Source of the DNA: Escherichia phage HK6
Direction: 5' to 3' (one strand)
Sequence record: PP724615.1
DNA length: 64,000 nucleotides
The first letter of the stretch is position 1. Every line of letters begins with the position of its first letter. Shown here piece by piece: positions 1 through 64,000 of the stretch. The notes beneath the pieces are model-generated. The model saw only the letters and a list, made by a program, of their open reading frames with translations, was not told the DNA's origin and did no database searches. A program made the translations under genes and the position numbers.

Positions 1-47
1 CAAAATGGCTAGGATTCTGTCAAATCAAATCGTGCTGTTAATAAGTC

Positions 48-56
48 TGTGGATAA
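48..56 (+). promoter_or_regulatory. DnaA-box consensus match TGTGGATAA
   Basis: Exact 9-mer match to the DnaA box consensus; single copy. Confidence 0.3.
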
Positions 57-87
57 CTTAAATAATAGTGTTTCTCACTTCCATTCT

Positions 88-240
88 TAAATGAGAATCA
101 TTATCATTTGCATTCCACTATCTAAATGAGAATCGTTTCACTTCCTGAATAATTTTCATTCCACTTTTTAAATGAGAATCGTTTCACTTTCTAAATGCGA
201 ATTATTATCATTCTCATTCCGCTTTTTAAATGAGAATGAT
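88..240. repeat. Five degenerate direct repeats of TAAATGAGAAT(C/G)
   Basis: Copies near 88, 123, 170, 193 (variant) and 228, interleaved with CATTCCAC(T) motifs. Confidence 0.7.
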
Positions 241-255
241 TCTTATTATCATTCG

Positions 256-279
256 TATTTAGCGCAGGGCAATTGCCCT
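256..279. repeat. Perfect 24-bp palindrome AGCGCAGGGCAATTGCCCTGCGCT followed by TTTT
   Basis: Perfect inverted repeat, GC-rich arms, T-run downstream; hairpin/terminator-like or protein-binding site. Confidence 0.7.
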
Positions 280-286
280 GCGCTTT

Positions 287-511
287 TGTGCAAATCCGAC
301 ATTGCTCCACGGGTGTTACGTGCGGGCGTGTATGTGCAAATCCGACAATTTTTGGTAGTGTGCAAATCCGACCCCAAAATTTTTTATAGTGTGCAAATCC
401 GACAATGAATTTTTCCTAAAAACTCCAGCAATCACGAACTGCGTTCGAATCCTGTGGGGTATGTGCAAATCCGACATGGTTTTTCTAGGATTAAGATGTG
501 CGAATCCGACA
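287..511 (+). repeat. Cluster of six TGTGCAAATCCGAC(A/C) boxes (287, 333, 359, 390, 462, 497)
   Basis: Near-identical 15-mers in direct orientation at irregular spacing; the copy at 497 has one substitution (TGTGCGAATCCGACA). Confidence 0.85.
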
Positions 512-838
512 AGATTTTTGTGACTTCGATTAGATGGTGTGTGATTGTATGAGTTTGGGGAGAAGTTGAGAGATCGAGAGAAACTTGAGGGAACTGCGGG
601 AGGGGCGCATGTTTGGTGCGGGGCACCCGATTTGCGGGGATTTTGGGGAAGAGTTGAGAAGATTTGGGTTAATTTGAGATTAGTGGAGATAAAGTAAAAT
701 TTTATTAGCAAAATGGGGCAAAATAGCTTGACAAGTGAAAATTTCTGTGGCTCTAAAAACTCAGGCAATCATGGGCCTTCGGCCCGAAATAATGCTGCCA
801 TTTTCAGGAGATTATATGTTCCTAAAAACTTAGGCAAT

Positions 839-1037
839 TGTGCAAATCCGACCATAAATTTCTAGAAACACAATGTGCAAATCCGACAGTAATTTCTGAA
901 AAAGTGTTTTCAAAAAATGTCTTCTAGAAATAACCGCCCTCCCCATAACCGCCCTCCCCATAACCGCCCTGTATGGGAAAACCGGCCTAGGATATGTAGC
1001 GTTGGGAGAAACTGCCCTAGAACATGTGCAAATCCGA
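839..1037 (+). repeat. Three further TGTGCAAATCCGA boxes (839, 874, 1025)
   Basis: Same 15-mer family as the 287-511 cluster. Confidence 0.8.
930..971 (+). repeat. Tandem repeat ATAACCGCCCTCCCC x2 plus a partial third copy
   Basis: Head-to-tail 15-bp units at 930-944 and 945-959, partial at 960-971; followed by two GGGARAAACYGCCCTAG copies. Confidence 0.85.
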
Positions 1038-1321
1038 TTTAAAGTTTAGTGTAAACCCTAGAGTTAGTGTTCAACTATTCCTAAAAACTTAGGAGTCTAC
1101 TAGAAAGTGTTGTGCCATCCTAGGCAGAATGGCGGCAACCGGTGTATCATCTTGAATGTAAATTATGTGGTCAAAAGTTTTACCTTTAATTTAAGTATAA
1201 GATCCCCAAAGATTGGAAGAGATGCTCCACCCCTGGGATACGAATTGCGTGAGATGGTACAAAACTTCTTAAGATTTCCCTAGCCCTCCGACAAGCTACG
1301 GGGGAAATAGAAGTTTCCCAT

Positions 1322-1350
1322 CCACCATCCGTATCCGGGTGGATCTCTTT
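1322..1350 (+). terminator. Candidate hairpin plus T-rich tract
   Basis: ATCCACC...GGTGGAT inverted repeat followed by CTCTTTATTC. Confidence 0.3.
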
Positions 1351-1409
1351 ATTCTATGTTATTTCATAGAGTTATTATAACATGCAGAAATCATAACGTC
1401 AAGTAGAGT

Positions 1410-2300
1410 TTATTCATCGAACATGAGATTTCCTTTCATCCCCATCTCCGCATACTCCATGAGTTCTTTGATGGATCTCACAGGGTAATCTACTTTACTA
1501 AAGTTATCATATATCTTGCATGAACTCTCATACAACTCGTTAGGTATCTGCAATTTGTTATCCGTTAGCTTCTCATAACGTGCAGAAGAATTTGTACCGT
1601 CAAACAGAACTGCGATAACTGCGGCGATTTGTTTAGTAAGATCATCTGCTCCTAGAATTATTCTATTAATAGCACTCGTTACTTCATGCTTAGGTTTAGC
1701 AGGTGGAAGGATAGGTTCGAGATCCTTAGGTAAAGGTTCTGTTCCTAGGAATCCTTCTTTTGTGCGGAACCAATAATTATCTAGATCAGATATCGTTTTA
1801 GACTTATTCCAAATAGTGAAGCAGGGTTTATTTCCTTCACGATCTCTGTATTCACGAACTGGAAGGTAATGATCAGGGAATGAATTGAGTGCATCATGCA
1901 TCGGTGAGCCTGTCTTTTTGAAGGACAAACCATACAACTCATTATAATTCATAACTTCATCTTCGTAAACATGAAAATCTTTATATGCTGGAAGATTAAA
2001 CCATTCTTGAAGCGAATGAACTGCAAAACGTTGTGCCCAAGCATGCATCACTAGAACTCTGTATTCTTTTACTTCATCTTTTGGAGAAGTACCTTTAGCT
2101 GTTCTAGCTGAACGAATACAGAACATCTCAACAACACGTTTCTCATTTAAAGAGAGTTCAGAATAACAACGTTCATGGCAACCTTCTAGCATTTCTAGAA
2201 GTTCACGTAGTTTCTCTACATCGACCGGTGGAAAAGGTCTTTCTTCAACTGCGAATTTACCAGTTACACCTTTTGGTTTTCTATTACTATAAAATCCCAT
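1410..2300 (-). CDS. Hypothetical protein (296 aa)
   Basis: Long ORF, ATGA start/stop overlap with downstream gene; no motif recognised. Confidence 0.6.
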   Translation of the reverse strand: MGFYSNRKPKGVTGKFAVEERPFPPVDVEKLRELLEMLEGCHERCYSELSLNEKRVVEMFCIRSARTAKGTSPKDEVKEYRVLVMHAWAQRFAVHSLQEWFNLPAYKDFHVYEDEVMNYNELYGLSFKKTGSPMHDALNSFPDHYLPVREYRDREGNKPCFTIWNKSKTISDLDNYWFRTKEGFLGTEPLPKDLEPILPPAKPKHEVTSAINRIILGADDLTKQIAAVIAVLFDGTNSSARYEKLTDNKLQIPNELYESSCKIYDNFSKVDYPVRSIKELMEYAEMGMKGNLMFDE

Positions 2301-2914
2301 TAATTACCTCTCTTATCTTCATTAAGAGCAGCTCCCAACGCCTCCATAATAGCATCCTCTAAACTTCCATGTTTACCAGGATTATTAAAATGAATAGTAC
2401 AAACAGAACTCCTAGAAACTCCAGCATCCGCAGGTGCTACGCTTCGCATATCAGATTCAAAAGCTTCTTGAGTATGTTTCAACTGTACAGAAGGGCCGTA
2501 ATCTTCCGCAAACTTATATGACTGCGTACTACTTACTACACCCCCACAAGGAACATTGTGCAAATCCGACATTAATTTTTTATCGGAGTTATTCAGCATT
2601 GAGATTGTCCCTGACTGCCACGGATCTCTAATAGTCACTGGAGTACTAGGGCGGTTCACCTCGGTCTTCACGAGTTTGTACCCCGCATCGATTAATGTGT
2701 TAATTAGATTATCAGCTGGGATGCGAGCCTTGCCAAAAATCTTACGAGCATCTTCGAGCTTACCTTCAAGATCTTTACATGCTCTAAGGTCAGTGTGTGC
2801 AAATGTTAGCTTCATAGATTTGAATTGTACAGTAGCAGTTAAATCTTTAAGGCTATAATCCCACGTATTCAGTTCATGATCTGGCACTACTTGAATAGGT
2901 TGTTGTGTAAACAT
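2300..2914 (-). CDS. Hypothetical protein (204 aa)
   Basis: Long ORF in an overlapping gene string; carries an internal TGTGCAAATCCGACA box at 2557-2571. Confidence 0.6.
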   Translation of the reverse strand: MFTQQPIQVVPDHELNTWDYSLKDLTATVQFKSMKLTFAHTDLRACKDLEGKLEDARKIFGKARIPADNLINTLIDAGYKLVKTEVNRPSTPVTIRDPWQSGTISMLNNSDKKLMSDLHNVPCGGVVSSTQSYKFAEDYGPSVQLKHTQEAFESDMRSVAPADAGVSRSSVCTIHFNNPGKHGSLEDAIMEALGAALNEDKRGN

Positions 2915-3099
2915 TATTTATTCTCCAGTTTGTCTAACAGTTTATGGGCTGCTAGATTATATTGTTTAAGTTCACGATTAAGGATTTGGTTCTCACACTT
3001 TAGCTCTAGATTCTTATTATTAAGAATATTGCAGATTAGTAGAAGTGCTAGTATTAGTAACAGAGAACCTACGAGCATTAAAAGAAAAAGAGTTTCCAT
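2914..3099 (-). CDS. Small membrane protein (61 aa)
   Basis: Hydrophobic N-terminal segment; start/stop overlaps with neighbours. Confidence 0.45.
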   Translation of the reverse strand: METLFLLMLVGSLLLILALLLICNILNNKNLELKCENQILNRELKQYNLAAHKLLDKLENK

Positions 3100-3539
3100 T
3101 ATTTTATCTCCATTCTTAACTTTGAAAACTTATTATACCAAACTATATGATTATCGTCAATTACAAATTTATGATAACATGCCGGTACGGTATAAGTTCC
3201 ATAATCCGTGACACGCTGCACAACCTTGTGTGCACACAGTCGACAACCATGCCCTTCTAAATGAGATCTAGCAGTTTGCCAGTAATAACCATCATGGTCT
3301 GGACAGTAGATCTCTACTTGCTGTTGCATTGTTTTATAATTTACACGCTCATACCCAAAGAAAACTCCATGAACTGCAACAGCTTTCTTGATAAATATAA
3401 GGTTTAGTGCTTCTTGTTGAAAGTCGGGATGTAGCTGCTTAATCTTAGTTCTATTAATAGATCCATCCGATTTGATAAACCTATTTATTGGGAAGTTGTT
3501 AGCTTCCTCGATCAGTAATTCATTTACTTTTTCTCTCAT
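3099..3539 (-). CDS. Hypothetical Cys/His-containing protein
   Basis: ORF extends to 3641 in the track; start placed at the internal Met just after the upstream stop (uncertain). Confidence 0.5.
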   Translation of the reverse strand: MREKVNELLIEEANNFPINRFIKSDGSINRTKIKQLHPDFQQEALNLIFIKKAVAVHGVFFGYERVNYKTMQQQVEIYCPDHDGYYWQTARSHLEGHGCRLCAHKVVQRVTDYGTYTVPACYHKFVIDDNHIVWYNKFSKLRMEIK

Positions 3540-3540
3540 A

Positions 3541-3765
3541 TTAGATATTCTCACAGCTAAGGTAGAAACATTCGTAAGCATCACCAGTAAACTCTTTATC
3601 TTGTAGTATACACTTAGCCTGGTCTTCTGGTACTCCAGCATCTAATAATTGTTGTTTACTTGGCTTTTCAGCGAATACCTTTACAAAATATTCACCATCC
3701 TGATTATACTCATTTATATCTCTAGTAAGGACGTATACTTGCATCTGAAGTTCCTTGAAACACAA
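3541..3765 (-). CDS. Hypothetical protein (74 aa)
   Basis: ORF track; start uncertain. Confidence 0.4.
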   Translation of the reverse strand: MCFKELQMQVYVLTRDINEYNQDGEYFVKVFAEKPSKQQLLDAGVPEDQAKCILQDKEFTGDAYECFYLSCENI

Positions 3766-3798
3766 AAGGCCAGAACAATTAAGTCCTGGCCCCTAAAA

Positions 3799-4170
3799 TT
3801 AATGAAGTTGTTTACCACTTCTTAAAATAGTGGCCGTTTCCATAAGATTTAACGTTGTATCACGCTTTTTGATTTGTTTGTCGAGTTCATCGGTACGTTT
3901 GCCAATGTAAGCGTTAATAGCCATATTCATAGCTGAGGCGAGATCTTCTTTGGTTATCTCTTCATCATCTAAAGCTAATTTAGCCAAAGAATCGAAAGTA
4001 CTAGAAAGTCCTATAAGATCAGAAGCTTCCCCTGCCAAAATAGGATTTATATTATCTATTGTTACTTCTAGCATAGAGTTAACAATATCTTCTCCGTCTA
4101 CTAGACCAGATTCAATATTACTCTCCCATTCCTTCATCTGCTCCAGCAATGGATTTTTCTTTTCTGTCAT
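3799..4170 (-). CDS. Hypothetical acidic protein
   Basis: ORF extends to 4236; start moved to internal Met with AGGAAA-like RBS to reduce overlap with upstream gene (uncertain). Confidence 0.45.
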   Translation of the reverse strand: MTEKKNPLLEQMKEWESNIESGLVDGEDIVNSMLEVTIDNINPILAGEASDLIGLSSTFDSLAKLALDDEEITKEDLASAMNMAINAYIGKRTDELDKQIKKRDTTLNLMETATILRSGKQLH

Positions 4171-4579
4171 GGTAGAGGTTTCCTGTGTCAGTTGGTAAGA
4201 AGGACGATTGAGCTTTAGGTGGATGTTGTTTAGCAATCCAGTTAAGAATCAGCACACGACTAGGAACAATATCAGTGTTGTACCAGGAATCATGAACCCA
4301 TTGACGAGCATCCTCAAACTTACCAAATTTATACGCTTTCTTAAATAATTCAAACCCAAAACAATCTGGTGTGAAGTCTACTTCACGATACTGAATTACT
4401 TTAGAACCGGTTAGGTCTTGGATCGCTGCATTAATTTCTGTATGCGAGAATTTTGTTTCGTGAAACTTATTAAAGAATCGGTAGTTGAAGCGTCCGTTCG
4501 TTTCGACAAACAACTGGATGAAGAGATCGTTAAATTGATTATCAAACCAGTAATTCTGTAGTTGTTGTAGTGCTGTCAT
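4118..4579 (-). CDS. Hypothetical protein (153 aa)
   Basis: ORF track. Confidence 0.55.
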   Translation of the reverse strand: MTALQQLQNYWFDNQFNDLFIQLFVETNGRFNYRFFNKFHETKFSHTEINAAIQDLTGSKVIQYREVDFTPDCFGFELFKKAYKFGKFEDARQWVHDSWYNTDIVPSRVLILNWIAKQHPPKAQSSFLPTDTGNLYHDRKEKSIAGADEGMGE

Positions 4580-4776
4580 TTACGAACTCCGTTAATTGCC
4601 GCGATAATGCCTTCGTACATAAAAGGAAGTAGTTCAGAAGTGTAGAAGATATTTTCCGTTATTCCTAGATGTCGAAAAAGTATATTAAATAATGCTGTTA
4701 GAAATACAATCTGAGGCAGTAATACAAAATACTCAGTTACAATCTTTGGTGCCTGATAAACAAGACGTTTTATCAT
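4576..4776 (-). CDS. Small membrane protein (66 aa)
   Basis: Hydrophobic; ATGA overlap with downstream gene. Confidence 0.4.
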   Translation of the reverse strand: MIKRLVYQAPKIVTEYFVLLPQIVFLTALFNILFRHLGITENIFYTSELLPFMYEGIIAAINGVRK

Positions 4777-4875
4777 TGTTTTTATGTCTCCTTATTACTT
4801 TGGCCTGCTCCACAATAATAAAAACTGCGAGCACTAATAGTGCTAGTAGCCCCGCAGTAATTGGTACTAAATCAA

Positions 4876-5202
4876 TCATGGGAGACGCCATACGTAATTA
4901 GCTGTCTGTAGGATCTTAGGTGTGTCATCATGATACATTACTACAGACTTTGGTGAATAGCTATCAGCTAGTTCTTTACGAATCATTTCACACTCTTCAC
5001 CAGTATCAATATTTTTAACTATCACTTTCATATTAAGTGGTGTTAATACAGAAAGTGGTTTCCAGGAGTCCTCGATCTCAATTCCTACCTTTTTCTCGAT
5101 TAACATGAGAACTTCTAATGTATCGTCCGGAATACTAATATTATTATTCACAAACTGTAATATCTCATGTAAGGTATTTAATTCATTAAAATTAAGCTTC
5201 AT
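4876..5202 (-). CDS. Hypothetical protein (108 aa)
   Basis: ORF track. Confidence 0.5.
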   Translation of the reverse strand: MKLNFNELNTLHEILQFVNNNISIPDDTLEVLMLIEKKVGIEIEDSWKPLSVLTPLNMKVIVKNIDTGEECEMIRKELADSYSPKSVVMYHDDTPKILQTANYVWRLP

Positions 5203-5437
5203 CTTTAAGAATATCCTCTACCATATCACAAGACTGTTGCAATTCATCAGCAATACGTTTAATATCGGTTTTTGTTACTTTACCAACTAACATCACCAGT
5301 AACATAGAAAAGATAATAAGTGGAACTGGAATAACAAATAAGGCTACCTTAACAAGGTTCTTTGGCGTCCATGTGTGGTATTTAGTAACCAGTACACCAA
5401 CCACAATTAGATAAAACGCTAGAATAAACATCATCAT
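5192..5437 (-). CDS. Small membrane protein (81 aa)
   Basis: Two hydrophobic segments. Confidence 0.45.
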   Translation of the reverse strand: MMMFILAFYLIVVGVLVTKYHTWTPKNLVKVALFVIPVPLIIFSMLLVMLVGKVTKTDIKRIADELQQSCDMVEDILKDEA

Positions 5438-5715
5438 TTTTTAATCTCCGTAATTATCTGTGCACGCATTACTTTATTAGGTAATTTTGTATTCCCAGCT
5501 ATTGCTTCAATATTGTTTAATTTTTCTTTTAGAATATCCGAGCGTCTCTGTGCTAGTTCAATATCTTGTTCTTGTTCTATTAAGCGGCAGTGAAGTCCAC
5601 TATTAGTAATAAGCATACTCTCCATGTTTTTTCGTATGCTTACAATACCAATAACCCCACCAATCGCTGCTAGTGTCATAAGCACTAGCAATCCAATGAG
5701 AATTTCAATTAACAT
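5434..5715 (-). CDS. Membrane-anchored protein (93 aa)
   Basis: N-terminal transmembrane segment, charged C-terminus. Confidence 0.5.
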   Translation of the reverse strand: MLIEILIGLLVLMTLAAIGGVIGIVSIRKNMESMLITNSGLHCRLIEQEQDIELAQRRSDILKEKLNNIEAIAGNTKLPNKVMRAQIITEIKK

Positions 5716-5875
5716 TAAATACCCCTACATTTTTCGTTATCCGGGACTAATTTACACATTTCTACTTTCAGTTCTTTTGCTGAGTTTTCTAGTTTAGAAA
5801 CTTTATTGTGAATAAGTCCCAAAAATATCACTTGGAAAACTACCATTATTGCTACTAATGCTAGTTTACTCTCCA

Positions 5876-6145
5876 TTATTTCTTACCTTTCAGTTGCTTA
5901 ACTTCACGCTCAAAAGATGCTGCACGGCGTTCGGCAGTTGCTTGATGCTCTTTAGCAAAACGTGCTTCCTGTTTTGCTAGGTTGAACGCCATAGCATTCT
6001 TATTCAGGGAATCATACATCTTTTTCATTGCCGGAATAGACATCTTCATGAGCTGGCCTTCAAAACCCTGCATGTCGAGGAGAATTGCCAGAACGTTAGC
6101 CATTTCATTTTTAGTCATGTTTTCCATTAGAATTTCCTCTCTCAT
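5876..6145 (-). CDS. Hypothetical protein (89 aa)
   Basis: ORF track; promoter module upstream at about 6139-6190. Confidence 0.5.
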   Translation of the reverse strand: MREEILMENMTKNEMANVLAILLDMQGFEGQLMKMSIPAMKKMYDSLNKNAMAFNLAKQEARFAKEHQATAERRAASFEREVKQLKGKK

Positions 6146-6205
6146 TAATTTATGAACTTATTATACAGAATTTTAAGGCTTAAAGCAACTGAATTTTTTA
6201 ATTAC

Positions 6206-6637
6206 TTACCAATCGTTAACAACGCCGGAGAACTCAGAAGCAAAAACTTTTTCAAATTTCTCTGCAATTTCAGGATGATCTTTGCAGATCAGCTCAATAC
6301 AGGCTTCTGGAGTCATTCCTTCATCTTCAGGATCACCATAGTATTTATCCCAAAGATCATCAGGAATGATATGTTCCGCCAAATCTTGGAAAGAGATTAA
6401 CTGATAACGTTCTGCCTCCTCAGCGATAAGAATTTCGCACAGATCTTTATCTATATCACTACGATAATCCGCAATTAATAGGGCATTGCAAGCATGACAT
6501 TCCCAGACCATCAAACGTTCAGAGATAGGATTAGACTTATCTTGGACGTAAGACTGGAACAAGGTTCGGAAAGTTGCCTTAACTTGTTCAAACTTATCTG
6601 CTGCTGCGAAAACTAGAGCTTTATCAACTTTGTTCAT
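6206..6637 (-). CDS. Hypothetical protein (143 aa)
   Basis: ORF track; promoter module upstream at about 6646-6700. Confidence 0.55.
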   Translation of the reverse strand: MNKVDKALVFAAADKFEQVKATFRTLFQSYVQDKSNPISERLMVWECHACNALLIADYRSDIDKDLCEILIAEEAERYQLISFQDLAEHIIPDDLWDKYYGDPEDEGMTPEACIELICKDHPEIAEKFEKVFASEFSGVVNDW

Positions 6638-6804
6638 TTTGATTCCTTCTCATCAATTTATAAAATAATTATACAGAAACTTAAGCATTTTAGCAAATAA
6701 AACTTTTAATTAAAATGCCTAATCCCGTGCCAATAGCAATACAAAGGATTATAAGTATTGCTATCGCTTGTATGATTCGTTTAATAATAGCCTCAGCTAT
6801 ATAC

Positions 6805-7326
6805 TTAGACATCTAACATCCAACTAGTTTTATCATGAGATGTGTACTTACCACTCATGATGTCTTCCAGGCGTACTGGTGATTTTGCGTACTCAACACA
6901 AACGTTAATATAACGAGGATCTCCCATTAGCTCAAAGTGAGTATGCCCATGTAAGTTCTTTTTACCCCTCAGCTCCCCGGGGTGTATTGGGGCATGAGAA
7001 AGCCAGAAGTTTTTATACTTAACTAGTGACTGTATGTTATCTACAACTCCTATTAAGTCTTTGAAAGATAATCCTCCTCGTTCTAAGTCGTGGTTTCCCA
7101 AAACTAACGTAGTTCTAATATTGCTAAAGAGTTTTTCGAACTTCTCCAAACCATTTCTAGATACAAATGCATCTCCTAAAATATAGAATACTGTACGTTT
7201 ATCTTTCATGGATATAATAGTATCCATAATAAATTCGTCATGCTCTTCCATATTAGAGAAGATTGGTCTGAATTTAGTAATATTTGCATGTCCTAAGTGG
7301 AGATCACTCCAAAAACAAACTTTCAT
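6805..7326 (-). CDS. Calcineurin-like metallophosphoesterase (173 aa)
   Basis: Motifs SDLHLGH, GDAF, GNHD, GHTH. Confidence 0.8.
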   Translation of the reverse strand: MKVCFWSDLHLGHANITKFRPIFSNMEEHDEFIMDTIISMKDKRTVFYILGDAFVSRNGLEKFEKLFSNIRTTLVLGNHDLERGGLSFKDLIGVVDNIQSLVKYKNFWLSHAPIHPGELRGKKNLHGHTHFELMGDPRYINVCVEYAKSPVRLEDIMSGKYTSHDKTSWMLDV

Positions 7327-8201
7327 TAAAGAATCCTCTGTACACCGCAGCTATCTTCCCGGAGTGTAGTAAATGTGGTGATTTTGCCAGTTTCATCGTT
7401 AACTTGCGCAACCGTCAACTGCCCGTTGAAAACACCGCCAGTATCAAGATAAACACGGTTCTGGTATAAAATCGGGTAGGGTACTCCAGTATGCCCATGA
7501 AATACAAAGTCTACTCCATTAACTGGGGGTACTTCTACCATGTATTTTTCCTTAAATCCTGCATAACGCTGGAAATATGGGTGTTCCTCACCATTTTTGG
7601 ACAAGTAGAAGCCTATTTCTTGGATTACATCTCGATCCCATAAATATGGTTCAACATGGTACCCCGGATGGTCATGTGGGTCTTCCTTAGCTGCTTCTAC
7701 TTGCGCAATAAGATTATCCCATACTGGGGTTTCTACTTCATTACCACATTCTTTGTATGTAAAAGGTACACCACCATGAACAACACCAAATTTCTTACCA
7801 CGATGTCTAACAGTTAGGAATACTGGCATTTTTTCAGCCATATCTTCGGCAATATTTTTAATGGTGTCTGCATCTAGTTCATTCATAGCCCACATACCCC
7901 CATTATACATCCAATTAGCCCAATCTCCCACAATCATAAATTGGTCATGATTACCCCGGACACTGATAAAGCGTGGATTATATAGGAATTTGGCTAAAAC
8001 TTGTAAGTTTTGTGTGCCTCGATCAATTAAGTCACCAACACATACTACGCAATCTTTTTTGCTATTATACCCGGCTAATTTCAACGCATCTTCTAGCAAA
8101 TCATTGCATCCATGAATATCACCAACGAAAAACAAGTTGGCATCATCAGGCACTACTAGAGTTTTATGTACATTAAATTCTTTTTTCATAATTATTCCCA
8201 A
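7326..8201 (-). CDS. Ser/Thr protein phosphatase (PPP family, 291 aa)
   Basis: Motifs GDIHG, GDLIDRG, RGNHD; start may be the Met 4 codons downstream. Confidence 0.85.
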   Translation of the reverse strand: MGIIMKKEFNVHKTLVVPDDANLFFVGDIHGCNDLLEDALKLAGYNSKKDCVVCVGDLIDRGTQNLQVLAKFLYNPRFISVRGNHDQFMIVGDWANWMYNGGMWAMNELDADTIKNIAEDMAEKMPVFLTVRHRGKKFGVVHGGVPFTYKECGNEVETPVWDNLIAQVEAAKEDPHDHPGYHVEPYLWDRDVIQEIGFYLSKNGEEHPYFQRYAGFKEKYMVEVPPVNGVDFVFHGHTGVPYPILYQNRVYLDTGGVFNGQLTVAQVNDETGKITTFTTLREDSCGVQRIL

Positions 8202-8437
8202 ATAACAGTTAAAATAGTTGTGCCATAATCATTAGATAGTTGGAGAGTATAACCCTCTTTATAGAGGGCTTTTATAGCTTCATAACTAATCTCATCACGA
8301 TTAAACTGCACAAAAGAACCCCCAATCTCCACAGAAGAAACTATTCTCTTTTTAACATACTTATATGGTTTCTTCCTGTTATTAAGGAGTGCAGCTCTAT
8401 TTATCCTGGCTAAACGTTTTGCTTGTTCCGCTAACAT
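8192..8437 (-). CDS. Hypothetical protein (81 aa)
   Basis: ORF track. Confidence 0.45.
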   Translation of the reverse strand: MLAEQAKRLARINRAALLNNRKKPYKYVKKRIVSSVEIGGSFVQFNRDEISYEAIKALYKEGYTLQLSNDYGTTILTVIWE

Positions 8438-8503
8438 TTAATCCTCCAATCAATTTATATAAGTATTATATCAAAATTTTTAGCAAAAAGCAAGTAAAAT
8501 AAA

Positions 8504-8529
8504 AGCCTGATCAGCTAAGATCAGGCTTT
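8504..8529 (-). terminator. Hairpin plus T-run terminator downstream of thioredoxin-like gene
   Basis: AGCCTGATC..GATCAGGCT stem, T-rich tracts on both sides. Confidence 0.55.
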
Positions 8530-8534
8530 GTTTA

Positions 8535-8825
8535 TTAGTCCTCTGGATTATCATCCAGGAAATTTTTAATAGCTTCGTGCATAGTTTCTTTACGAAGCTG
8601 ACGTCCAATCAAAATATGATTAGCCTCTACTCGACCATTAGGTAAACGATCCGCCAGAACTACTACAGGAACTTGGCGCACACCAAATTTCTGCATTAAT
8701 TCTGTATTATCAGTCTCTTTATGGATTTCCAAATTATAGTCATTGACTACTTTATCAAATACTGGCTCAAACATTTTGCAAGGATTGCAAGTGGAACCTT
8801 TCAATAGATATACTAATTTACTCAT
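8535..8825 (-). CDS. Thioredoxin-like protein (96 aa)
   Basis: CxxC motif (CNPC) in a thioredoxin-sized protein. Confidence 0.7.
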   Translation of the reverse strand: MSKLVYLLKGSTCNPCKMFEPVFDKVVNDYNLEIHKETDNTELMQKFGVRQVPVVVLADRLPNGRVEANHILIGRQLRKETMHEAIKNFLDDNPED

Positions 8826-9249
8826 AGTTATTAATGGCCTCTAAGAAGTTTTTCATAGTTTTTACGGTTGCGGTGCTTAGATCAAGATTTACACCCAAAC
8901 ACTCGGTTAATGCTTCCTGATAAGGAGCCTTCAATCTGCCTTCTGGGACTTCTACCTTTTTATACTCTTTATTTTTGACCTTTTTAATCATAGTCTCTAG
9001 TACAAGAAGTGGTAATTTAGCACCCTCAATATCAGTACCCAAAAGTTCAGTTAAAATTTTATTAAGATCAAGACGAGTTAACTTTTTGCCCTTAGACATA
9101 GATGCACCTACCTTTGTATCAATAGATTTTTCCGCTTTCTTTTCGAGCTTTTTGTACTCAGGAGAGTCATGATCACGGAGTGCAATGTTTAGCTCGTAAT
9201 GTGGTATACGAAAATGTTCCGCCATTTGAGTATAGAAACGATCAGACAT
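8818..9249 (-). CDS. Hypothetical protein (143 aa)
   Basis: ORF track. Confidence 0.55.
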   Translation of the reverse strand: MSDRFYTQMAEHFRIPHYELNIALRDHDSPEYKKLEKKAEKSIDTKVGASMSKGKKLTRLDLNKILTELLGTDIEGAKLPLLVLETMIKKVKNKEYKKVEVPEGRLKAPYQEALTECLGVNLDLSTATVKTMKNFLEAINNYE

Positions 9250-9324
9250 AATATATACCTCTCTTAACTAATTTATGTATATATTATATAATAACTAGGG
9301 CTAAAAGTCAACTACTTTTTTATC

Positions 9325-9741
9325 TTAATCTACTGCATGTATAAATCTTTTCCTAACTAGATACATAGTTATTGGGTAAATTGAGTACATAAGTATCGGG
9401 GAGAAAAGGGTGAAATACGCTGTAACTCCCCCAGCTAACATCAAAGGTATTAATGCTAGAGTAAGGGCCATAAGAATCATGCCGAATGAAACAGCCAAAG
9501 CTATGGATATAGGATTCTCTAGTTCCATCCATAACCAACAATATTTCGTATCTCTATGGCAATTGCATTTACAAACGCCGAATGAACCCATAATTATATA
9601 CTCTAGTCCGTGAATAACCTTTATTAATAAGCTATTTCGGGTAGTTAATGCAAGGATAGTAAAGACTATCATTAAAACGAATACTACTAGACTTATTTTC
9701 CAGATACCTAGCAGCATCATAGTGAATAGTTCTGCAAACAT
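9325..9741 (-). CDS. Integral membrane protein (138 aa)
   Basis: Multiple hydrophobic segments. Confidence 0.55.
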   Translation of the reverse strand: MFAELFTMMLLGIWKISLVVFVLMIVFTILALTTRNSLLIKVIHGLEYIIMGSFGVCKCNCHRDTKYCWLWMELENPISIALAVSFGMILMALTLALIPLMLAGGVTAYFTLFSPILMYSIYPITMYLVRKRFIHAVD

Positions 9742-9818
9742 GGCTTTCTCCTATCTTCAAAAATTATTAAAGCCCCCTTTGCCTAAAAAGGCGGGAATAT
9801 TCCCGCCTAAGTTATTAA

Positions 9819-10232
9819 TTAAACTAGTTCGACATGACCGCCATCATAGGTACCACGTTTTATTTCATCGTGATAATCTCCCGAAGCATTCCAATCAGCA
9901 CCAAAACGAAGTTTAATGCCTAGTTCTTTACCAGCTTGTTCAAAAGCCTTTTTAACTGCCCAAAATGCTTCTAAATCATTCCAATCAATTTTGCCATTAA
10001 TGTATGGAGCAAAATCAAGGGCATCCCCAGTAATATGCTTGCTTTTACTAGGATCTTTTAAAAATGAAGTACCATTAGCAATATTCTGGGCACTTTGTGC
10101 TACTGTACGAATACCCTGTACGATCGTGAAATCATATGGAGATAATTCTAAAGCTCTACGAGCTACTTTTTGTAGCTCTGGCTTAACGGTAGCTAATTGT
10201 TTTTCGCTATTTTTACCAAATTTAAAACTCAT
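9819..10232 (-). CDS. lys: Endolysin, L-alanyl-D-glutamate peptidase type (137 aa)
   Basis: 137-aa protein matching my recollection of the T5 endolysin sequence; directly downstream of the holin gene. Confidence 0.85.
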   Translation of the reverse strand: MSFKFGKNSEKQLATVKPELQKVARRALELSPYDFTIVQGIRTVAQSAQNIANGTSFLKDPSKSKHITGDALDFAPYINGKIDWNDLEAFWAVKKAFEQAGKELGIKLRFGADWNASGDYHDEIKRGTYDGGHVELV

Positions 10233-10885
10233 ATTGATCTACCTAAAGATCTCTGTTGTGGAGAACAGAGCTTTGTTAAATACTCGTTAAATTTCTCAGA
10301 ATCGGCTGCATCTACAGGATTATCTTTCCAAGCAATACCAATATATCCAGCATAGATATTGTTTAGATTGAAATACGGACAAGTGTATATGTAATTAAAA
10401 GTAACGTTCTTAAACGCAGGTATATTTAACCCCATATATTTATTTACTTTTACACTTAAATCCGATGCGTAGTTAAAGCCGTCTAAGTGACGTCTATATA
10501 GCTCAGACGTCTTATTTACCGCTTTATCGGCCAAGTCAGCCCTATCTAATTGCGCATTGCTTTCCCATGCAATAATGTTAGAATAATCATTAATGGCATC
10601 GGGTTTATACTTGACTACAAAAACAGCATCCGCACCCGTTTGGGAAAAAAGCACCATGCTCTTTTCTCTAGCTACGTTAGGAAAATTACTTATCCTTTGA
10701 GTTTGAACATCCTGTAGAACCGCAGACGTGGAGAAAGTCTTTAAGAATGACATCACCTCACTAGTATTACTAACAAATAAGAAAATAATGACAGCAACTA
10801 AGATAGTTAGCAGACGTTTAAGAAGCGATGCTGGATCTTTCGCTTCTTGGAGCAGTACCGTTAATAATTGTAAGAACTTTTCCAA
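10229..10885 (-). CDS. Holin-like membrane protein (218 aa)
   Basis: N-terminal transmembrane segment; 4-bp overlap with the endolysin start. Confidence 0.65.
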   Translation of the reverse strand: MEKFLQLLTVLLQEAKDPASLLKRLLTILVAVIIFLFVSNTSEVMSFLKTFSTSAVLQDVQTQRISNFPNVAREKSMVLFSQTGADAVFVVKYKPDAINDYSNIIAWESNAQLDRADLADKAVNKTSELYRRHLDGFNYASDLSVKVNKYMGLNIPAFKNVTFNYIYTCPYFNLNNIYAGYIGIAWKDNPVDAADSEKFNEYLTKLCSPQQRSLGRSI

Positions 10886-11008
10886 TTGTAACCTCCTCTA
10901 ACCAGTACCATTATACTAATTTTGGAGGAAAATTACAATGTGTTTTTAAAGATCACTTCTGGAGCATAAAATTTTGTCGTTGTCAAGAAGAATTTTACAT
11001 AAAAGAAA

Positions 11009-11032
11009 AGCCAGGGTCGTTAAACCCTGGCT
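11009..11032 (-). terminator. Hairpin plus T-run terminator
   Basis: GCCAGGG..CCCTGGC stem followed on the minus strand by TTTTCTTTTATG. Confidence 0.6.
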
Positions 11033-11056
11033 TAAAACTACTTACTCTTCGTTATG

Positions 11057-11641
11057 CTACTCTGATTGAGGTAACTGGGCTTTATTATATTGCTCAGATC
11101 GATATTTTGCCAAGATTTCAATACGCTTATGGATTTCCTTGCTATCTAGATAGATATTTTTGTTGTCTTTTACCATCTCGTCGATTTCATCTATTGAGAA
11201 GAATGGATAGTAGACATCTAGCATCATATCTTCTACGAACTTGTTGTAAGATTCATAGGCTTTCTTGATTTCTTGACCCTTCTCACAGAATCCGCCAGAG
11301 AACGTGTGTCCCATTAGCGTAGCATGTGGATGTACTACCCATCCATGACAGGATAGGAAAATTGTGCAGTAAGCAGAAGCACTAGGACCAATCAGGTGTC
11401 CTATAACTGTTCCACGGCAATTAGCAATTAAGTTAGATAACTGTGCAGCAGTATCAACATAACCACCCGGGCCATTAATCATCAGATTAATTTCGTCGTC
11501 CTCATGTGCCTGCATAAGTACCATTGATAAATCACGGTATTCATCCGGCGGGCCTAGTTCTTCATCAAAGAAAAAGGTATACTCGTTAGATTGGCGAATG
11601 GAGTGAAACAGGTTAGTCTTTTCTTCTTTTTTATTAGTCAT
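11057..11641 (-). CDS. ClpP-like serine protease subunit (194 aa)
   Basis: ClpP-like motifs INGPGG, GPSASA, TLMGH. Confidence 0.6.
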   Translation of the reverse strand: MTNKKEEKTNLFHSIRQSNEYTFFFDEELGPPDEYRDLSMVLMQAHEDDEINLMINGPGGYVDTAAQLSNLIANCRGTVIGHLIGPSASAYCTIFLSCHGWVVHPHATLMGHTFSGGFCEKGQEIKKAYESYNKFVEDMMLDVYYPFFSIDEIDEMVKDNKNIYLDSKEIHKRIEILAKYRSEQYNKAQLPQSE

Positions 11642-11653
11642 AGCGATCCTTGA

Positions 11654-12406
11654 TTATCCAACTAGTGGTTCTAGCTCTAAGTCACAGAAGTTATAAACTT
11701 CTAGTTTAAGGTTATTGATACCATCGAATTTATTAACTAATTCGTGAGTAATATATTTTGCAGGAATACCACTTTCAGATGGATGATCTGATTTAATAGT
11801 GAACTTCTGCTCAGCGGGTACTACATTTACTATCAAAGAATCCATATCTAAATGGTTTGTTTCTCTGAGTAGCTCTCCTTCATTGGGGAATCTAACATCT
11901 GTTATTACGGCGACGTCTGGGTCGTCTTTAGCGATGGATTGCTCCAGAATTATGAGCCAAATGCGTTCATGCACCAGCTGCCTTCCTAGCTCTGTTCCTA
12001 CGAGCTGTAACATTTTTCTCGGAGAAATAAATAAACTATAAAGACCATCTTCTTTATTCTCTGAGATAAGTTGTTGAGGATTAAGGTATTTTTCCTCAAA
12101 AATAGGCCAAACGTACGAGAAGTCTTCAAACTTATCGATACCGTACTTAAACCATACATCTCTGGCTCGCTCCAATTGAGATTGTGTGACCGTAAACCAT
12201 TGGTCAATCTCTTTTCCCCTGCGCTCTCCTAGAAACTCTGGAGTTACACCGAGGATTACGGATGCAAGTTCATAAACGGGCTTAGCAAAACTATAACGAC
12301 GAGAAAAACACGTTGGATACGTGTCATTACACCAATCGATAATTAATTTTGCAACGGTATCTTTTCCCGAACCAGCTTCACCATGTAAACCGACTAATAC
12401 TGACAT
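11654..12406 (-). CDS. dnk: Deoxynucleoside monophosphate kinase (250 aa)
   Basis: P-loop GEAGSGKDT at the N-terminus; size fits phage dNMP kinase. Confidence 0.7.
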   Translation of the reverse strand: MSVLVGLHGEAGSGKDTVAKLIIDWCNDTYPTCFSRRYSFAKPVYELASVILGVTPEFLGERRGKEIDQWFTVTQSQLERARDVWFKYGIDKFEDFSYVWPIFEEKYLNPQQLISENKEDGLYSLFISPRKMLQLVGTELGRQLVHERIWLIILEQSIAKDDPDVAVITDVRFPNEGELLRETNHLDMDSLIVNVVPAEQKFTIKSDHPSESGIPAKYITHELVNKFDGINNLKLEVYNFCDLELEPLVG

Positions 12407-12759
12407 TAATCTTTCCTATTGTTAATTGGTGGATAATATACTAAACAACGTTTTTCTTGCAAATCTTGACGATAGAAGCAAACCATACTTGTCAGTCGTG
12501 AAATATATGAATATTCTGCCTCACGGCATTTTGCCAACATATTCCAATCTTTATATGGTACAACTACTACTACGCCATCTTCTCCATTTGTAGCTAATTT
12601 CTTTTCAAACTTAAAGTCAAAGCTACAAGGTTGAAGTCCTTTAGGCCAATCTACATGAGCTGTTGGTAACTCATGTGAGGGTTCTGGCTTTATTTCTTGC
12701 GCACAGCCTGTGATTGTGATTGCGGCTGCGAGCAGTATTCCAAGTTTCCAGTTAAACAC
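12406..12759 (-). CDS. Lipoprotein, candidate o-spanin (117 aa)
   Basis: Signal peptide with lipobox ITGC; overlaps the 3' end of the upstream coiled-coil gene. Confidence 0.45.
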   Translation of the reverse strand: MFNWKLGILLAAAITITGCAQEIKPEPSHELPTAHVDWPKGLQPCSFDFKFEKKLATNGEDGVVVVVPYKDWNMLAKCREAEYSYISRLTSMVCFYRQDLQEKRCLVYYPPINNRKD

Positions 12760-13139
12760 GCTAATCTTTCCTCGAACTCTTTATTCTGCTTTTTAGCAAT
12801 TAATGTTACCAACCCAGGCTTTGCAGCTATAATATCTTGGCGACTAAGTGCTTTATCTAACTGCTTGATCTTTTTGTCTAGATCTGCTTGCGAAATATTA
12901 TTCATTGTGAAATACTGATTCATTCTAGTCTCACGAAGTTCGCTTTCAGCTTTCACCTTATTAAGGGAAGTCTCTAGAGAAGAAATCTTTTTAGTAGCTA
13001 CCGCAAGATCTCCTGCTAAAGTCTCCACTTTATCTACTAAGTGATAAGCACCGAACCCGATGCCTATCGCTAGACCTGCTCCCAGAATATACCACTTACC
13101 GTGCCATATTCCTGAAAGAAGTTTTTGTATCAAATCCAT
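12690..13139 (-). CDS. Membrane-anchored coiled-coil protein, candidate i-spanin (149 aa)
   Basis: N-terminal TM then charged helical region; 70-bp overlap with the lipoprotein gene. Confidence 0.45.
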   Translation of the reverse strand: MDLIQKLLSGIWHGKWYILGAGLAIGIGFGAYHLVDKVETLAGDLAVATKKISSLETSLNKVKAESELRETRMNQYFTMNNISQADLDKKIKQLDKALSRQDIIAAKPGLVTLIAKKQNKEFEERLACLTGNLEYCSQPQSQSQAVRKK

Positions 13140-13794
13140 GCGCTGCTAACCTGTCTTTATCTGATACTTTAATCATATCAGGCTCACCAGTTCCTAGTAC
13201 ACCGAAGATATACTGTTCTAGAACTTGGTGTAAACGGTATAAATTACTTTCAATTTCCTGCCACGGAATACCTGACTGATGGAAACGAATGTTAGTCTGA
13301 ATCACGAAGTTACGAACATCATCGTTATCGTTCTTTTTAATACCTTTCACATATGCAATCGGTACGCGCAGTTCGGATAAGATACGTTCTGCTTTAGGTT
13401 TTGCTTCAGCTAGCAGATCACGCATTGTTTCACGAACATCTCCACGACTCTTATCCATTAAGTAAGAGCGAGCATGCAATCCCATCTCTTCCATTTTATC
13501 GAACATAGTGTCGAGATTAAACGTTTTGAAGCTAAATGCTGGATGCCAGCAGTACAGCTCGTGTAACCAGTAAACTTCACTTGCAACAAATAGTGGGTTT
13601 ACAAAGTATTCGAAATCGCCACGGAAAGATAGCGAACCATCACGAAATACCTGGCGAGTATGCACAATGTTCTTTTCTGCATCATCGGTTACTTTAACCA
13701 GTAACTCCTCAGTTTTACGTTCCCACACACGATCTGGGTCGAACAAACTGTTCTGCAAATCATACACATCGGCGAACTTAGAAATAATCCTCAT
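13096..13794 (-). CDS. Hypothetical protein (232 aa)
   Basis: Long ORF behind promoter module at about 13797-13860. Confidence 0.6.
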   Translation of the reverse strand: MRIISKFADVYDLQNSLFDPDRVWERKTEELLVKVTDDAEKNIVHTRQVFRDGSLSFRGDFEYFVNPLFVASEVYWLHELYCWHPAFSFKTFNLDTMFDKMEEMGLHARSYLMDKSRGDVRETMRDLLAEAKPKAERILSELRVPIAYVKGIKKNDNDDVRNFVIQTNIRFHQSGIPWQEIESNLYRLHQVLEQYIFGVLGTGEPDMIKVSDKDRLAAHGFDTKTSFRNMAR

Positions 13795-13861
13795 ATTTAA
13801 TCCTCTTGCCTCAATCTATAAACATATTATACAAAAGTTTGGGCATCTAAGCAACTAAAAT

Positions 13862-13903
13862 TTTATTATAAAAATAGCCCAGTCGCAAAAGTGCAGGCTG
13901 GGC
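13862..13903 (-). terminator. Hairpin plus T-run terminator
   Basis: AGCCCAG..CTGGGCT stem followed on the minus strand by ATTTTTATAAT. Confidence 0.5.
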
Positions 13904-13948
13904 TTTGTCATTATTTGCTTTTGCTAGTAAGTTGATTTAGTATCAATC

Positions 13949-14329
13949 TTATGTAATATTAGTTTCTCTAGCTTTGCGTAGTACCCCTGCATTTCTCCAC
14001 AATTTGATGTCAGCAACTGTTTCTTTATATGGAGCAATGGTAGAACCAATTGGGCCAGCAACTAATAGCCCAAAGAACCCTACAATACGCATATAGAACA
14101 AACATTCTTTGGCTGTCATACTACTTACTGCTTTTTTCTGTCTTTCATCTTTAAACTCATGTTCTTGATTATCAATGCGTAGATACTTAACAAACCATTC
14201 AGCAGAGTATTCGTCCAAATGTCTAATAATAGCTATAGCATATCCAGCACCGATTAAAAACCAAGCTGTAACAAGAATTAGTAATATAGTCATATTATCT
14301 CCAGTTATGGCTAGCAGCCACCTCACCAC
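13949..14329 (-). CDS. Membrane protein (126 aa)
   Basis: Hydrophobic segments. Confidence 0.5.
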   Translation of the reverse strand: MVRWLLAITGDNMTILLILVTAWFLIGAGYAIAIIRHLDEYSAEWFVKYLRIDNQEHEFKDERQKKAVSSMTAKECLFYMRIVGFFGLLVAGPIGSTIAPYKETVADIKLWRNAGVLRKARETNIT

Positions 14330-14403
14330 TTACCGCACTAAGGGGCACGACTCCCTTATCCGTAACAGTTGCAGGTGACGCAACTCGGTCCTACGCGAGT
14401 TCT

Positions 14404-14688
14404 TTAGGTATTCTGCATTTCAGCTTTAAATTTTTTCATATTACGAGTTTTTCTATAAAAGAAAAACACAGATGTTGGGCCTAGAAGAATATCCACAATA
14501 AATATCATAGATCTAGCACACCTGAGTAATGTTTTATCATCAAGAGGTGGCAGATCTAACGGTCGAGTTTTATGTATAACGTATAATATTACATCTTTAT
14601 TCTTAGAAATATACAGATCATCAACCAAGCTGTAAATAGCAACCACAGATCCAATGACGAACCAAAGAGCAAATGGAGAGATAATCAT
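14404..14688 (-). CDS. Membrane protein (94 aa)
   Basis: Hydrophobic segments. Confidence 0.45.
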   Translation of the reverse strand: MIISPFALWFVIGSVVAIYSLVDDLYISKNKDVILYVIHKTRPLDLPPLDDKTLLRCARSMIFIVDILLGPTSVFFFYRKTRNMKKFKAEMQNT

Positions 14689-14981
14689 TTCAGATCCTTT
14701 TCATTAATTAGAATATTAGTAAACAGTGGAGTAAATCCTAGACTCATAGTGGGTCCAAAGGTTTTCATAGCTATCCATAACTGCATGGTAATCATCCCAT
14801 CTTTAATCTCTGGATCTTTATATTCACCAATACGTTTTTTGGCAAAGGCAACTACATCTGGATTATTTTTATTTTCCTGAATATAGTCATGCCAAAACTG
14901 GGTATTCTCACTACGTAGGAATGTTAAAACATCCTTAGTTGCTGGAATCTGCACTGTGCTGTTGATGTTTAGTCTTTTCAC
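14685..14981 (-). CDS. Hypothetical protein (98 aa)
   Basis: ATGA overlap with downstream gene. Confidence 0.5.
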   Translation of the reverse strand: MKRLNINSTVQIPATKDVLTFLRSENTQFWHDYIQENKNNPDVVAFAKKRIGEYKDPEIKDGMITMQLWIAMKTFGPTMSLGFTPLFTNILINEKDLK

Positions 14982-15378
14982 GTTCTTCTCTCCGACGTTT
15001 ACTTTCTTTCATCATATGAGCTGCTACAACTTCATGGTAGTAGTCATTAATGTTACCTTCTGGCAAGAAATGCTTAATAGTCTCTAGCTGACAAATAACT
15101 CGATGAAGATGGTTATTTGGTAGACACAATTTTATACCTGCAACAAATCCAGAGAAGCCTGGAACACTGAACATGGGTTGGGCCTCTACTCTACCTTCAG
15201 AGTTGATATTAAGCTCAATTGAAATACCCATTTTCATGCTATAAAGCTGGCAATATTCTCCATTACCAGACCTTGACCAAACAGTGAAATCCTCATCAAT
15301 TTGATCTTGGATTTCTGTAATTGCAAATTTAATTCTAGGGTCTAAATTATTCATCTTCACCTTCAAAGTCGCAATCAT
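14935..15378 (-). CDS. Hypothetical protein (147 aa)
   Basis: ORF track. Confidence 0.5.
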   Translation of the reverse strand: MIATLKVKMNNLDPRIKFAITEIQDQIDEDFTVWSRSGNGEYCQLYSMKMGISIELNINSEGRVEAQPMFSVPGFSGFVAGIKLCLPNNHLHRVICQLETIKHFLPEGNINDYYHEVVAAHMMKESKRRREEREKTKHQQHSADSSN

Positions 15379-15652
15379 AACGACAAGTAAAAGAACTGGA
15401 GCTATTAGTACGTTGAGTGGTTATTTCACCGCGTTTGCTAATAGTAACGGCTGGAGTAGAGAAGTTTTTATTAGTATATATTTCTACTTTACCATTACGT
15501 TCCTTAACATCACGAACTTTACCATACTCGGTAATAATGCCGTTCTGTTGGACTTTAACATTACCATTTTTCATAGAAACTTTGGTAGATGCCAGAGAAC
15601 CGAAACTAACTGCGGAGATCACCAGTGCAATAATAAACTTATTCATCTTCAT
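15347..15652 (-). CDS. Secreted small protein with acidic C-terminus
   Basis: Signal-peptide-like MKMNKFIIALVISAVSFGSLAS at the internal Met; ends CRYDCDFEGEDE. Confidence 0.5.
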   Translation of the reverse strand: MKMNKFIIALVISAVSFGSLASTKVSMKNGNVKVQQNGIITEYGKVRDVKERNGKVEIYTNKNFSTPAVTISKRGEITTQRTNSSSSFTCRYDCDFEGEDE

Positions 15653-15920
15653 CCTCTCCACTACAATCACGACATACATCATAATCGTTGAAAGAACGTT
15701 CGTGAGCTTCACACCACCAAGAACAAGAATCGCAGAGAAACATTTCGGTTTTCTCCAGTGCTTGACCTAAAAGATCATCAGCTTCCTCAGCAGTAATCTT
15801 CAATCCGCACACATCTGCCACACGTTCTTTAATTAAACGACCTGCTTTGTGGTAAGACATGCAGGTTCCCGCAACATCATGTTCAAGAACATGAACAGCA
15901 CAGTCTAGACGAGTTTTCAT
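15639..15920 (-). CDS. Cys-rich small protein with acidic C-terminus (93 aa)
   Basis: Multiple Cys pairs; ends CRDCSGEDEDE. Confidence 0.5.
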   Translation of the reverse strand: MKTRLDCAVHVLEHDVAGTCMSYHKAGRLIKERVADVCGLKITAEEADDLLGQALEKTEMFLCDSCSWWCEAHERSFNDYDVCRDCSGEDEDE

Positions 15921-15950
15921 TTCAAACCTCTCTCATCAATTTATAAACAT

Positions 15951-15979
15951 ATTATAGCAAGAAAAGAGAGGTTTAGCAA
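15951..15979 (-). promoter_or_regulatory. Conserved early promoter (-35 TTGCTA, 17 bp, -10 TATAAT)
   Basis: Minus-sense TTGCTAaacctctcttttcttgcTATAAT; one of about 22 copies of this module. Confidence 0.65.
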
Positions 15980-15996
15980 ATGAATTATTTCAGAAT

Positions 15997-16344
15997 TTAG
16001 TCATAGCACCACCATAACCCACGTTTACGCATGTCATGATCGCGATTATAATCATAATTTTCTGGATCTTTCATCACGCGGTGGAGTTCTTGACGATTCC
16101 CTTGACGAACCATTTTATTAGAATGCCACTTAACATTCTTACTAATAGAATTCCAGTTATAACCATCCTTTTTCTCATTACGAATGGTTGCTTCCTTCAT
16201 TTCTTTTTTGATGTCGTCCCAGGATTTGGCATAAATAACACGAATCCAGTAGCCATTTTCTTTGAGGAAAGAATATTCTTGAGAGAATTGTTCTTTAGAC
16301 TTCCACCACTGATCACCAGATTGTCTACGATAAGTACGGCTCAT
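15997..16344 (-). CDS. Hypothetical Trp-rich protein (115 aa)
   Basis: ORF track. Confidence 0.5.
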   Translation of the reverse strand: MSRTYRRQSGDQWWKSKEQFSQEYSFLKENGYWIRVIYAKSWDDIKKEMKEATIRNEKKDGYNWNSISKNVKWHSNKMVRQGNRQELHRVMKDPENYDYNRDHDMRKRGLWWCYD

Positions 16345-16426
16345 ATTACCTCCATTAAGTCTTTTAAATTAACCTAATGTGGATGAATTTTATTATACAT
16401 ATATTATGTACCTTTATACAGAAAAA

Positions 16427-16454
16427 CCCCAGACTACTTATTCAATAGCTGGGG
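16427..16454 (-). terminator. Hairpin with T-runs on both sides
   Basis: CCCCAG..CTGGGG stem; TTTTTCTG follows on the minus strand. Confidence 0.55.
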
Positions 16455-16465
16455 TTTGTTATTAA

Positions 16466-16753
16466 TTACAGATCGGGGCGTTCATCTTCGAACGCTACAA
16501 AGCCATCAAATTCATCATTTGAGATGCCCATAATCATTGCTTCCATTTTCCTAATCTCCGAAATTTTCATGCCTGCTTTACTATTCTTATAATATTTGCG
16601 AGGGTTCCCGCACATCCAACAAGAACAGATGCAAGGAGTAGTAGTGATAATACCTAACCGCTTAGGGCTTTCTTCATGTGGAAAGACTGCCCAATACTTC
16701 TTGCGGTTGTTCTTCACACGTTGCCGGTGATGGCGTCTTAATGCTCGATCCAC
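16466..16753 (-). CDS. Hypothetical basic Cys-containing protein (95 aa)
   Basis: ORF track. Confidence 0.5.
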   Translation of the reverse strand: MDRALRRHHRQRVKNNRKKYWAVFPHEESPKRLGIITTTPCICSCWMCGNPRKYYKNSKAGMKISEIRKMEAMIMGISNDEFDGFVAFEDERPDL

Positions 16754-16834
16754 ACATTTCTCCTAAAACTTGGGAGATAAACGGAGTTTGCTCGACTACC
16801 TTGCGTAGCTGGGAGAAATCGTATCCAAACCCCA

Positions 16835-17203
16835 TTACATCGCCTGAGTAAATGTACGACTAATAACGTCGTTCTGCTGTTCACGAGTCAGTGCATTAAA
16901 ACGTACAGCGTACCCTGAAACACGGATAGTTAATTGAGGGTATTTTTCAGGATGTTTCTGTGCATCCAAAAGCTGATCACGGCTTAATACATTGACATTT
17001 AGGTGCTGACCACCTTCGATTTGAGGGGCGACTTCCACTTTGACTTCACGGAAGGCTTCGGGATCGAATTGTGGTGTGATACCTTCTAGATCTTCAACTA
17101 GAACTTTCTGTTTAAGTTCACCATTGTCGGAGTATAGCTGAATAATCTGATTTTCATGAACAAGGTTAATTACGCCAGATTTAAGATTTTGATATGCTTT
17201 CAT
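16835..17203 (-). CDS. grcA: Autonomous glycyl radical cofactor, GrcA/YfiD-like (122 aa)
   Basis: C-terminal [11 protein letters not shown]...[37 protein letters not shown] matches E. coli GrcA nearly residue-for-residue, including the RVSGY glycyl-radical motif. Confidence 0.85.
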
Positions 17204-17226
17204 TAGATCTCCCCGATGTTAGAATT

Positions 17227-17302
17227 TGGTAGTTAGTAGTGGATTTGAACCACTGTAGTCACTCCGTATGAAGGAGGTGCATAACCACTCTGCCAACTAA
17301 CT
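17227..17302 (-). tRNA. tRNA with CAT anticodon (Met-type)
   Basis: T-arm AGTGG-TTCAAAT-CCACT, 7-bp acceptor stem, encoded CCA; anticodon read by eye. Confidence 0.65.
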
Positions 17303-17398
17303 ATTATGTTTTACTAGACTAAGTAAGTATTCTTTATACTCTTTAGACCAATTAGCTTTTTTAAACTTTCCTGGACGCATAGTCTTAATTCCTAAATT

Positions 17399-17476
17399 TG
17401 GTACTCCGGGAGGGATTTAAACCCCCCGATCTCTCGGTTATCAGCCGAGTGCTTTAGATCGCTAAGCTACCGAAGC
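17399..17476 (-). tRNA. tRNA-Ile (GAT)
   Basis: Anticodon arm CTCGG-CTGATAA-CCGAG, acceptor GCTTCGG/CCGGAGT with G-U pairs. Confidence 0.65.
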
Positions 17477-17477
17477 A

Positions 17478-17705
17478 TTAACATTTAATTGCAGAACGTT
17501 TACCATTTCTAGGCGCACCTGGAAGTCGTGCACATTCCGCCATTTTTCTTTTTATTTTGTAGATATTTTCTTGTGTTTGTTCTTCAGGCTTAATACCTGA
17601 AACACTACACCACTGATTACCATCCCATGCAGTAATGATCATAACACCATTACTCATGATCTTTTCTGTGAAAGTAATCCTCATTATAGCAACTCGTCTA
17701 AGCAA
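17478..17705 (-). CDS. Hypothetical protein (75 aa)
   Basis: ORF track. Confidence 0.4.
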   Translation of the reverse strand: MLRRVAIMRITFTEKIMSNGVMIITAWDGNQWCSVSGIKPEEQTQENIYKIKRKMAECARLPGAPRNGKRSAIKC

Positions 17706-17977
17706 GAGGTATATTTAATTTTACCATCTTTATCTACTTTGATTTCGACTTCCGCTCGTGGTACTTGACGAACTACACCATGAATCATCTTATAGCGAAT
17801 GCCTTTAGCTGGTTCATGATCTTTTGGAAATACTTGCTTAACCGTTACTACCTTGAAACCCTCACGCGGTGTTAACACTACTACTTGATCACCTTCTTTG
17901 ATTTTCCAAGAGCTAGGAAATTCATAGGTATAGCGTTGACCACCAGTTTGGAACACAACAGAAAGATAACGTTTCAT
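17684..17977 (-). CDS. Hypothetical protein (97 aa)
   Basis: Promoter module upstream at about 17975-18040. Confidence 0.5.
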   Translation of the reverse strand: MKRYLSVVFQTGGQRYTYEFPSSWKIKEGDQVVVLTPREGFKVVTVKQVFPKDHEPAKGIRYKMIHGVVRQVPRAEVEIKVDKDGKIKYTSCLDELL

Positions 17978-18226
17978 TTGGTTTCCCTCTCATTAATTTA
18001 TATAAATATTATAACAAGAAATAAGAGAGAAAGCAAATGAATTTTTAATAAAGTTTAGTCACTTCATAAACTATACTACGAGATTCTTTATTACGTTCTA
18101 TTAAATTAGCATATGCTTTTTCAGCTTCATTTTTAGTATTAAAGTCTATAACGTGGGAGGTATTAGCTCTGTTTGATTGGCTATACCAGATAACTACTAG
18201 GAGTTTAAACATACTAGTCCTTAAAT

Positions 18227-18313
18227 TGGTGCTGGGCACAGGATTCGAACCTGCAATGGGATTACTCCTCCTGATTACAAATCAGGTGCATTCAACCATT
18301 CTGCCAACCCAGC
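18227..18313 (-). tRNA. tRNA, anticodon TGT by eye, with long variable arm (87 nt)
   Basis: Anticodon arm CCTGA-TTTGTAA-TCAGG; T-arm GCAGG-TTCGAAT-CCTGT; variable-arm hairpin; isotype uncertain. Confidence 0.6.
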
Positions 18314-18478
18314 AGAACCCGTTATTTCAACGGGATTTCTTTTTCAATAACAGGGGACTTATCAGTCATGACTGTCATTGCCATTTGTTGTAGAAATTCA
18401 AAGGTGAAGGCTACACGTTCTTCACCAATCTCTACTTCTACACGTTTCTTTTGTTTGTCGATCTTAACTTTTAGGTTA

Positions 18479-18730
18479 TCAGCCATTAGAGAGTACAGTA
18501 CTGGTAGTTGGCAATACTACAGATGAAGCAACAGTGTTTAAATGCTTTCTCCAGTCTAGGTTAAATTGTTTTCGAAACTCTTCATAAGGTTCTTCTGGAT
18601 AAAAGCTAAAACCTCCTTTCTCATCATTCAGGATAACAGAGCCGTCAGTTTGTTCGTATGCTCGGTATGTTTCTCCAATAACAATAACTCGTTTATCGGT
18701 ACTTTTATTACGAAACTCAAAAACGTGCAT
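18479..18730 (-). CDS. Hypothetical protein (83 aa)
   Basis: ORF track. Confidence 0.45.
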   Translation of the reverse strand: MHVFEFRNKSTDKRVIVIGETYRAYEQTDGSVILNDEKGGFSFYPEEPYEEFRKQFNLDWRKHLNTVASSVVLPTTSTVLSNG

Positions 18731-18746
18731 AATGTTTCCTTAAAGT

Positions 18747-18822
18747 TGGAGCGGCTAGAGGGAATCGAACCCTACTCAGCGAGGCTTGGAAGGCCTGCGA
18801 CACAACCCGTGTGCTTAACCGC
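18747..18822 (-). tRNA. tRNA-Gly (TCC)
   Basis: T-loop TTCGATT; anticodon loop CTTCCAA. Confidence 0.6.
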
Positions 18823-18830
18823 TTATTATT

Positions 18831-18906
18831 TGGCTGGAGAAGGAGGAATCGAACCTACCATTAACGGAGTCAAAGGCCGTTGTGCTAACCGTTACACTAC
18901 TCTCCA
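18831..18906 (-). tRNA. tRNA-Gln (TTG)
   Basis: Acceptor TGGAGAG/TTCTCCA; anticodon loop CTTTGAC; T-loop TTCGATT. Confidence 0.65.
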
Positions 18907-18912
18907 ATTATT

Positions 18913-18988
18913 TGGCTGGGATGCCACGGATCGAACGTGGAACCTTCGGAGTCAGAGGCCGACGATCTGCCAATTGATCTACATCCCA
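18913..18988 (-). tRNA. tRNA-Gln (CTG)
   Basis: Acceptor TGGGATG/CATCCCA; D-stem GATC/GATC; anticodon loop CTCTGAC; T-arm CCACG-TTCGATC-CGTGG. Confidence 0.7.
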
Positions 18989-18997
18989 AGAATGCTA

Positions 18998-19234
18998 TTA
19001 ACTAGATGCTGTTTCTACTGGCTGAGATACAGCCGGCTGTTCTAACGTATCTGGTGCTGATACGGAGAAAAGAGCTTGTAATGCTGCAATATCACGCTCG
19101 TAAGTATCAATACGAGTAGTAAGAGTATCTACCATTTGTTTATGGTAAGCTAAGTTATTCTGAGACTCATCTCGAAGAGTTTGCAGTTCTGCAAGACGTG
19201 TTAACATAATTTCACTAATTAAAGCATTACTCAT
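18998..19234 (-). CDS. Hypothetical coiled-coil protein (78 aa)
   Basis: ORF track. Confidence 0.4.
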   Translation of the reverse strand: MSNALISEIMLTRLAELQTLRDESQNNLAYHKQMVDTLTTRIDTYERDIAALQALFSVSAPDTLEQPAVSQPVETASS

Positions 19235-19424
19235 TTGTTTCTCCTAAGTTTTCCTGTTCTTCTAAACGTTTGCCTTCATGATCTACTCGAATAACTCCGC
19301 ATCCTTCGCAAATCACAACTGCACCATAACCTTCTTTGACCTCAGCTTCTGTAATCAAACCAGAAAGATCACCAGTATCTCTGCCCCACATATCAATGGA
19401 GCATTGTTTGCAGAAATCAGCCAT
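19227..19424 (-). CDS. Small zinc-ribbon-like protein (65 aa)
   Basis: CKQCS and CEGCG Cys pairs. Confidence 0.4.
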   Translation of the reverse strand: MADFCKQCSIDMWGRDTGDLSGLITEAEVKEGYGAVVICEGCGVIRVDHEGKRLEEQENLGETNE

Positions 19425-19451
19425 ATTTTATTTCCTATTTAAGTTAATTTG

Positions 19452-19528
19452 GGGTGGCTAGTGGAATTCGAATCCACATAGGCCTGATTCACAATCAGGA
19501 TCATTAACCAATTATGATATAGCCACAA
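19452..19528 (-). tRNA. tRNA-His (GTG)
   Basis: Anticodon arm CCTGA-TTGTGAA-TCAGG; T-arm GTGGA-TTCGAAT-TCCAC; acceptor GTGGCTA/TAGCCAC. Confidence 0.75.
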
Positions 19529-19892
19529 TTGAAAACTCGCAGGGTTAGCGAAACCTTCCTCAATTAGCATGTTCTAGAATACTAATCAAGTTATCTCCTA
19601 TTGCACGCAGCTCAAGACGAGTACGAATTTTCAATTGTGGCGGCTCTCAGAAACTCTTCTACTCTAGTCTTAGCAGCTTACTCCCGAACGCATGTCGGGG
19701 AAGTCTTACCAAGAGCATCAAATAGCACCGTTACACTTTGAGCCATAGGTGTATCAAGAAGCAGAAGGACTTGAACCTTCACGAGATAGACCATTTATCT
19801 CAGCCGCTTTATGAGGTATGTTGCTGGGAGTGGATGTTCCCCATAAACCTTTTAGGCAGCCCCGTCTACCGATTCCGGCATACTTCAAGATT

Positions 19893-19986
19893 TGGAGGTA
19901 GGTAAGGGGATCGAACCCTTACACCGTATCACTACGATCAACCGATTTCAAGTCGGAGTCCAGCGCCAGCCGTTGGATTGACCTAC
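19893..19986 (-). tRNA. tRNA-Ser (TGA), long variable arm
   Basis: T-arm AAGGG-TTCGATC-CCCTT; acceptor GGTAGGT/ACCTACC; anticodon loop CTTGAAA. Confidence 0.65.
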
Positions 19987-19998
19987 CGTATAAATTGT

Positions 19999-20093
19999 TT
20001 GGCGGAAAAGATGGGAGTTGAACCCATAAGGCGGTATTGCTACCACTCAACCGATTTCCAATCGGGTTTAGTCACCAGTCTATTTGCTTTTCC
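19999..20093 (-). tRNA. tRNA-Ser (GGA), long variable arm
   Basis: T-arm ATGGG-TTCAACT-CCCAT; acceptor GGAAAAG/CTTTTCC; anticodon loop TTGGAAA; 5' end overlaps the stop of the HNH gene by about 14 nt. Confidence 0.6.
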
Positions 20094-20664
20094 GTTGTTC
20101 TGTTAATACTTTTGGGCTTAATCCGGTTAGTTTAGTATATCGTCTACGTAAAGTGGACTCTGATACTTCTAGATCTTTAGCTGCCTTAACCCACCCCATT
20201 AATAAAACCTTTTCAGTTATGTCTTCTAAGGACAATTCTGGTTTTATTAACTTTCCTGTAGGTTTTGGCTTACAATTTGTACATGTTACTGATCTCTGAA
20301 GCATTAGATTTCCACATAAGGGGCAAGGTACTCTACTATCAGACCATCCATTATCTTTATTAGTTTTCTTCTGATGTTCTATTTTTGACAAAACTTGAAG
20401 ATTATCTTTAGATAGATTCAGCCTATCTCTATCCTTGTGATCTACTTCTAATTCAGGGTCAAATAGATTATATAAGTCCCCAAATACATGAGAAATAATT
20501 CGGTGTATAAGTACCGAAGTTTGCTTACCATTTATCTGTAATTTTACAGCAGGGTATCCATCAACTATATATCTTGATAAAATTTTATTAGTAAATGTAG
20601 ATAACACATCCCCTGTTTCATTTACTAAATACCCTGGTGCATCTTTTATTGGTACAAACTGCAT
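20080..20664 (-). CDS. HNH homing endonuclease (194 aa)
   Basis: N-terminal IKDAPGYLVNETGDV (NUMOD4-like), HNH core VDHKDRDRLNLSKDNLQVLSKIEHQKK, C-terminal HTH-like tail. Confidence 0.75.
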   Translation of the reverse strand: MQFVPIKDAPGYLVNETGDVLSTFTNKILSRYIVDGYPAVKLQINGKQTSVLIHRIISHVFGDLYNLFDPELEVDHKDRDRLNLSKDNLQVLSKIEHQKKTNKDNGWSDSRVPCPLCGNLMLQRSVTCTNCKPKPTGKLIKPELSLEDITEKVLLMGWVKAAKDLEVSESTLRRRYTKLTGLSPKVLTEQRKSK

Positions 20665-20680
20665 ACATTACCCTATAAGT

Positions 20681-20765
20681 TGGTGGGGCTAGGGAGACTC
20701 GAACTCCCACGCATTTAAGCTACGGAATCTAAGGCCGTATTGTCTACCAGTTCCAGCATAGCCCC
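20681..20765 (-). tRNA. tRNA-Leu (TAG), long variable arm
   Basis: T-arm GGGAG-TTCGAGT-CTCCC; acceptor GGGGCTA/TAGCCCC; anticodon loop CTTAGAT. Confidence 0.65.
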
Positions 20766-20770
20766 AAATT

Positions 20771-20844
20771 TGGTGGAGAAAGAGGGAGTTGAACCCTCGT
20801 CTTCTGCGTGCAAAGCAGATGTTCTACCATTAAACTATATCCCC
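20771..20844 (-). tRNA. tRNA-Ala (TGC)
   Basis: T-arm GAGGG-TTCAACT-CCCTC; anticodon arm TCTGC-TTTGCAC-GCAGA. Confidence 0.65.
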
Positions 20845-21129
20845 AAATTCTTTAGTTTACTAAGGCTATTAGCTCGGCGTAACTACAGCACCTTCGCTTC
20901 GAGCGGAAGGAACCGCGTCATCTCGCAAACCCGATACACTATTCAGTTGCCGCTGAATCTAGTGGACTAATCTAGAACTTCTCCCGAATCGTAGGGATCG
21001 TGCTTTTTGGCAGCCAGTCCTAGGTCGAGCTAATACCTTAGTGAACTATGATGAGGATTTCTCCTCATCAATTTATATTGATATTATAACAAGAAATTAA
21101 GCATCAAGCAACTGCATTTTTCTTGAAAT

Positions 21130-21209
21130 TGGTAGATCGCCTGGGACTCGAACCCAGAACCTTCCGATTAAAAGTCGGATGCTACTAAACCTATTGAGCT
21201 AGCGATCTA
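21130..21209 (-). tRNA. tRNA-Lys (TTT)
   Basis: Acceptor AGATCGC/GCGATCT; anticodon arm TCCGA-CTTTTAA-TCGGA; T-arm CTGGG-TTCGAGT-CCCAG. Confidence 0.7.
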
Positions 21210-21397
21210 TTAGTAACCATTATACACTTCTTTAATAGAGTGGACTTTTAAGTAAGGGTGATTAGTACTAAACTCTACCATTACTTCATCCCAATTTTTA
21301 CCGTAATGAGCAAGTAAGGATTTTGATGTATTCTTACCTGAACGTTTGTCACTTACTACTAATCGAAATACTTTCATTTCGAAATCCCCTATTAAAA

Positions 21398-21474
21398 TGG
21401 AAGCGGGTGCAGGAATCGAACCTACCTCTTTCTAGCTTATGAGACTAGTGATCTCTACCAGAGATCTAACCCGC
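21398..21474 (-). tRNA. tRNA with CAT anticodon (Met/fMet/Ile2-type)
   Basis: Anticodon arm CTAGT-CTCATAA-GCTAG; T-loop TTCGATT; acceptor pairing imperfect, ends approximate. Confidence 0.5.
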
Positions 21475-21481
21475 AATTGTT

Positions 21482-21557
21482 TGGTCAGTGCGGCAGGACT
21501 CGAACCTGCGACCCGAAGCATCCAAGGCTCCCACGCTACCAACTGCGCTACGCACTG
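21482..21557 (-). tRNA. tRNA-Pro (TGG)
   Basis: Acceptor CAGTGCG/CGCACTG; anticodon loop CTTGGAT; T-arm GCAGG-TTCGAGT-CCTGC. Confidence 0.75.
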
Positions 21558-21566
21558 TTAATTCTT

Positions 21567-21764
21567 TTATTGTGGAGGAATATTAATAATTCGTCCATCT
21601 ACACAATAAACGGTACTAGGAATCGTACTATATATGTAGAAATTCTTTATATTACTCTCTCCGCCACAGAAATTTTTAGCAAATTCATACTCTTTATTAA
21701 TGGTTGAGTCAAATTTAAAACAACCAGTAAGTAGGAATACAGATAGTAATAAAACTTTCTTCAT
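21567..21764 (-). CDS. Small lipoprotein (65 aa)
   Basis: Signal peptide with lipobox LLTGC; promoter module upstream. Confidence 0.5.
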   Translation of the reverse strand: MKKVLLLSVFLLTGCFKFDSTINKEYEFAKNFCGGESNIKNFYIYSTIPSTVYCVDGRIINIPPQ

Positions 21765-22217
21765 TTAGCTTTCCTTCTCTTCACTTTATAAGATATATTA
21801 TACAGAGAATTAAGCAGAATAGCAAATGAATTTTTAATAAATTTACTTATTGTGTAGGCCACCTGGAGGCTACCAACCCCACGGCTGACAAAGAAGTTTG
21901 CGAGACCTCTCTTAAATGCCAGAATAGACCCGCCGATCTATCGGAACCTACATAATAAGTAAACTTTATAGTGTCATTCTAGACAGGACTCGAACCTGTT
22001 ATCACTTGTGCGGACTTACGAGAACCATTCTTTCACTCGAATCGAACGAGCTTCTGCCCTCGCCAAGCTGGTTTCCCCATCAACCACGCTAGAATGTTTG
22101 ATTATTTTCAGTGCAAGAGTCCGAGTCTTGGACACGACCGCTTCGCAAGTACATAGGCTGCTTATCATGAGTCAGCACTTCCGAATTGCTAGCTCCGTGT
22201 TCTGCACTGAAATTTTG

Positions 22218-22565
22218 TTAATTTAACAGTAAAGTACGATCTACTTCACCATTAATTGTTCGGCATTCTTCTGGGATCTCTGGTGTAGCCTTATATTCCC
22301 ACCATTCAGAACCGTCGTATTCACCACGTTCTAACCAAGTTCCATCAGTAAACCACACGTTACCATAAAGCAATTGCCCACCATAACCAGAATCATATTT
22401 AAAGTCTAGATTATTTAGAAAATCTTCAATATCTTTTTCTGTATAACCTACGGGCAATACCCAAACTTCTTTGTCTCCATAATAACCGAATTCTATCTTA
22501 ATACACTTAACTTCAGAATTAGTATTCTTTAGGGCAAGTAACAACTCTTCTTTAGCATTAATCAT
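22218..22565 (-). CDS. Hypothetical protein (115 aa)
   Basis: ORF track. Confidence 0.5.
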   Translation of the reverse strand: MINAKEELLLALKNTNSEVKCIKIEFGYYGDKEVWVLPVGYTEKDIEDFLNNLDFKYDSGYGGQLLYGNVWFTDGTWLERGEYDGSEWWEYKATPEIPEECRTINGEVDRTLLLN

Positions 22566-22591
22566 AGCATATTTCTCGTGCTAGTTTAGTT

Positions 22592-22667
22592 TGGTACACC
22601 CACTAGGACTTGAACCTAGAACCCCCCGCTTAAGAGGCGGTAGCTCTAACCATTGAGCTATGGATGT
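22592..22667 (-). tRNA. tRNA-Lys (CTT) by eye
   Basis: Acceptor ACATCCA/TGGGTGT; anticodon loop CTCTTAA; T-arm CTAGG-TTCAAGT-CCTAG. Confidence 0.55.
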
Positions 22668-22843
22668 ATTAAATTACTTTTTCCAGTTCATCAGCTATGG
22701 CTTTGATTTTTTCAAAGTTTACATCACTTATAATGATACCTTCCAGTGACAGAGATATTCTAGCATTTTTTATAGCAGATTCTTTTATCTGCTCTATCTC
22801 TTCTGGAGTAAACTCCCTACGTTCCATAGCTAACCTACCTTAT

Positions 22844-22920
22844 TTGGCGCGACCGATGGGATTCGAACCCACATTCTCTCCCGTGACAGGGGAGTACCAT
22901 TACCAAACCAGCCCCGGTCG
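22844..22920 (-). tRNA. tRNA-Asp (GTC)
   Basis: Acceptor GCGACCG/CGGTCGC; anticodon arm CTCCC-CTGTCAC-GGGAG; T-loop TTCGAAT. Confidence 0.7.
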
Positions 22921-22930
22921 CATAATTCAT

Positions 22931-23116
22931 TTACTCAGCTTTGAGTTTTTCAATAGCTGCATTAAGTTCCTTAAGAAACTCTTTTCGTACATTAAGACGA
23001 TTAAGACTTACTAGTATATCATGTTTAAGTTCTTCGATGTATTTCTTCTCAACTTCAATATTGTTGATAGTGCTATCACGATGAACTTCTAGCTGTGCAA
23101 TTACATTCTTGGACAT
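22931..23116 (-). CDS. Hypothetical coiled-coil protein (61 aa)
   Basis: ORF track. Confidence 0.35.
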   Translation of the reverse strand: MSKNVIAQLEVHRDSTINNIEVEKKYIEELKHDILVSLNRLNVRKEFLKELNAAIEKLKAE

Positions 23117-23230
23117 GCTTGTTTCCTCAGTTATTAATGAAAATGGTATCTGTGGCTGAATTCGATGTCAGCAATGATAGCTGGTTGGCTACCGGTTTAC
23201 TTAACTCTACACAGAATTTGGCGGGCCGTG

Positions 23231-23313
23231 TAGGATTCGAACCTACGTTGTCTTTCGACACGGATTAACAATCCGCCGCCAAACCGCTTGGCTAACGACC
23301 CTAAATTTATATT
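23231..23313 (-). tRNA. tRNA, anticodon GTT (Asn-type) with unusually long variable arm (83 nt)
   Basis: Acceptor GGGTCGT/ACGGCCC; D-stem GCCA/TGGC; anticodon arm GCGGA-TTGTTAA-TCCGT; 13-nt variable arm; T-arm GTAGG-TTCGAAT-CCTAC. Confidence 0.6.
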
Positions 23314-23453
23314 GCTGACTAGGATTTTCACCTAGACGGAGTTAGCACCGTAGCGTGTAGCGGCATACCTCTCCAAACCGTGCCTCATCTTTCAATTACG
23401 GAGACAGTGTTCCTACGCGTGCCTGAATTGTTTTAACAATTCTTTCAGCAAAT

Positions 23454-23529
23454 TGGACGACCGCATGAGATTTGAACTCACATAAAAAGGATTTGCAATC
23501 CTTCGCCTAAGCCATTCAGCCAACGGTCG
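23454..23529 (-). tRNA. tRNA-Cys (GCA)
   Basis: Anticodon arm AAGGA-TTGCAAA-TCCTT; T-loop TTCAAAT; acceptor CGACCGT/GCGGTCG. Confidence 0.65.
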
Positions 23530-23598
23530 ATTTATCTTATTCTATCATGTTGCTTCTCCAGTTCAATTTATGTAATTATTATACAGAACTTTTGGAAA

Positions 23599-23886
23599 CT
23601 AAGCAACTACATTTTTTAAAAATTTGATGCCTTTCTTTTTCTTCTTATATTTCCACGTTAATGGATTCTGTCGATTATGAACGCTTGAGATCTTTGTCTC
23701 GTCAAAGTTCTTCAATATCATGTAATCACAAGATAATTGTTCTAGTGGAATGTGATCACCATCAAAAGCATATACATAAGGCTGTTGACTAGCACGATAA
23801 TGATAGACTTTGTTAATTCTACGTTTCAGCGACTTATCCGCGCAGTAAATAAAGAAGTTTTCAGGATGCATCAGCAGCTCCTTCAA
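23599..23886 (-). CDS. Hypothetical protein (95 aa)
   Basis: Promoter module upstream at about 23540-23620. Confidence 0.5.
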   Translation of the reverse strand: MKELLMHPENFFIYCADKSLKRRINKVYHYRASQQPYVYAFDGDHIPLEQLSCDYMILKNFDETKISSVHNRQNPLTWKYKKKKKGIKFLKNVVA

Positions 23887-23888
23887 AT

Positions 23889-23963
23889 TGGTGCACCCTG
23901 TTCGTATCGAACGAACCTCTCAAGCTCTTCAGGCAAGCGCTAATCCATCTCAGCTAAAGGTGC
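23889..23963 (-). tRNA. tRNA-like, possible Phe (GAA), weak anticodon stem
   Basis: Good acceptor (GCACCTT/AGGGTGC) and T-arm (GTTCG-TTCGATA-CGAAC) but the anticodon stem has two mismatches; may be degenerate. Confidence 0.4.
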
Positions 23964-23969
23964 AAATTT

Positions 23970-24040
23970 TGGCAGGGGTAAAGGTATTCGAAACCTTTTC
24001 ATGGGTTTTGGAGGCCCATTTGCAACCTATGCGTACCCCA
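23970..24040 (-). tRNA. tRNA-Trp (CCA) candidate, short D region
   Basis: T-arm AAGGT-TTCGAAT-ACCTT; anticodon loop CTCCAAA; only about 71 nt, 5' end approximate. Confidence 0.45.
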
Positions 24041-24049
24041 ATTATTAAT

Positions 24050-24124
24050 TGGCACACCCAACGAGGATCGAACTCGTGTTCCCACTGTGAAAGAGTAGTG
24101 TCCTAACCGCTAGACGATAGGTGC
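24050..24124 (-). tRNA. tRNA-Glu (TTC)
   Basis: D-stem GTCT/GGAC; anticodon arm CTACT-CTTTCAC-AGTGG; T-arm ACGAG-TTCGATC-CTCGT. Confidence 0.7.
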
Positions 24125-24131
24125 ATTAAAT

Positions 24132-24219
24132 TGGTGGGCGTTAATGGAGTCGAACCACTCGAGTCGCAATGACCAGGGATTTACAATCCCCTCCGCTACC
24201 ACTTACGGAATAAACGCCC
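24132..24219 (-). tRNA. tRNA-Tyr (GTA), long variable arm
   Basis: Anticodon arm GGGGA-TTGTAAA-TCCCT; D-arm TTCC..GG.AG resembles bacterial tRNA-Tyr; acceptor GGGCGTT/AACGCCC. Confidence 0.7.
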
Positions 24220-24417
24220 AAATTCTCTTTAAGGTAGCCAGTGTTACCGCACTGACTAGGAGTTATCGGTAAAATGGTGGGGGCCATCTGCCAAAAATTT
24301 ACTCTGCTAAAGTAAGAACTACCTTAAAAAGAACTTTCCAAATTAGATAAATATTATACCAAGTTTTATAGTATTGGGCAAGTCAAATTTTAAAGAACTT
24401 GCCCAATGCTGTATTAG

Positions 24418-24693
24418 TTAGTCGAACTTAGGAGTGACAGTTAAGGAGAATGGAAGTTCGAAAACTTCTTCCCCCTCATTACTAACGGTAACTACACGAC
24501 CTTTAAGTTCAGACATTGAAATATCAATATCAGCTTTTGCATCCGGAGCCATGCCAGCTTCAACACATTTAGCTTTAATTTCCGGCAGAAGTTCTACATC
24601 GTAGAAATAAAGCCATTCAATCTCACCTTCCCAGCCTTCCCAGGATTTACAGATTGCACTTTCAATACCAGCTGCTATAACACGATTTTGCAT
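24418..24693 (-). CDS. Hypothetical protein (91 aa)
   Basis: Promoter module upstream at about 24700-24770. Confidence 0.5.
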   Translation of the reverse strand: MQNRVIAAGIESAICKSWEGWEGEIEWLYFYDVELLPEIKAKCVEAGMAPDAKADIDISMSELKGRVVTVSNEGEEVFELPFSLTVTPKFD

Positions 24694-24783
24694 TCATTAA
24701 CTCCTTCATCAATTTATATAACTATTATATCAGAAATTTAAAGCAAAAGGCAAGTACATTTTTAAAAATTCTGTTTGGAGGAG

Positions 24784-24990
24784 CTAAACTCCAGATTCTT
24801 CAGCCAAGTCTAGACTAATAAGAGATATAGCCATAATTGCCGCTCCATGTTCTTTTTCTCCAGTTTCTTTAGCTAGAGTTATAATATCAAGAAATTGCTT
24901 ATGAAAATCTGCAACCTCTTGAGTTAAACCCGCCTCAGCAATCATACCTTTAAGCATGAAACGTTGTGCGGTAATTTCAGGATTAGCCAT
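24784..24990 (-). CDS. Hypothetical protein (68 aa)
   Basis: ORF track. Confidence 0.4.
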   Translation of the reverse strand: MANPEITAQRFMLKGMIAEAGLTQEVADFHKQFLDIITLAKETGEKEHGAAIMAISLISLDLAEESGV

Positions 24991-25164
24991 GTTGTTTCTC
25001 CAGTTTCATCTTTAATAGTCTACAAATAAAATCAATGTCTTCATCCGTGCCTAGATCTCTATCTTCAAGAGTTGCCTTGAAGTTTTTAGTCAACTCCATG
25101 AGAATAACTTCTCTAGAACGACGTGTTGGCGGAGGTGGATGTCTATACATCTTATTTCCTTAAT

Positions 25165-25241
25165 TTGGTAGGGGTGGTGGGATTCGAACCCACAAAACCT
25201 GAATTTTAAGTCCAGTACCTATGCCAATTCGATTACACCCC
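25165..25241 (-). tRNA. tRNA with TAA anticodon (Leu-type) but short variable arm
   Basis: Acceptor GGGGGTG/CACCCCT; anticodon arm CTGGA-CTTAAAA-TTCAG; T-arm GTGGG-TTCGAAT-CCCAC; 77 nt. Confidence 0.55.
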
Positions 25242-25343
25242 CATGTAATCAGTTTATTAGTTGATACATATTATAGCCTAGTGAAAATCCTACTACTAGT
25301 CCCACAAACCAACCAATATAGTAATCTTTTAGTTTCACAGGTA

Positions 25344-25529
25344 TTATCCTCGTTCAATATCTAGGGAAATACCACAGTTAGGATTAATACCTGTACCATT
25401 GCAATTTGGGCAAACCCAGATATTGCAAAAAGTATCTCCTGCTTCTGCATCAGAACTTTCACCAATTCCCCTACACTCAGGGCAGGCACATTCTTCTAGC
25501 TCTTGCTTGAGTTCTTGAAACTTGGACAT
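25344..25529 (-). CDS. Small zinc-ribbon protein (61 aa)
   Basis: CPECRG...CPNCNG Cys pairs. Confidence 0.45.
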   Translation of the reverse strand: MSKFQELKQELEECACPECRGIGESSDAEAGDTFCNIWVCPNCNGTGINPNCGISLDIERG

Positions 25530-25538
25530 ATAGTCTCC

Positions 25539-25727
25539 TTAGTCAATTACTTTTGAGGCTTCTAAAGCATTGACGTAGTAAACATCTTCTACATTATACA
25601 TATAGTCTACTACTTTGTCCATAGCATGGAGTTCGGATGTAGCCTTTACTAGTCTGTACCCTTGTTTAAACTCGTCCGAACGTTCTCTATCTTGTGCAAA
25701 TTTAACAGAAACTATGAATAATTCCAT
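25539..25727 (-). CDS. Hypothetical protein (62 aa)
   Basis: ORF track. Confidence 0.4.
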   Translation of the reverse strand: MELFIVSVKFAQDRERSDEFKQGYRLVKATSELHAMDKVVDYMYNVEDVYYVNALEASKVID

Positions 25728-25745
25728 TAATTGTCCTTATTTAAT

Positions 25746-25823
25746 TTGGTGGCTCCCCGAGGATTCGAACCTACGTACCTACCGGTTATGAGCCGGGTGC
25801 TCATACCATATGAGCTTGAGAAC
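25746..25823 (-). tRNA. tRNA with CAT anticodon (Met/fMet/Ile2-type)
   Basis: Acceptor GGTTCTC/GGGAGCC; D-arm GCTCA-TATGGTA-TGAGC; anticodon loop CTCATAA; T-loop TTCGAAT. Confidence 0.6.
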
Positions 25824-25829
25824 CAAAAT

Positions 25830-25918
25830 CTGGCGGAAGAAGTGGGAATCGAACCCACAAGGCTATATTTCAAACCGACAGATTAGCAATCTGCTGCAAT
25901 ACCGTTATGCTATTCTTC
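25830..25918 (-). tRNA. tRNA-Ser (GCT), long variable arm
   Basis: Acceptor GGAAGAA/TTCTTCC; anticodon arm GCAGA-TTGCTAA-TCTGT; T-arm GTGGG-TTCGATT-CCCAC. Confidence 0.7.
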
Positions 25919-25940
25919 CGAATTTATAAGATATATTATA

Positions 25941-26510
25941 TTAGAAATTTAGCTTCATAGCAAGAAAATTTTTCAAGTTTTCGGTAGACATCTCATCCAC
26001 ATCTACAGGAGAAACAAATCCATTTAATTTTCTAGCAAATTTTTCACCAGCAGGATCGTTGTCCCCGACAGCTACTAATTTAAAAGGTAATAATTTCAAT
26101 TGCTTTAATAACGCTTTTCCTGGAGAAGAACCCAACATTGCCAGGGCTGGGTAACCAGCATTATGTAACGCAACTGCCTTAAATACAGATTCAGCGATCA
26201 ATACTACTTTTTCATCTCCATTGAGAGTTTCTAGTCCCCATACACACTGGGTAGTAGAATAAGTAAAGTATTTAGCTTCAAAGGGGCACTTACCATGACC
26301 TTTTGGAGCAGAAGGATTGTAAGTTTGATAGCCCCTCAACATCCCAGAGAAGTCATACAACGGGACAGTTAGCCATCCTTCCGGACTTAACCAGCAATGA
26401 TATTTATCTGTATCAAATCCTCTAGATAAGAGGTGCTGTGTTAGCTCATCAACATTCATATTTGGTTCCTCTCTCAAATTTATAGATATATTATACAGAG
26501 AATTTAGCAT
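25941..26510 (-). CDS. Toprim-domain protein (189 aa)
   Basis: VAVGDNDPAGEKFARKL resembles the Toprim DxD acidic motif; no zinc-binding primase domain. Confidence 0.5.
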   Translation of the reverse strand: MLNSLYNISINLREEPNMNVDELTQHLLSRGFDTDKYHCWLSPEGWLTVPLYDFSGMLRGYQTYNPSAPKGHGKCPFEAKYFTYSTTQCVWGLETLNGDEKVVLIAESVFKAVALHNAGYPALAMLGSSPGKALLKQLKLLPFKLVAVGDNDPAGEKFARKLNGFVSPVDVDEMSTENLKNFLAMKLNF

Positions 26511-26634
26511 TCAAGCAATCAAATTTTTTAACTTTTTAGAGGAGAATCATAGGGCACTTAAGGGTAGCAGATAAGTGGTGAGGACCAAAATTTGTGACCC
26601 CACTAAAAATCCGGGGGCAATTTTTAAAGATCCC

Positions 26635-26663
26635 TTGACATTTTCGCTGGGGTAGTGTAAAGT
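26635..26663 (+). promoter_or_regulatory. sigma70-like promoter (TTGACA, 17 bp, TAAAGT) for the plus-strand operon
   Basis: Perfect -35 hexamer, weaker -10; shares the 13-mer TTGACATTTTCGC with the promoter at 55633. Confidence 0.5.
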
Positions 26664-26725
26664 ATATGTTATGGATGAGTGATCAAAGAGACACACATTT
26701 TCTATATACTAGGAGGTGTCAAAAA

Positions 26726-27718
26726 ATGACAGAAGAAGTAGCTAAGAGTCCTGAGACCGTCGCTAGCGTTGCAGCAGAACTGCACCGTCACGAGGAATCA
26801 GATAAGAAAAAGTGGGAGAAGGTCAGAGCCTACGAAGAAAAACATCGTGAACACGATGAAGATGATAAAGAAGATGACGATGATGAGCATTGTCATAAAT
26901 ATGGAAAACATAAAATGCAAGAACCAGTAAACGTATTTACTAGTGGCTTCCCTGGCCTACTGGGTGGTTACCCAGCAAACGCAGGTGCTTTCGGTGGTGA
27001 AGGTATGGGACTATTCGGAGCTATCCTAATCGGTGCTCTATTAACAGGCGGATTCGGTGGATTCGGTGGATTCGGTGGACGTGGTATAGTTGGTGATGGT
27101 ACCGCAGTTGATGCAGTACTTCAGAACCAAGATACCGCTAGTATTCTAGCAGCTATTAACACTACTCGTACAGAAGCTAATCAGGGTACTGGAGCTGTTT
27201 TAAGCGCAGTTAACAATGGTTTTAGCCAGACATCCCAAAACCAGAGCCGTGATACTCAGTCTGTACTAACTACGATCTATGGTACGGGTGCTAATCTGTC
27301 TAATCAAATCTGCCAGGAAACTCGCAACGTTATTCAGGGTCAGTTCGATCTTTCTCGCCAGATTGATCAATCTTTCGCAGCTAACCAGATAGCTCGTGCA
27401 CAAGATAAGTTTGATTCTGCACAGATCGCTTTCCAGCAGACTTTACAAACTAATAACCAGTTTGCCGCTGTTCAGGCTCAGATGTGTGCTAACCAGAACT
27501 CTCTGGAACGTCAGATTGCTGAATGTTGCTGTGAACTTCAGACTGCGATCGCTGGTGTAACTACTGCGCGTATCCAGGATGAGTTAGATGCGTGTCGCCT
27601 ACGTGAAGCAATCGCTGCGGGTAGCGGTGCTAACGGTCAGGTAATTAATCAAATCGCTTTAAGTCTTGGTACTATCACTCAGACTCTGGCTGGTCTGCAG
27701 GCTAAACTGCCGGCTTAA
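26726..27718 (+). CDS. Low-complexity membrane protein, acidic N-terminus, GGFGGFGGFGG segment, Q/T/N-rich C-terminus (330 aa)
   Basis: Start at the ATG 8 nt after AGGAGG (track ORF begins 26666); hydrophobic glycine-zipper GMGLFGAILIGALLTGGFGGFGGFGGRG; no family recognised. Confidence 0.65.
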   Translation: MTEEVAKSPETVASVAAELHRHEESDKKKWEKVRAYEEKHREHDEDDKEDDDDEHCHKYGKHKMQEPVNVFTSGFPGLLGGYPANAGAFGGEGMGLFGAILIGALLTGGFGGFGGFGGRGIVGDGTAVDAVLQNQDTASILAAINTTRTEANQGTGAVLSAVNNGFSQTSQNQSRDTQSVLTTIYGTGANLSNQICQETRNVIQGQFDLSRQIDQSFAANQIARAQDKFDSAQIAFQQTLQTNNQFAAVQAQMCANQNSLERQIAECCCELQTAIAGVTTARIQDELDACRLREAIAAGSGANGQVINQIALSLGTITQTLAGLQAKLPA

Positions 27719-27739
27719 TATTAAGGGGAGGAGCCCATT

Positions 27740-28156
27740 ATGAGTAAATATGGTTTTGTAAATAACGGACTTAATCAAAGTATGGGCTCCCAGCAGCCCA
27801 TTCCGGGTCTGGATAACCCCTACTTACAACAGTTGCAACAGCGTTTAGCAGAAGCGCAACAGATGCAGCAACAACTCCAGCAAAACCCTGGAAGTGTAAG
27901 TCCTATGCAAATGATGCAGCAAATGAGCGGGCAGTCGCAAATGCCTCAACAAATGCAGCAACAGATTCCGCAGCAGCAAGTTCAGCAACAAACCCAACAA
28001 CCGCAGGTTTCTGCGGAAGGACAGGCAGTACTAGCCCTTTTCGAAGACTTCGCAAAGACAGAGGATGGAAAACAGCTTGTATCACTTATGGGTAAGTTTA
28101 ATAGCTTCTGCCAAAGCCAAGTTGCAAAAGCTCAAAATGGTGGTAATAACTCCTAA
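27740..28156 (+). CDS. Gln-rich low-complexity protein (138 aa)
   Basis: RBS GGGGAGGAG; about 40 percent Q in the central region. Confidence 0.6.
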   Translation: MSKYGFVNNGLNQSMGSQQPIPGLDNPYLQQLQQRLAEAQQMQQQLQQNPGSVSPMQMMQQMSGQSQMPQQMQQQIPQQQVQQQTQQPQVSAEGQAVLALFEDFAKTEDGKQLVSLMGKFNSFCQSQVAKAQNGGNNS

Positions 28157-28165
28157 GGAGGAATT

Positions 28166-28360
28166 ATGTGTTGCAGAAAATCTGTTTCGTGCTGCCCAAT
28201 GCCTGTAGCACGTTGTTGCTCTCCAGCAATGTTTACGCAAATACCGGCGTTCAATCCGTTTGCCTTTAAGCCTACTCTTATCCTGCCCCCTAGAGTAGAT
28301 TTTCAGTCAAGATTGGCCTCCCGTATGGGTGGTTGCTGTAACAAGAGTATATGGTTCTAA
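28166..28360 (+). CDS. Small Cys-doublet protein (64 aa, four CC pairs)
   Basis: RBS AAGGAGG; MCCRKSVSCCPMPVARCC...GGCCNKSIWF. Confidence 0.55.
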   Translation: MCCRKSVSCCPMPVARCCSPAMFTQIPAFNPFAFKPTLILPPRVDFQSRLASRMGGCCNKSIWF

Positions 28361-28375
28361 GGAACCAAACAATAA

Positions 28376-28406
28376 AGCCCCTAAGTCTTTCGACTAGGGG
28401 CTTTTC
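28376..28406 (+). terminator. Rho-independent terminator ending the plus-strand operon
   Basis: GCCCCTAG..CTAGGGGC stem followed by TTTTCTTTT. Confidence 0.75.
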
Positions 28407-28426
28407 TTTTATCTTAAATACAGAAA

Positions 28427-28455
28427 AGCCCGCGCTTTCGGAGAAAACGCGGGCT
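28427..28455 (-). terminator. Rho-independent terminator downstream of SPFH gene
   Basis: AGCCCGCG..CGCGGGCT stem followed on the minus strand by TTTTCTGTATTT. Confidence 0.7.
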
Positions 28456-28479
28456 TGGTTCGAAGATTACGTGTAACTA

Positions 28480-29427
28480 TTACTTGTTACGCATATCCAT
28501 AATCATTTGACCATCATAGCCAGTGCCAACTACAGTCTGAGGTACACCACCTTGATACTTCTGAGCACGAATCATTTCAACTTCCAGTTGCTTCCAGCGA
28601 ATCATCTCAGGAGTAATGGTACGTTGCAATGCGGCGTTAGCTTCAGCTTCTTTCTTAGCTGCGTACAGTTTAGCATCTGCGTCACGTTCATTAGCAATAG
28701 CTTGGTTGTTGCGAGCCTCACGATCTGCTTCTGCTTGTTTAACTTTTTGCTGTGCTTCCTGTTCAACGCGAGCGAGTTCAGCTTTCGCAGCATTAACTTG
28801 TTCTTCACGAACTTTGGTATTCTGTACCTGTTCCATGATTACCGGTGGCAAAGTAATATCCTGAAGAAACACCTGCTTAACTGTGTAACCATATGGGCGT
28901 GCATACTCTTCAACTTCCTGTTGAATTGCAGTTTGCAATTGAGCCTGAATTTTAGCATCAAATAAATCTTGTGCTTTAGGTACAGACTTACCAAACTCAC
29001 GAATAGTAGACAGTAATTTTTCAGTTACATATTTGTCTAACGCTTGATCCTGAGTACCTGCGTTAATACGGTTAATCGGTGCCTTAGAACCATCAAACTG
29101 CAACATAACAGTCAAGTCAACAGTGGATTTAAACTTGTCCTGGCTAGGAACCTGAAGTTTATCTAATTTTACAGCAATATCTTTTGTACTAAAAGTATCA
29201 AAAGATGCAAACGGGTTTACAAGATGGAAACCAGGCAATACTGGATTAGGGTCTACTTTACCCAGGAATGTTTGGGTTTTAACCGTACCATCAGAAACAA
29301 TAGTATATGAATTAAAAGCTAGGATTAAACCTGCTAAACCAACTACAGCACCAATACCCCAACGTTTAATAGTACGAATTACTTTCTGCTCAGAAGTCAG
29401 TTCTTTCATATTTTTAGTATTAAACAT
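28480..29427 (-). CDS. SPFH/band-7 (stomatin/prohibitin-like) membrane protein (315 aa)
   Basis: N-terminal TM, SPFH-like core, long Ala/Gln/Glu-rich coiled coil. Confidence 0.7.
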   Translation of the reverse strand: MFNTKNMKELTSEQKVIRTIKRWGIGAVVGLAGLILAFNSYTIVSDGTVKTQTFLGKVDPNPVLPGFHLVNPFASFDTFSTKDIAVKLDKLQVPSQDKFKSTVDLTVMLQFDGSKAPINRINAGTQDQALDKYVTEKLLSTIREFGKSVPKAQDLFDAKIQAQLQTAIQQEVEEYARPYGYTVKQVFLQDITLPPVIMEQVQNTKVREEQVNAAKAELARVEQEAQQKVKQAEADREARNNQAIANERDADAKLYAAKKEAEANAALQRTITPEMIRWKQLEVEMIRAQKYQGGVPQTVVGTGYDGQMIMDMRNK

Positions 29428-29461
29428 ATATTTCCTTTGTTTTAGTTACAGTTAATAAAAT

Positions 29462-29536
29462 TGGCCGAGGTGACAGGATTCGAACCTGCATAAAGGAATT
29501 TAGAAGACTCCTGCCTCTCCCTTAGACTACACCCCG
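29462..29536 (-). tRNA. tRNA-Arg (TCT)
   Basis: Acceptor CGGGGTG/CACCTCG; anticodon arm GGAGT-CTTCTAA-ATTCC; T-arm GCAGG-TTCGAAT-CCTGT. Confidence 0.65.
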
Positions 29537-30040
29537 TTTAAGTATTTTTAAGAACTCTCGTAAAAACTCTTAAAAATACAGACGATACCGGGAGAGTCAT
29601 AAGTCTCACTCATTAAGTATTTCAAGACAAAATACGGTAACGTCTATTATTTTCCAGTTTAAGTCAGGGTGACTTAGTGGTTATGTCCTGCGGTATATTG
29701 AGGACTCGGTTAGGCTTGGGGTCATGACTTCCCGCCTTTTGCTGCTACTCAACAGGAATTATCGCGAATTACCTGTGCTATTGTGCACCATTAGTGACAT
29801 CTCTCATGTCAGCATTTCCCACTTTGTGGATAGCTTGAAAAACTACTCCGATATGGAGAAAGAACTTCACTATCCTAGAATACCTTCTAAAGTTCTTCTT
29901 TAGCCTGGACATAGTTAAATCGTAATAAAACTATTCAGCAGACTGGTTGGTTAGTCTGGAACCAACTACCGCGTGGTTTAGGCAGTGCGCAACTAACCTC
30001 GGAAGCTTTTACGTTAAAAGCACCAGTTATCCAGTTCTTA

Positions 30041-30112
30041 CCGACCGTAGGATTCGAACCTACATCTTCCACCAGTTACGGCTTGATAATACCAATTATA
30101 ATAGGACGGCAG
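30041..30112 (-). ncRNA. tRNA-like element without a clean anticodon stem
   Basis: Canonical T-arm GTAGG-TTCGAAT-CCTAC and partial acceptor pairing; no 5+7+5 anticodon arm found. Confidence 0.3.
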
Positions 30113-30370
30113 TGTTACTACATAAGTGATTTCCATACCCCACTATTTATAAATTAGAGAAGAGTTTAGGGGAGAGGTTTCAGACGCCTCATTTTACACG
30201 TTCTAGCCACTAACCGGGATTGCCGCCCCCTGTGTACTAGTTTTACAACTAACCCACCGACTCTATTCAATGCGCTCCGGTTGGGATTCTGCATTCAGCG
30301 TAATCGGCTCGCTGTTCCCTAATTTATGAATATATTATACATAATTTATAAGCATTTAGCAAATGAATTT

Positions 30371-30805
30371 TTAGAAAAATTCACTAGCAATCAAAGCAGT
30401 TGTTTTACCGTCATAACGTCCAGGAAACTCTGCCTTAATAGTTTTCATTAATAGAGCTTTGGTAATACCTGGGTTTAATTTAACCAGTTCTGCAAAATAC
30501 TCACGAATTTCAGTTTCAGTCAGTTGACTTGGCTGATACTCTTGCAGCATGGAATAAAGCAGTTGCTCATAGTCTACATCAGTAGGAACTTTCGTACCAA
30601 CTTTAATAGCGCGCTGTTTTGCATTTTCTAGAGCCTTAATCTGAGCTTTCAGATAGGCTACGAACTCGGTTCGAGTAACAATGTCTTTATCAATACGTTG
30701 CAGATCACCAATCATGGTCTGAAGATTAAGTGCCCGCTCTTTATCACCGTGAGTACGTGCTAGACTAAGCAGTCCACGAAGGGTCATTAGGATATTTTCA
30801 CCCAT
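30371..30805 (-). CDS. Hypothetical protein (144 aa)
   Basis: ORF track. Confidence 0.55.
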   Translation of the reverse strand: MGENILMTLRGLLSLARTHGDKERALNLQTMIGDLQRIDKDIVTRTEFVAYLKAQIKALENAKQRAIKVGTKVPTDVDYEQLLYSMLQEYQPSQLTETEIREYFAELVKLNPGITKALLMKTIKAEFPGRYDGKTTALIASEFF

Positions 30806-30808
30806 TAT

Positions 30809-30976
30809 TTCATCCCCAATGCTTGGTTAAAAGATTGTTCTGTCATAACTGCTGAGACTTTGGCGAAATCAAACTTTTTAGGGTTCGTAGTGATTTCAGC
30901 AACGTTAGAAGTTTTAACAGTTTTCGTAGTACGAAAACCGCGAGTGTTAACACCAATAATTACAACTGATTTCATA
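30809..30976 (-). CDS. Small hypothetical protein (55 aa, below track threshold)
   Basis: ATG behind a GAGAGGAAG RBS and a promoter module; read by eye. Confidence 0.35.
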
Positions 30977-31043
30977 TTTCGCTTCCTCTCATTAATTTAT
31001 GAAAGTATTATACAGAAATTTAAGTAATTAAGCAAGTAAATTT

Positions 31044-31511
31044 TTAAGTTTTAGTGACAACAGGTTTATAGAATGTATGTCCCTTAATCTTAGTTGTTTT
31101 CTTAAATTTCTTTGTCCAGTAAGGTTTATCTTTACCACTATGGAAGTATAGTGCTCCATGTGTAGGATCTTGTGGTAAATCAACGTAGTATATCACTCTA
31201 GCTAAATTCTTAGCGGTTTGCCAAGCCTCATCAGTTTTATCAACTTTTGGTCTCTTAGATACCCAAGAGAACTGGTTAGACTGATATACTACTTTACAGT
31301 AGGAATCTGGGAATTTACCGGAGTTTACACGGTTTTTAGTAACATGTGCAATCGCCGTCATTCCCTTTATGCCCTCACCACGACTTTCGAAATAGATATT
31401 TTTAGCAATGCAATCTATTTCTTTTGCATCGTGCGATGCCTGACTACTAAAGCTGAAGGTAAGGGCAGCTACTAAAAGCAAAGCTGCCTTCATTCTTCTT
31501 ACTCCTGCCAA
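31044..31511 (-). CDS. Secreted SleB-like cell wall hydrolase (155 aa)
   Basis: Signal peptide; IAKNIYFESRGEG...TAIAHVTKNRV resembles the SleB/hydrolase_2 family. Confidence 0.7.
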   Translation of the reverse strand: MAGVRRMKAALLLVAALTFSFSSQASHDAKEIDCIAKNIYFESRGEGIKGMTAIAHVTKNRVNSGKFPDSYCKVVYQSNQFSWVSKRPKVDKTDEAWQTAKNLARVIYYVDLPQDPTHGALYFHSGKDKPYWTKKFKKTTKIKGHTFYKPVVTKT

Positions 31512-31816
31512 TCATATTCAACACGATTGGGATTTTCTTTATACCCTAAGTCAAGCAAATCATTACGCATATTTTGCTTAGCTACTGGGTTCGAGGTTAC
31601 TAGTACCACTTTCTTTGGTCTCTGCCCAAATTCTAAGAGTAAACGAAGAATTTGATAACCTTCCATACCATCTACAGCCAAGTCATTATCCATATAAACG
31701 AAATGGCCTGTGGTATCAGTTTTATTCAGAAACTCTACAGCGGCTTCTGGGGTTCGAATGATAATGTCCATTCCGTGAAGATTACGCACATCATCAATCA
31801 AAATATGAAAAGTCAT
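31499..31816 (-). CDS. CheY-like receiver-domain candidate (105 aa)
   Basis: ILIDDV, VYMDNDL and LVTSNP spaced like receiver-domain acidic pocket, phospho-Asp and conserved Thr/Ser; weak. Confidence 0.4.
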   Translation of the reverse strand: MTFHILIDDVRNLHGMDIIIRTPEAAVEFLNKTDTTGHFVYMDNDLAVDGMEGYQILRLLLEFGQRPKKVVLVTSNPVAKQNMRNDLLDLGYKENPNRVEYDWQE

Positions 31817-32258
31817 AATAGCCTCGTTTCATCAATTTAAAAATATATTATACAGATAACTTAGTAAATTAGCAAATACATTTTTAAATTGTGAAACTAG
31901 TAAACCGATAAACAGCCTAGAGGCGCCACAGGCCATATCTTATGAGCCATGTACCTTTGATCTAGGGTTTGAATCATCAACGAATACTTTGCATCTTTTA
32001 GCTTTAAAAGTTTAGAAGTTTGAGTTCTTTAAACTTTTTAGCTTTCATACTTAAATGTTGATCTTTGAAGTTGTGTCGGTAATATCAACGACGCTTTGTT
32101 TTTACGTGTCAGATTAAATGTCTGATGTAATAAACATAATCTCCAATAGATTATACTTTATAGTATGGTCAGCGGTCTTATTTAACCTCGTATTTCAACC
32201 GCTGCTGCGAGGTAAGATGCTTGGGCTTTCGTCTACCGATTTACTAGCTTTTAAATTA

Positions 32259-32897
32259 TTACTCTACTTCAATGAAGGTAGAGGCGTTAGACTCGGACAG
32301 AACAAAGTCAACATTTGTTGCAAAGTCCTGGTATTCCTCGTCATGCTGCTTAATCAGCTTTTCCAGTTCCAGCGGGTCAATCAAGAATGGAGTATTCTTG
32401 AGTTCCAGCAGGTTGAGCTGCATTTTAACTTCATCTTCGGAAGTTTTCTTATCGCGGGTAGCCATGCTATCCTGCAAACGCTCATATTTAGCATCAAACT
32501 GTGCTTTCTGCGTATTAAACTTAACCGTAGCGGCATGGAACTGCTTACGCATGTTAGCCAGCAGTTGAGCTTTAAGTTCCATAGAACGCTTAGCTTCAAT
32601 TGCTTCCGCAACAGTCATCTTACGAGAGCCAATCTCAACGACTGTTTCCGCATTGCTTTTAATCAGAGCAGCTTTGATACGATCACGCTGGGACATCATA
32701 TCCAGGAGAGATTGGAAATCTGCCTTAATACGAGCAGACAGATCGTCTACTTCGATTGCAGCGCCAACTACAACCTTATTTTTATCCTTACCTTCACCAA
32801 CAGCGATCAGAAGCTGTTGTTCAGTAGCTTTACGAATTTTAGCTTCCAGAGATTTGATAGTTGCCAGAGCGCGAGTTTTAGAGATACGAGTAGTCAT
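32259..32897 (-). CDS. Hypothetical helical protein (212 aa)
   Basis: Chosen over the antisense 270-aa ORF by codon style and strand context. Confidence 0.55.
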   Translation of the reverse strand: MTTRISKTRALATIKSLEAKIRKATEQQLLIAVGEGKDKNKVVVGAAIEVDDLSARIKADFQSLLDMMSQRDRIKAALIKSNAETVVEIGSRKMTVAEAIEAKRSMELKAQLLANMRKQFHAATVKFNTQKAQFDAKYERLQDSMATRDKKTSEDEVKMQLNLLELKNTPFLIDPLELEKLIKQHDEEYQDFATNVDFVLSESNASTFIEVE

Positions 32898-32950
32898 TAT
32901 TTGCTTCCTTATATGAAGTTTGAGATTTGAATTTGTTTAAATTTGGTCTA

Positions 32951-33133
32951 TTACAGACCAATTGCCAGCAGAGTGCGCAGAACAGTATCATTACTGTTAT
33001 CAATTTTAGGATTAGCACGATTTAGCAGATCAAAGATTTTCTGGATACCTGATTGACGTTCAGCCATACGACGGATACCCAGATTACGAGTAGCTTTCTT
33101 ACCATTTTTACGAACATTTTTAGATACTGGCAT
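32951..33133 (-). CDS. Small basic protein (60 aa)
   Basis: ORF track; promoter module upstream. Confidence 0.4.
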   Translation of the reverse strand: MPVSKNVRKNGKKATRNLGIRRMAERQSGIQKIFDLLNRANPKIDNSNDTVLRTLLAIGL

Positions 33134-33203
33134 ATTTGTTTTCCTTTTATTGTTTTCTCAAATTTATGAATATATTATACAGAATTTTGGAGCCGGAAGC
33201 AAA

Positions 33204-33905
33204 TCAAATTTTCATTTTTTCGATCATAGCTGCAACACAATAGCTCTCAACTAAGGCATCGAATGCTGGATCATGTTTAACCGGATAGATCCCATAACGA
33301 ATAGTGTCCATTTTCTCCATTTTAGCGGTTGCCCAGCTAATACCTTCAGCCTCTAGCTCTTTGTAACTATATCCAGCTTGCATCCAGAGATTACGAAGAG
33401 ATCGAACATTGCCCAAATTCCAGAATTTCCACGGAACTACCTCTTCATTGGTTCCAGCATGGAAAGTGTTTGCAGAGTAGATAGTCATATCAAACTCTGG
33501 GCCATTGCCATAATACAAAGCATTATCGCCTAGAGCCAACTCCATAATATTTTGAGCCATAGAGTAGGCAGCATAGTTAGAGCCGAGTTTATTAGTACAA
33601 TGATGTTTACCGTTTTGGAATGCAATCAGCTTTGGATTACGCTCGTTCATAGCTTGCATAATGTGGATAGCAGACGGACTGTCTTTAGCTTGATCCATCC
33701 AGAATGCTAGAGTAGATGCTGTAACTTTGGCACCAGAATTAAGCTGATCCTGCACATCCAAAGTAACAAATACTAGATCAGGGTCTTTATCAATTCCATG
33801 CATAGCCACAAAAGCGAATGAAGGCATTGCGATATGAGTAGTACCACAATCTCCCGGAGTTCCCAGAGATTCAATATCTAGCATACCAAATGGTTTTACT
33901 TTCAT
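33204..33905 (-). CDS. DEDD-type 3'-5' exonuclease (233 aa)
   Basis: Exo I-like MLDIESLG near the N-terminus and H..D..AFDA near the C-terminus. Confidence 0.6.
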   Translation of the reverse strand: MKVKPFGMLDIESLGTPGDCGTTHIAMPSFAFVAMHGIDKDPDLVFVTLDVQDQLNSGAKVTASTLAFWMDQAKDSPSAIHIMQAMNERNPKLIAFQNGKHHCTNKLGSNYAAYSMAQNIMELALGDNALYYGNGPEFDMTIYSANTFHAGTNEEVVPWKFWNLGNVRSLRNLWMQAGYSYKELEAEGISWATAKMEKMDTIRYGIYPVKHDPAFDALVESYCVAAMIEKMKI

Positions 33906-33933
33906 AACTTATCCTTTATTGTGTAGAAAACTA

Positions 33934-34170
33934 TTAAAGAGCTGTCTCTTTAATAGACTCCCACTTCTTGGGGTCTTTAAAACCAGGAAGCATATCCTCA
34001 CTGACATCCCAGTTCTCTTCCATAGAGAAGTCGGGCCATTCATTCCAGCTACCTTCCAGCTCTTCATAACAGGTGTCCATTACCTCATGACTAGAAAGTC
34101 GTGTATAATCTCTAGCGGACTTATGAGTGCTAGCACGGTTAAAATCATTCTTTACTACAAAATTACGCAT
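33934..34170 (-). CDS. Hypothetical acidic protein (78 aa)
   Basis: ORF track. Confidence 0.45.
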   Translation of the reverse strand: MRNFVVKNDFNRASTHKSARDYTRLSSHEVMDTCYEELEGSWNEWPDFSMEENWDVSEDMLPGFKDPKKWESIKETAL

Positions 34171-34211
34171 AGTTTCTCCAAATAAGAGGGGCTTTCGCCC
34201 CCTGATTTAAA

Positions 34212-34427
34212 TTACTTGCCCAGCAGTTTAAGGATATTTTCCATAATAGTTTGGGCAGATTTTTCACTCTTGTTGGTTTCAGCCAACTTTAAAGCTAGTT
34301 CTTCCTGCTGTTTCTGAATATCCGCAGCAATTTTTTGATCAGCCTCAATACGAGCTTGAAGCTCATCAGTGATAGTGGTAAAGGAAGCAACGATTTCAGT
34401 AACGGAACGTGGTTTCTTAGAGAACAT
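34212..34427 (-). CDS. Hypothetical coiled-coil protein (71 aa)
   Basis: ORF track. Confidence 0.45.
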   Translation of the reverse strand: MFSKKPRSVTEIVASFTTITDELQARIEADQKIAADIQKQQEELALKLAETNKSEKSAQTIMENILKLLGK

Positions 34428-34491
34428 AAAAAATATCCTTGATTAGTTAGAGAATTAGTAGATTGTAGGGGCTTCTGCCCCTATTTATCTA

Positions 34492-35007
34492 TTACTTCGC
34501 TTTACGCTTGCGAGCTGGTTTAGCAGATTTACGGGCAGAATCACCCGTGAACTTAATGCCTACACCGTAACACAGAGCGCGAACGTTATCTTTACTATAC
34601 TCTACGCCAAAGATATTTGGCTTAACAGAACCAAACTGTCCACGAGCATCACGTAGTACGTCTGCCGTTGGTTTACGCTTCTGGTTAACTGCTTTCTCAT
34701 AGTCTTTCATAGCCATGCCATTACGAGAGAACAATTCAGCCCCAGCGTTGAAGCTCAGGGAAACTGGGACAGATTTGTGGCCGTAATTTTCTACATACAT
34801 AACCATTTTGTAGGATTTACGGGTGGCATTTTTAGCTTTAGGCTTCTGACGAATCGGAGCCGGATTATTCAGTGCTTGTGCAGCCTGAGCATCGGTAGGA
34901 TGCTTACGCAGGTGGCGTTCCAGACGAGCTTTGCGATTAGCCTCGGTCTGCGGGAAAGTTTTAACTGCCGGAGCTGCTTGAGTTTTTGCGTTTTTCTGCT
35001 TAGCCAT
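34492..35007 (-). CDS. Basic protein with Lys/Arg-rich termini (171 aa)
   Basis: Basic N- and C-termini, optimal-looking codons. Confidence 0.55.
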   Translation of the reverse strand: MAKQKNAKTQAAPAVKTFPQTEANRKARLERHLRKHPTDAQAAQALNNPAPIRQKPKAKNATRKSYKMVMYVENYGHKSVPVSLSFNAGAELFSRNGMAMKDYEKAVNQKRKPTADVLRDARGQFGSVKPNIFGVEYSKDNVRALCYGVGIKFTGDSARKSAKPARKRKAK

Positions 35008-35082
35008 TATTTGTTTTCCTTTTTGTTTATCAATTTATGAAGTATATTATACGAGAATTTGAAGCGTTTAGCAAATGAATTT

Positions 35083-35532
35083 TTAATTTATTAACTGTAA
35101 GCTTCTTTTAATTTCAGACCTTACCTGCATCAAAAGAACTCCTAAAGTATTATCCCCGATGCCTCGGCAAACACCCCAATATGTATCTCCCCAGGTATTT
35201 CCTTCGATCAAAGTTGCATTTTTTGTTGCTAACAGTTTGTCCCTCAAATCAGGGATTGCAAACTTTAACCGTAAAAGCTCTAGCATTACATCATCTTTTA
35301 CCTTATCCCAGTCAGAGCGCAGAGTTAATTTACGTCCTCTACGTTTGGCAACACCTGCATTTAGGGAGCGCAGTACATGAGCTACATCATCTTTTTGGTC
35401 GGATTTCATAGCCTGAAAAGCATGTTCTACAGTATCAGCATGCCATATTTCATTCAGATATTCAAAAGTAATTGGTGATAAATAAAAGTTTGATAAGAAA
35501 CTATAAGCACCTTTAAATTCAGTAATCTTCAT
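35083..35532 (-). CDS. NADAR / YbiA-like (DUF1768) protein (149 aa)
   Basis: Motifs FLSNFY, HAFQAMK, GNTWGDTYWGV typical of the YbiA/NADAR family. Confidence 0.7.
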   Translation of the reverse strand: MKITEFKGAYSFLSNFYLSPITFEYLNEIWHADTVEHAFQAMKSDQKDDVAHVLRSLNAGVAKRRGRKLTLRSDWDKVKDDVMLELLRLKFAIPDLRDKLLATKNATLIEGNTWGDTYWGVCRGIGDNTLGVLLMQVRSEIKRSLQLIN

Positions 35533-35813
35533 TTTTTACGCCCCGCATCTTTAGCCTCTTCGGCTGTATAGATATACTGATAAGCCCCTTTGGAGTATGC
35601 TGGAGCAGTACACATTTTCTTACGCTCAATCTCTTCTTGAGCTTTTCTTTCGCGTTCAGCTAATTCTTCGTCCAGATAAACTAAACGTTGTTCTGGAGGG
35701 GGTGGAAGACGTGTTTCTGGCTCACCAATATTAGCCTTTCTTATTTGACGAGGTGATTGTGCGCGTTTTCTCAATGGTTTAAATCCTAATGAATTTGAGT
35801 TATAAATCCGCAT
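35529..35813 (-). CDS. Hypothetical basic protein (94 aa)
   Basis: ORF track. Confidence 0.45.
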   Translation of the reverse strand: MRIYNSNSLGFKPLRKRAQSPRQIRKANIGEPETRLPPPPEQRLVYLDEELAERERKAQEEIERKKMCTAPAYSKGAYQYIYTAEEAKDAGRKK

Positions 35814-35890
35814 AAAGCCCTCCTCACTTTCAATACGAATATTATACTAAATTAGAGGGCTTTAAGCAAGAGAATTTTTCAATTTATTTA

Positions 35891-36379
35891 TCACATCTCA
35901 GCCATTTCAGCTTCAGTAATAACTGTATTACATAAGGCATCTACAGCTTCATTACCACTAATACCAGAATGTCCTTTAACCTTAATAAAGGTAGGGTTAG
36001 TATTATGAAAGTTGATATACTGCTGTGTTAATTTAAATGCTTCCTGCCAAAGTTCTAGATTAAGAGGAACTTCACCATCTGCTTTCTTCCAGCCTTTCCT
36101 TTGCCAAGAAAACATCCAACTTTCCATGCCATTTTTGCAATAAGCAGAGTCAGTATAGATAGCAATTGGTCTATTATCTTTTTTAACAGACCAACGTAGA
36201 GCTTCTACGATAGCTGTGAGTTCCATCTCATTATTTGTAGTTTTAGGATTATAACCAGATTTAGAACCTAAACGATCGTAGTTATCATCATAGACAATAA
36301 AACCCCAAGCACCTGGACCTGGGTTAGACTTACAAGCACCATCTGTGTAAATGTGGAAAACCGACATTATACCTCCCAA
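35891..36379 (-). CDS. rnhA: Ribonuclease HI (162 aa)
   Basis: TDGACKSNPGPGAWG, TNNEMEL and KGHSG motifs align with E. coli RNase HI. Confidence 0.85.
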   Translation of the reverse strand: MGGIMSVFHIYTDGACKSNPGPGAWGFIVYDDNYDRLGSKSGYNPKTTNNEMELTAIVEALRWSVKKDNRPIAIYTDSAYCKNGMESWMFSWQRKGWKKADGEVPLNLELWQEAFKLTQQYINFHNTNPTFIKVKGHSGISGNEAVDALCNTVITEAEMAEM

Positions 36380-36648
36380 CTAATTTTAAGACCCATGTCT
36401 ACAAAGGCGGCTTCTCGGTAGTATTGTGAGAGATGATACCCCTTATCCGATAAGGTTTTTAGTACCGATTTAGCTGCTCCTGGCATTTCTCTAGGATTAT
36501 ATAGCCACCTAGCGTAAGGATTATCTCGAATAATTACTTCTGTATTTCCAGACTTAGCAGCTTCTACAATCTTTTCTTCTATAAACTTTAGAAATGCAGG
36601 TACTTCTGTTAACCCTGCAAGTTCTTGAGCTTCTTTGGCTGAAATCAT
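36367..36648 (-). CDS. Hypothetical protein (93 aa)
   Basis: ORF track. Confidence 0.5.
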   Translation of the reverse strand: MISAKEAQELAGLTEVPAFLKFIEEKIVEAAKSGNTEVIIRDNPYARWLYNPREMPGAAKSVLKTLSDKGYHLSQYYREAAFVDMGLKISWEV

Positions 36649-36741
36649 TATATACCTCCAATTTATAAAATATATTATATTTAAATTTCACTAAATAAGC
36701 AAATGAAATTTAAATATAATAGCCCCGAAGGGCTACTTAAG

Positions 36742-37581
36742 TTAAGAGGACATTTTAGCTTTAAGAGCTGGATGTGGATCATATCCTTCAAGTTGGAAGG
36801 ACCAAGCCGCAGTATTATTCTCTAATAAATCATAGAGATCTACAAATTCTGGCATTACTAGAGTTGGCAAAGGACGTGGTTTGCGTTTCATTTGCTCCTC
36901 TACTTGCTCTATATGATCACTGTAAATATGTGTATCTCCACCACTAAAGATGAGATAACGAGGTTTTAATCCAGTCAGTTTTGCCAGGATATGTGTTAAT
37001 AAAGCATAGCTAGCAATATTGAAAGGCAGACCTAGAAAACAGTCTACAGAACGTTGTGTCCATTTAAGGTCTAAGTATCCATCATTACTTACGTAACATT
37101 GAAAACCATAGTGACATGGTGGTAATGCCATCTTATCCAGTTCAGCTACGTTCCATGCGGATACTAGGTGTCTACGACCGTGTGGATTATTCTTGAGACC
37201 CTCAATGAGTTCTAGGATCTGATCTCGTCCACCAAAGTTACGCCATTGTTTACCATATACTGGCCCTAGATTACCATTGTCATATCCCATACTTATGGCT
37301 TGGTCTTCATAATTTGGAGTCCAGATGGTCCACTGTCCTTCGTCACGCCCAAATGTGAATACTCGCAGATCATGGAGATTTGTAGATCCAGATAAAAACC
37401 ATAAGAGTTCTCCAACTACCGACTTCCAAGCTAGACGTTTTGTAGTTACAGCTGGAAATCCCTCACGTAAATCGAACTTAGCATAGGAATCAAAAATTGA
37501 AACTGTGCCTGTTCCTGTACGGTCGTTACGTGGTTCACCTAGTAGAATTACATCTGTTAGAATTTTTAAATATTGTTGCAT
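36742..37581 (-). CDS. thyA: Thymidylate synthase (279 aa)
   Basis: Active-site region PPCHYGFQ and other ThyA-conserved blocks. Confidence 0.9.
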   Translation of the reverse strand: MQQYLKILTDVILLGEPRNDRTGTGTVSIFDSYAKFDLREGFPAVTTKRLAWKSVVGELLWFLSGSTNLHDLRVFTFGRDEGQWTIWTPNYEDQAISMGYDNGNLGPVYGKQWRNFGGRDQILELIEGLKNNPHGRRHLVSAWNVAELDKMALPPCHYGFQCYVSNDGYLDLKWTQRSVDCFLGLPFNIASYALLTHILAKLTGLKPRYLIFSGGDTHIYSDHIEQVEEQMKRKPRPLPTLVMPEFVDLYDLLENNTAAWSFQLEGYDPHPALKAKMSS

Positions 37582-38114
37582 TAATAAGTAACCAATTCCT
37601 GTACAAATCGCAGGCTGTTATCACTGTTTGCGCCAGTTGCGTAAACTAAACGAGTAGATTCATAGTTGTAATCTAGAATCGTATTATCCAGATGTACATC
37701 TGCCTCTAGTTTTTGATTACTAAAGATTGTTGATACAAAAGCACTTTCAATATGTCCATGAATATACATTTCGTACAGTAATGTTGCACCGCCTAAAACC
37801 ACTGTCTGTTGATCTTTTAAGAATGTGGGTAATGTATCTCCAATCTTTGAAATTGGGGTATAGATACCATGTTTAATATCATCAGGCAGAGGACGATCCG
37901 CACGAATAAAGAGATCAGATTCTCCAATCATACGTTGCCGAACAACTTCTGGAAGTGCTAAATAAGTACCCGCACCAATGATGATGTTATCTGGATTCAA
38001 CACGTCCAGTTGAGAATAGAAAGCATCTAGTTCTTCTTTGAAGGAACCCCAGGGGAGTTTACCTCGGAGGCCGAACTCTCCATTCGGCCCAACTGCATAT
38101 ATTGCTGTAATCAT
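37581..38114 (-). CDS. frd: Dihydrofolate reductase (177 aa)
   Basis: DHFR-like N-terminus IYAVGPNGEFGLRGKLPW; directly upstream of thyA. Confidence 0.75.
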   Translation of the reverse strand: MITAIYAVGPNGEFGLRGKLPWGSFKEELDAFYSQLDVLNPDNIIIGAGTYLALPEVVRQRMIGESDLFIRADRPLPDDIKHGIYTPISKIGDTLPTFLKDQQTVVLGGATLLYEMYIHGHIESAFVSTIFSNQKLEADVHLDNTILDYNYESTRLVYATGANSDNSLRFVQELVTY

Positions 38115-39256
38115 AAGAAATCTCCAAATTCATTACCCAGATCTTTCAGAGTATCCGTAGAGGTCTCAGTTACCTGACCTACACGGTAGGCTGCACCAAT
38201 CTGGATTTCTTGTGGAGCAGGCTGTAAAGAAGTAGTATCCAACCAGTTCATGATCCACGGAATAGGGTTTTTGGTGATTACTGGTAAATGACTAGGCCAT
38301 TCTACACCAATGTGCATGAACGCATTACGCCCTACAAAATATAGGTACTCTTCTAGAAGTTCTGCGTTCAAACCAATCAGACTACGACCTTTGAAAATGA
38401 AATGACCCCATTCAATTTCAGTTTTCAGAGTTTTCAGGAGCTGTGCTGGTGCTTTAGCCACTGCTTCATCTACCAGATCTTTGTCAAACTGCTGGAACAT
38501 AATCTGGATGATTGCTTTAGACATCTGAGTGTGTAGAGCTTCATCTTTAGCGATTAATTGCAGATTTTTAGCAATACCTTGCAGAATATCGTTCTCTGCT
38601 AATGCAAAGGTACATGCAAAGGATGCGTAAAACTGCATTGCTTCCAGACCGTAGATCGCAAAGTAAGCATCTAATAGCTTAGCCTGAGTTTCACGTTTAA
38701 CTTCAGGGAACTCAGTTTCTGGATATGTATTGTCTCCACGATGATCGCGTACTGCGATGAAATACTGACCTAACTGGTACAGTTCATCGAATAGTTCAAC
38801 AGAATCAGCGATGCGTGCGAATGCTTCTTGGTTTTTGGTTACAGAATCAATAAATTCTGCTGGATCAGTCAGCACATTACGAATAATATTGCTATAAGCA
38901 CGACTATGCAGGTCTTCAAAATAGCTCCACTGTTTGAGCATACCTTCCAATTCTGGACGACTTACAAGGGGCATAATAGCTGCTTCAGGAGCACGACTAA
39001 TAAAGGAGTCTGTTTGAGTCTGCCATGCTAAGTTCAGGAGTGTAATTTCCTGAATTTCCCGTGGGAGATTAGGCCATTGTTTCTTATCTGCTTCCAGACT
39101 GATTTCAGTTTCAGTCCAAAATTGAGAGCGTTGCAGGAGTGCCAGACGTTCTAGTTCTGGATGTGCTACACGTACATAATCTGCGATACCGAGAGAATCT
39201 CCCAGGAAAAGGTCAGCGTTAGTATGATCCCAATTCAGGTTTAGTAAAGTAGTCAT
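38111..39256 (-). CDS. nrdB: Ribonucleotide reductase class Ia small subunit (381 aa)
   Basis: Strong similarity to E. coli NrdB blocks (HSRAYSNIIRNV, FACTFALAEND, IAKDEALH). Confidence 0.9.
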   Translation of the reverse strand: MTTLLNLNWDHTNADLFLGDSLGIADYVRVAHPELERLALLQRSQFWTETEISLEADKKQWPNLPREIQEITLLNLAWQTQTDSFISRAPEAAIMPLVSRPELEGMLKQWSYFEDLHSRAYSNIIRNVLTDPAEFIDSVTKNQEAFARIADSVELFDELYQLGQYFIAVRDHRGDNTYPETEFPEVKRETQAKLLDAYFAIYGLEAMQFYASFACTFALAENDILQGIAKNLQLIAKDEALHTQMSKAIIQIMFQQFDKDLVDEAVAKAPAQLLKTLKTEIEWGHFIFKGRSLIGLNAELLEEYLYFVGRNAFMHIGVEWPSHLPVITKNPIPWIMNWLDTTSLQPAPQEIQIGAAYRVGQVTETSTDTLKDLGNEFGDFL

Positions 39257-39333
39257 TGATTTTCCTCTTTCTCACTATTTCAGGAATATTATAGCAAATC
39301 TGATAGCGATTAGCAAGTAAAATTTCAAAGAAA

Positions 39334-39355
39334 AAGGAGACCCGAAGATCTCCTT
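39334..39355 (-). terminator. Hairpin plus T-run terminator between nrdA and nrdB
   Basis: AAGGAGA..TCTCCTT stem followed on the minus strand by TTTCTTTGA. Confidence 0.55.
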
Positions 39356-39362
39356 GTTTTTA

Positions 39363-41693
39363 TTAAATAGTACAACCACCGGATGCACAACCGGCTGCTT
39401 CTTCTCCAGCACCTCCACCATTTGCGGTATTGAAGTTAGCATAATACCAAGTTTTCCACCCATACTTAACAGCAGTCATGAAATCACGAACCACTACTGG
39501 GCCAGGAATGATTTCATTCTCAAACTTGGTGTAGTCATAGTACATATTCGTACTGATAGACTGACTGAAGAATTTCTGCATAGTTGCTACCCACTTGATC
39601 CACTCGATACGATCTACATCATAAGCCAGTTTATAGCTCATTAACGTTTCCCAATCGGTTGCACCCGGAGCAATTGCAATTACTTTATTCACTGCACTAC
39701 CCTTGATAGATACAATCTTACGAGGCGGTTCAATAGAGTTAGTAACACCTAACAGAACAGAAGAACTTTCTCCCGGCATCTGAGCAGTCAGAACAGAGTT
39801 ACGCATACCATATTTCAGAATATCTGCACGCAGAGACTCCCAGTCCATTTCTAGACCTACGGATACCAGTTCATCAACAGTTTTCTTGTACGTGTCGATT
39901 ACCAGAATTCCTTTAGATGGTTTAGTACGATCAAACCACTCACATGCACCCTGTTCTTTAGCTAGTCGTACAGAGGCTTTATGCAGGAAGTAAGACAGTT
40001 TTTCAGCCTCACGGTGAATCCAGTTACGGGCTTCAATACCTTCATAAGCCAGACCTTCTGCTGCCATTGCACCTGCTGCGTTCATTAGTCCAATACCAAC
40101 ATTACGACGTTTCTTAGCCGTATATTCCATAGTTGGGAACGGATAATCCTGAATTTCAATAATTGTATCAACGAATTTCAGAAGGATGTAGCAAGTTTTT
40201 TCCCACTCAGCTAGTGATTCCATACGTCCAAGTACAACACCACCTAAGTTACACAAAGATACTTCACCAATATCCTCCGGTTTCATTTGATCAAGCTGCT
40301 CTTTTGTCTTATACAGCTCTGTGATATGATGGAACGGGCGTGTAGGCTGAGTAATTTCAACACAAAGGTTTGTCATACGGATCGGATCAAGGAAATTACC
40401 GTGACGATTAGATTCCCCGATGTGATGAGCATACATACGTCCTGTTTCCATTCGGATACGTAGCCAAGTATCTAGGATTTCTTTTGCAGAGACTTTAGGA
40501 GCTGCAGGAACTGTTTTTCCTTCGTGGTCGATCTTTGTAAGAGATGCCACACGTTTCTCCGCTGCCACGTAGATTTCTTCAAATTTAGCCTCGTCATCAC
40601 TATAAAACGCTTCATGAACTTCTGGAGCATAGAAGTATGACATTAGCGTAATATCTTCGTTTTTAAGATAACGTTTTAACAAAAGATTGTTAAAGCTCAG
40701 AGAATAATCCATCTTATCGATTTTATTCTCATCTGTAGCACGTTGTTGCTTAACCTGCATCAATTGAATGATTTCAGGGTCGAAGTATGGATAAGACACT
40801 GTAGCAGAACCACCACGAGTTTGCTGAGTATTGGCCTTTACTGAGCGGTCAATGTGTCGATAATATGGCAGTTTTCCGGAATGCGGGAATGCCCCATTTC
40901 GCACCGGATCAGCAATTGATCGGCTTTCAAGATGATACCCGATTCCCGCTCTGGCTGCGACCATTTTGAAGACGATGTGCTCGGCGGTGTCGATTGAATC
41001 CAACGTGTCAGTGGAATCCACGAGGCAGCAACTAGCAAATCCACGGTCACTAGAGCGCAGACCAACCAGTGGCGGCGTAGGAACGTTGATTTTGTGGAGT
41101 GACATTGCGTTGTAGAGATCGATTGCATCTAGAATTGTCCAGTTAGGTTGAGATAGCATCGCCATTGCCATACCCATGTAGGCAAACTGCGGAGTTTCGT
41201 AAATTTCACCAGTGGCTATGTTACGACGGGAATACTTATCAAAGAACTGCTTCAGTCCACCACTAGTAAAAAGACGGTCACGATCATGGTCGATAACCTG
41301 ATTCAGAGCTTCAAATTGCTCATCGGTAATCCATGCACTCATGTCTTCCCATGCACCTACGCTAACCATATGGTCATGGAAGAAGCGTAGAGAAGGTGGT
41401 TCGAAAGAATCATAAAGGCGTTTACGCATTTGCGCAAGACGTAATTCCTTTGCTGGCACATCATATGCTGGATTATCTTTAATAAGACTTTCAGCAGCTT
41501 TAATTAATGCATCCATCAGAGTGTCGGAATCTACAACCCCTTTAGGCAGAGTTTTTTGAGCAGCCATAGTAATGGCTGACCAACTTACATCAACTGTTTT
41601 GCAACCATACTCTGCCCAACCATTGATTTTTTCAGGAGCAAAGTCTTCTACAGTACCGTCACGTTTAATTACTTTTTCAATGCGATGGCTCAT
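39363..41693 (-). CDS. nrdA: Ribonucleotide reductase class Ia large subunit (776 aa)
   Basis: ATP-cone N-terminus, catalytic core blocks, C-terminal Cys pair; start set at MSHRIEK behind an AGGAAA RBS, not the longer track ORF. Confidence 0.9.
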   Translation of the reverse strand: MSHRIEKVIKRDGTVEDFAPEKINGWAEYGCKTVDVSWSAITMAAQKTLPKGVVDSDTLMDALIKAAESLIKDNPAYDVPAKELRLAQMRKRLYDSFEPPSLRFFHDHMVSVGAWEDMSAWITDEQFEALNQVIDHDRDRLFTSGGLKQFFDKYSRRNIATGEIYETPQFAYMGMAMAMLSQPNWTILDAIDLYNAMSLHKINVPTPPLVGLRSSDRGFASCCLVDSTDTLDSIDTAEHIVFKMVAARAGIGYHLESRSIADPVRNGAFPHSGKLPYYRHIDRSVKANTQQTRGGSATVSYPYFDPEIIQLMQVKQQRATDENKIDKMDYSLSFNNLLLKRYLKNEDITLMSYFYAPEVHEAFYSDDEAKFEEIYVAAEKRVASLTKIDHEGKTVPAAPKVSAKEILDTWLRIRMETGRMYAHHIGESNRHGNFLDPIRMTNLCVEITQPTRPFHHITELYKTKEQLDQMKPEDIGEVSLCNLGGVVLGRMESLAEWEKTCYILLKFVDTIIEIQDYPFPTMEYTAKKRRNVGIGLMNAAGAMAAEGLAYEGIEARNWIHREAEKLSYFLHKASVRLAKEQGACEWFDRTKPSKGILVIDTYKKTVDELVSVGLEMDWESLRADILKYGMRNSVLTAQMPGESSSVLLGVTNSIEPPRKIVSIKGSAVNKVIAIAPGATDWETLMSYKLAYDVDRIEWIKWVATMQKFFSQSISTNMYYDYTKFENEIIPGPVVVRDFMTAVKYGWKTWYYANFNTANGGGAGEEAAGCASGGCTI

Positions 41694-42058
41694 TTGGCTT
41701 TCCTTTTTATAGTTATCAGGATTTAAGGAATATTCTACTTTATTATCGGTCATTAGGCAAATAAAATTTTCTGATAGAAAAGGCCCGAGTATTTTCATAC
41801 CCAGGCCCTGTATATTACCAGTCTAGCTTTTTAGCTTATTCAATTACTTTAGCTCTAGCTACTTCTTTTAATAGAATATCTATGGAGGTGCTCAGCTCGT
41901 TATAATTGAATGGTTTATTTGGATTTGAGGTTACAATTTTCCACGCTAGGGTTGTCTTAGGACTTTCTTCCCCTTCCTTACGTGTAATCATATTAGCAGC
42001 ACTCAGTGAAGTACGATGTATTTTAGTTTTACGGCTCAGATGAACGACGTTTCCCATA

Positions 42059-42820
42059 TTACACCTTCCCCATGTCTTTAAAAATATCATAGAATGCTTT
42101 AGACTCAACAGAACGAACGTTATCAATCAATTCGATCATTGAGAATGGGGCATTTTCGTATTTCTCATAGACTTCCATAAGGAGTGCTAGACCTGAGTCA
42201 CCTTTAATGTCTTTCTGAGCTATATCTCCGCAGATAATTAAACGGCAGTCTTGTCCTACACGAGTTAGGAGACAAATCATTGCCTCAACGGAAATATTCT
42301 GAGCTTCATCGACAATTACATAGGAGTTGTTGAAAGTTCTGCCACGAGCATGTTCGATAGCCAAAAATTTAATTTTCTGACGTTCGACATATCCTTTATA
42401 TGCATGATCGCCGATGGCCCATTTCATACCATCAGCTATTGGCTCCAACCAAGGTTCTAGCTTTTCCGCTAGATCACCAGGAAGCATACCAAGAGACTTG
42501 CCTAGAGGTTCATTAGGACGTACGAGAATCACTTGCTCAATATCTGAGTGAATGTCTACGAGTTCCTGAGCTGCAAGAACGGACGGAATAAAGGTTTTAC
42601 CAGTACCCGGCTCACCGATACCCACAGTCACTGTGTTGTTCTTGATCATATTGATATATGATTTTTGCTCGCGGTTTTTACCTACTAGGGATTTAGCAAC
42701 TGGATTAGCGTAATCATTAGAAAAATCAGCCTGAATTACGTTGTTCTCATATTTGTTGCCACGCTTTCTTGAACCATTGCGGTTCTCTCTTTTTTGACGT
42801 GCTTTTCCCATAAATAACAC
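42059..42820 (-). CDS. phoH: PhoH-like ATPase (253 aa)
   Basis: Walker A GEPGTGKT and VIVDEAQN Walker B; RBS AGGAG. Confidence 0.85.
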   Translation of the reverse strand: MLFMGKARQKRENRNGSRKRGNKYENNVIQADFSNDYANPVAKSLVGKNREQKSYINMIKNNTVTVGIGEPGTGKTFIPSVLAAQELVDIHSDIEQVILVRPNEPLGKSLGMLPGDLAEKLEPWLEPIADGMKWAIGDHAYKGYVERQKIKFLAIEHARGRTFNNSYVIVDEAQNISVEAMICLLTRVGQDCRLIICGDIAQKDIKGDSGLALLMEVYEKYENAPFSMIELIDNVRSVESKAFYDIFKDMGKV

Positions 42821-43105
42821 TCCTATAGTGTACTTCGCTAACAGAGGATCAACAAAAAGATCTTGTTTATCAACTTACAAATATATTATACCAATATATA
42901 CAGTAAAAAGCAACTACAATTTTAAATAAGCCTATGATATTGCATTTAAATAAAAAATTTGCTTGCTTTTAACGTGAGATGTGTGATACTAGATAATCAT
43001 TTTATATCGCGTGCACGAGTGCGTGATTATACAATTTTTAATAGAGATTGGCAAATAAAATTTTTTGACTCAGATCATGTTACAGAACTTTATAGTAAAA
43101 TATTG

Positions 43106-43134
43106 TTGACATCCGCCCTCGAATGAGTTATAAT
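43106..43134 (+). promoter_or_regulatory. Consensus sigma70 promoter (TTGACA, 17 bp, TATAAT) upstream of nrdD
   Basis: Perfect -35 and -10 hexamers with 17-bp spacer; about 30 bp before the nrdD RBS. Confidence 0.75.
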
Positions 43135-43163
43135 AGTAGTCTTAGTTAGAGAAGGAGAGTATA

Positions 43164-45038
43164 ATGAATCGCAATGAAGAACTAAAGTATAAAGAAATGC
43201 AGGCGTTAATTAGAAACTGCAAAGAGATTATCGAAGGGTCAGCAGATGAAGAGCTGCTGTTTAATAATGCTAATAAACCCTCAGAACGTTTCCCTACACA
43301 AAGGGATATGCTTGCAGGTGAGTTGAGTAAGTATCTGATTCTAGAAGAAATGCCAATTCAGATTCGAAATGCTCATATGATTGGGGATATTCATTTCCAT
43401 GATGCTGATTATGCTGCATTAGGCATGACTAATTGTTGTCTGGTAGCTCTGGAAGATATGTTAAAGAATGGTATGAAGGTTGGTAATGCTGAAATTAGCA
43501 CTCCAAACTCTATTACCACTGCGGCGGCTATTACTGCTCAAATTATCACTCAGGTTAGCTCCCATCAGTATGGTGGTACTTCTGTAGATCGCCTTGATGA
43601 AGTATTAGCCCCTTATGTTCGTAAATCCTATGACAAAAATCATGCGTTTGCAAAACGTTGGACTAAGGATGAAGCCAAAGCATCCGTAATGGCTACGGAG
43701 ATGACTGAAAAAGAAGTCTATGACGCTTGTCAGGGTTTAGAATATGAAATCAATACCATGTTCAACTCTAATGGTCAGAGTCCATTTATTACCTTTGGTT
43801 TTGGTCTAGGAACTTCTTGGGAAGCACGTCTAGTACAGAAAGCAATACTGAAAGTACGCATGGATGGTTTAGGTATCAATAAACGTACAGCTATCTTCCC
43901 AAAACTGGTATTTGTACTTCGTGATGGTGTTAACATGAAACCAGGAGATGTTAATTATGACATCAAGAAGTTAGCTATGAAATGTACTGCTGAACGTATG
44001 TATCCAGATTATATCAGCTATGACAAGGTTGTAGAAGTTACTGGAGACTACAAAGTTTCTATGGGCTGCCGTTCATTCCTAGCTGCTACAGAAGATGGTG
44101 AAACTGCCGGTCGTAATAACTTAGGTGTTGTTTCTGTAAACTTGCCTAGAATTGCTATCGAAGCTGAAGGAAATATTGACCTATTCTTTGATTTGCTTGA
44201 GCTACGTGTGGATACAGCGTTAAAAGCATTGGAGTGGAGAGTTGATCGCTTAAAATACATTCAAGCTAAAGCTGCACCTATCCTCTATATGTCCGGAGCC
44301 TTTGGGTTACGCTTGGGGCCTGATGAGTATGTGTTCGATCATTTCTATAACCGTGCTTCTGTATCTCTAGGGTATATTGGTTGCCATGAAATGCTACAGT
44401 TCATGTTTGGCAAAGATGTAGACACAATGTCCGAGACCTGCATCAAGTTTGTTCAGCGTGTATTGCAGTACATGCGGGATAGAGTCGATCAGAAGAAGGA
44501 AGAGACTAAGTTAGGTTATAGCTTGTATGCTACACCGTCAGAGTCCCTATGCGATAGGTTTTGCCGTTTAGATCGTGAATATTTCCCAGAGCATGAAGAT
44601 ATTCTGTCTAAAGGATACTACACTAACTCGCACCACCTTGATGTAGAACGTAAAGTTGCTCCCAATGTGAAATTTGATTATGAATCTAACTTTACTCCTA
44701 TTGCTTCTGGTGGGTGCATTTCCTATGTAGAACTACCAGATATGAAACGATTCCCAGATGCACTGGAATGGGTTATTAATTATGCTGCTAGTAAAGTTCA
44801 TTACTTCGGTATTAATACTCCAGTGGATTCTTGTGGTAAATGTGGATTCTTAGGTGAAACAGTAGCATCCGAAGATGGGTTTAAGTGCCCTATCTGTGGT
44901 AATCATGACCCCGAAACTCTTGAAGTAACTCGTCGAGTTTGTGGGTATCTTGGAAATCCAGGTGCTCGTCCATTTAACCCCGGCAAACAGCACGAGGTAA
45001 TGGGCAGAGTGAAGCATCAAGATATTCGAGCTAAGTAA
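43164..45038 (+). CDS. nrdD: Anaerobic ribonucleoside-triphosphate reductase (624 aa)
   Basis: C-terminal zinc ribbon CGKCGF...CPICG and glycyl-radical motif RVCGYLG. Confidence 0.9.
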   Translation: MNRNEELKYKEMQALIRNCKEIIEGSADEELLFNNANKPSERFPTQRDMLAGELSKYLILEEMPIQIRNAHMIGDIHFHDADYAALGMTNCCLVALEDMLKNGMKVGNAEISTPNSITTAAAITAQIITQVSSHQYGGTSVDRLDEVLAPYVRKSYDKNHAFAKRWTKDEAKASVMATEMTEKEVYDACQGLEYEINTMFNSNGQSPFITFGFGLGTSWEARLVQKAILKVRMDGLGINKRTAIFPKLVFVLRDGVNMKPGDVNYDIKKLAMKCTAERMYPDYISYDKVVEVTGDYKVSMGCRSFLAATEDGETAGRNNLGVVSVNLPRIAIEAEGNIDLFFDLLELRVDTALKALEWRVDRLKYIQAKAAPILYMSGAFGLRLGPDEYVFDHFYNRASVSLGYIGCHEMLQFMFGKDVDTMSETCIKFVQRVLQYMRDRVDQKKEETKLGYSLYATPSESLCDRFCRLDREYFPEHEDILSKGYYTNSHHLDVERKVAPNVKFDYESNFTPIASGGCISYVELPDMKRFPDALEWVINYAASKVHYFGINTPVDSCGKCGFLGETVASEDGFKCPICGNHDPETLEVTRRVCGYLGNPGARPFNPGKQHEVMGRVKHQDIRAK

Positions 45039-45045
45039 GCTAATC

Positions 45046-45080
45046 AGCCGGGTTGCTAGTCGACCTGGCTTTTATTTTAT
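45046..45080 (+). terminator. Rho-independent terminator after nrdD
   Basis: GC-rich imperfect hairpin followed by TTTATTTTATTT. Confidence 0.55.
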
Positions 45081-45109
45081 TTGCTTTCATCCAAAAATTT
45101 ATATATAAT
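45081..45109 (+). promoter_or_regulatory. Conserved early promoter (TTGCTT, 17 bp, TATAAT)
   Basis: Same module as the other early promoters, followed by AGAGGAG RBS. Confidence 0.65.
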
Positions 45110-45137
45110 AGATTTATAAATTTGAGAGGAGAAAGAT

Positions 45138-45518
45138 ATGGAATTAAAGCCCTATATAGTTGAATCTACATGTGGTAGTTTCCATCTGGGTGTGGATGAT
45201 ATTGCTGAGGCTGTCTTTGCTGCTACAGGTGATTACTCGCATATAGAGGGTGTTGCATACCCTACCATTATTGGCGATTGGGTGGAAACAAATCTAGATG
45301 TATCGCCTTATAACCCATATTGCTTGTTTGATGAAGACAGAGATGAAGTAAAATGTAATCTTGAATTTGTGTATAATAGAGTGTTAAAAGTATACCAACG
45401 TAGCCCCAATGGGTACGAAGATATTACTTGGAGTATTAAACAGTATCTTAAAGATATATACTCTAGTTTTTCTGACGAAGACCTAGAAATAGTTGCAGTG
45501 GAGTTTAATAATGACTAA
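45138..45518 (+). CDS. Hypothetical acidic protein (126 aa)
   Basis: ORF with strong RBS behind promoter. Confidence 0.6.
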   Translation: MELKPYIVESTCGSFHLGVDDIAEAVFAATGDYSHIEGVAYPTIIGDWVETNLDVSPYNPYCLFDEDRDEVKCNLEFVYNRVLKVYQRSPNGYEDITWSIKQYLKDIYSSFSDEDLEIVAVEFNND

Positions 45519-45717
45519 GAATGTGAAACACCTTAAATATCGCTTAATTTACAACGGACGTATGGAAACAGAAGATCTGGCCCAGTTAGCTATTAATTCT
45601 AAGGAGGTTACAGTGCGTGCGCTGGCAATTGAAAAGTTGCGTGCCTCTTATGAAAATCGTGTTATGGAATTAGAGGAGAAACTTTATGGCATTCTCGAAG
45701 CCGATGCTACCAGATAA
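45493..45717 (+). CDS. Hypothetical protein (74 aa)
   Basis: ORF track. Confidence 0.4.
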   Translation: MQWSLIMTKNVKHLKYRLIYNGRMETEDLAQLAINSKEVTVRALAIEKLRASYENRVMELEEKLYGILEADATR

Positions 45718-45907
45718 GGGTTTAAACGCCGCTTTGGAAAACGCATTAATGCAGCACTGGGAAACTGGCTATAAGGATGGTGTTGAATCCTGCGCTACTA
45801 TGCTAGAAGTTATTGCTAATACCTTAATGGAGAAAGGCAATAAAGAATTAGCTGAGCTATTAGATAGTATTGGGCAAAACTTCAGAGAACAGGTGAAAAA
45901 TGCGTAG
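45686..45907 (+). CDS. Hypothetical protein (73 aa)
   Basis: ORF track. Confidence 0.4.
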   Translation: MAFSKPMLPDKGLNAALENALMQHWETGYKDGVESCATMLEVIANTLMEKGNKELAELLDSIGQNFREQVKNA

Positions 45908-46736
45908 ATTAATTATTATTAGTGGTGCAGGTTTGAGTGTTGAAAGTGGTGTACGAGCTTTTCGTACTAATACTGCTAGCGGTAAAGCATTGTGGGATGA
46001 TTATGATCTAGAAGAAGTATGTAATATTCATGCCTTTCGTGGTAATTTTTATCATAAAACCCATATGTTTTACAACAAGCGTCGTGAAGAGCTAAAAACT
46101 GTTGAACCCAATCTTGCGCATTTGCGTATTGGTGAATGGTATAAACAATATCCAGGTCAAGTAGTAAACTTGACTACCAACGTTGATGACCTTATTGAGC
46201 GTGCTGGCGTTTCACATAGTGACATTCTGCACATTCACGGATATTTAAAAGAGGTTGTTGTAGCTGATAGCTACAATAGTAGCAATAAACGGATTATTGA
46301 TGTAGGATACAGTTCTATCGATCCGGATGATTATAAATGGGTTAAACCTAATGTAATCTTCTTTGGAGAGCATGCTCCAGCATATGCAGAAATGTACAAT
46401 GTTTTTGATGGTATTACCAGTCAAGATATGATTGTTGTGGTTGGTTGTTCTAACCAAGTAATTAACTTCTACTGGGAATTATTTCCTGTTCTTAATTTGA
46501 CTGCTGCGAAACTTATGGTTGTTAACTACCATGATAGTGCCCTCGCAGCGGAACCGGGCTATCAAGGTATGACTCGTAGTGAGATGTACCAGCTGGAGGA
46601 ACGCGGTATCCCTTACTGGAGTAAAGGTGCGGTAGATGCTTTCAGTGACCCTGATTTTATTGCTCGTGTAGAAGCTCATTTAGAGGGTAGACCTTATGTG
46701 TTGAGAAGCAAGGGAAACAGATATGTCCATAGTTAA
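45900..46736 (+). CDS. Sir2-like (sirtuin family) protein (278 aa)
   Basis: N-terminal Rossmann motif IIISGAGLSVESGVRAFR resembles the sirtuin GAGxS...FR signature. Confidence 0.6.
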   Translation: MRRLIIISGAGLSVESGVRAFRTNTASGKALWDDYDLEEVCNIHAFRGNFYHKTHMFYNKRREELKTVEPNLAHLRIGEWYKQYPGQVVNLTTNVDDLIERAGVSHSDILHIHGYLKEVVVADSYNSSNKRIIDVGYSSIDPDDYKWVKPNVIFFGEHAPAYAEMYNVFDGITSQDMIVVVGCSNQVINFYWELFPVLNLTAAKLMVVNYHDSALAAEPGYQGMTRSEMYQLEERGIPYWSKGAVDAFSDPDFIARVEAHLEGRPYVLRSKGNRYVHS

Positions 46737-46905
46737 ATCTGTATATACACATCCCGATGACATATTTGTATGGGCAGATGGTAGTTGGTGCTATCGATGT
46801 GAGTTATGGGAAATGGACTATAAATCCGATGACTATGGCGTCATATATGTTGATACGGTTGAGTATGATACGTTCTTAGAAAGGAACAAAAATGGAAATA
46901 AGTAA
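46723..46905 (+). CDS. Hypothetical protein (60 aa)
   Basis: ORF track. Confidence 0.35.
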   Translation: MSIVKSVYTHPDDIFVWADGSWCYRCELWEMDYKSDDYGVIYVDTVEYDTFLERNKNGNK

Positions 46906-47398
46906 TACTCCAATTATTTTTCTAGATATTGATGGGGTGCTCAATTCGAGCATCTCCCACCATCATGCACCTGATAATGAAAAGATTTTCTTTGGAAGTG
47001 ACTGGGTTTTCAAACCGCTTCTCAAGGCTTTTCAGGATTTTATTCGTCCTTCTCCGATAATGATTGTTGGAGTATCCTCATGGTTCTCTGTCAGGAATGA
47101 GATGGAAAACGTTCAGATTATGACCGGATTAGGTCTTATCGATCGTTTTCTTGGTACAACGGATTTTACTGGGGGTGGATTATCTAGGGGTAATTCTGTT
47201 CTTCGCTTCGTTGAAAAGCATAAGCTCAAACATTGGTGTGTGCTTGATGATGCTGGTGCTATGATGTATCAGTATCCAACGGTTATAGTCAACGGTAGGA
47301 CTGGGATAAATCTTCAAGATTTAAAAGCTGTTAGCTATATGCTAGAATTTAGCCCAGATCTTGAAATGTGTAAATCCTTACAACAATTTAAGGTGTAA
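46892..47398 (+). CDS. HAD-superfamily phosphatase (168 aa)
   Basis: Motif I FLDIDGVLN near the N-terminus; later acidic VLDDAG. Confidence 0.6.
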   Translation: MEISNTPIIFLDIDGVLNSSISHHHAPDNEKIFFGSDWVFKPLLKAFQDFIRPSPIMIVGVSSWFSVRNEMENVQIMTGLGLIDRFLGTTDFTGGGLSRGNSVLRFVEKHKLKHWCVLDDAGAMMYQYPTVIVNGRTGINLQDLKAVSYMLEFSPDLEMCKSLQQFKV

Positions 47399-47400
47399 AT

Positions 47401-47829
47401 ATGTTCAATAATGTATTCTCTAAAGAAGCTAACCCAATTTTGGTTAACTTTTGGCGTACTCTCCCAGCTAGCCTGTATAATGAGGCTATTAACTCCTTGA
47501 AAATATGGTGTGAGAATAATGAAATCTCCTTTGCTTTTAAAGATGATATTGATGAGGCCCCCTGTATTGGTTTAATTGTTCAGGTAGAGGAGGGTCTTGA
47601 GGAGATTGTCGGCTGGAAAGAGTTAGATGAAATAGGCTTAGTTTTTGCGTTAAACTATAAGCTGTTTATGCCTGCTAAGCATCGCCTCGTTGTTAACTAT
47701 AAAACTAGTGAATCTCCTGGTTTTCAAGTTAATGAACGTTACGGTTGGTCTTACTTACCGGAAGAAGTAAATGATGGTATCCAAAAACTTCGCCGTTTTG
47801 GTTATCAAATTCCGGGTTTAACTGCTTAA
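47401..47829 (+). CDS. Hypothetical protein, paralog A (142 aa)
   Basis: Shares blocks with the next ORF (PCIG, LNY/LNF, shared C-terminal PGL). Confidence 0.55.
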   Translation: MFNNVFSKEANPILVNFWRTLPASLYNEAINSLKIWCENNEISFAFKDDIDEAPCIGLIVQVEEGLEEIVGWKELDEIGLVFALNYKLFMPAKHRLVVNYKTSESPGFQVNERYGWSYLPEEVNDGIQKLRRFGYQIPGLTA

Positions 47830-47838
47830 GGAGGAAGA

Positions 47839-48231
47839 ATGGAACAAGTATATTGGCGTCAGATTGACCCTAGTTTGGTGAAGCGTGCGGAAAAGCTGCT
47901 ACAACGTTGGTTAGGGGTAAGGCAAGCCTCCTTCACTTTTCCGGAGCAGCAAACGGATGATCCCTGCATTGGCGTTTTCCTGTCTGGATATGCCGGGGAA
48001 TGGGAGATGGACTGGAATGAATTGTCAGCTATGGGTTTAATTGTTGCCCTAAACTTCTCTATATTCCATCCACGTGGTTTGGCCATATGTCGCGTGCCTG
48101 ATGACGGTTGTTCGCCCCATCTTTTACAGGTGGAAAATGATATTTGGGAGTACACTCCAGATATTCTCGCAGAAGCTAAAGAACAATTAAATCGTGTTGG
48201 GATTTATGTTCCGGGATTAAATGATGAATAA
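47839..48231 (+). CDS. Hypothetical protein, paralog B (130 aa)
   Basis: Tandem paralog of 47401-47829. Confidence 0.55.
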   Translation: MEQVYWRQIDPSLVKRAEKLLQRWLGVRQASFTFPEQQTDDPCIGVFLSGYAGEWEMDWNELSAMGLIVALNFSIFHPRGLAICRVPDDGCSPHLLQVENDIWEYTPDILAEAKEQLNRVGIYVPGLNDE

Positions 48232-48418
48232 GGAATTTTGGAAAATAAAAGGGAAGATTTCTAAGTGGAATACTACAGGGAAAATTAGTAAGTCTCTAGA
48301 GATAGAGATAGCTAGAATGTTTACTGATCCTAATTTTGATATAGAAAAACTAAGCAAAGTAGATGCTAAAAAAGTAGATAAGTATATAGAAGAGATTAGA
48401 AGTATTTTAAGTGTCTAA
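48221..48418 (+). CDS. Hypothetical protein (65 aa)
   Basis: ORF track. Confidence 0.35.
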   Translation: MMNKEFWKIKGKISKWNTTGKISKSLEIEIARMFTDPNFDIEKLSKVDAKKVDKYIEEIRSILSV

Positions 48419-48494
48419 TCCACGTAACCGAGTCATTTTGGCTCGGTTTTATCCGTACTCAAGACCAATGATAGCACCATCCGGAAAATTTTAC

Positions 48495-48523
48495 TTGCAG
48501 GATGCCCAAAATCTTGATATAAT
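48495..48523 (+). promoter_or_regulatory. Early-type promoter (TTGCAG, 17 bp, TATAAT) at the start of a long leader
   Basis: TTGCAGgatgcccaaaatcttgaTATAAT; about 500 nt before the next start codon. Confidence 0.5.
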
Positions 48524-49021
48524 ATTTATATTGAATTGAGAGACATTAGTAAAAATTGATTTTGCTAATTTTTCTTGTTTACAATCCGCGATACGGAACA
48601 GTTAGGCTGCCCCATTAAGGGTTGTTTTAACTGTTACGTGTTAGTTTTTAAACAAATAGTTAATAGAATACTTAGCGATCTACATCCCGTAGGAACCCTG
48701 GTAAGGCCTCGAAGCAACCTAGTGTGAGGTGGTTGTGAAGTGAGACGGGAAGAGTGAAAAACTCTGAGAAGTGATGACGTAAGGTATACTGCATCTAGTA
48801 TGAGCTAGTACATGAAGCATTAGGTGAGCAAATCTGGCTTAGCGGCCATCCTCAAGGATTTGTGCGGTATAGTGAAGCGGCAGTGTAGCGTGAAAGGGGA
48901 AGTTGCCACCCCCCTTCAGTATTTGCGATTAATTGTTGAGAAATTGACAGTAACAGTTGTTCTATTCTTTCTGAATAGTCCTAAAGAAAACTTATTTCAT
49001 TTCCAACACAGGAGTATTGTT

Positions 49022-51811
49022 GTGTTCTCAATCCTACAAGGTCATGCAGGATTTCATCGCGACTTAGCCACAGGCATTTGGCGAGAAGTTAAAGCAGAAG
49101 ACTATCTTTTTGCTAAAAGATTTTCCTCAAAGCATCCTGAAGGTAAACCAGCTTCAATGCCCTTCAAGTTTGATGTAATTGATGAAGTTGATCCTCAAAC
49201 CCTAGTAGAAATGCTCCCTCTTATGAGACGTTTAACGTCTGACCCTCATATCGTTGCGGTACGAGGTCGATGTCTTGCACCCAAAAATAACGTGCGGCGT
49301 AAGAAGGGCAACTTTAATGTATCTAACCCAAGTCATATAATTGCATTGGACGTGGATGGTATTGTAGATACAGGTGGTTGTAACAAGTTTGATCTTGTTG
49401 GCATGGCTCGACATATTATTAGGATGTTAAATAGTATTAGTGAGGATATGTTTCCTCTTGATGCAGGGTTTATTGCTCATGCATCGTCTTCGGCTGGGCT
49501 AAAACCAGGTATCCGAATGCACTTAATACTAGAATCTAATGTTAAAGTAACTCAGGGTCAAATCAAATTCTTATTTACATCTATCAACGAAAGTAGTAGA
49601 CAAAAGTATGGCTTTGATATTGCCGACTTAGCTTATTACTCTTCCGTACAGCTCCATTATTTTGCAGATCCGTTATTTACCGATGGTATAGTAGATCCGT
49701 TTAAAGCGGAGGGTGCCTCACGTCTGGTATTTGTTAAGGGTTCTAAAGTAAATTTACCTAATAATCTGGTTGACTATGAAACAACTAGAGGTGAGTTTAA
49801 AGAGGAGTTCTACTCTTTACTCGACCAAATTAAGGGTAAAAAAGCTGCCTCTGATAAAGTAGAGGAAACTATCAGCGAACTAGAAGAAGCTGAGGATGGA
49901 GTGTACCTACGTATTATACCTAAACTCTATCATAGAGCTTTGGAGGATGGTGTTGATTTTGCATGGCTAGAAAAAGAAATCCGTCCAGCCTTATCAGAAT
50001 ATATTGCAACTAAAGATAATAGTCGCAATATTCAAGATTACTTTAATAACGGTCGTAAGCAGGCTCTAAAAGCATTTGTTAATAATTCTAAACGTGATAT
50101 ACCTGATGTTTTAAAAGGTATTCCACTTAAAAAGCTAGAAACTAACTCTCTAGAAACTGATAACTTCTTGAAATTAAATACTGTACCACCAGAAGGTTAT
50201 ATGACTTTTGTAAAAGCAAGTCTAGGTACAGGTAAAACTACGGCGGTTGTGCGTTGGTTAGATTCAGGAGTTATTAAAGGTAATTTCTTAGCAATTACCA
50301 ATACTCGAGCACTGGTATCTTCAAATGCTAAGAAATTTAGTGCAGGACAATATGATAAGTCTGTAGATATGCTTAATTTTAAGCGTGGCGCTATTGACCG
50401 TATGTCCACAACTATACATTCTTTGCATAAGTTCAAGAGTTTTATTGGTCAAATTGATGCAATCTTTATCGATGAATGTGATGCTGTAATGAATGACCTA
50501 TTATTCGCCCCGGTTGTTAAACAACGTCGTGAATGTATTCAGGTTCTTCGGGATATTCTTGCAACTGCAAAAATCATTATATTATCTGATGGGGATATTA
50601 GTGCAGAAACAATTGAAGCATACGGTTCTTTGATTGAGTTTGATAAACCAGTAGCATTTTATAATCATCACCGTAAGATGCTGTCAAAAGCTCATGCTTA
50701 TGAGTTCCCTGACGAATCCAGTATTTGGGTTGCACTTCAGACTTCTCTAGAGATGGGTGAGAAATCTATCCTAGTATCTGACTGTGGTCCAGATGAACTG
50801 AATGAGAAGGGCATGGCGTTGCGTCGTAATACGGGTGCGTTAGTTAAGGAAATCCACTCAAACTCTACGTCTGATGTAGATATTCGACGTATTCTGGATT
50901 ACACAACTAATGAGTTAATTGACCAACAAATTGATTGCTTATTATGTAGCCCATCCGTAACGAGCGGTGTTGACTTTAACTATTTTGATAACGTATTCGT
51001 TATTACTAGGACCAGTAACCAAGCGCCAAACATGCGTTTTCAAGCAATCAGGCGCGACCGTGGCGCTCAGAACATTTATTATTTTATTGATAAATCTACG
51101 AGTGGATTCTCCGCAGGTTCTGAGCAATATAACATTGACGAGGGTTGGCTGGAGTTAGCACAGCAATTATACGCACGTCGCAGAGAGCTGGAATCTAGGA
51201 ACTATACTAGTACTTTACGTTACTATTTGCTTGATCAGGGTGCAACTATTGATATTTTCAGTGAAAGCTGGGGAACTATCGAAGGTGCGGGGAAAGAATA
51301 TACAGAAGAGCGAATCAAAGCCATTTTGTATTCAACCCCTGATTATTGTGCTCCACGCCATGCAGATGCGTATGAAGCTAAACTACTTCTTGTACGCTAT
51401 TATCATCTTGAGTCTATTAAAGATGTAACAGTTGAGCATGTTGAACAATATATCAAGGATAAACCGAATGATCGAGCTGCATTCTTCCATAAGATGCACG
51501 AGATGTTCTGGGAAGATATTAAGAAGTGTTCAAATGTCACTATCAAACCATTCATAGAAGCTCTGAAAGGTAAGAAGAAAGATTTCTTCCTTAAAACAGG
51601 TCAGAGTGCTAACCCAAAATATGCAAGAATGTATCTTGGTATGATGGGTATTGGTAAGGATATGAACACGGAGAATATTGTAGACTGGTACAGAACCTAT
51701 TGTAAAATCGAGTGTATGCCAATCCCATATAAGTTTATGACTGATGAGGAGAAACATATGCATGATGAAGCAATGGCAGAGCTAGGTGCTAGAAATGACA
51801 GTGAAGAATAA
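49022..51811 (+). CDS. SF2 helicase-like ATPase, putative replication origin-binding protein (929 aa)
   Basis: Walker A SLGTGKTT and DExD-like IFIDECD; start set at GTG 49022, 7 nt after AGGAG, not the track start 48824. Confidence 0.75.
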   Translation: MFSILQGHAGFHRDLATGIWREVKAEDYLFAKRFSSKHPEGKPASMPFKFDVIDEVDPQTLVEMLPLMRRLTSDPHIVAVRGRCLAPKNNVRRKKGNFNVSNPSHIIALDVDGIVDTGGCNKFDLVGMARHIIRMLNSISEDMFPLDAGFIAHASSSAGLKPGIRMHLILESNVKVTQGQIKFLFTSINESSRQKYGFDIADLAYYSSVQLHYFADPLFTDGIVDPFKAEGASRLVFVKGSKVNLPNNLVDYETTRGEFKEEFYSLLDQIKGKKAASDKVEETISELEEAEDGVYLRIIPKLYHRALEDGVDFAWLEKEIRPALSEYIATKDNSRNIQDYFNNGRKQALKAFVNNSKRDIPDVLKGIPLKKLETNSLETDNFLKLNTVPPEGYMTFVKASLGTGKTTAVVRWLDSGVIKGNFLAITNTRALVSSNAKKFSAGQYDKSVDMLNFKRGAIDRMSTTIHSLHKFKSFIGQIDAIFIDECDAVMNDLLFAPVVKQRRECIQVLRDILATAKIIILSDGDISAETIEAYGSLIEFDKPVAFYNHHRKMLSKAHAYEFPDESSIWVALQTSLEMGEKSILVSDCGPDELNEKGMALRRNTGALVKEIHSNSTSDVDIRRILDYTTNELIDQQIDCLLCSPSVTSGVDFNYFDNVFVITRTSNQAPNMRFQAIRRDRGAQNIYYFIDKSTSGFSAGSEQYNIDEGWLELAQQLYARRRELESRNYTSTLRYYLLDQGATIDIFSESWGTIEGAGKEYTEERIKAILYSTPDYCAPRHADAYEAKLLLVRYYHLESIKDVTVEHVEQYIKDKPNDRAAFFHKMHEMFWEDIKKCSNVTIKPFIEALKGKKKDFFLKTGQSANPKYARMYLGMMGIGKDMNTENIVDWYRTYCKIECMPIPYKFMTDEEKHMHDEAMAELGARNDSEE

Positions 51812-52028
51812 AAAATGGGAAACAAGGAAGTTCCCAGTAAAAGAACGTAAAGTTCCTGTTTACGACACTTCGGAAAAGCTATGTAGGGTAGTACCGCATA
51901 GATTAGCTGGCATCCCTAACATATCCGAGTGGTTACTTAAACAACGGAAAACAAACGTGTCTCTTCGTATCGGCTTTGAGTTAGATAAAGTCTACGCTGA
52001 ACTTGCTTCTTTGCTCAAGGAATCGTAA
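51786..52028 (+). CDS. Hypothetical protein (80 aa)
   Basis: ORF track. Confidence 0.4.
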   Translation: MLEMTVKNKKWETRKFPVKERKVPVYDTSEKLCRVVPHRLAGIPNISEWLLKQRKTNVSLRIGFELDKVYAELASLLKES

Positions 52029-52036
52029 AAATTTAT

Positions 52037-52065
52037 TTGCTTTCAGGAAAATTTTTCTGTATAAT
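52037..52065 (+). promoter_or_regulatory. Conserved early promoter (TTGCTT, 17 bp, TATAAT)
   Basis: Followed by AGAGGAG RBS and the ATG at 52097. Confidence 0.65.
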
Positions 52066-52096
52066 AGATTCATAAATTTGAGAGAGGAGTTTAAAT

Positions 52097-52801
52097 ATGG
52101 CTGGTTCTCGCAGAAAGAAACATATCCATGAAATCCCGGATGAAGTCTTTAAAAAGGTTATAGAGCATCTGGAGAACGGTGGTACTAAGAAAGCAGCATG
52201 TGAAATGCTCGGCGTATCATCCAATCCAACTATGGAAAGGATGATTGAAGAATGGCAAGACCGCCAGATTCAAGTTGCCGAAATGAAGAAAAAGAAACGT
52301 GGTACACTCATTGAAGGCATTGAGTTAGCTAACGTTATTGAGCAGTATTTATCTGGTGATTCTTTTGAAGAAATTGCCGATCGTAATTATCGCTCTGTAG
52401 CAATGGTCAAATCAGTTTTGGAACGCTATGGTGCTTTACTTCGTTTGAACGATATTGTAGACCCATTGAATCCTCCAATTATTCCTGATGATGCTGTAGC
52501 AGAAGAATTTGCAGTTGGTGAGCTTGTTTGGGTTCCTGGATACCAGTGTATAGGCGAAATCAAAAAGGCAATGGATAATCCTGTAGGTTGCTACCGTGTA
52601 TGGCTTCTATCGGAAGGCAAACAACAGAACGTCCATTATATGAATTACGAGCTGGCCTCTGTTAAACATCTGGAAAAATTAGGGGTTGACGTAAAATCTC
52701 TAGGGTACAAGTGGACTCGTGAAGAAGTAATTTCATTAATTAATGAAGCTGTTAAGGCTGCCTTGAAACTTGATAAAGAAAAAGGAAAACGCCGTGAGTA
52801 G
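52097..52801 (+). CDS. Hypothetical protein with HTH-like segment (234 aa)
   Basis: Segment TKKAACEMLGVSSNPTMERMIEEW looks HTH-like. Confidence 0.6.
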   Translation: MAGSRRKKHIHEIPDEVFKKVIEHLENGGTKKAACEMLGVSSNPTMERMIEEWQDRQIQVAEMKKKKRGTLIEGIELANVIEQYLSGDSFEEIADRNYRSVAMVKSVLERYGALLRLNDIVDPLNPPIIPDDAVAEEFAVGELVWVPGYQCIGEIKKAMDNPVGCYRVWLLSEGKQQNVHYMNYELASVKHLEKLGVDVKSLGYKWTREEVISLINEAVKAALKLDKEKGKRRE

Positions 52802-53045
52802 GCTAACTGATTTGCTTAAAGATGGGGAAGTAAAAACTCTCTATCGTAGAAGCTGGGATAATGATAATAATGGCTTAGTATTACTAACTCTAGATGCTGA
52901 CTCAGATGTAGTTACCCAACATACCTGGGTAGCTGGTAATTATCCCTATAGTGAGGTTGTTACGTTAACAGTATGCGAAGCTATTGCCGACGATTGGGAG
53001 GTTGCCAGCATCGATGATATGCTCGCTGTTGGCCTGGTGGAGTAA
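52770..53045 (+). CDS. Hypothetical protein (91 aa)
   Basis: ORF track; start uncertain. Confidence 0.45.
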   Translation: MIKKKENAVSRLTDLLKDGEVKTLYRRSWDNDNNGLVLLTLDADSDVVTQHTWVAGNYPYSEVVTLTVCEAIADDWEVASIDDMLAVGLVE

Positions 53046-53148
53046 CTACAGAAAAATTTCAGTTGCTTAATCCTATAATTCTTGATATAATATTCTCATA
53101 GTTTGAAAGAACTATTCTGTTTAATTCTTAATTAAGGAAATATAAAAT

Positions 53149-53559
53149 ATGACTACTCCAACTCAGTGGACTGATGAACTGTTCGAAAAAATGTCTTCCG
53201 AATACGTTGCTCGCATGGAGCAATTTCCAGAGGATGAACGTCCGGGTGTTAGCATGGAAATTGTTAGCGAAATTGCCCAGGAAAATGGTGTAACTCCGAA
53301 TGGTTTTCGTATGAAGCTAACTAAAGCAGGTGTGTATATCAAGAAAGCTGCTGGCTCCGCTTCTAAATCTAGCGCATCTACTGGAGAAAAAGCTTCTGGT
53401 GGTTCTCGTACTTCTAAAGCCCAAGCTCATGCCGACCTTCGTTCAGCATTCTCTGATGCTGGCCTAGCACCAGATTTTCTGGATGATGCAATTATCGACA
53501 AACTGACCGGTAAAGCGGCTGCTCATCTGGCAGAAGCAATCCGAGCTATCACTAAGTAA
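53149..53559 (+). CDS. Hypothetical protein with optimal-looking codons (136 aa)
   Basis: Promoter-like TTGCTT...TATAAT upstream; Ser/Ala-rich central segment. Confidence 0.6.
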   Translation: MTTPTQWTDELFEKMSSEYVARMEQFPEDERPGVSMEIVSEIAQENGVTPNGFRMKLTKAGVYIKKAAGSASKSSASTGEKASGGSRTSKAQAHADLRSAFSDAGLAPDFLDDAIIDKLTGKAAAHLAEAIRAITK

Positions 53560-53595
53560 TTTTTAGATAAATCCACCAACAAAAGGAACACAGTT

Positions 53596-53892
53596 ATGAC
53601 CAAAGCTGAAATTATCGCACAATGTGAAAAATTTGGTGAGTTTTATCTTCATTACGAAAAACTTCGTCAGAAAGGAACCACGTACCTTCAGGGTACGATG
53701 GAATTTGATCCAGCTCAAGATAAATATCTGGCTGAGCGTATTAAACGTGAACGTATTCGTAAAGCGAAAGATGATGAGATCCTTGTCTTCTCTCGTACTA
53801 ATGATAGCTTCCGTTTTATTCCTGTCGAGAAAGTCCGTCGTGTGACTAGCCTCCAATCAGAGTTAGATCGTGCTTCTCCAGTAGGCCGATAA
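53596..53892 (+). CDS. Hypothetical protein (98 aa)
   Basis: ORF with RBS. Confidence 0.55.
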   Translation: MTKAEIIAQCEKFGEFYLHYEKLRQKGTTYLQGTMEFDPAQDKYLAERIKRERIRKAKDDEILVFSRTNDSFRFIPVEKVRRVTSLQSELDRASPVGR

Positions 53893-53902
53893 GAAACCAA
53901 TT

Positions 53903-53925
53903 AGCCCCTATATGGGGCTTTTTGT
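53903..53925 (+). terminator. Rho-independent terminator
   Basis: AGCCCCTATATGGGGCT hairpin followed by TTTTTGTG. Confidence 0.7.
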
Positions 53926-53942
53926 GTATTTGGGATATGTAA

Positions 53943-54251
53943 ATGAGCGAACAGGTAAATCAAAACTATGAAGGACACGTTGATGACCAGTCCATCATAC
54001 TCTGGGAGAAGGAGGGAGAACAAGTAAGATTAACAGTATCTGAATTTCGTGGGAATCTATACATGGGTATTCGTTACTGGCTTCTTGATATTAATGATGA
54101 ATGGTTTCCAACGAAATCTGGCTTCTCTTTTCCTTACACCCTAGAAACAACATCACAGCTTTTCTATGCGTTTACACAGATTCTTAGCGAATCTGAGGTT
54201 TTACATGAGGTACAGAAACGAGCTGAAGAACTCAAAGCCAAGAATGCCTAG
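53943..54251 (+). CDS. Hypothetical protein (102 aa)
   Basis: ORF track. Confidence 0.5.
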   Translation: MSEQVNQNYEGHVDDQSIILWEKEGEQVRLTVSEFRGNLYMGIRYWLLDINDEWFPTKSGFSFPYTLETTSQLFYAFTQILSESEVLHEVQKRAEELKAKNA

Positions 54252-54278
54252 TTCTTGGCTTTTTCTTTATAAATGTAT

Positions 54279-54307
54279 TTGCTTTCAACTCAGTTTTGTT
54301 ATATAAT
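54279..54307 (+). promoter_or_regulatory. Conserved early promoter (TTGCTT, 17 bp, TATAAT)
   Basis: Same module; precedes the GTG-start ORF at 54338. Confidence 0.65.
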
Positions 54308-54337
54308 ATTTATATAAATTAATGAGAGGGTTGCAAA

Positions 54338-54610
54338 GTGAAAAAGATAAATATAAGTACACTTAAACCTTTCCCATATATCGGACAGCCTCTTATACTT
54401 ATGTGGGAGGAGAAGATTAATGGAGAAAAGTATACTAAAATTAGAAGTGGGTATAAGCTGATTTCACTTCATTACGAAAAAGAAGTATTAACAGCTGAAA
54501 TATACTCTCCATTATCAGATAGGCTAGTAAAAACCACGTATTTGCATCTCTGCAAAAATTTTACATGGCACGGATCCACTAGACAGCCCACGTACTATGA
54601 GGCAGAATAA
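54338..54610 (+). CDS. Hypothetical protein, GTG start (90 aa)
   Basis: GAGAGGG RBS then GTG. Confidence 0.5.
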   Translation: MKKINISTLKPFPYIGQPLILMWEEKINGEKYTKIRSGYKLISLHYEKEVLTAEIYSPLSDRLVKTTYLHLCKNFTWHGSTRQPTYYEAE

Positions 54611-55582
54611 ATGACTAATGTAAAAGACTTTATTAAACGTTGCCAAGAAGCGTATTACCAGGGAATGTCTTTAATCTCTGACGAAGAATATGATCGTCTG
54701 ATTAAAAGATTTCCGTTAGAAGAAGAGATCGGGCCTAAGGGCGATATTCCACATCTGTATCGTATGTATTCTTTACAGAAAGTTTATTATAATCGTGGAG
54801 ATAAACCTCCATTTAACCCATTAGGTCAGGTAGAAACTGATAAGTTAGATGGTTGTGCGATTTCTCTGTTATATATTAATGGAGAATTTGTTCAAGCACT
54901 AACTCGTGGTAATGGTATTCTAGGGAATGATGTCACAAGCAACGTAAGATTGCTGAACATCCCTAAAAAGATTTCCCAAAAAGTACCTACTCAAATCACT
55001 GGTGAAGTTCTAATTACAAAAGAAGTAGAAAATAAACGTAACTTTGCCTCTGGTGCTATTAACCTCAAAGATAGTGATGATTTCGTACAACGTATCGGAG
55101 AAGGTGGTTTAATCTTCGTTGCATACGGTATCCAGTGTTCTGCTGAATCTGTAGGTATTACAGAAGCATATTTAAAAGATATGCTTTGGCTAGAGAATGA
55201 GGACTTCTTAACAGTTGTTAATGTGCGTTCCTTCTTTAAATGGATTCCGACGGACGGTAAAGTTGTTCGTATTAATGATAACAACAAATTCTTTCGTGAA
55301 GGCTGGACTAATAAATTTCCTCGTGGCGCATTCGCTATTAAAGAAGATGAAGAAGGCGAAATTACAACTCTTACTAAAGTTGAATGGCAGGTAGGGGCTT
55401 CTGGTAAAGTAACTCCAGTTGGTTATTTCGAACCGGTAATTATTGATGATGCTACAATTGTTAAGGCGACTCTTAATAACGTTGATTATATTAACTCTCT
55501 TGATCTAGAGATCGGTTGCCAGATTCGAGTAATTCGTGCTGGTGGTGTGATCCCGTGCATAGTAGAGCGAGTATACGATTAA
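54611..55582 (+). CDS. NAD-type DNA ligase, N-terminal part (adenylation and OB, 323 aa)
   Basis: LigA-like N-terminus YYQGMSLISDEEYDRL; adenylation lysine motif KLDG. Confidence 0.75.
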   Translation: MTNVKDFIKRCQEAYYQGMSLISDEEYDRLIKRFPLEEEIGPKGDIPHLYRMYSLQKVYYNRGDKPPFNPLGQVETDKLDGCAISLLYINGEFVQALTRGNGILGNDVTSNVRLLNIPKKISQKVPTQITGEVLITKEVENKRNFASGAINLKDSDDFVQRIGEGGLIFVAYGIQCSAESVGITEAYLKDMLWLENEDFLTVVNVRSFFKWIPTDGKVVRINDNNKFFREGWTNKFPRGAFAIKEDEEGEITTLTKVEWQVGASGKVTPVGYFEPVIIDDATIVKATLNNVDYINSLDLEIGCQIRVIRAGGVIPCIVERVYD

Positions 55583-55632
55583 TACATAACCCTTTGCTAC
55601 CCATCTACCATATCGGAATTATAAAGTGGTTA

Positions 55633-55661
55633 TTGACATTTTCGCCGCTTAGGTATATACT
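55633..55661 (+). promoter_or_regulatory. sigma70-like promoter (TTGACA, 17 bp, TATACT) inside the ligase split
   Basis: Perfect -35; shares TTGACATTTTCGC with the promoter at 26635. Confidence 0.55.
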
Positions 55662-55725
55662 ATTATCATTCAGTTGAGGGATAGAAAGTTATGGCGAGGG
55701 TAAGCAAAGTTAGTTAAAATTGTAG

Positions 55726-55754
55726 TTGCTAAATGCTTAAATACTTGCTATAAT
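55726..55754 (+). promoter_or_regulatory. Conserved early promoter (TTGCTA, 17 bp, TATAAT)
   Basis: Directly upstream of the second ligase ORF. Confidence 0.6.
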
Positions 55755-55784
55755 ATTTATATAAATTGATAAGGAAGAAATTTG

Positions 55785-56564
55785 ATGAAAATCGAAATTC
55801 CAACACAATGTCCCTCTTGTGGTTCTAAGCTAGATCTTGTCAACGGACAATTATTCTGTAGGAATAAGTCCAACTGTCCAGCGCAATCAAGTAAGTTAAT
55901 TGAGAACTTCTGTTCAAAAATGAAGTTAAAGGGCTTTGGCCCAAAAACTATTGAGAAGCTGGAGCTGACGAAGATTTCAGAACTATTTTACCTAACCGAA
56001 GAAGATTTGGTTAGAGCCGTGGGTAGCAAGGTTGCCGCTAAGTTAATTAGCGAATTAAATACTAAAGTTCGCGGAGGCATTGACTTTGGTTCAGTTCTCG
56101 GTTCTTTAGGAATCCCTCTAATTGGAGAGGTTGCAGCAAAGAAATTATCCCAAAATTGCACTAGCTTCCACGATGTGAAGGCTGACGGCAAGGCTGGAGA
56201 AAACTATAAAGCCTGGCTAAATTCCCCACAAGGCAAGGATGTTATCGAACTACCGTGGAAATTCTCAACTGGTATTAAGGGCACTAAAGCCGACATCATC
56301 ATTACAGATGAGTTAGTTGCCCAGCCAAATGGAATCGCGGTATGTATTACCGGATCTTTGCAAGATTTTGCAAATCGAACGGATGCAACAAACTATTTAG
56401 AGAGTCTAGGATATACGGTTAAGAAATCCGTTACCAAAGACGTCAAATACCTAATCTGTGAGGATGAATCAAAACGTTCTTCCTCATCTTATAAGAAAGC
56501 CGAAACGAATGGGATAGAAATCCTGTCGATTAAAGAACTATTGGAGAAAAATAATAATGTCTAA
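55785..56564 (+). CDS. NAD-type DNA ligase, C-terminal part (Zn finger, HhH, BRCT, 260 aa)
   Basis: Four-Cys zinc finger CPSCGSKL...CRNKSNCPAQ, HhH-like segments, BRCT-like C-terminus; ATG 8 nt after AAGGAAG. Confidence 0.75.
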   Translation: MKIEIPTQCPSCGSKLDLVNGQLFCRNKSNCPAQSSKLIENFCSKMKLKGFGPKTIEKLELTKISELFYLTEEDLVRAVGSKVAAKLISELNTKVRGGIDFGSVLGSLGIPLIGEVAAKKLSQNCTSFHDVKADGKAGENYKAWLNSPQGKDVIELPWKFSTGIKGTKADIIITDELVAQPNGIAVCITGSLQDFANRTDATNYLESLGYTVKKSVTKDVKYLICEDESKRSSSSYKKAETNGIEILSIKELLEKNNNV

Positions 56565-57324
56565 ACTGAACTGGAACGTAGAAGGTGTAACCGAGTCTCT
56601 GAAAGCAAAAGCCACTGCTCTGGGTGTTGCTGTAATCTCTCAAGAACAAGTAGCTGCTATCGCTGCTGAACTGGCTGCTGAAACTGGCAAAGATGTTACT
56701 GCTCGCTCTGTTGGCTCTAAACTGCGTAAAGAAGGTTTTGAAGTACAGAAAGCTAACGAAGTGCAGAAATCTCCGTGGACTCCTGAGCAGGAAGCTGAAC
56801 TGGTTGATTTCCTGAACGCTCATGCTGGTCAGTATACCTATGCTGAAATCGCTGCTGCTGTAGCTGGTGGTCAGTTCGGTGCTAAACAGGTACAGGGTAA
56901 GATCCTGAGTCTGGAAATGACCGCTTCTGTTAAACCAACTGAAAAAGCTGCTGCTGTTCGTTCCTTCACTCCGGATGAAGAAACTGATTTTGTTAATCAG
57001 GTTGTTGCTGGTGCTACTATTGAAGCTATCGCTGCTCACTTCGGTCGCAATATTAAGCAGATCCGTGGTAAAGCTCTGAGCCTGCTTCGTGAAGGTCGTA
57101 TTGCTGCTATGCCGGTACAGGAAACTTCAAGTGCTAAAACTCGTGAAGATCTGTTAGAAGGTCTAGATCTGGTTAACATGACTGTTGCTGAGATCGCTGA
57201 GAAAACCGGTAAGTCTGAGCGTGGTGTTAAATCTATGCTGTCTCGTCGTGGTCTGGTTGCTAAGGACTATGATGGTGCCGCTAAGCGTGCTAAACTGGAT
57301 GCAAAAGCTGCGGCTGCTGAATAA
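56557..57324 (+). CDS. Ala-rich protein with three internal HTH-like repeats (255 aa)
   Basis: Three related segments (TYAEIAAAVAGGQFGAKQVQGKILSL / TIEAIAAHFGRNIKQIRGKALSL / TVAEIAEKTGKSERGVKSMLSR); codon usage looks tuned for high expression. Confidence 0.65.
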   Translation: MSKLNWNVEGVTESLKAKATALGVAVISQEQVAAIAAELAAETGKDVTARSVGSKLRKEGFEVQKANEVQKSPWTPEQEAELVDFLNAHAGQYTYAEIAAAVAGGQFGAKQVQGKILSLEMTASVKPTEKAAAVRSFTPDEETDFVNQVVAGATIEAIAAHFGRNIKQIRGKALSLLREGRIAAMPVQETSSAKTREDLLEGLDLVNMTVAEIAEKTGKSERGVKSMLSRRGLVAKDYDGAAKRAKLDAKAAAAE

Positions 57325-57342
57325 TCTGGTAAATTAAACCTA

Positions 57343-57374
57343 AGGGGAGGGGGCTATGCTCCTTCCCCTTTTTG
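57343..57374 (+). terminator. Rho-independent terminator
   Basis: AGGGGAGGGGG..CTCCTTCCCCT hairpin followed by TTTTTGCATTT. Confidence 0.7.
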
Positions 57375-57406
57375 CATTTAGAAGGCACGAAAGCGTGCAA
57401 AGGAGA

Positions 57407-58879
57407 ATGACCTTGTTTAACGTGCAAGCTGTAGTGTTGAAGATGCTTCTCGCTTCCGAACAGAAGCAAATAGCATTGGAAACATTCTCAAAACTGCATA
57501 AAGATCATTTTAATGACGCTTTCTCCTCAATTTACCAAGCCGTCCAGAATTATTATAAAAAATATAACACAATGCCGTCCATTGACGCACTTATGCTTGA
57601 AGCTAATAGGAACGCCCGCCTTTCTCAAGCTCTAGTCGTCTTAGCTAACACTCAAATTCCAGAAGTGAGCATGGAACAGGCACTTGAAGTCCTAGAGGCC
57701 GAATATACACAGGATTTATTCCTGAAGCTTCTAGAAACAGACGTGCTTCAAGATTTAACAATGCTGGATCAGGGAGAAATTCTCAACCGAGTTGCCTCCC
57801 TTCACTTAAAATTAGAAGAGAAAGTAACGAATACTGGAAAAGTATTCAACGCAGATAACATGCGTATTTTCCAGAGAGAAGAAGATACCAAACTGAACTT
57901 AATCGCTCTTGGTATTTGTAATGAGTTCGACGCTCAAATTGGTTTAGCTCGCACAGAAACGTTACTGCTTGGTGGTTGGCGTGGTACTGGTAAATCCATT
58001 ATCTGTTCAAACATACAGGTTCAGCAATATTTGAATGGGGATATTGCTCCATACTTCTCAATTGAGATGAAAGAACATGAAGTATTTAGACGTAATCTAG
58101 CCATGTTAGCTGGTGTATCAGCATTAGCAATGCGTAATAATACTCTAGAAGGTGCAGCTCTATTAAGATTAGCCAGAACTAGAGCTAGAATGTTTAATGG
58201 TGGTGAAGAGCTTTTCGATAACTTCGTTAAACAGTACACAATGGCTAAGATGAGTGATTTCTACGATATGGAGAGTAAACTAATAGAAGGGTATGAGCTA
58301 CATACTCCTATGATTATTGTTTATGACCCTGAGCTGTCTATTACAACAGTTGACGTAGAATTAAATAAATTAGTTGCTAGATATGGAGATAAAGTTACAG
58401 TAGCTTTACTGGACTATATTAACCAAACCCGACTTCCAGATTCTAAAACCATTGATATGTATGACTGGAAAGAACAGATGGTTGTTAGCTCGTCTTTCAA
58501 ATCTATCTGCCAGAAACATAACGTGGCTGGTGTAGCTCCTTACCAGATCGATCAAGATGGTAGAACACGTATGTCAAAGGGGATTCTTGATTCCGCAGAC
58601 ATGGCTGCTAATCTTAATGCTGCAAAAGCTGATAATGGTCAAGGTGCTATTATGTTTGACTTCGTTAAGACTCGTTCTTCTGATAGCGTGAAGTTTATGC
58701 CTAAAATGAACTGGGAAACTCTGCGAATGGATAACACTACCAACCTAGCAATGGAAGATATATCTCAAATGGAAGCTGAGTTCGTTATCCCTATTGAGAA
58801 GGATAAGCCGGCTCAACCTAAACGTGCTAAGAAAGACAAAACTGAAAATTCAACAGGTGAACAGGCCAGCGATATATGA
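57407..58879 (+). CDS. DnaB/RecA-like replicative helicase candidate (490 aa)
   Basis: Walker A GGWRGTGKS; start set at the ATG after AAAGGAGA (track start 57356 lies inside the terminator hairpin). Confidence 0.65.
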   Translation: MTLFNVQAVVLKMLLASEQKQIALETFSKLHKDHFNDAFSSIYQAVQNYYKKYNTMPSIDALMLEANRNARLSQALVVLANTQIPEVSMEQALEVLEAEYTQDLFLKLLETDVLQDLTMLDQGEILNRVASLHLKLEEKVTNTGKVFNADNMRIFQREEDTKLNLIALGICNEFDAQIGLARTETLLLGGWRGTGKSIICSNIQVQQYLNGDIAPYFSIEMKEHEVFRRNLAMLAGVSALAMRNNTLEGAALLRLARTRARMFNGGEELFDNFVKQYTMAKMSDFYDMESKLIEGYELHTPMIIVYDPELSITTVDVELNKLVARYGDKVTVALLDYINQTRLPDSKTIDMYDWKEQMVVSSSFKSICQKHNVAGVAPYQIDQDGRTRMSKGILDSADMAANLNAAKADNGQGAIMFDFVKTRSSDSVKFMPKMNWETLRMDNTTNLAMEDISQMEAEFVIPIEKDKPAQPKRAKKDKTENSTGEQASDI

Positions 58880-59766
58880 GTAGAATAACAGAACTACTTG
58901 ATCTGAAAGGCATTGAATATAAAGACACAGGTGGGGACATCCTCATCTGTTGTCTCAATCCAGATCATGACGATAAACACCCAAGTTTGCGTATTGATCC
59001 TGAAACAGGTATTATGCACTGCTTGAGTTGTGGCTTCGGTAAAGGTATACCGAGCATTTACCATTATTTTAATGAGACTCAGTACAGACAGTCCCCAAGG
59101 CTATCGCAAGTACGCAAAAAGATTTCAGAGATTAGGAATGGATCAACGAATCTTGCAATTCCTGAATCTGCTTACCTTTTCGAAGGTGATTTCCGAGGTA
59201 TAAGTTCTAAGACCTTGAAGAAATATTTTGCTTTCCAACACCAAGCAGACTGGGAAGGCAGAATTGTATTCCCAATCACAGATGCTGTTGGACGCAATAT
59301 CCTATTTTTGGGTCGTTCTATAAACAGTTCTGCCCCTCCTAAATACTTAGTAAAACCAAAACAAGTTTCACCGCCGATTTTCCCTGTACGATATAATACT
59401 CCAGTGCTTATTCTAGTTGAAGGTATCTTTGATATGCTGAACCTAGAGGATAATGGTATAGACTATGCTTCTTGCTGCTTTGGTACACATCAGTTCACTT
59501 CAGATAACATTGCAGATAAGTTCAGTCCTTATATTATTGCTGGTGTAAAAGTTGTTGTTATCTTACTAGATAATGATGCTTCTGGTAATAAAGCTGCACA
59601 AGCGTTGGCCAAGCTAATTCGTACAAAAACGCGTTTAACACCTGTAGTTGCTAACTTTCTCCTACCTGAAGGCAAAGATCCAGGTGAGTTAAACAAAGAT
59701 GAAATTGATATGTTAGCAAAACGTATTGAAATTTTAGTTGCTGAATCGCTTAAAGATTTGGTATAA
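58876..59766 (+). CDS. DNA primase, zinc-binding plus Toprim (296 aa)
   Basis: Zinc-binding CC...H...C..C region and Toprim motifs LVEGIFDMLN and LLDNDASGNKAAQ. Confidence 0.8.
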   Translation: MSRITELLDLKGIEYKDTGGDILICCLNPDHDDKHPSLRIDPETGIMHCLSCGFGKGIPSIYHYFNETQYRQSPRLSQVRKKISEIRNGSTNLAIPESAYLFEGDFRGISSKTLKKYFAFQHQADWEGRIVFPITDAVGRNILFLGRSINSSAPPKYLVKPKQVSPPIFPVRYNTPVLILVEGIFDMLNLEDNGIDYASCCFGTHQFTSDNIADKFSPYIIAGVKVVVILLDNDASGNKAAQALAKLIRTKTRLTPVVANFLLPEGKDPGELNKDEIDMLAKRIEILVAESLKDLV

Positions 59767-59828
59767 TATATTGGTAAGTTAGAGAAGAAACACTGAAGTT
59801 ATACTTACTTACCAAGAGGAGATTAAAT

Positions 59829-62396
59829 TTGAAAATCGCAGTAGTTGATAAAGCTCTAAATAACACTCGTTATGATAAACATTTCCAGCTATACGGCGAG
59901 GAAGTTGATGTATTCCATATGTGTAACGAGAAGTTATCTGGTCGTTTGCTTAAAAAGCACATTACTATTGGAACACCAGAAAACCCATTTGATCCGAATG
60001 ATTATGATTTTGTTATACTAGTAGGTGCTGAACCTTTCCTGTATTTCGCAGGTAAGAAAGGCATTGGTGACTATACTGGTAAACGTGTAGAGTATAATGG
60101 ATATGCTAACTGGATTGCGAGTATCAGCCCAGCCCAGTTACACTTTAAACCTGAAATGAAACCAGTTTTTGATGCAACAGTAGAGAATATCCACGATATT
60201 ATCAATGGTCGTGAGAAGATTGCAAAAGCTGGTGATTACCGTCCTATTACTGACCCTGACGAGGCGGAAGAATATATCAAGATGGTGTATAATATGGTTA
60301 TCGGACCTGTAGCATTCGACTCCGAAACCTCAGCACTATACTGTCGAGATGGTTATCTGCTTGGTGTTTCTATGTCTCACCAAGAGTATCAGGGTGTGTA
60401 TATCGATTCTGATTGCCTCACAGAGGTTGCAGTATATTATCTCCAGAAAATTCTGGATAGTGAAAATCACACTATTGTTTTTCACAACCTGAAGTTTGAT
60501 ATGCACTTTTATAAGTACCATCTGGGACTTACTTTTGACAAAGCACATAAAGAACGCAGGCTCCATGATACCATGTTGCAGCATTATGTTCTGGATGAGC
60601 GTCGTGGTACTCATGGCTTGAAATCTCTAGCAATGAAGTATACCGATATGGGTGACTATGACTTTGAACTAGATAAGTTCAAGGAGGATTACTGCAAAGC
60701 ACATAAAATCAAGAAAGAAGATTTCACTTATGATTTAATTCCGTTTGATATTATGTGGCCTTACGCTGCAAAAGATACCGATGCCACCATACGTTTGCAC
60801 AATTTCTTCTTACCAAAAATTGAGAAGAATGAAAAACTTTGCAGTCTGTATTATGATGTTCTAATGCCTGGTTGTGTATTTCTCCAGCGTGTTGAGGATC
60901 GTGGTGTACCAATTTCTATTGATCGCTTGAAAGAAGCTCAGTATCAGTTAACTCATAATCTGAATAAAGCTCGTGAGAAGCTGTATACTTATCCAGAAGT
61001 CGTTCAGCTAGAGAAAGATCAGAACGAAGCGTTTAACCCAAACTCTGTTAAACAACTCCGTGTTCTTCTGTTTGATTATGTTGGCTTAACTCCAACAGGT
61101 AAATTGACGGATACTGGAGCAGACTCTACAGATGCAGAGGCTTTGAACGAATTGTCTACGCAGCATCCAATTGCTAAGACTCTACTAGAAATTCGTAAGC
61201 TGACTAAGCTGATCTCTACTTATGTTGAGAAGATTCTTCTGAGTATTGATGCAGATGGTTGCATTCGTACTGGCTTCCATGAACACATGACTACTTCTGG
61301 TCGTCTGAGTTCTTCTGGTAAACTGAACCTGCAACAGTTACCTCGTGATGAATCTATTATCAAGGGTTGTGTAGTAGCTCCTCCCGGGTATCGTGTAATC
61401 GCATGGGACTTAACAACTGCGGAAGTTTATTATGCTGCTGTTCTATCTGGTGATAGAAATATGCAACAGGTATTTATCAACATGAGAAATGAACCTGATA
61501 AATACCCTGACTTCCACTCTAACATCGCACACATGGTATTTAAGCTCCAATGCGAACCTCGTGATGTTAAAAAGTTGTTCCCAGCTCTGCGTCAGGCTGC
61601 TAAGGCAATTACCTTTGGTATTTTGTATGGTTCTGGCCCGGCTAAAGTAGCTCATTCTGTTAATGAAGCTCTTCTGGAACAAGCTGCTAAGACAGGCGAA
61701 CCGTTTGTAGAATGTACTGTTGCAGATGCTAAAGAGTACATTGAAACTTATTTCGGTCAGTTCCCGCAGCTTAAGCGTTGGATTGATAAGTGCCACGATC
61801 AAATCAAGAATCATGGGTTTATCTATAGTCACTTTGGGCGTAAACGTCGTCTGCATAATATCCACTCCGAAGACCGTGGTGTTCAGGGTGAAGAAATTCG
61901 TTCTGGATTTAACGCAATCATTCAGTCTGCTTCCTCTGATAGCCTCCTTTTAGGTGCTGTAGATGCAGATAATGAGATCATTTCTCTTGGCCTAGAACAA
62001 GAGATGAAGATTGTTATGCTGGTTCATGACTCCGTAGTTGCTATTGTTCGTGAGGATTTGATTGATCAATACAATGAAATCCTGATTCGTAATATCCAAA
62101 AAGACCGTGGTATCAGTATTCCTGGCTGTCCGATTGGTATTGATTCTGATTCTGAAGCTGGAGGTTCTCGTGACTACTCTTGTGGTAAGATGAAGAAGCA
62201 GCATCCATCAATCGCTTGTATTGATGATGATGAATATACTCGTTATGTCAAGGGTGTATTACTTGACGCAGAATTCGAGTATAAGAAACTAGCTGCAATG
62301 GATAAAGAGCATCCAGATCATAGCAAATACAAGGATGATAAGTTTATTGCTGTATGTAAAGATTTGGATAACGTGAGAAGGATTCTCGGTGCTTGA
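59829..62396 (+). CDS. DNA polymerase, family A with 3'-5' exonuclease (855 aa)
   Basis: Exo motifs near the N-terminal third, Pol A motifs RQAAKAITFGILYG and VHDS; TTG start after AAGAGGAG RBS; 855 aa matches T5 polymerase length. Confidence 0.9.
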   Translation: MKIAVVDKALNNTRYDKHFQLYGEEVDVFHMCNEKLSGRLLKKHITIGTPENPFDPNDYDFVILVGAEPFLYFAGKKGIGDYTGKRVEYNGYANWIASISPAQLHFKPEMKPVFDATVENIHDIINGREKIAKAGDYRPITDPDEAEEYIKMVYNMVIGPVAFDSETSALYCRDGYLLGVSMSHQEYQGVYIDSDCLTEVAVYYLQKILDSENHTIVFHNLKFDMHFYKYHLGLTFDKAHKERRLHDTMLQHYVLDERRGTHGLKSLAMKYTDMGDYDFELDKFKEDYCKAHKIKKEDFTYDLIPFDIMWPYAAKDTDATIRLHNFFLPKIEKNEKLCSLYYDVLMPGCVFLQRVEDRGVPISIDRLKEAQYQLTHNLNKAREKLYTYPEVVQLEKDQNEAFNPNSVKQLRVLLFDYVGLTPTGKLTDTGADSTDAEALNELSTQHPIAKTLLEIRKLTKLISTYVEKILLSIDADGCIRTGFHEHMTTSGRLSSSGKLNLQQLPRDESIIKGCVVAPPGYRVIAWDLTTAEVYYAAVLSGDRNMQQVFINMRNEPDKYPDFHSNIAHMVFKLQCEPRDVKKLFPALRQAAKAITFGILYGSGPAKVAHSVNEALLEQAAKTGEPFVECTVADAKEYIETYFGQFPQLKRWIDKCHDQIKNHGFIYSHFGRKRRLHNIHSEDRGVQGEEIRSGFNAIIQSASSDSLLLGAVDADNEIISLGLEQEMKIVMLVHDSVVAIVREDLIDQYNEILIRNIQKDRGISIPGCPIGIDSDSEAGGSRDYSCGKMKKQHPSIACIDDDEYTRYVKGVLLDAEFEYKKLAAMDKEHPDHSKYKDDKFIAVCKDLDNVRRILGA

Positions 62397-62886
62397 TTTC
62401 AAATTGCCCGTATATGCTTTACGGGCGTTTGTATCAATTGAGCAAGAAGGTGATTATTCCGTAATTACAACAAGGTATAATAAATACGTGCTAGATAACA
62501 GGAAGTTGCCTGGCACTTTTTCTCAACGTAGGCTTATTCTATTTGAGAAACGGAAAGAATTACCATACAAGCTCTATCCTATTAGAGGTAGAATATCAAT
62601 GTTGTCTCAATTAGTTGGGTCAAAGCGTAGCCAATTTATAGATTCTGATGGAAATCTTATTAACTGGAAGAAAACTACGTTCTATGATGTTGTCACCTCT
62701 AAAGTTTTGCATTCAGCTAGAATTTATAACGGAAAATACCAATGCTATGTAGCTAAAGTTCCATACCCATTTGTATTATCCTATGTTCCAGCTTATATAA
62801 GCTATATTCTGGTAAATAATAGCCCTGTTATTTATCAAGTCCATCAAGAGGAGCCTGAAATTCCTAGACTTAGAATAAAATTATGA
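62389..62886 (+). CDS. Hypothetical protein (165 aa)
   Basis: Overlaps the polymerase stop by 8 nt. Confidence 0.5.
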   Translation: MLDFKLPVYALRAFVSIEQEGDYSVITTRYNKYVLDNRKLPGTFSQRRLILFEKRKELPYKLYPIRGRISMLSQLVGSKRSQFIDSDGNLINWKKTTFYDVVTSKVLHSARIYNGKYQCYVAKVPYPFVLSYVPAYISYILVNNSPVIYQVHQEEPEIPRLRIKL

Positions 62887-64000
62887 AGGTTGTCATATCT
62901 AATAAAGCATATTTCAAGCCCGATGATGAACTTTGGGATTATTGTAGTAAGCAAACCACTTATCACATTGAGACAATGACTAGTAAATACCCTATTATGT
63001 ATAAGAATAGTGGTGTTGTTGCCAAAGAGATTAAGTGGATTCCTATTACGCGTCTGGACTTACTAGACGCTAAAGGAGTAAAATACGAATTAGTCGATAA
63101 ACGTACATTAGCTCCGGTAGATATACCAAAACCTAAGTTCAAACTGCGTGAAGAAGACCAGCTCCCAATATATGAAGAGTGTGATGATACCTGTATTATT
63201 AATGGTAAGCCCGGATTCGGTAAAACTATCCTAGCCCTTGCACTTGCGTATAAATTTGGCCAAAAAACTCTGGTAATATGTACGAATACATCCATTCGTG
63301 AGATGTGGGCAGCAGAAGTTCGTAAATGGTTTGGGTTTGAGCCTGGTATCATAGGTTCTGGGAAATATAACATTGATCCACCAATTGTGGTCAGTAATAT
63401 TCAAACAGTGAATAAACATGCGAATAATCTTTCTAAAGTATTCGGTACTGTTATAGTTGATGAGGTTCACCATTGTGTGGCTACAACTTTCACTAACTTC
63501 CTAGAAATATCATGTGCTCGCTATAAGATTGGGCTATCTGGAACATTAAAACGTAAAGACGGTCTACAAGTTATGTTCAAAGATTTCTTTGGATATAAGA
63601 TCTTTAGCCCACCGGTTAATAATACTGTTGCACCTACAATCCATAGATACTCCGTACCTGTTGAGTTATCAGGGAACCAAAACGTACCATGGGCATTACG
63701 TGCTAACGATGTATATAATCATCCTGAATATCGAGAGACTATTATAAATCTAGCACATCTATACGTGAATATGGGGCATAAAGTACTCATTGTAAGCGAT
63801 AGAACAGAGTTAATCCAAACAGTACTAGAAGCTCTTGCACAGCGTGGTGTTACAACATATGAAATTATAGGGGCAACCCACTTAGATGATCGATTAAAAA
63901 TTCAGGAAGATATAGCAAAAGGTGGACCTTGTGTACTTGCAGCAGCTCAAAGTATCTTCTCTGAAGGTATTTCTCTTAATGAGTTGTCCTGTTTAATAAT
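62883..64000 (+). CDS. SF2 helicase, 3'-truncated at window edge
   Basis: Not in the track because it runs off the window; ATGA overlap with the upstream stop; Walker A GKPGFGKT and DEVHH box. Confidence 0.75.
   Translation, partial: MKVVISNKAYFKPDDELWDYCSKQTTYHIETMTSKYPIMYKNSGVVAKEIKWIPITRLDLLDAKGVKYELVDKRTLAPVDIPKPKFKLREEDQLPIYEECDDTCIINGKPGFGKTILALALAYKFGQKTLVICTNTSIREMWAAEVRKWFGFEPGIIGSGKYNIDPPIVVSNIQTVNKHANNLSKVFGTVIVDEVHHCVATTFTNFLEISCARYKIGLSGTLKRKDGLQVMFKDFFGYKIFSPPVNNTVAPTIHRYSVPVELSGNQNVPWALRANDVYNHPEYRETIINLAHLYVNMGHKVLIVSDRTELIQTVLEALAQRGVTTYEIIGATHLDDRLKIQEDIAKGGPCVLAAAQSIFSEGISLNELSCLI

What the first reader, a model, noticed from the sequence alone, without database searches (positions are those of the whole stretch)
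16835..17203. Phage-encoded GrcA-like glycyl-radical cofactor alongside anaerobic NrdD
The 122-aa product matches E. coli GrcA/YfiD almost block-for-block over the C-terminal 70 residues, including the RVSGY glycyl-radical motif. With nrdD (43164-45038), nrdAB, thioredoxin and thyA/frd, the phage carries both aerobic and anaerobic dNTP synthesis plus a spare glycyl-radical domain, suggesting adaptation to oxygen-fluctuating hosts.
Basis: partly seen in the sequence, partly recalled or inferred. Interest (0 to 1): 0.6.

Follow-up and report, generated by a model that had tools for sequence, protein, structure and literature searches.

The report
Phage GrcA spare part for PFL
A T5-like phage carries a small, strongly conserved gene for a "spare part" that can replace the oxygen-broken tip of the host enzyme pyruvate formate-lyase; the gene is real, but the same kind of phage gene was characterised in phage T4 in 2001 and identical copies are already in GenBank, so it is ordinary.

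Summary
Window 16835-17203 (minus strand) encodes a 122-aa protein. Its C-terminal 74 residues are 74% identical to E. coli GrcA/YfiD (E 3e-39), and its last 62 residues match E. coli PflB 698-759 at 49/62, including RVSGYAV. The flanking claims also hold: nrdD, nrdA, nrdB, thyA, a DHFR and a thioredoxin are all present.

The window is a T5-like phage (Tequintavirus), about 96% identical to Salmonella phage Th1. The gene is the ortholog of T5.056. Th1 and S131 encode an identical protein, and homologs occur in 1584 phage records. The T4 homolog Vs.6/Y06I was shown biochemically in 2001 to restore oxygen-cleaved PFL.

The gene is under strong purifying selection (dN/dS 0-0.10). It lies in an early tRNA-containing transcription unit.

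It is a spare part for host PFL, not for the phage NrdD. It has no similarity to NrdD, and the two genes are 26 kb apart on opposite strands. Neither the window nor the Th1 genome holds an activase, so host PflA and NrdG would be needed.

One under-appreciated point: in jumbo and Aeromonas phages the homolog sits inside nrdD-nrdG operons. This hints at coupling through formate, which PFL produces and NrdD uses as reductant.

Verdict: already known; low interest.

The parts
16835..17203 (-). grcA-like CDS, 122 aa, ortholog of T5.056. Residues 1-60 form a divergent phage-type N-terminal half. Residues 61-122 form a glycyl-radical domain that mimics PflB 698-759.
   Evidence: dN/dS is 0-0.10 against T5, DT57C and Th1; the C-terminal 62 codons show 0 nonsynonymous against 7-8 synonymous changes.
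16904..16924 (-). Codons 94-100, RVSGYAV. This is the PflA (PFL-activating enzyme) substrate heptapeptide. Gly97 (16913-16915) is the predicted radical site, equivalent to PflB Gly734 and GrcA Gly102.
   Evidence: Sequence read. The motif is invariant across 30 homologs. The RVSGYAV peptide is the PFL-AE substrate in PDB 3CB8 (PMC10665898).
17209..17214 (-). Shine-Dalgarno sequence GGGGAG, 5 nt upstream of the ATG.
   Evidence: sequence read directly.
17227..17302 (-). tRNA-Met(CAU), 23 nt upstream of the CDS on the same strand. It belongs to the same transcription unit.
   Evidence: T5 has the same arrangement.
17399..17476 (-). tRNA-Ile(GAU), in the same unit.
17684..17977 (-). First ORF of the unit, 97 aa, T5.058-like (phrog_4760), function unknown.
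17982..18048 (-). Homolog of the annotated T5 early promoter P11 (95.5% identical over 67 nt). Presumed promoter of the unit.
   Evidence: Inferred by homology; the generic promoter scan did not call it.
16466..16753 (-). Downstream ORF of the unit, T5.055-like, 95 aa, Cys-rich (TPCICSCWMCGNPRKY), function unknown (phrog_4499).
16422..16454 (-). Homolog of the annotated T5 rho-independent terminator that follows T5.055 (33/33 identical). Presumed end of the unit.
43164..45038 (+). nrdD, class III (anaerobic) ribonucleotide reductase, 624 aa, with its own radical motif RRVCGYLG. It is not physically linked to the GrcA gene. It is included because a functional link through formate is inferred.
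   Evidence: It matches T4 NrdD (PDB 1h78) at E 3.6e-177. T4-type NrdD uses formate (PMC4493059).
38111..41798 (-). nrdB (38111-39256) and nrdA (39363-41798), the class Ia aerobic ribonucleotide reductase. Context only.
8535..8825 (-). Phage thioredoxin, 96 aa, CNPC motif. Context only.

Best explanation
[quoted passage not shown] It is made early in infection from a promoter-tRNA-mRNA unit. Its last 62 residues copy the C-terminal glycyl-radical domain of the host pyruvate formate-lyase (PflB 698-759). The phage has no activase, so the host enzyme PflA would abstract a hydrogen from Gly97 within RVSGYAV. [quoted passage not shown] The inferred benefit follows from host shut-off. T5 shuts off and degrades the host genome, so neither PflB (760 aa) nor host GrcA can be re-made. 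A 122-aa phage protein then keeps fermentative ATP and formate production running in micro-oxic, fluctuating habitats such as the gut. Formate is also the reductant of the T4-type NrdD that the phage encodes. Shown here: the homology, the motif, the fold, purifying selection, the genomic context and the absence of an activase. Inferred: activation by PflA, docking to cleaved PflB and the physiological payoff.
For: Sequence: PF01228 at E 3.7e-18. The best NCBIfam hit is TIGR04365 GrcA at E 3.5e-35. PDB YfiD 6owr scores E 1.4e-30 and PflB 698-759 scores E 5e-27. Identity to E. coli GrcA is 74% over 74 aa. The last 62 residues match PflB at 49/62. RVSGYAV is exact and invariant in 30 homologs.

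Fold: the AlphaFold model's top PDB matches are YfiD (6owr) and PFL (1mzo, 1cm5, 2pfl).

Full-length homology to the validated T4 protein Vs.6: 52% identity, E 5e-39. T4 Y06I and YfiD are activated by PFL-AE and restore O2-cleaved PFL (PMC8683613).

Selection: dN/dS is 0-0.10, with 0 nonsynonymous changes in the C-terminal 62 codons. Homologs occur in 1584 phage records.

Expression context: a Shine-Dalgarno sequence, and homologs of the T5 promoter P11 and the T5 terminator.

No activase: tblastn with T4 NrdG finds nothing better than E 3.4 in the window or in the complete Th1 genome, and neither holds a plausible CxxxCxxC enzyme. T5-type phages are reported to carry nrdD without nrdG (PMC3653736).

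Formate link: formate is the reductant of T4/E. coli-type NrdD and the product of PFL (PMC4493059; PMC4390871).
Against: No experiment exists for any T5-group protein. No paper in the searchable library discusses it.

The score against the curated GrcA model is below its cut-off (121 against 170 bits). However, the validated T4 protein also fails it (151 bits), while E. coli GrcA passes (234 bits).

The N-terminal half, which in YfiD is needed for binding cleaved PFL and for efficient activation (PMC8683613), is highly diverged. It carries a T5-group-specific insertion, so target recognition could differ.

The structural model has only moderate confidence (mean pLDDT 69).

The host shut-off rationale and the formate benefit are inference.
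Confidence: 0.8

Rival explanations
1. The protein is a functional component of the phage anaerobic ribonucleotide-reductase system itself. It would serve as a spare glycyl-radical domain for NrdD, or as a partner or substrate of an NrdG-type activase, rather than acting on PFL.
For: In other phage lineages the homolog is embedded in nrd operons. Jumbo phages have nrdD-grcA-nrdG, with the grcA stop overlapping the nrdG start. Aeromonas phages have nrdD-nrdG-grcA-nrdC-nrdH. Vibrio phage D479 has nrdA-nrdB-grcA.
Against: There is no sequence similarity to the window's NrdD (E 5.7). The NrdD radical loop is RRVCGYLG, next to a Zn-ribbon-like CxxC/CxxC region, whereas this protein copies PflB at 49/62. 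The T4 homolog works on PFL with PFL-AE. T5-like phages have no nrdG at all, and their grcA is more than 10 kb from any nrd gene. Operon embedding is equally well explained by formate supply.
Confidence: 0.05
2. It mainly serves another PFL-family enzyme of the host, such as 2-ketobutyrate formate-lyase TdcE, rather than PflB.
For: Several GenBank records name the ortholog '2-ketobutyrate formate-lyase'. TdcE is a close PflB paralog that also makes formate (PMC5600444, listed). The diverged N-terminal half could redirect specificity.
Against: Those names are automatic annotations of the shared domain. The only tested homologs act on PflB. PflB is the abundant, constitutive enzyme. No TdcE comparison was made here.
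Confidence: 0.07
3. It is a decoy or inhibitor. It would soak up host PflA or occupy PFL so as to redirect or shut down host fermentation, instead of repairing it.
For: It carries the exact PflA substrate motif. Phages often encode mimics of host protein parts. The N-terminal half differs from host GrcA.
Against: Every residue that is invariant in functional GrcA and PFL radical domains is kept, under strict purifying selection. A decoy would not need this. The T4 homolog restores PFL activity rather than blocking it.
Confidence: 0.05
4. It is a functionless captured fragment of the 3' end of a host pflB or grcA gene.
For: The C-terminal half looks like a host gene fragment.
Against: The full-length ORF has an RBS. 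dN/dS is 0-0.10, with 15 synonymous and 0 nonsynonymous differences from Th1. The gene is conserved in about 435 T5-like records and about 1100 other phage records. The N-terminal half is conserved among phages (phrog_1209 matches the full length).
Confidence: 0.01

Closest known systems
Phage T4 Vs.6 (Y06I), autonomous glycyl radical cofactor (NP_049730; Wagner et al. 2001)
   Same: Both are stand-alone phage proteins of about 120 aa. They are homologous over the full length (52% identity, E 5e-39), start with the same MKAYQ, and share the same RVSGYAV domain. Both come from virulent enterobacterial phages that also encode NrdAB and NrdD. The T4 protein was shown to be activated by PFL-AE and to rescue O2-cleaved PFL.
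   Different: The T4 C-terminal 62 residues are nearly those of E. coli GrcA (59/62). The T5-group domain is equidistant from GrcA (48/62) and PflB (49/62) and ends FTQAM like PflB. The T5-group N-terminal half has an extra segment of about 8 residues. T4 has its own nrdG, while T5-likes have none. The two phage families are unrelated (Straboviridae and Demerecviridae).
E. coli GrcA/YfiD (P68066; PDB 6owr)
   Same: The C-terminal glycyl-radical domain is 74% identical over 74 aa. The predicted fold is the same. Size and architecture are the same.
   Different: The N-terminal 50 residues are not alignable by BLAST or HMM; only a few positions are conserved (M1, Q5, G28, V36). The protein scores 121 bits against the 170-bit cut-off of TIGR04365. 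It is encoded by a phage and expressed from an early phage promoter, not under the host's own regulation.
E. coli PflB C-terminal glycyl-radical domain (residues 698-759; PDB 1h16, 2pfl)
   Same: 49/62 residues are identical, including RVSGYAV and the terminal FTQ-M.
   Different: The phage protein has only the 62-residue tip plus an unrelated 60-residue N-terminal half. It lacks the barrel and the catalytic Cys418/Cys419, so it cannot be an enzyme on its own.
T5.056 and its orthologs (DT57C gp049 'putative GrcA'; Th1_045 and S131 'pyruvate formate-lyase')
   Same: These are the same gene. Identity is 95% to T5.056 and 100% to the Th1 and S131 proteins, with the same neighbours: tRNA-Met upstream and T5.055 downstream.
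   Different: Nothing of substance differs. Annotations vary (acetyltransferase-related, PFL, RNR subunit, hypothetical).
Short bacterial variants GrcA2 and GrcA3 (NF008341, NF038360; about 80 aa)
   Same: They share the C-terminal radical domain (117 and 91 bits).
   Different: They lack the N-terminal half. The scores are below their cut-offs (158 and 145 bits).

Membership tests
[quoted passage not shown] | Small stand-alone protein (about 120-127 aa) rather than the end of a full-length glycyl radical enzyme | tested here: met
   The ORF is 122 aa with its own RBS and stop codon. A tRNA gene lies 23 nt upstream.
[quoted passage not shown] | C-terminal glycyl-radical domain (PF01228) with the PFL-type motif RVSGYAV | tested here: met
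   PF01228 scores 66.4 bits against a 22.2-bit cut-off. The motif is exact at residues 94-100.
[quoted passage not shown] | The domain closely copies the part of PflB lost or displaced after O2 cleavage (residues about 698-759) | tested here: met
   49/62 identical to E. coli PflB 698-759.
[quoted passage not shown] | Score above the curated equivalog cut-off of TIGR04365 (170 bits) | tested here: not met
   The score is 121 bits. Controls: the validated T4 Vs.6 also fails at 151 bits, and E. coli GrcA passes at 234 bits. The cut-off therefore separates bacterial from phage members, not functional from non-functional ones.
[quoted passage not shown] | N-terminal half homologous to that of GrcA, which is needed for cleaved-PFL binding and efficient activation | tested here: inconclusive
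   BLAST and HMM alignments stop at about residue 46-51. The multiple alignment shows only scattered conserved positions, with T4 and jumbo-phage sequences as intermediates. The region is fully covered by phage family phrog_1209.
[quoted passage not shown] | Fold of the C-terminal domain like YfiD and the PFL radical domain | tested here: met
   The Foldseek top hits are 6owr (E 4.6e-5) and PFL structures 1mzo, 1cm5 and 2pfl. The model has moderate confidence (pLDDT 69).
[quoted passage not shown] | Glycyl radical installed by the PFL-activating enzyme PflA | not testable with these tools
   Only the substrate motif can be checked. This was shown for T4 Y06I and YfiD.
[quoted passage not shown] | Restores catalytic activity to O2-cleaved PflB | not testable with these tools
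   Shown only for E. coli YfiD and T4 Y06I (PMC8683613; PMC13450708).
Class III RNR (NrdD) glycyl-radical domain / hypothetical NrdD spare part | Sequence similarity to the C-terminal radical domain of the cognate NrdD (RVCGY loop) | tested here: not met
   BLASTP against the window's NrdD gives E 5.7, with no alignment over the radical loop. The NrdD loop is RRVCGYLG.
Full-length pyruvate formate-lyase (TIGR01255), as many GenBank records name it | A barrel of about 750 aa with catalytic Cys418/Cys419 | tested here: not met
   Only profile positions 683-744 of 744 are matched, at 85.9 bits against a cut-off of 994.

The most novel reading that the evidence does not exclude
Phage GrcA is a working part of the phage anaerobic dNTP-supply module rather than a general fermentation aid. 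After host shut-off it would keep host PFL alive and so secure formate, the obligatory reductant of the T4-type NrdD that these phages encode. The support is comparative. Jumbo phages have a tight nrdD-grcA-nrdG arrangement in which the grcA stop overlaps the nrdG start. Aeromonas T4-like phages have nrdD-nrdG-grcA-nrdC-nrdH. Vibrio phage D479 has nrdA-nrdB-grcA. The phage RNR survey I read (PMC3653736) does not mention this synteny. In T5-likes the same logic would hold without physical linkage and with host activases only. A bolder variant is that phage NrdG can itself activate phage GrcA.
Probability: 0.3. Interest if true: 0.5.

Novelty: already known. Interest (0 to 1): 0.22.

Why it matters
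As filed, it matters little. It re-finds a gene family known in phages since 2001, and the identical protein is already deposited. Some value remains. No phage GrcA has a demonstrated role in infection. Only two spare-part proteins (YfiD and T4 Y06I) have ever been tested. The T5-group protein is a distinct, abundant variant in phages of Salmonella and E. coli, many of them isolated for therapy or biocontrol, whose hosts live in low-oxygen guts. If the formate link to the class III reductase holds, it would explain why phages from at least three lineages keep this gene. It would also give a simple handle on phage performance under gut-like oxygen regimes, namely a grcA deletion with or without added formate.

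Tried and rejected
(1) A phage-encoded activase. tblastn with T4 NrdG against the window and the complete Th1 genome found nothing better than E 3.4. The regex CxxxCxxC hit only the 95-aa T5.055-like ORF at 16466-16753 (and, in Th1, a 58-codon non-coding-looking ORF). That ORF matches no Pfam family and only a PHROG of unknown function. It is far too small for a radical SAM enzyme, so I rejected it as an activase.

(2) The generic sigma-70 promoter and terminator scan of 16000-18600 gave counts no higher than shuffled sequence and nothing useful on the minus strand. I mapped the annotated T5 promoter and terminator by homology instead.

(3) Similarity to the phage's own NrdD: none.

(4) Literature on the T5-group protein. 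Searches for 'Tequintavirus' with 'glycyl radical' and for 'T5-like' with 'pyruvate formate-lyase' returned nothing. 'Autonomous glycyl radical cofactor' with 'phage' returned only host-side papers.

(5) Origin of the C-terminal domain. The 62-residue identities to PflB (49) and to GrcA (48) are too close to decide which it came from.

(6) Record-by-record co-occurrence of GrcA and NrdD across all phage genomes could not be computed. The search tools list at most 60 rows, so only totals are available: 1584 records with GrcA and 2908 with NrdD, or 435 and 391 at 80% identity or more.

(7) One hit of T4 NrdG in a 109-kb Salmonella phage record (GE_vB_B3, two pieces) was not followed up. It may be a non-T5-like or chimeric record.

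Full report
**1. The observation**

It spans 16835..17203 on the minus strand, starts with ATG and encodes 122 aa. A GGGGAG Shine-Dalgarno sequence at 17209-17214 lies 5 nt before the start codon. Codons 94-100 (16904-16924) read RVSGYAV, with Gly97 at 16913-16915.

The formal comparisons are far beyond chance:
- Pfam Gly_radical PF01228: E 3.7e-18, 66 bits against a 22-bit cut-off.
- PDB 6owr, the NMR structure of E. coli YfiD/GrcA: E 1.4e-30.
- PflB 698-759: E 5e-27.
- BLASTP against E. coli GrcA: 55/74 identical, E 3e-39.

The context claims also hold:
- NrdD at 43164-45038 (+) (PF13597, E 5.5e-172).
- NrdA at 39363-41798 (-), NrdB at 38111-39256 (-) and ThyA at 36742-37581 (-).
- DHFR at 37581-38114 (-) (phrog_316, E 1.2e-34). 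Pfam DHFR_1 is only sub-threshold at 18.7 bits.
- A CNPC thioredoxin at 8535-8825 (-).

**2. What the window is**

Megablast of 15500-19500 finds 475 phage records, all T5-like (Demerecviridae, Tequintavirus and relatives), at up to 97.7% identity. The window aligns at about 90-98% nucleotide identity with Salmonella phage Th1 positions 8.8-74.3 kb.

The protein is 100% identical to the Th1 and S131 products and 95% identical to T5.056. GenBank names for the ortholog vary:
- 'putative autonomous glycyl radical cofactor GrcA' (DT57C gp049)
- 'pyruvate formate-lyase'
- '2-ketobutyrate formate-lyase'
- 'acetyltransferase-related protein'
- 'ribonucleotide reductase subunit'

tblastn finds homologs in 1584 of 50,697 phage records. 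About 435 are at 80% identity or more (T5-likes). About 1000 are at 50-56% (T4-likes, where the gene is vs.6).

**3. Is it a real, working gene?**

Yes. Against T5, DT57C and Th1, dN/dS is 0-0.10. The copy in Th1 differs by 15 synonymous and 0 nonsynonymous substitutions. The 62 C-terminal codons show 7-8 synonymous and no nonsynonymous changes against T5 and DT57C. The whole length matches phage family phrog_1209 (E 8e-48).

Mapping the annotated T5 regulatory features by homology places promoter P11 at 17982-18048. The rho-independent terminator that follows T5.055 maps to 16422-16454, at 33/33 identity.

The inferred early transcription unit, all on the minus strand, runs in this order:
1. 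P11
2. the T5.058-like ORF (17684-17977)
3. tRNA-Ile (17399-17476)
4. tRNA-Met (17227-17302)
5. grcA-like CDS
6. the T5.055-like ORF (16466-16753)
7. terminator

A generic promoter/terminator scan was uninformative.

**4. What it is a spare part for**

The last 62 residues match E. coli PflB 698-759 at 49/62 and E. coli GrcA at 48/62. The match covers every residue that is invariant in a 30-sequence alignment of phage and bacterial homologs. RVSGYAV is the heptapeptide used as substrate of the PFL-activating enzyme (PDB 3CB8; PMC10665898).

The phage's own NrdD has a different radical loop (RRVCGYLG). It shows no similarity to this protein (E 5.7). So the domain is a copy of the host PFL tip, not of the phage reductase.

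An AlphaFold2 model built on the 30-sequence alignment has moderate confidence (mean pLDDT 69). Its C-terminal helix/hairpin/helix retrieves YfiD (6owr) and PFL (1mzo, 1cm5, 2pfl) as the top PDB matches. The N-terminal 36 residues are predicted as four beta-strands at pLDDT about 73. The corresponding half of YfiD is disordered in solution but is needed for binding cleaved PFL and for efficient activation (PMC8683613). I treat the predicted N-terminal structure as unproven.

**5. Mechanism**

The established knowledge comes from Wagner et al. 2001, as cited in PMC8683613, PMC13450708 and PMC12338860:
- O2 cleaves radical-bearing PflB at Gly734.
- E. coli YfiD/GrcA and T4 Y06I receive a glycyl radical from PflA (PFL-AE).
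- They bind cleaved PflB and restore catalysis. The radical passes from the GrcA glycine to PflB Cys419.

The window protein is homologous over its full length to T4 Vs.6/Y06I (52% identity, E 5e-39). By inference it works the same way, through Gly97.

The phage brings no activase. T4 NrdG finds nothing in the window or in the complete 110-kb Th1 genome (best E 3.4). The only CxxxCxxC motif in an ORF of any size is in the 95-aa T5.055-like protein, which matches no radical SAM family. This agrees with the report that T5-type phages carry nrdD without nrdG (PMC3653736). Both phage glycyl-radical proteins must therefore rely on host PflA and NrdG (inference).

Why a phage would carry the gene is also inference. 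It rests on the established fact that T5, like T4, shuts off and degrades the host genome. After infection neither the 760-aa PflB nor host GrcA can be re-made, so a cheap early phage protein preserves fermentative acetyl-CoA, ATP and formate production when oxygen fluctuates.

**6. Relation to NrdD**

In this window the two genes are 26 kb apart, on opposite strands and in different units. None of 29 T5-like loci sampled from IMG/VR has any nrd gene within 10 kb of grcA. 'Alongside' is therefore true only at the level of the genome.

There is, however, a real biochemical connection. The window's NrdD is a close relative of T4 NrdD (PDB 1h78, E 3.6e-177), which belongs to the formate-dependent NrdD1/NrdDc group (PMC4493059). 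Formate is the product of PFL (PMC4390871).

Comparative genomics gives this some weight:
- In about 350-kb jumbo phages (K64-1-like, Munch and metagenomic relatives) the order is nrdD-grcA-nrdG, with the grcA stop overlapping the nrdG start.
- In Aeromonas T4-likes (AsFcp_4, the 235-kb phage 65 type and a 225-kb relative) it is nrdA-nrdB-nrdD-nrdG-grcA-nrdC-nrdH.
- In Vibrio phage D479 it is nrdA-nrdB-grcA.
- In T4 itself, in Slopekvirus and in the T5-likes there is no adjacency.

The association is thus recurrent but limited to certain lineages, and those lineages are not fully independent. It is compatible with co-regulation of functions needed under the same low-oxygen conditions. It does not show a direct GrcA-NrdD interaction. 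The phage RNR survey I read does not mention it.

**7. Comparison with the known family, and membership**

Met:
- stand-alone small protein
- PF01228 domain with RVSGYAV
- close copy of PflB 698-759
- YfiD/PFL-like predicted fold

Not met:
- The curated TIGR04365 cut-off (121 against 170 bits). The biochemically validated T4 protein also fails it (151 bits), while E. coli GrcA passes (234 bits). The cut-off therefore separates bacterial from phage sequences rather than function.

Inconclusive:
- Homology of the N-terminal half to bacterial GrcA.

Not testable here:
- radical installation by PflA
- rescue of cleaved PFL

One small evolutionary note. The T4 C-terminal domain is almost that of E. 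coli GrcA (59/62). The T5-group domain is equidistant from GrcA and PflB and closest to other phage copies (52-53/62). This suggests circulation of the gene among phages, with occasional exchange with hosts.

**8. Verdict**

The feature is real, correctly identified and functional by every sequence-based criterion. It is already known: the family was characterised in T4 in 2001, the T5 ortholog has been annotated since the T5 genome, and the identical protein is in GenBank.

Interest is low (about 0.2). The most novel reading not excluded is that phage GrcA belongs functionally to the anaerobic dNTP module through formate supply. I give this about 0.3 probability and moderate interest if true.

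Noticed in passing
L009, L010, L014, L016, L017 (gene at 6001-6363); L008 6001-6384; L011 6001-6372; L048-L050, L078, L099: In other phage lineages the GrcA homolog is embedded in ribonucleotide-reductase operons. Jumbo phages of about 350 kb have nrdD-grcA-nrdG, with the grcA stop overlapping the nrdG start. Aeromonas T4-likes have nrdD-nrdG-grcA-nrdC-nrdH. Vibrio phage D479 has nrdA-nrdB-grcA. The phage RNR survey PMC3653736 does not mention this.
   Followed up: partly
window 16466-16753 (-) and 16674-16835 (-): Directly downstream of grcA lie two overlapping ORFs. One is a 95-aa Cys-rich protein (TPCICSCWMCGNPRKY; T5.055-like, phrog_4499). The other is a 53-aa ORF (phrog_31464) that abuts the grcA stop codon. 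DT57C annotates both, T5 annotates only the longer one, and Th1 has a 113-codon open frame there. The function is unknown, and which ORF is real (or whether a frameshift joins them) is unresolved.
   Followed up: partly
window 43164-45038 (+); whole Th1 genome (L005-L007): The phage encodes the class III reductase NrdD but no NrdG activase anywhere in the genome of its closest relative. The phage enzyme must therefore be activated by host NrdG.
   Followed up: yes
window 17227-29536 (-): Twenty-two tRNA genes, all on the minus strand, are interspersed with small ORFs. The grcA gene sits at the distal end of this cluster, 23 nt after tRNA-Met. Aeromonas phage 31 also has its vs.6 homolog directly after its tRNA cluster (L018).
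   Followed up: partly
window 36742-37581 (-): The thymidylate synthase gene has no detectable nucleotide similarity to the thyA of Th1, although the flanking genes are 95-97% identical. This looks like a mosaic replacement of the allele.
   Followed up: partly
window 45900-46736 (+) and 35083-35532 (-): The window encodes a SIR2-family protein (PF02146, E 9e-25) and a NADAR-domain protein (PF08719, E 7e-22). Both are NAD/ADP-ribose-related functions that could bear on host defence or counter-defence.
   Followed up: no
window 42059-42820 (-): A PhoH-like ATPase lies between nrdA and nrdD. This arrangement was already noted for T5, SPC35 and EPS7 in PMC3653736.
   Followed up: no
window 15997-16344 (-): A 115-aa basic protein of family DUF7295 (PF23967, E 3e-53) ending in ...RGLWWCYD. 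Its function is unknown.
   Followed up: no
L003 15558-15920 (T4 vs.6) versus E. coli GrcA: The C-terminal 62 residues of T4 Vs.6 are 59/62 identical to E. coli GrcA, while its N-terminal half is phage-type. This suggests recent exchange or conversion of only the radical domain with the host gene. The T5-group copy shows no such host-like half.
   Followed up: partly
H103 (MG969406.1, Salmonella phage GE_vB_B3, 109 kb): A 109-kb unannotated Salmonella phage record gives a two-piece match to T4 NrdG (44.6% identity). It is unclear whether it is a T5-like phage with an activase or a different or chimeric record.
   Followed up: no

What the first reader, a model, noticed from the sequence alone, without database searches (positions are those of the whole stretch)
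17227..30112. Large tRNA cluster with three CAT-anticodon genes and several atypical tRNAs
I find about 26 minus-strand tRNA genes by hand. Three have CAT anticodons (17227, 21398, 25746), consistent with initiator, elongator Met and lysidine-Ile2. Several look atypical: long variable arms combined with anticodons TGT (18227) and GTT (23231), a TAA anticodon in a short-arm tRNA (25165), and two with weak stems (23889, 23970). These may be real structural oddities or errors in my manual folding.
Basis: seen in the sequence. Interest (0 to 1): 0.5.

Follow-up and report, generated by a model that had tools for sequence, protein, structure and literature searches.

The report
T5-type tRNA cluster, odd-shaped tRNAs
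This is the well-known transfer-RNA gene cluster of a T5-like phage, but three of its tRNAs have a real, conserved, rule-breaking shape (an extra hairpin on Thr and Asn tRNAs, a missing arm on a Leu tRNA) that turns out to be common in phages and may help them escape bacterial tRNA-cutting defences.

Summary
The window is a Tequintavirus (97.6% identical to phage Lindwurm). At 17227-30112 on the minus strand it carries 26 CCA-encoding tRNA genes plus one tRNA-like element. The three CAU genes match T5's annotated elongator Met, fMet and Ile2. Software reproduces the flagged oddities instead of removing them.

- Thr(UGU) is 87 nt and Asn(GUU) is 83 nt. Each has a variable-arm hairpin of 3 bp capped by a GNRA tetraloop.
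- Leu(UAA) is 77 nt with a 5-nt variable loop, so it is class I.
- Phe has two U·U pairs in its anticodon stem. Trp has a degenerate D arm.

These are not one-off quirks. Long-arm Thr and Asn tRNAs and armless Leu tRNAs occur in hundreds of GenBank phages and in very diverse viral contigs, with compensatory changes in the extra stem. Long-arm Thr(UGU) is also native to a few bacterial lineages.

Thr(UGU), Asn(GUU) and Lys(UUU) are the published targets of PARIS AriB. A 1-nt variant of this Thr tRNA (from Bas33) counters the P2 OLD tRNase in published work.

The cluster itself is already known. The structural class switch appears undiscussed in the literature I could search. Whether the extra arm causes nuclease escape is untested; my one broader test of it was negative.

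The parts
17227..17302 (-). tRNA-Met(CAU), elongator
   Evidence: ARAGORN; Rfam 52.5 bits. Differs by 1 nt from T5t01 'tRNA-Met'.
17399..17476 (-). tRNA-Ile(GAU)
   Evidence: Orthologue of T5t02.
18227..18313 (-). tRNA-Thr(UGU), 87 nt, with a variable-arm hairpin GGA-GUAA-UCC; positions 36-41 read UAAUCA as in E. coli
   Evidence: ARAGORN drawing; Rfam 58.9 bits; the MFE fold contains the hairpin. About 100 GenBank phages carry this allele. Unrelated in sequence to T5's 75-nt Thr.
18747..18822 (-). tRNA-Gly(UCC)
   Evidence: Found only by relaxed ARAGORN. Identical to T5t04.
18831..18906 (-). tRNA-Gln(UUG)
18913..18988 (-). tRNA-Gln(CUG)
19450..19526 (-). tRNA-His(GUG)
19528..19889 (-). Homologues of T5 stable RNAs RNAIII, RNAI and RNA1
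   Evidence: blastn against T5 misc_RNA features gives 99%, 92% and 86% identity.
19893..19987 (-). tRNA-Ser(UGA), 95 nt
   Evidence: Relaxed ARAGORN plus the Rfam Sec-model hit at 19897-19987. The 5' end was corrected by reading the sequence.
20000..20093 (-). tRNA-Ser(GGA)
   Evidence: Orthologue of T5t09.
20080..20664 (-). HNH homing-endonuclease ORF that overlaps the 5' end of tRNA-Ser(GGA)
   Evidence: ORF list. Annotated as HNH endonuclease TflI in Lindwurm and as hegC in T5.
20681..20765 (-). tRNA-Leu(UAG), 85 nt, class II
   Evidence: Identical to T5t10. Many relatives carry a 77-nt class-I allele at this position instead.
20771..20844 (-). tRNA-Ala(UGC)
21130..21208 (-). tRNA-Lys(UUU), 79 nt; positions 36-41 read UAAUCG
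   Evidence: A different allele from T5's PARIS-resistant Lys, which reads UAAACC.
21398..21475 (-). tRNA-fMet(CAU), initiator
   Evidence: Differs by 1 nt from T5t14 'initiator tRNA fMet'. Has U1·U72 and A11:U24.
21482..21557 (-). tRNA-Pro(UGG)
22592..22667 (-). tRNA-Lys(CUU)
   Evidence: Absent from Lindwurm and T5; present in Bas32 and Bas33.
22845..22921 (-). tRNA-Asp(GUC)
23219..23301 (-). tRNA-Asn(GUU), 83 nt, with a variable-arm hairpin GUC-GAAA-GAC; the anticodon stem matches the E. coli tRNA-Asn sequence I supplied from memory (UAAUCC at 36-41)
   Evidence: ARAGORN; Rfam 58.4 bits. The MFE fold is a five-arm cloverleaf with z = -3.12. Alignment A1 places the insertion in the variable loop. 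All three pairs of the extra helix covary.
23454..23529 (-). tRNA-Cys(GCA)
23889..23963 (-). tRNA-Phe(GAA) with two U·U pairs in the anticodon stem
   Evidence: Rfam 42.4 bits. Anticodon arm identical to T5 tRNA-Phe.
23970..24040 (-). tRNA-Trp(CCA), 71 nt, with a degenerate D arm
   Evidence: Rfam 23.1 bits, below the cut-off. Differs by 1 nt from T5t20 'tRNA-Trp'. Most relatives carry a canonical 77-nt allele.
24050..24124 (-). tRNA-Glu(UUC)
24132..24219 (-). tRNA-Tyr(GUA)
25166..25242 (-). tRNA-Leu(UAA), 77 nt, class I: 5-nt variable loop GUUUU, A73, A14, A15:U48, 3-bp D stem
   Evidence: ARAGORN; Rfam 57.4 bits. At least 99% identical in 291 GenBank phage records. Identity positions read.
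25747..25824 (-). tRNA-Ile2(CAU), presumed lysidine tRNA
   Evidence: Rfam 40.2 bits; relaxed ARAGORN. Differs by 3 nt from T5t23 'tRNAI2(CAU)'.
25831..25919 (-). tRNA-Ser(GCU)
29462..29536 (-). tRNA-Arg(UCU)
29537..30166 (-). Homologue of T5 stable RNA 'RNAX'; it contains a tRNA-like element without CCA at 30039-30112
   Evidence: blastn against T5 rnaX gives 91-98% identity. The tRNA-like fold comes from ARAGORN at 80% threshold and Rfam at E=1.1. The element is conserved in 24 loci.

Best explanation
The region is the tRNA gene cluster of a T5-like phage. It holds 26 CCA-encoding tRNA genes on the minus strand, interleaved with small ORFs, an HNH homing endonuclease and the T5-type stable RNAs.

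**What the cluster does.** It gives the phage its own tRNA pool, which serves two purposes. (i) It covers the codons that the AT-rich phage uses far more than E. coli: AGA, AUA, CUA, ACA, UUA and GGA. (ii) It replaces host tRNAs that defence nucleases destroy. The published targets are Lys(UUU), Thr(UGU) and Asn(GUU) for PARIS AriB; Thr(UGU), Gly(UCC), fMet and Pro(UGG) for P2 OLD; Tyr for retron-Eco7; and Lys for PrrC.

**What the 'atypical' tRNAs are.** They are genuine, selected structural variants. Thr(UGU) and Asn(GUU) carry an extra variable-arm hairpin of 3 bp capped by a GNRA tetraloop. Leu(UAA) has lost the long variable arm while keeping the leucine identity elements A73, A14, A15:U48 and G18G19. 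All three keep the determinants their synthetases need, so they should decode normally.

**Inferred, not shown.** The changed core shape may be part of what makes these tRNAs poor substrates for host tRNases that read the D-loop, variable-region and anticodon-stem face. In this phage the Thr and Asn genes keep the E. coli sequence at the AriB cleavage site, whereas T5's alleles have mutated it.
For: **Identity of the cluster.** It is 97.6% identical to phage Lindwurm over 13.2 kb, and 99 phage records cover at least 80% of the query. It is syntenic with the T5 annotation, including the named CAU tRNAs and stable RNAs.

**Codon match.** Phage/host codon ratios are AGA 7.5, AUA 4.6, CUA 4.1, ACA 2.5, UUA 2.4 and GGA 2.3. 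Each of these codons has a cognate phage tRNA.

**Anti-defence role (published).**
- AriB cleaves E. coli Lys(UUU), Thr(UGU) and Asn(GUU) between positions 40 and 41, and the three T5 versions together neutralise PARIS (PMC12409363).
- Plasmid-borne Thr(UGU) of Bas33 gives strong counter-defence against the OLD tRNase, and E. coli's own Thr(UGU) gives none (bioRxiv 10.64898/2026.07.10.737580). Bas33's Thr(UGU) is the 87-nt long-arm allele, 1 nt different from the window's.
- Bas33 lacks Lys(UUU) and carries long-arm Thr and Asn. It is rescued from PARIS by T5 tRNA-Lys alone.

**The odd shapes are real.**
- The extra helix in Asn covaries: GUC/GAC, AUCC/GGAU, GUCA/UGAC and GUUC/GAAC. All 3 pairs change on both sides and 100% of cells are paired.
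- In 71 distinct viral long-arm Thr tRNAs, 62 have a stem of at least 3 bp (shuffled mean 35.7) and 27 have a GNRA tetraloop (shuffled mean 0.5). There are 44 distinct stems.
- Of 114 class-I tRNA(UAA) sequences, 113 have A73, and the 15:48 pair covaries as A:U or G:C.

**Identity elements.** For E. coli LeuRS the variable arm is dispensable, while A73, A15-U48 and G18G19 are required (review PMC9976931). AsnRS needs the anticodon plus G73. ThrRS needs acceptor-stem pairs plus the anticodon. All of these are present in the window genes.
Against: **The arm as escape determinant is untested.**
- No experiment isolates the variable arm as the cause of nuclease resistance. AriB is known to read other distal features as well, such as U16.
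- The trade-off seen in T5-likes (long arm with the site kept; short arm with the site mutated) rests on only two allele lineages per tRNA.
- It does not generalise. Among environmental viral Thr(UGU) tRNAs, U39C40 occurs in 14/47 long-arm and 42/103 short-arm sequences.
- Long-arm Thr(UGU) is also the apparent native tRNA in Spirosoma, Eremiobacterota and Kiritimatiellia, so it need not be a phage counter-measure.
- Short-arm phage Thr alleles (T4, Bas32) counter OLD just as well.

**Charging of the armless Leu tRNA is uncertain.** E. coli LeuRS failed to charge the class-I tRNA-Leu(CAA) of Streptomyces (PMC6614811).

**The fMet gene is not fully canonical.** It lacks the three G:C pairs in the anticodon stem that are typical of bacterial initiators, a feature I cite from memory (sequence read).
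Confidence: 0.75

Rival explanations
1. The extra arm on Thr and Asn, and the missing arm on Leu, are tolerated lineage-specific variants with no role in defence evasion. On this view the tRNAs act only as ordinary codon-supplementing tRNAs, inherited or exchanged among phages and some bacteria.
For: - Long-arm Thr(UGU) looks like the native gene in Spirosoma spp. and in Eremiobacterota, where it sits beside Tyr-Gly-Thr(GGU).
- Arm length shows no association with the sequence at 39-40 in the wider viral sample.
- Codon enrichment (ACA 2.5-fold, UUA 2.4-fold) is enough to explain why the genes are kept.
- Short-arm phage Thr alleles counter OLD equally well.
Against: - The insertion is restricted to particular isoacceptors. 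Thr(UGU) and Asn(GUU) have it; Thr(CGU) 0/14, Thr(GGU) 0/13, Arg(UCU) 0/71 and Asp 0/61 do not.
- The two tRNAs affected in this phage are two of the three AriB targets.
- The hairpin and its GNRA cap are kept across 44 different stems, which argues for selection on the structure.
- AAC is not enriched in the phage (ratio 0.8), so codon supply does not explain the Asn gene.
Confidence: 0.35
2. The atypical genes are decaying pseudo-tRNAs, or non-translational RNAs such as decoys that bind and inhibit the nucleases, rather than working adaptors.
For: - Trp scores below the Rfam threshold, and Phe has two U·U pairs.
- T5 itself flags Gln2 as a pseudogene.
- Bas34 shows that chimeric dead tRNAs do arise in this region.
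- Belukhina et al. raise competition with host tRNAs as a possibility.
Against: - The three odd tRNAs score 57-59 bits on the Rfam tRNA model.
- They keep their synthetase determinants.
- They are nearly invariant in hundreds of phages, and every stem covaries.
- The OLD study found that phage tRNA-Thr stays intact while host tRNA is still degraded, which indicates supplementation and not inhibition.
Confidence: 0.07
3. The shape change switches amino-acid identity. The long-arm Asn tRNA has G1-C72, G2-C71, G73 and an extra arm, so SerRS might serylate it. The armless UAA tRNA might not be charged with leucine. Either case would cause recoding or mistranslation.
For: - E. coli serine identity rests on the variable arm, G73 and G1-C72/G2-C71, and the window Asn tRNA has all four.
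- E. coli LeuRS did not charge a Streptomyces class-I tRNA-Leu.
Against: - The arm is only 3-4 bp.
- The Asn D arm is class-I-like, with a 4-bp stem and a 7-nt loop. SerRS reads the characteristic tertiary structure of tRNA-Ser.
- G73 and the GUU anticodon are exactly the AsnRS determinants.
- A73, A14 and A15:U48 are near-universal in the armless UAA family, as expected if LeuRS selects them.
Confidence: 0.04
4. The oddities are artefacts of manual folding or of gene-finder error.
For: - Default ARAGORN missed four genes.
- Relaxed ARAGORN misplaced the 5' end of Ser(UGA).
Against: Three independent methods (ARAGORN, the Rfam covariance model, ViennaRNA MFE) and comparative covariation all give the same structures.
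Confidence: 0.01

Closest known systems
tRNA gene region of bacteriophage T5 (NC_005859; T5t01-T5t25 plus stable RNAs RNAI, III, IV, 1, 2, 2H, 3 and X)
   Same: The gene order and strand are the same. Fourteen tRNAs are identical or nearly so: Met, Ile1, Gly, His, Ser2, Leu1, fMet, Asp, Cys, Phe, Trp, Ile2, Ser3 and Arg. The HNH endonuclease overlapping Ser(GGA) and all eight stable RNAs are also shared.
   Different: Thr, Asn, Lys(UUU), Gln1, Gln2, Ser1, Ala, Pro and Glu are replaced by unrelated alleles, and Tyr by a divergent one. The window gains Leu(UAA) and Lys(CUU) and lacks Val(UAC) and hegA. T5's Thr (75 nt) and Asn (78 nt) have normal variable loops.
T5 tRNA-Lys(UUU), Thr(UGU) and Asn(GUU) as suppressors of PARIS (Burman 2024, PMC11464382; Belukhina 2025, PMC12409363), and phage Thr(UGU) tRNAs as suppressors of P2 OLD (bioRxiv 10.64898/2026.07.10.737580)
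   Same: The isoacceptors are the same. The Bas33 Thr(UGU) tested against OLD is the window's allele with 1 nt changed.
   Different: T5's versions escape AriB through substitutions at positions 39-41 and U16C. The window's Thr and Asn keep UAAUCA and UAAUCC and differ instead by an inserted variable-arm hairpin. Neither the PARIS Nature paper nor the OLD preprint uses the word 'variable'.
Bacterial class II tRNAs (Leu, Ser, Tyr)
   Same: The Thr and Asn genes have a stem-loop in the variable region of 13-14 nt. Thr also has the 3-bp D stem and large D loop typical of class II.
   Different: The anticodons and identity elements are Thr and Asn, not Leu, Ser or Tyr. The arm is a minimal 3-4-bp stem with a GNRA cap. 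Asn keeps a class-I D arm. Conversely, the window's Leu(UAA) lacks the arm.
Class-I tRNA-Leu of animal mitochondria and of Streptomyces coelicolor tRNA-Leu(CAA) (PMC6614811)
   Same: A short variable loop combined with A73 and A14.
   Different: The window's tRNA is phage-encoded and must be charged by an enterobacterial LeuRS, an enzyme reported not to charge the Streptomyces class-I tRNA. It also keeps the E. coli-type A15:U48 pair and D-loop layout.
V-arm tRNAs with non-canonical anticodons: nematode nev-tRNAs (PMC3333845) and allo-tRNAs (PMC5389517)
   Same: A long variable arm combined with an anticodon outside Leu, Ser or Tyr.
   Different: By their published descriptions, nev-tRNAs decode an alternative code for leucine and allo-tRNAs have 8/4 or 9/3 acceptor branches (abstracts listed). 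Here the 7/5 architecture is standard and the cognate Thr and Asn determinants are intact.

Membership tests
T5-like (Tequintavirus) tRNA gene cluster | Nucleotide identity and synteny with the T5-type tRNA region | tested here: met
   97.6% identity to Lindwurm over 97% of 13.2 kb. Gene-by-gene correspondence with NC_005859.
T5-like (Tequintavirus) tRNA gene cluster | Interspersed stable RNAs and HNH homing endonucleases; CCA encoded in the genes | tested here: met
   All eight T5 stable RNAs have homologues. An HNH ORF lies at 20080-20664. All 26 genes end in CCA.
Canonical class I elongator tRNA (for Thr and Asn) | Variable loop of 4-5 nt | tested here: not met
   The variable regions are 14 nt (Thr) and 13 nt (Asn), each with a hairpin.
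Canonical class I elongator tRNA (for Thr and Asn) | 7-bp acceptor stem and 5-bp T stem, 7-nt anticodon loop, cognate identity elements | tested here: met
   ARAGORN structures. Thr has G1-C72, C2-G71 and the UGU anticodon. Asn has the GUU anticodon and G73.
Bacterial class II tRNA | Belongs to the Leu, Ser or Tyr isoacceptors | tested here: not met
   The anticodons are UGU and GUU.
Bacterial tRNA-Leu | Long variable arm | tested here: not met
   The variable loop is 5 nt, GUUUU.
Bacterial tRNA-Leu | E. coli LeuRS determinants: A73, A14, A15:U48 and G18G19 in a class-II-type D loop | tested here: met
   Read directly from the sequence. Determinants as listed in PMC9976931.
Bacterial tRNA-Leu | Leucylation by the host LeuRS | not testable with these tools
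   Needs a charging assay. The one published precedent with E. coli LeuRS and a class-I tRNA-Leu was negative.
Bacterial initiator tRNA-fMet (gene 21398-21475) | Mismatch at 1-72 and an R11:Y24 pair | tested here: met
   U1·U72 and A11:U24. Features as listed.
Bacterial initiator tRNA-fMet (gene 21398-21475) | Three consecutive G:C pairs at 29-31/39-41 (feature recalled from established knowledge) | tested here: not met
   The stem is C-G, U-A, A-U, G-C, U·G. T5 nevertheless annotates the orthologue as the initiator.
Lysidine tRNA-Ile2 (gene 25747-25824) | CAU anticodon with IleRS determinants A73, U12-A23 and C29-G41 | tested here: met
   Sequence read. Determinants as listed.
Lysidine tRNA-Ile2 (gene 25747-25824) | C4-G69 acceptor pair | tested here: not met
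   The gene has U4-A69.
Lysidine tRNA-Ile2 (gene 25747-25824) | k2C34 modification by TilS and AUA decoding | not testable with these tools
   Support is indirect only: AUA is 4.6-fold enriched, T5 labels the orthologue tRNAI2, and there is no blastn similarity to E. coli genomes.
Nuclease-resistant anti-defence phage tRNAs (PARIS AriB / P2 OLD escape) | Same anticodon as a host tRNA that the nuclease targets | tested here: met
   Lys(UUU), Thr(UGU) and Asn(GUU) for AriB. Thr(UGU), Gly(UCC), fMet and Pro(UGG) for OLD.
Nuclease-resistant anti-defence phage tRNAs (PARIS AriB / P2 OLD escape) | Substitutions at the AriB recognition and cleavage site U36AAUC|A41 | tested here: not met
   Thr reads UAAUCA and Asn reads UAAUCC, both as in the host. 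Lys reads UAAUCG.
Nuclease-resistant anti-defence phage tRNAs (PARIS AriB / P2 OLD escape) | Demonstrated resistance or rescue | not testable with these tools
   Published only for the 1-nt variant, Bas33 Thr(UGU), against OLD.

The most novel reading that the evidence does not exclude
Phages may systematically switch the structural class of particular tRNAs as a shape-based escape from tRNA-targeting immune nucleases. They add a small GNRA-capped variable-arm hairpin to Thr(UGU), Asn(GUU) and, less often, Cys, Lys(UUU) and Ile(UAU). They delete the long arm from Leu tRNAs. On this reading the window's Thr and Asn tRNAs resist AriB- and OLD-type Toprim tRNases because of the extra arm, even though the cleavage-site sequence is intact. 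The rule that 'class II = Leu, Ser, Tyr' would then be routinely broken in the virosphere for immune-evasion reasons.
Probability: 0.25. Interest if true: 0.8.

Novelty: new variant of a known kind. Interest (0 to 1): 0.55.

Why it matters
The cluster as such is textbook T5 biology. The value lies in the three oddly shaped tRNAs.

**They break a standard rule.** The accepted bacterial rule is that only Leu, Ser and Tyr tRNAs carry a long variable arm. It is restated in the 2020 review of non-canonical tRNAs, which does not mention phages at all. These tRNAs break it in both directions, and they are frequent. In viral loci not selected for the tRNA in question:
- 3/37 Thr(UGU) and 11/58 Asn(GUU) carry the extra hairpin.
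- 6/36 Leu(UAA), 23/44 Leu(UAG) and 12/25 Leu(CAA) lack the arm.

**They connect to current defence biology.** Thr(UGU) and Asn(GUU) are two of the three tRNAs cut by PARIS. A 1-nt variant of this Thr tRNA is already known to beat the OLD tRNase. So the hairpin gives a concrete, cheap experiment on how immune tRNases recognise tRNA shape, and on why phages carry tRNAs at all.

**They bear on annotation and engineering.** Gene finders mis-score or mis-assign such tRNAs. The variants also show that ThrRS, AsnRS and LeuRS tolerate a class switch.

Tried and rejected
1. **Site/arm trade-off.** I tested whether a long arm substitutes for mutating the AriB site. The association is perfect in T5-likes but absent in unbiased viral scans: U39C40 in 14/47 long-arm versus 42/103 short-arm Thr tRNAs. 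I kept the idea only as an untested hypothesis.
2. **Bas34 as a natural test of the long-arm Asn allele.** Bas34 is SelmaRatti (MZ501103). Its 'Asn' is a deletion chimera, with an Asn 5' part and an fMet-like 3' end that breaks the acceptor stem. It is uninformative. I had first taken IrisVonRoten for Bas34; it is Bas32.
3. **Phage exclusivity of long-arm Thr(UGU).** Rejected. The genome scan found it in Spirosoma isolates and in Eremiobacterota, Kiritimatiellia and Acetobacteraceae MAGs.
4. **Similarity of the Ile2 candidate to E. coli tRNAs.** blastn found no match, so the assignment rests on T5's annotation, the identity positions and AUA usage.
5. **ARAGORN on the Trp gene and the Asn-Cys spacer.** Even at 80% threshold ARAGORN finds neither a tRNA at the Trp gene nor anything in the 152-nt Asn-Cys spacer.
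6. **Intron reading of the extra nucleotides.** Rejected. Alignment with E. coli and T5 Asn places the insertion between positions 44 and 48, not in the anticodon loop.
7. **Literature.** Several searches of the accessible library found no paper describing long-arm Thr or Asn tRNAs, or armless Leu tRNAs, in phages. The library excludes most subscription journals, including the 1980s T5 tRNA sequencing papers, so absence is not proof.

Full report
**What the region is.** The window has about 39% G+C with a skew consistent with leftward transcription across the region. Megablast of 17000-30200 against GenBank phages hits 619 records. The best is Escherichia phage Lindwurm (Demerecviridae, Tequintavirus), at 97.6% identity over 97% of the query. 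The curated T5 reference (NC_005859) annotates the same region in detail: 25 tRNA features (T5t01-T5t25), eight 'stable RNAs', promoters and HNH endonucleases.

**Checking the observation.** Default ARAGORN finds 22 minus-strand tRNA genes. The Rfam tRNA model finds 21 at its gathering score, including one that ARAGORN missed, the CAU gene at 25750-25824. Relaxed ARAGORN gives 25, adding Gly(UCC), Ser(UGA) and Ile2(CAU).

The candidate at 23970-24040 scores only 23.1 bits against a threshold of 29. It has a CCA anticodon, a G73-CCA end and a degenerate D arm, and it differs by one base from the gene T5 annotates as tRNA-Trp. That makes 26 genes, all encoding CCA.

A 27th tRNA-like element without CCA lies at 30039-30112. 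It sits inside the homologue of T5 'RNAX'. The only slip is Asn, given as 23231 where the gene is 23219-23301. I corrected one software error: Ser(UGA) runs 19893-19987 with a perfect acceptor stem.

**The three CAU genes.** They are the orthologues of T5's elongator Met, initiator fMet and Ile2(CAU), with 1, 1 and 3 differences.
- The fMet gene has the 1-72 mismatch (U·U) and the A11:U24 pair that mark bacterial initiators. It lacks the three G:C pairs in the anticodon stem.
- The Ile2 gene has A73, U12-A23 and C29-G41, but U4-A69 where C4-G69 is expected.
- AUA is 4.6-fold more frequent in 75 phage ORFs than in 34 MG1655 genes.

Lysidine itself cannot be tested here.

**The atypical tRNAs are real.**
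- Thr(UGU) is 87 nt. Its variable region AG-GGA-GUAA-UCC-CAU forms a 3-bp stem with a GNRA tetraloop.
- Asn(GUU) is 83 nt, with GUC-GAAA-GAC-AAC.
- Leu(UAA) is 77 nt, with a 5-nt variable loop, a 3-bp D stem and an 11-nt D loop.

All three score 57-59 bits on the Rfam tRNA model. ViennaRNA independently draws both hairpins, and the Asn MFE is a clean five-arm cloverleaf with z = -3.12. Alignment with E. coli tRNA-Asn (sequence supplied from memory) and T5 tRNA-Asn places the extra 8-13 nt in the variable loop. Phe has two U·U pairs in its anticodon stem, and T5's tRNA-Phe has the same anticodon arm.

**Allele replacement within T5-likes.** Fourteen window tRNAs are essentially T5's. Thr, Asn, Lys(UUU), both Gln, Ser1, Ala, Pro and Glu are unrelated sequences at the same positions, and Tyr is a divergent allele. 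In 22 IMG/VR T5-like loci plus GenBank examples, each of these tRNAs exists as alternative alleles:
- Thr is either 75 nt with a short loop or 87 nt with the long arm.
- Asn is 78, 83 or 86 nt.
- Leu(UAG) is either a class-I 77-nt gene or a class-II gene of 83-87 nt.
- Trp is either 71 nt with a degenerate D arm or 77 nt and canonical.

T5 has hegA where this phage has Leu(UAA).

**The oddities are families, not accidents.**

*In GenBank phages.*
- The 87-nt Thr occurs in about 100 T5-like records. Aeromonas T4-like phage PX29 has an 85-nt homologue whose arm is CC-GAAA-GG.
- The long-arm Asn matches 522 records at 80% coverage or more. They include Klebsiella T4-like phages (GUCA-GAAA-UGAC; GUC-UUAG-GAC), Proteus phage 2 (GUUC-GAAA-GAAC) and Bas33 (AUCC-GCAA-GGAU).
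- On a 10-sequence alignment, all three pairs of the extra helix change on both sides and every cell is paired. The whole cloverleaf is 96.6% paired against 77.4% in shuffles.

- The Thr scan gave 90 long-arm Thr(UGU) hits from very diverse phages. Of the 71 distinct sequences analysed, 62 have a stem of at least 3 bp (shuffled mean 35.7, maximum 44) and 27 have a GNRA tetraloop (shuffled mean 0.5). There are 44 different stems.
- The Asn scan gave 28 long-arm Asn(GUU). With three added from GenBank that makes 30 distinct sequences, of which 14 have a GNRA loop (shuffled mean 0.3).
- The Leu scan gave 116 class-I tRNA(UAA) among 119 hits. Of the 114 analysed, 113 have A73, and the 15:48 pair covaries as A:U (71) or G:C (29).

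*Frequency by anticodon.* I ran ARAGORN over 392 viral loci, giving 2251 tRNAs. I then counted only loci that were not selected for the tRNA in question.
- Long variable regions: Thr(UGU) 3/37, Asn(GUU) 11/58, Cys 5/35, Lys(UUU) 3/53, Ile(UAU) 16/45.
- Short loops in Leu: Leu(UAA) 6/36, Leu(UAG) 23/44, Leu(CAA) 12/25.
- No long arm over all loci: Thr(CGU) 0/14, Thr(GGU) 0/13, Arg(UCU) 0/71, Asp 0/61.

*In bacteria.* The same Thr pattern in bacterial genomes gave 32 tRNAs among 120 hits. They come from five Spirosoma isolates or MAGs (one sequence in four and a 1-nt variant in the fifth, as a lone gene in the two loci checked), Eremiobacterota (beside Tyr-Gly-Thr(GGU)), Kiritimatiellia and Acetobacteraceae. 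The long-arm Thr(UGU) is therefore not exclusive to phages, and it is evidently a working tRNA.

**What the cluster does.** Two functions are supported.

*Codon supply.* The codons most enriched in the phage relative to E. coli are AGA 7.5-fold, AUA 4.6, CUA 4.1, ACA 2.5, UUA 2.4, GGA 2.3 and AAG 2.0. Each has a cognate phage tRNA.

*Counter-defence.*
- PARIS AriB cleaves E. coli Lys(UUU), Thr(UGU) and, more weakly, Asn(GUU) between positions 40 and 41 at U36AAUC|A41. T5's three versions together neutralise PARIS and carry substitutions at positions 39-41 plus U16C (PMC12409363).
- P2 OLD depletes Thr(UGU), Gly(UCC), fMet, Val(UAC) and Pro(UGG).
- Plasmid-borne Thr(UGU) from T4, Bas32, Bas33 and HK446 restores plating on OLD+ cells. 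T5's does so only partly, and E. coli's not at all.
- T5-like tRNA-Tyr defeats retron-Eco7, and SP15 tRNA-Lys defeats PrrC170.

I fetched Bas33 (HildyBeyeler). Its Thr(UGU) is the 87-nt long-arm allele, one base different from the window's. Its Asn is an 86-nt long-arm allele, and it lacks Lys(UUU). This matches the published report that Bas33 is rescued from PARIS by T5 tRNA-Lys alone.

**How the odd shapes might work (inference).** The window's Thr and Asn keep the host sequence at the AriB site: UAAUCA and UAAUCC. The Asn anticodon stem also matches the E. coli tRNA-Asn sequence I supplied from memory. T5's short-loop alleles have mutated that site.

AriB is modelled as a dimer bridging the 3' strand of the anticodon stem and D-loop residues U16-U17. 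It needs features distal to the site. OLD cuts after nucleotides 27-29. A hairpin emerging between positions 44 and 48 lies between those surfaces, so steric or shape-based exclusion is plausible. I put this step at about 0.25-0.3.

The reasons for caution:
- The association rests on two allele lineages per tRNA.
- It vanishes in unbiased scans, where U39C40 occurs in 14/47 long-arm and 42/103 short-arm Thr tRNAs.
- Short-arm phage alleles also beat OLD.
- Some bacteria use the long-arm form natively.

**The armless Leu(UAA).** The E. coli LeuRS determinants are all present: A73, A14, A15:U48 and G18G19. The review literature says the arm is dispensable for E. coli LeuRS. However, E. coli LeuRS failed to charge the class-I tRNA-Leu(CAA) of Streptomyces. 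Charging therefore remains to be shown. Near-invariance in 291 records and the 2.4-fold enrichment of UUA argue that the gene is functional.

**Comparison with what is known, and novelty.** The cluster is already known, and these genes are annotated as tRNA-Thr, tRNA-Asn and tRNA-Leu in hundreds of records. What I could not find described is their architecture.
- The word 'variable' does not occur in the PARIS Nature paper or in the OLD preprint.
- The 2020 review of non-canonical tRNAs has no mention of phages and restates that class II means Ser, Leu and Tyr.
- The Streptomyces paper calls class-I tRNA-Leu almost unknown in prokaryotes and does not mention phages.
- Targeted searches returned nothing relevant.

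The library omits most subscription journals, so prior description cannot be excluded. I rate the finding as a new variant of a known kind: tRNAs with a switched structural class, inside a known system.

**Verdict.** The cluster is ordinary T5 biology. The three odd tRNAs are genuine and lead to a broader, testable pattern. Interest is 0.55.

Noticed in passing
L019 (IMG/VR T5-like contig IMGVR_UViG_2974654585_000001), the tRNA between Glu and Phe: This phage carries a CUA-anticodon (amber-suppressor) version of the 77-nt Trp tRNA. It differs by one base (CCA to CTA) from the allele found in 15 other T5-like loci.
   Followed up: no
Environmental viral loci such as L353, L433, L435, L463, L470: 16 of 45 distinct phage tRNA-Ile(UAU) have a 21-27-nt variable region. 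In the examples listed, its hairpin loop carries a recurring CYAGAUURG-like motif. This is a different kind of extra arm from the GNRA-capped one.
   Followed up: no
window 23302-23453 (minus strand): A 152-nt non-coding spacer lies between tRNA-Asn and tRNA-Cys. A spacer of the same length separates Asn and Cys in T5_ev212, Bas32 and Bas33; in Lindwurm the gap is 8 nt. It folds better than shuffles (z = -2.35). No Rfam or tRNA match was found.
   Followed up: partly
window 30039-30112, inside the RNAX homologue 29537-30166: A tRNA-like element without CCA, with a perfect T arm and a weak anticodon arm, is conserved in 24 T5-like loci. L017 and Bas33 carry a two-sided change in its acceptor-like stem (GTC...GGT becomes GAT...GAT). 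Its function is unknown, as is that of T5 RNAX.
   Followed up: partly
L525 (Bas34 SelmaRatti MZ501103), locus 14605-14684 and 16525-16612: Two annotated tRNAs are deletion chimeras. One joins the 5' part of the long-arm Asn to an fMet-like 3' end. The other joins a His 5' part to a Gly 3' part. This may explain why Bas34's own Asn did not help against PARIS in the published assays.
   Followed up: partly
L039 (Bas32) 16302-16379; also L016, L018, L019, L022: A 78-nt Lys(UUU) allele has C at position 33, where U33 is almost universal. The anticodon loop reads CCUUUAA.
   Followed up: no
window 22592-22827: tRNA-Lys(CUU) plus a 52-aa ORF are present here, and also in Bas32 and Bas33. They are absent from Lindwurm and T5. 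AAG is 2.0-fold enriched in the phage.
   Followed up: partly
window, whole cluster: There is no Val(UAC) tRNA, although T5 has one and GUA is twice as frequent in the phage as in E. coli. Val(UAC) is one of the tRNAs depleted by P2 OLD.
   Followed up: partly
window 26666-28360 (plus strand): Three ORFs on the opposite strand (350, 138 and 64 aa) interrupt the minus-strand cluster, and the GC and AT skew flip locally. By position they correspond to T5.077-T5.079, which in T5 are followed by a bidirectional terminator.
   Followed up: no
L171, L194, L224, L231, L245 (Spirosoma); L174, L177 and others (Eremiobacterota); L205, L208, L217 (Kiritimatiellia): A long-arm, GNRA-capped tRNA-Thr(UGU) appears to be the native chromosomal gene in several bacterial lineages.
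   Followed up: partly
L041 (Klebsiella phage Roth04) 1-235: This T4-like Klebsiella phage carries a compact Tyr - Lys(UUU) - long-arm Asn(GUU) trio. Those are the isoacceptors hit by retron-Eco7, by PrrC and PARIS, and by PARIS respectively.
   Followed up: no
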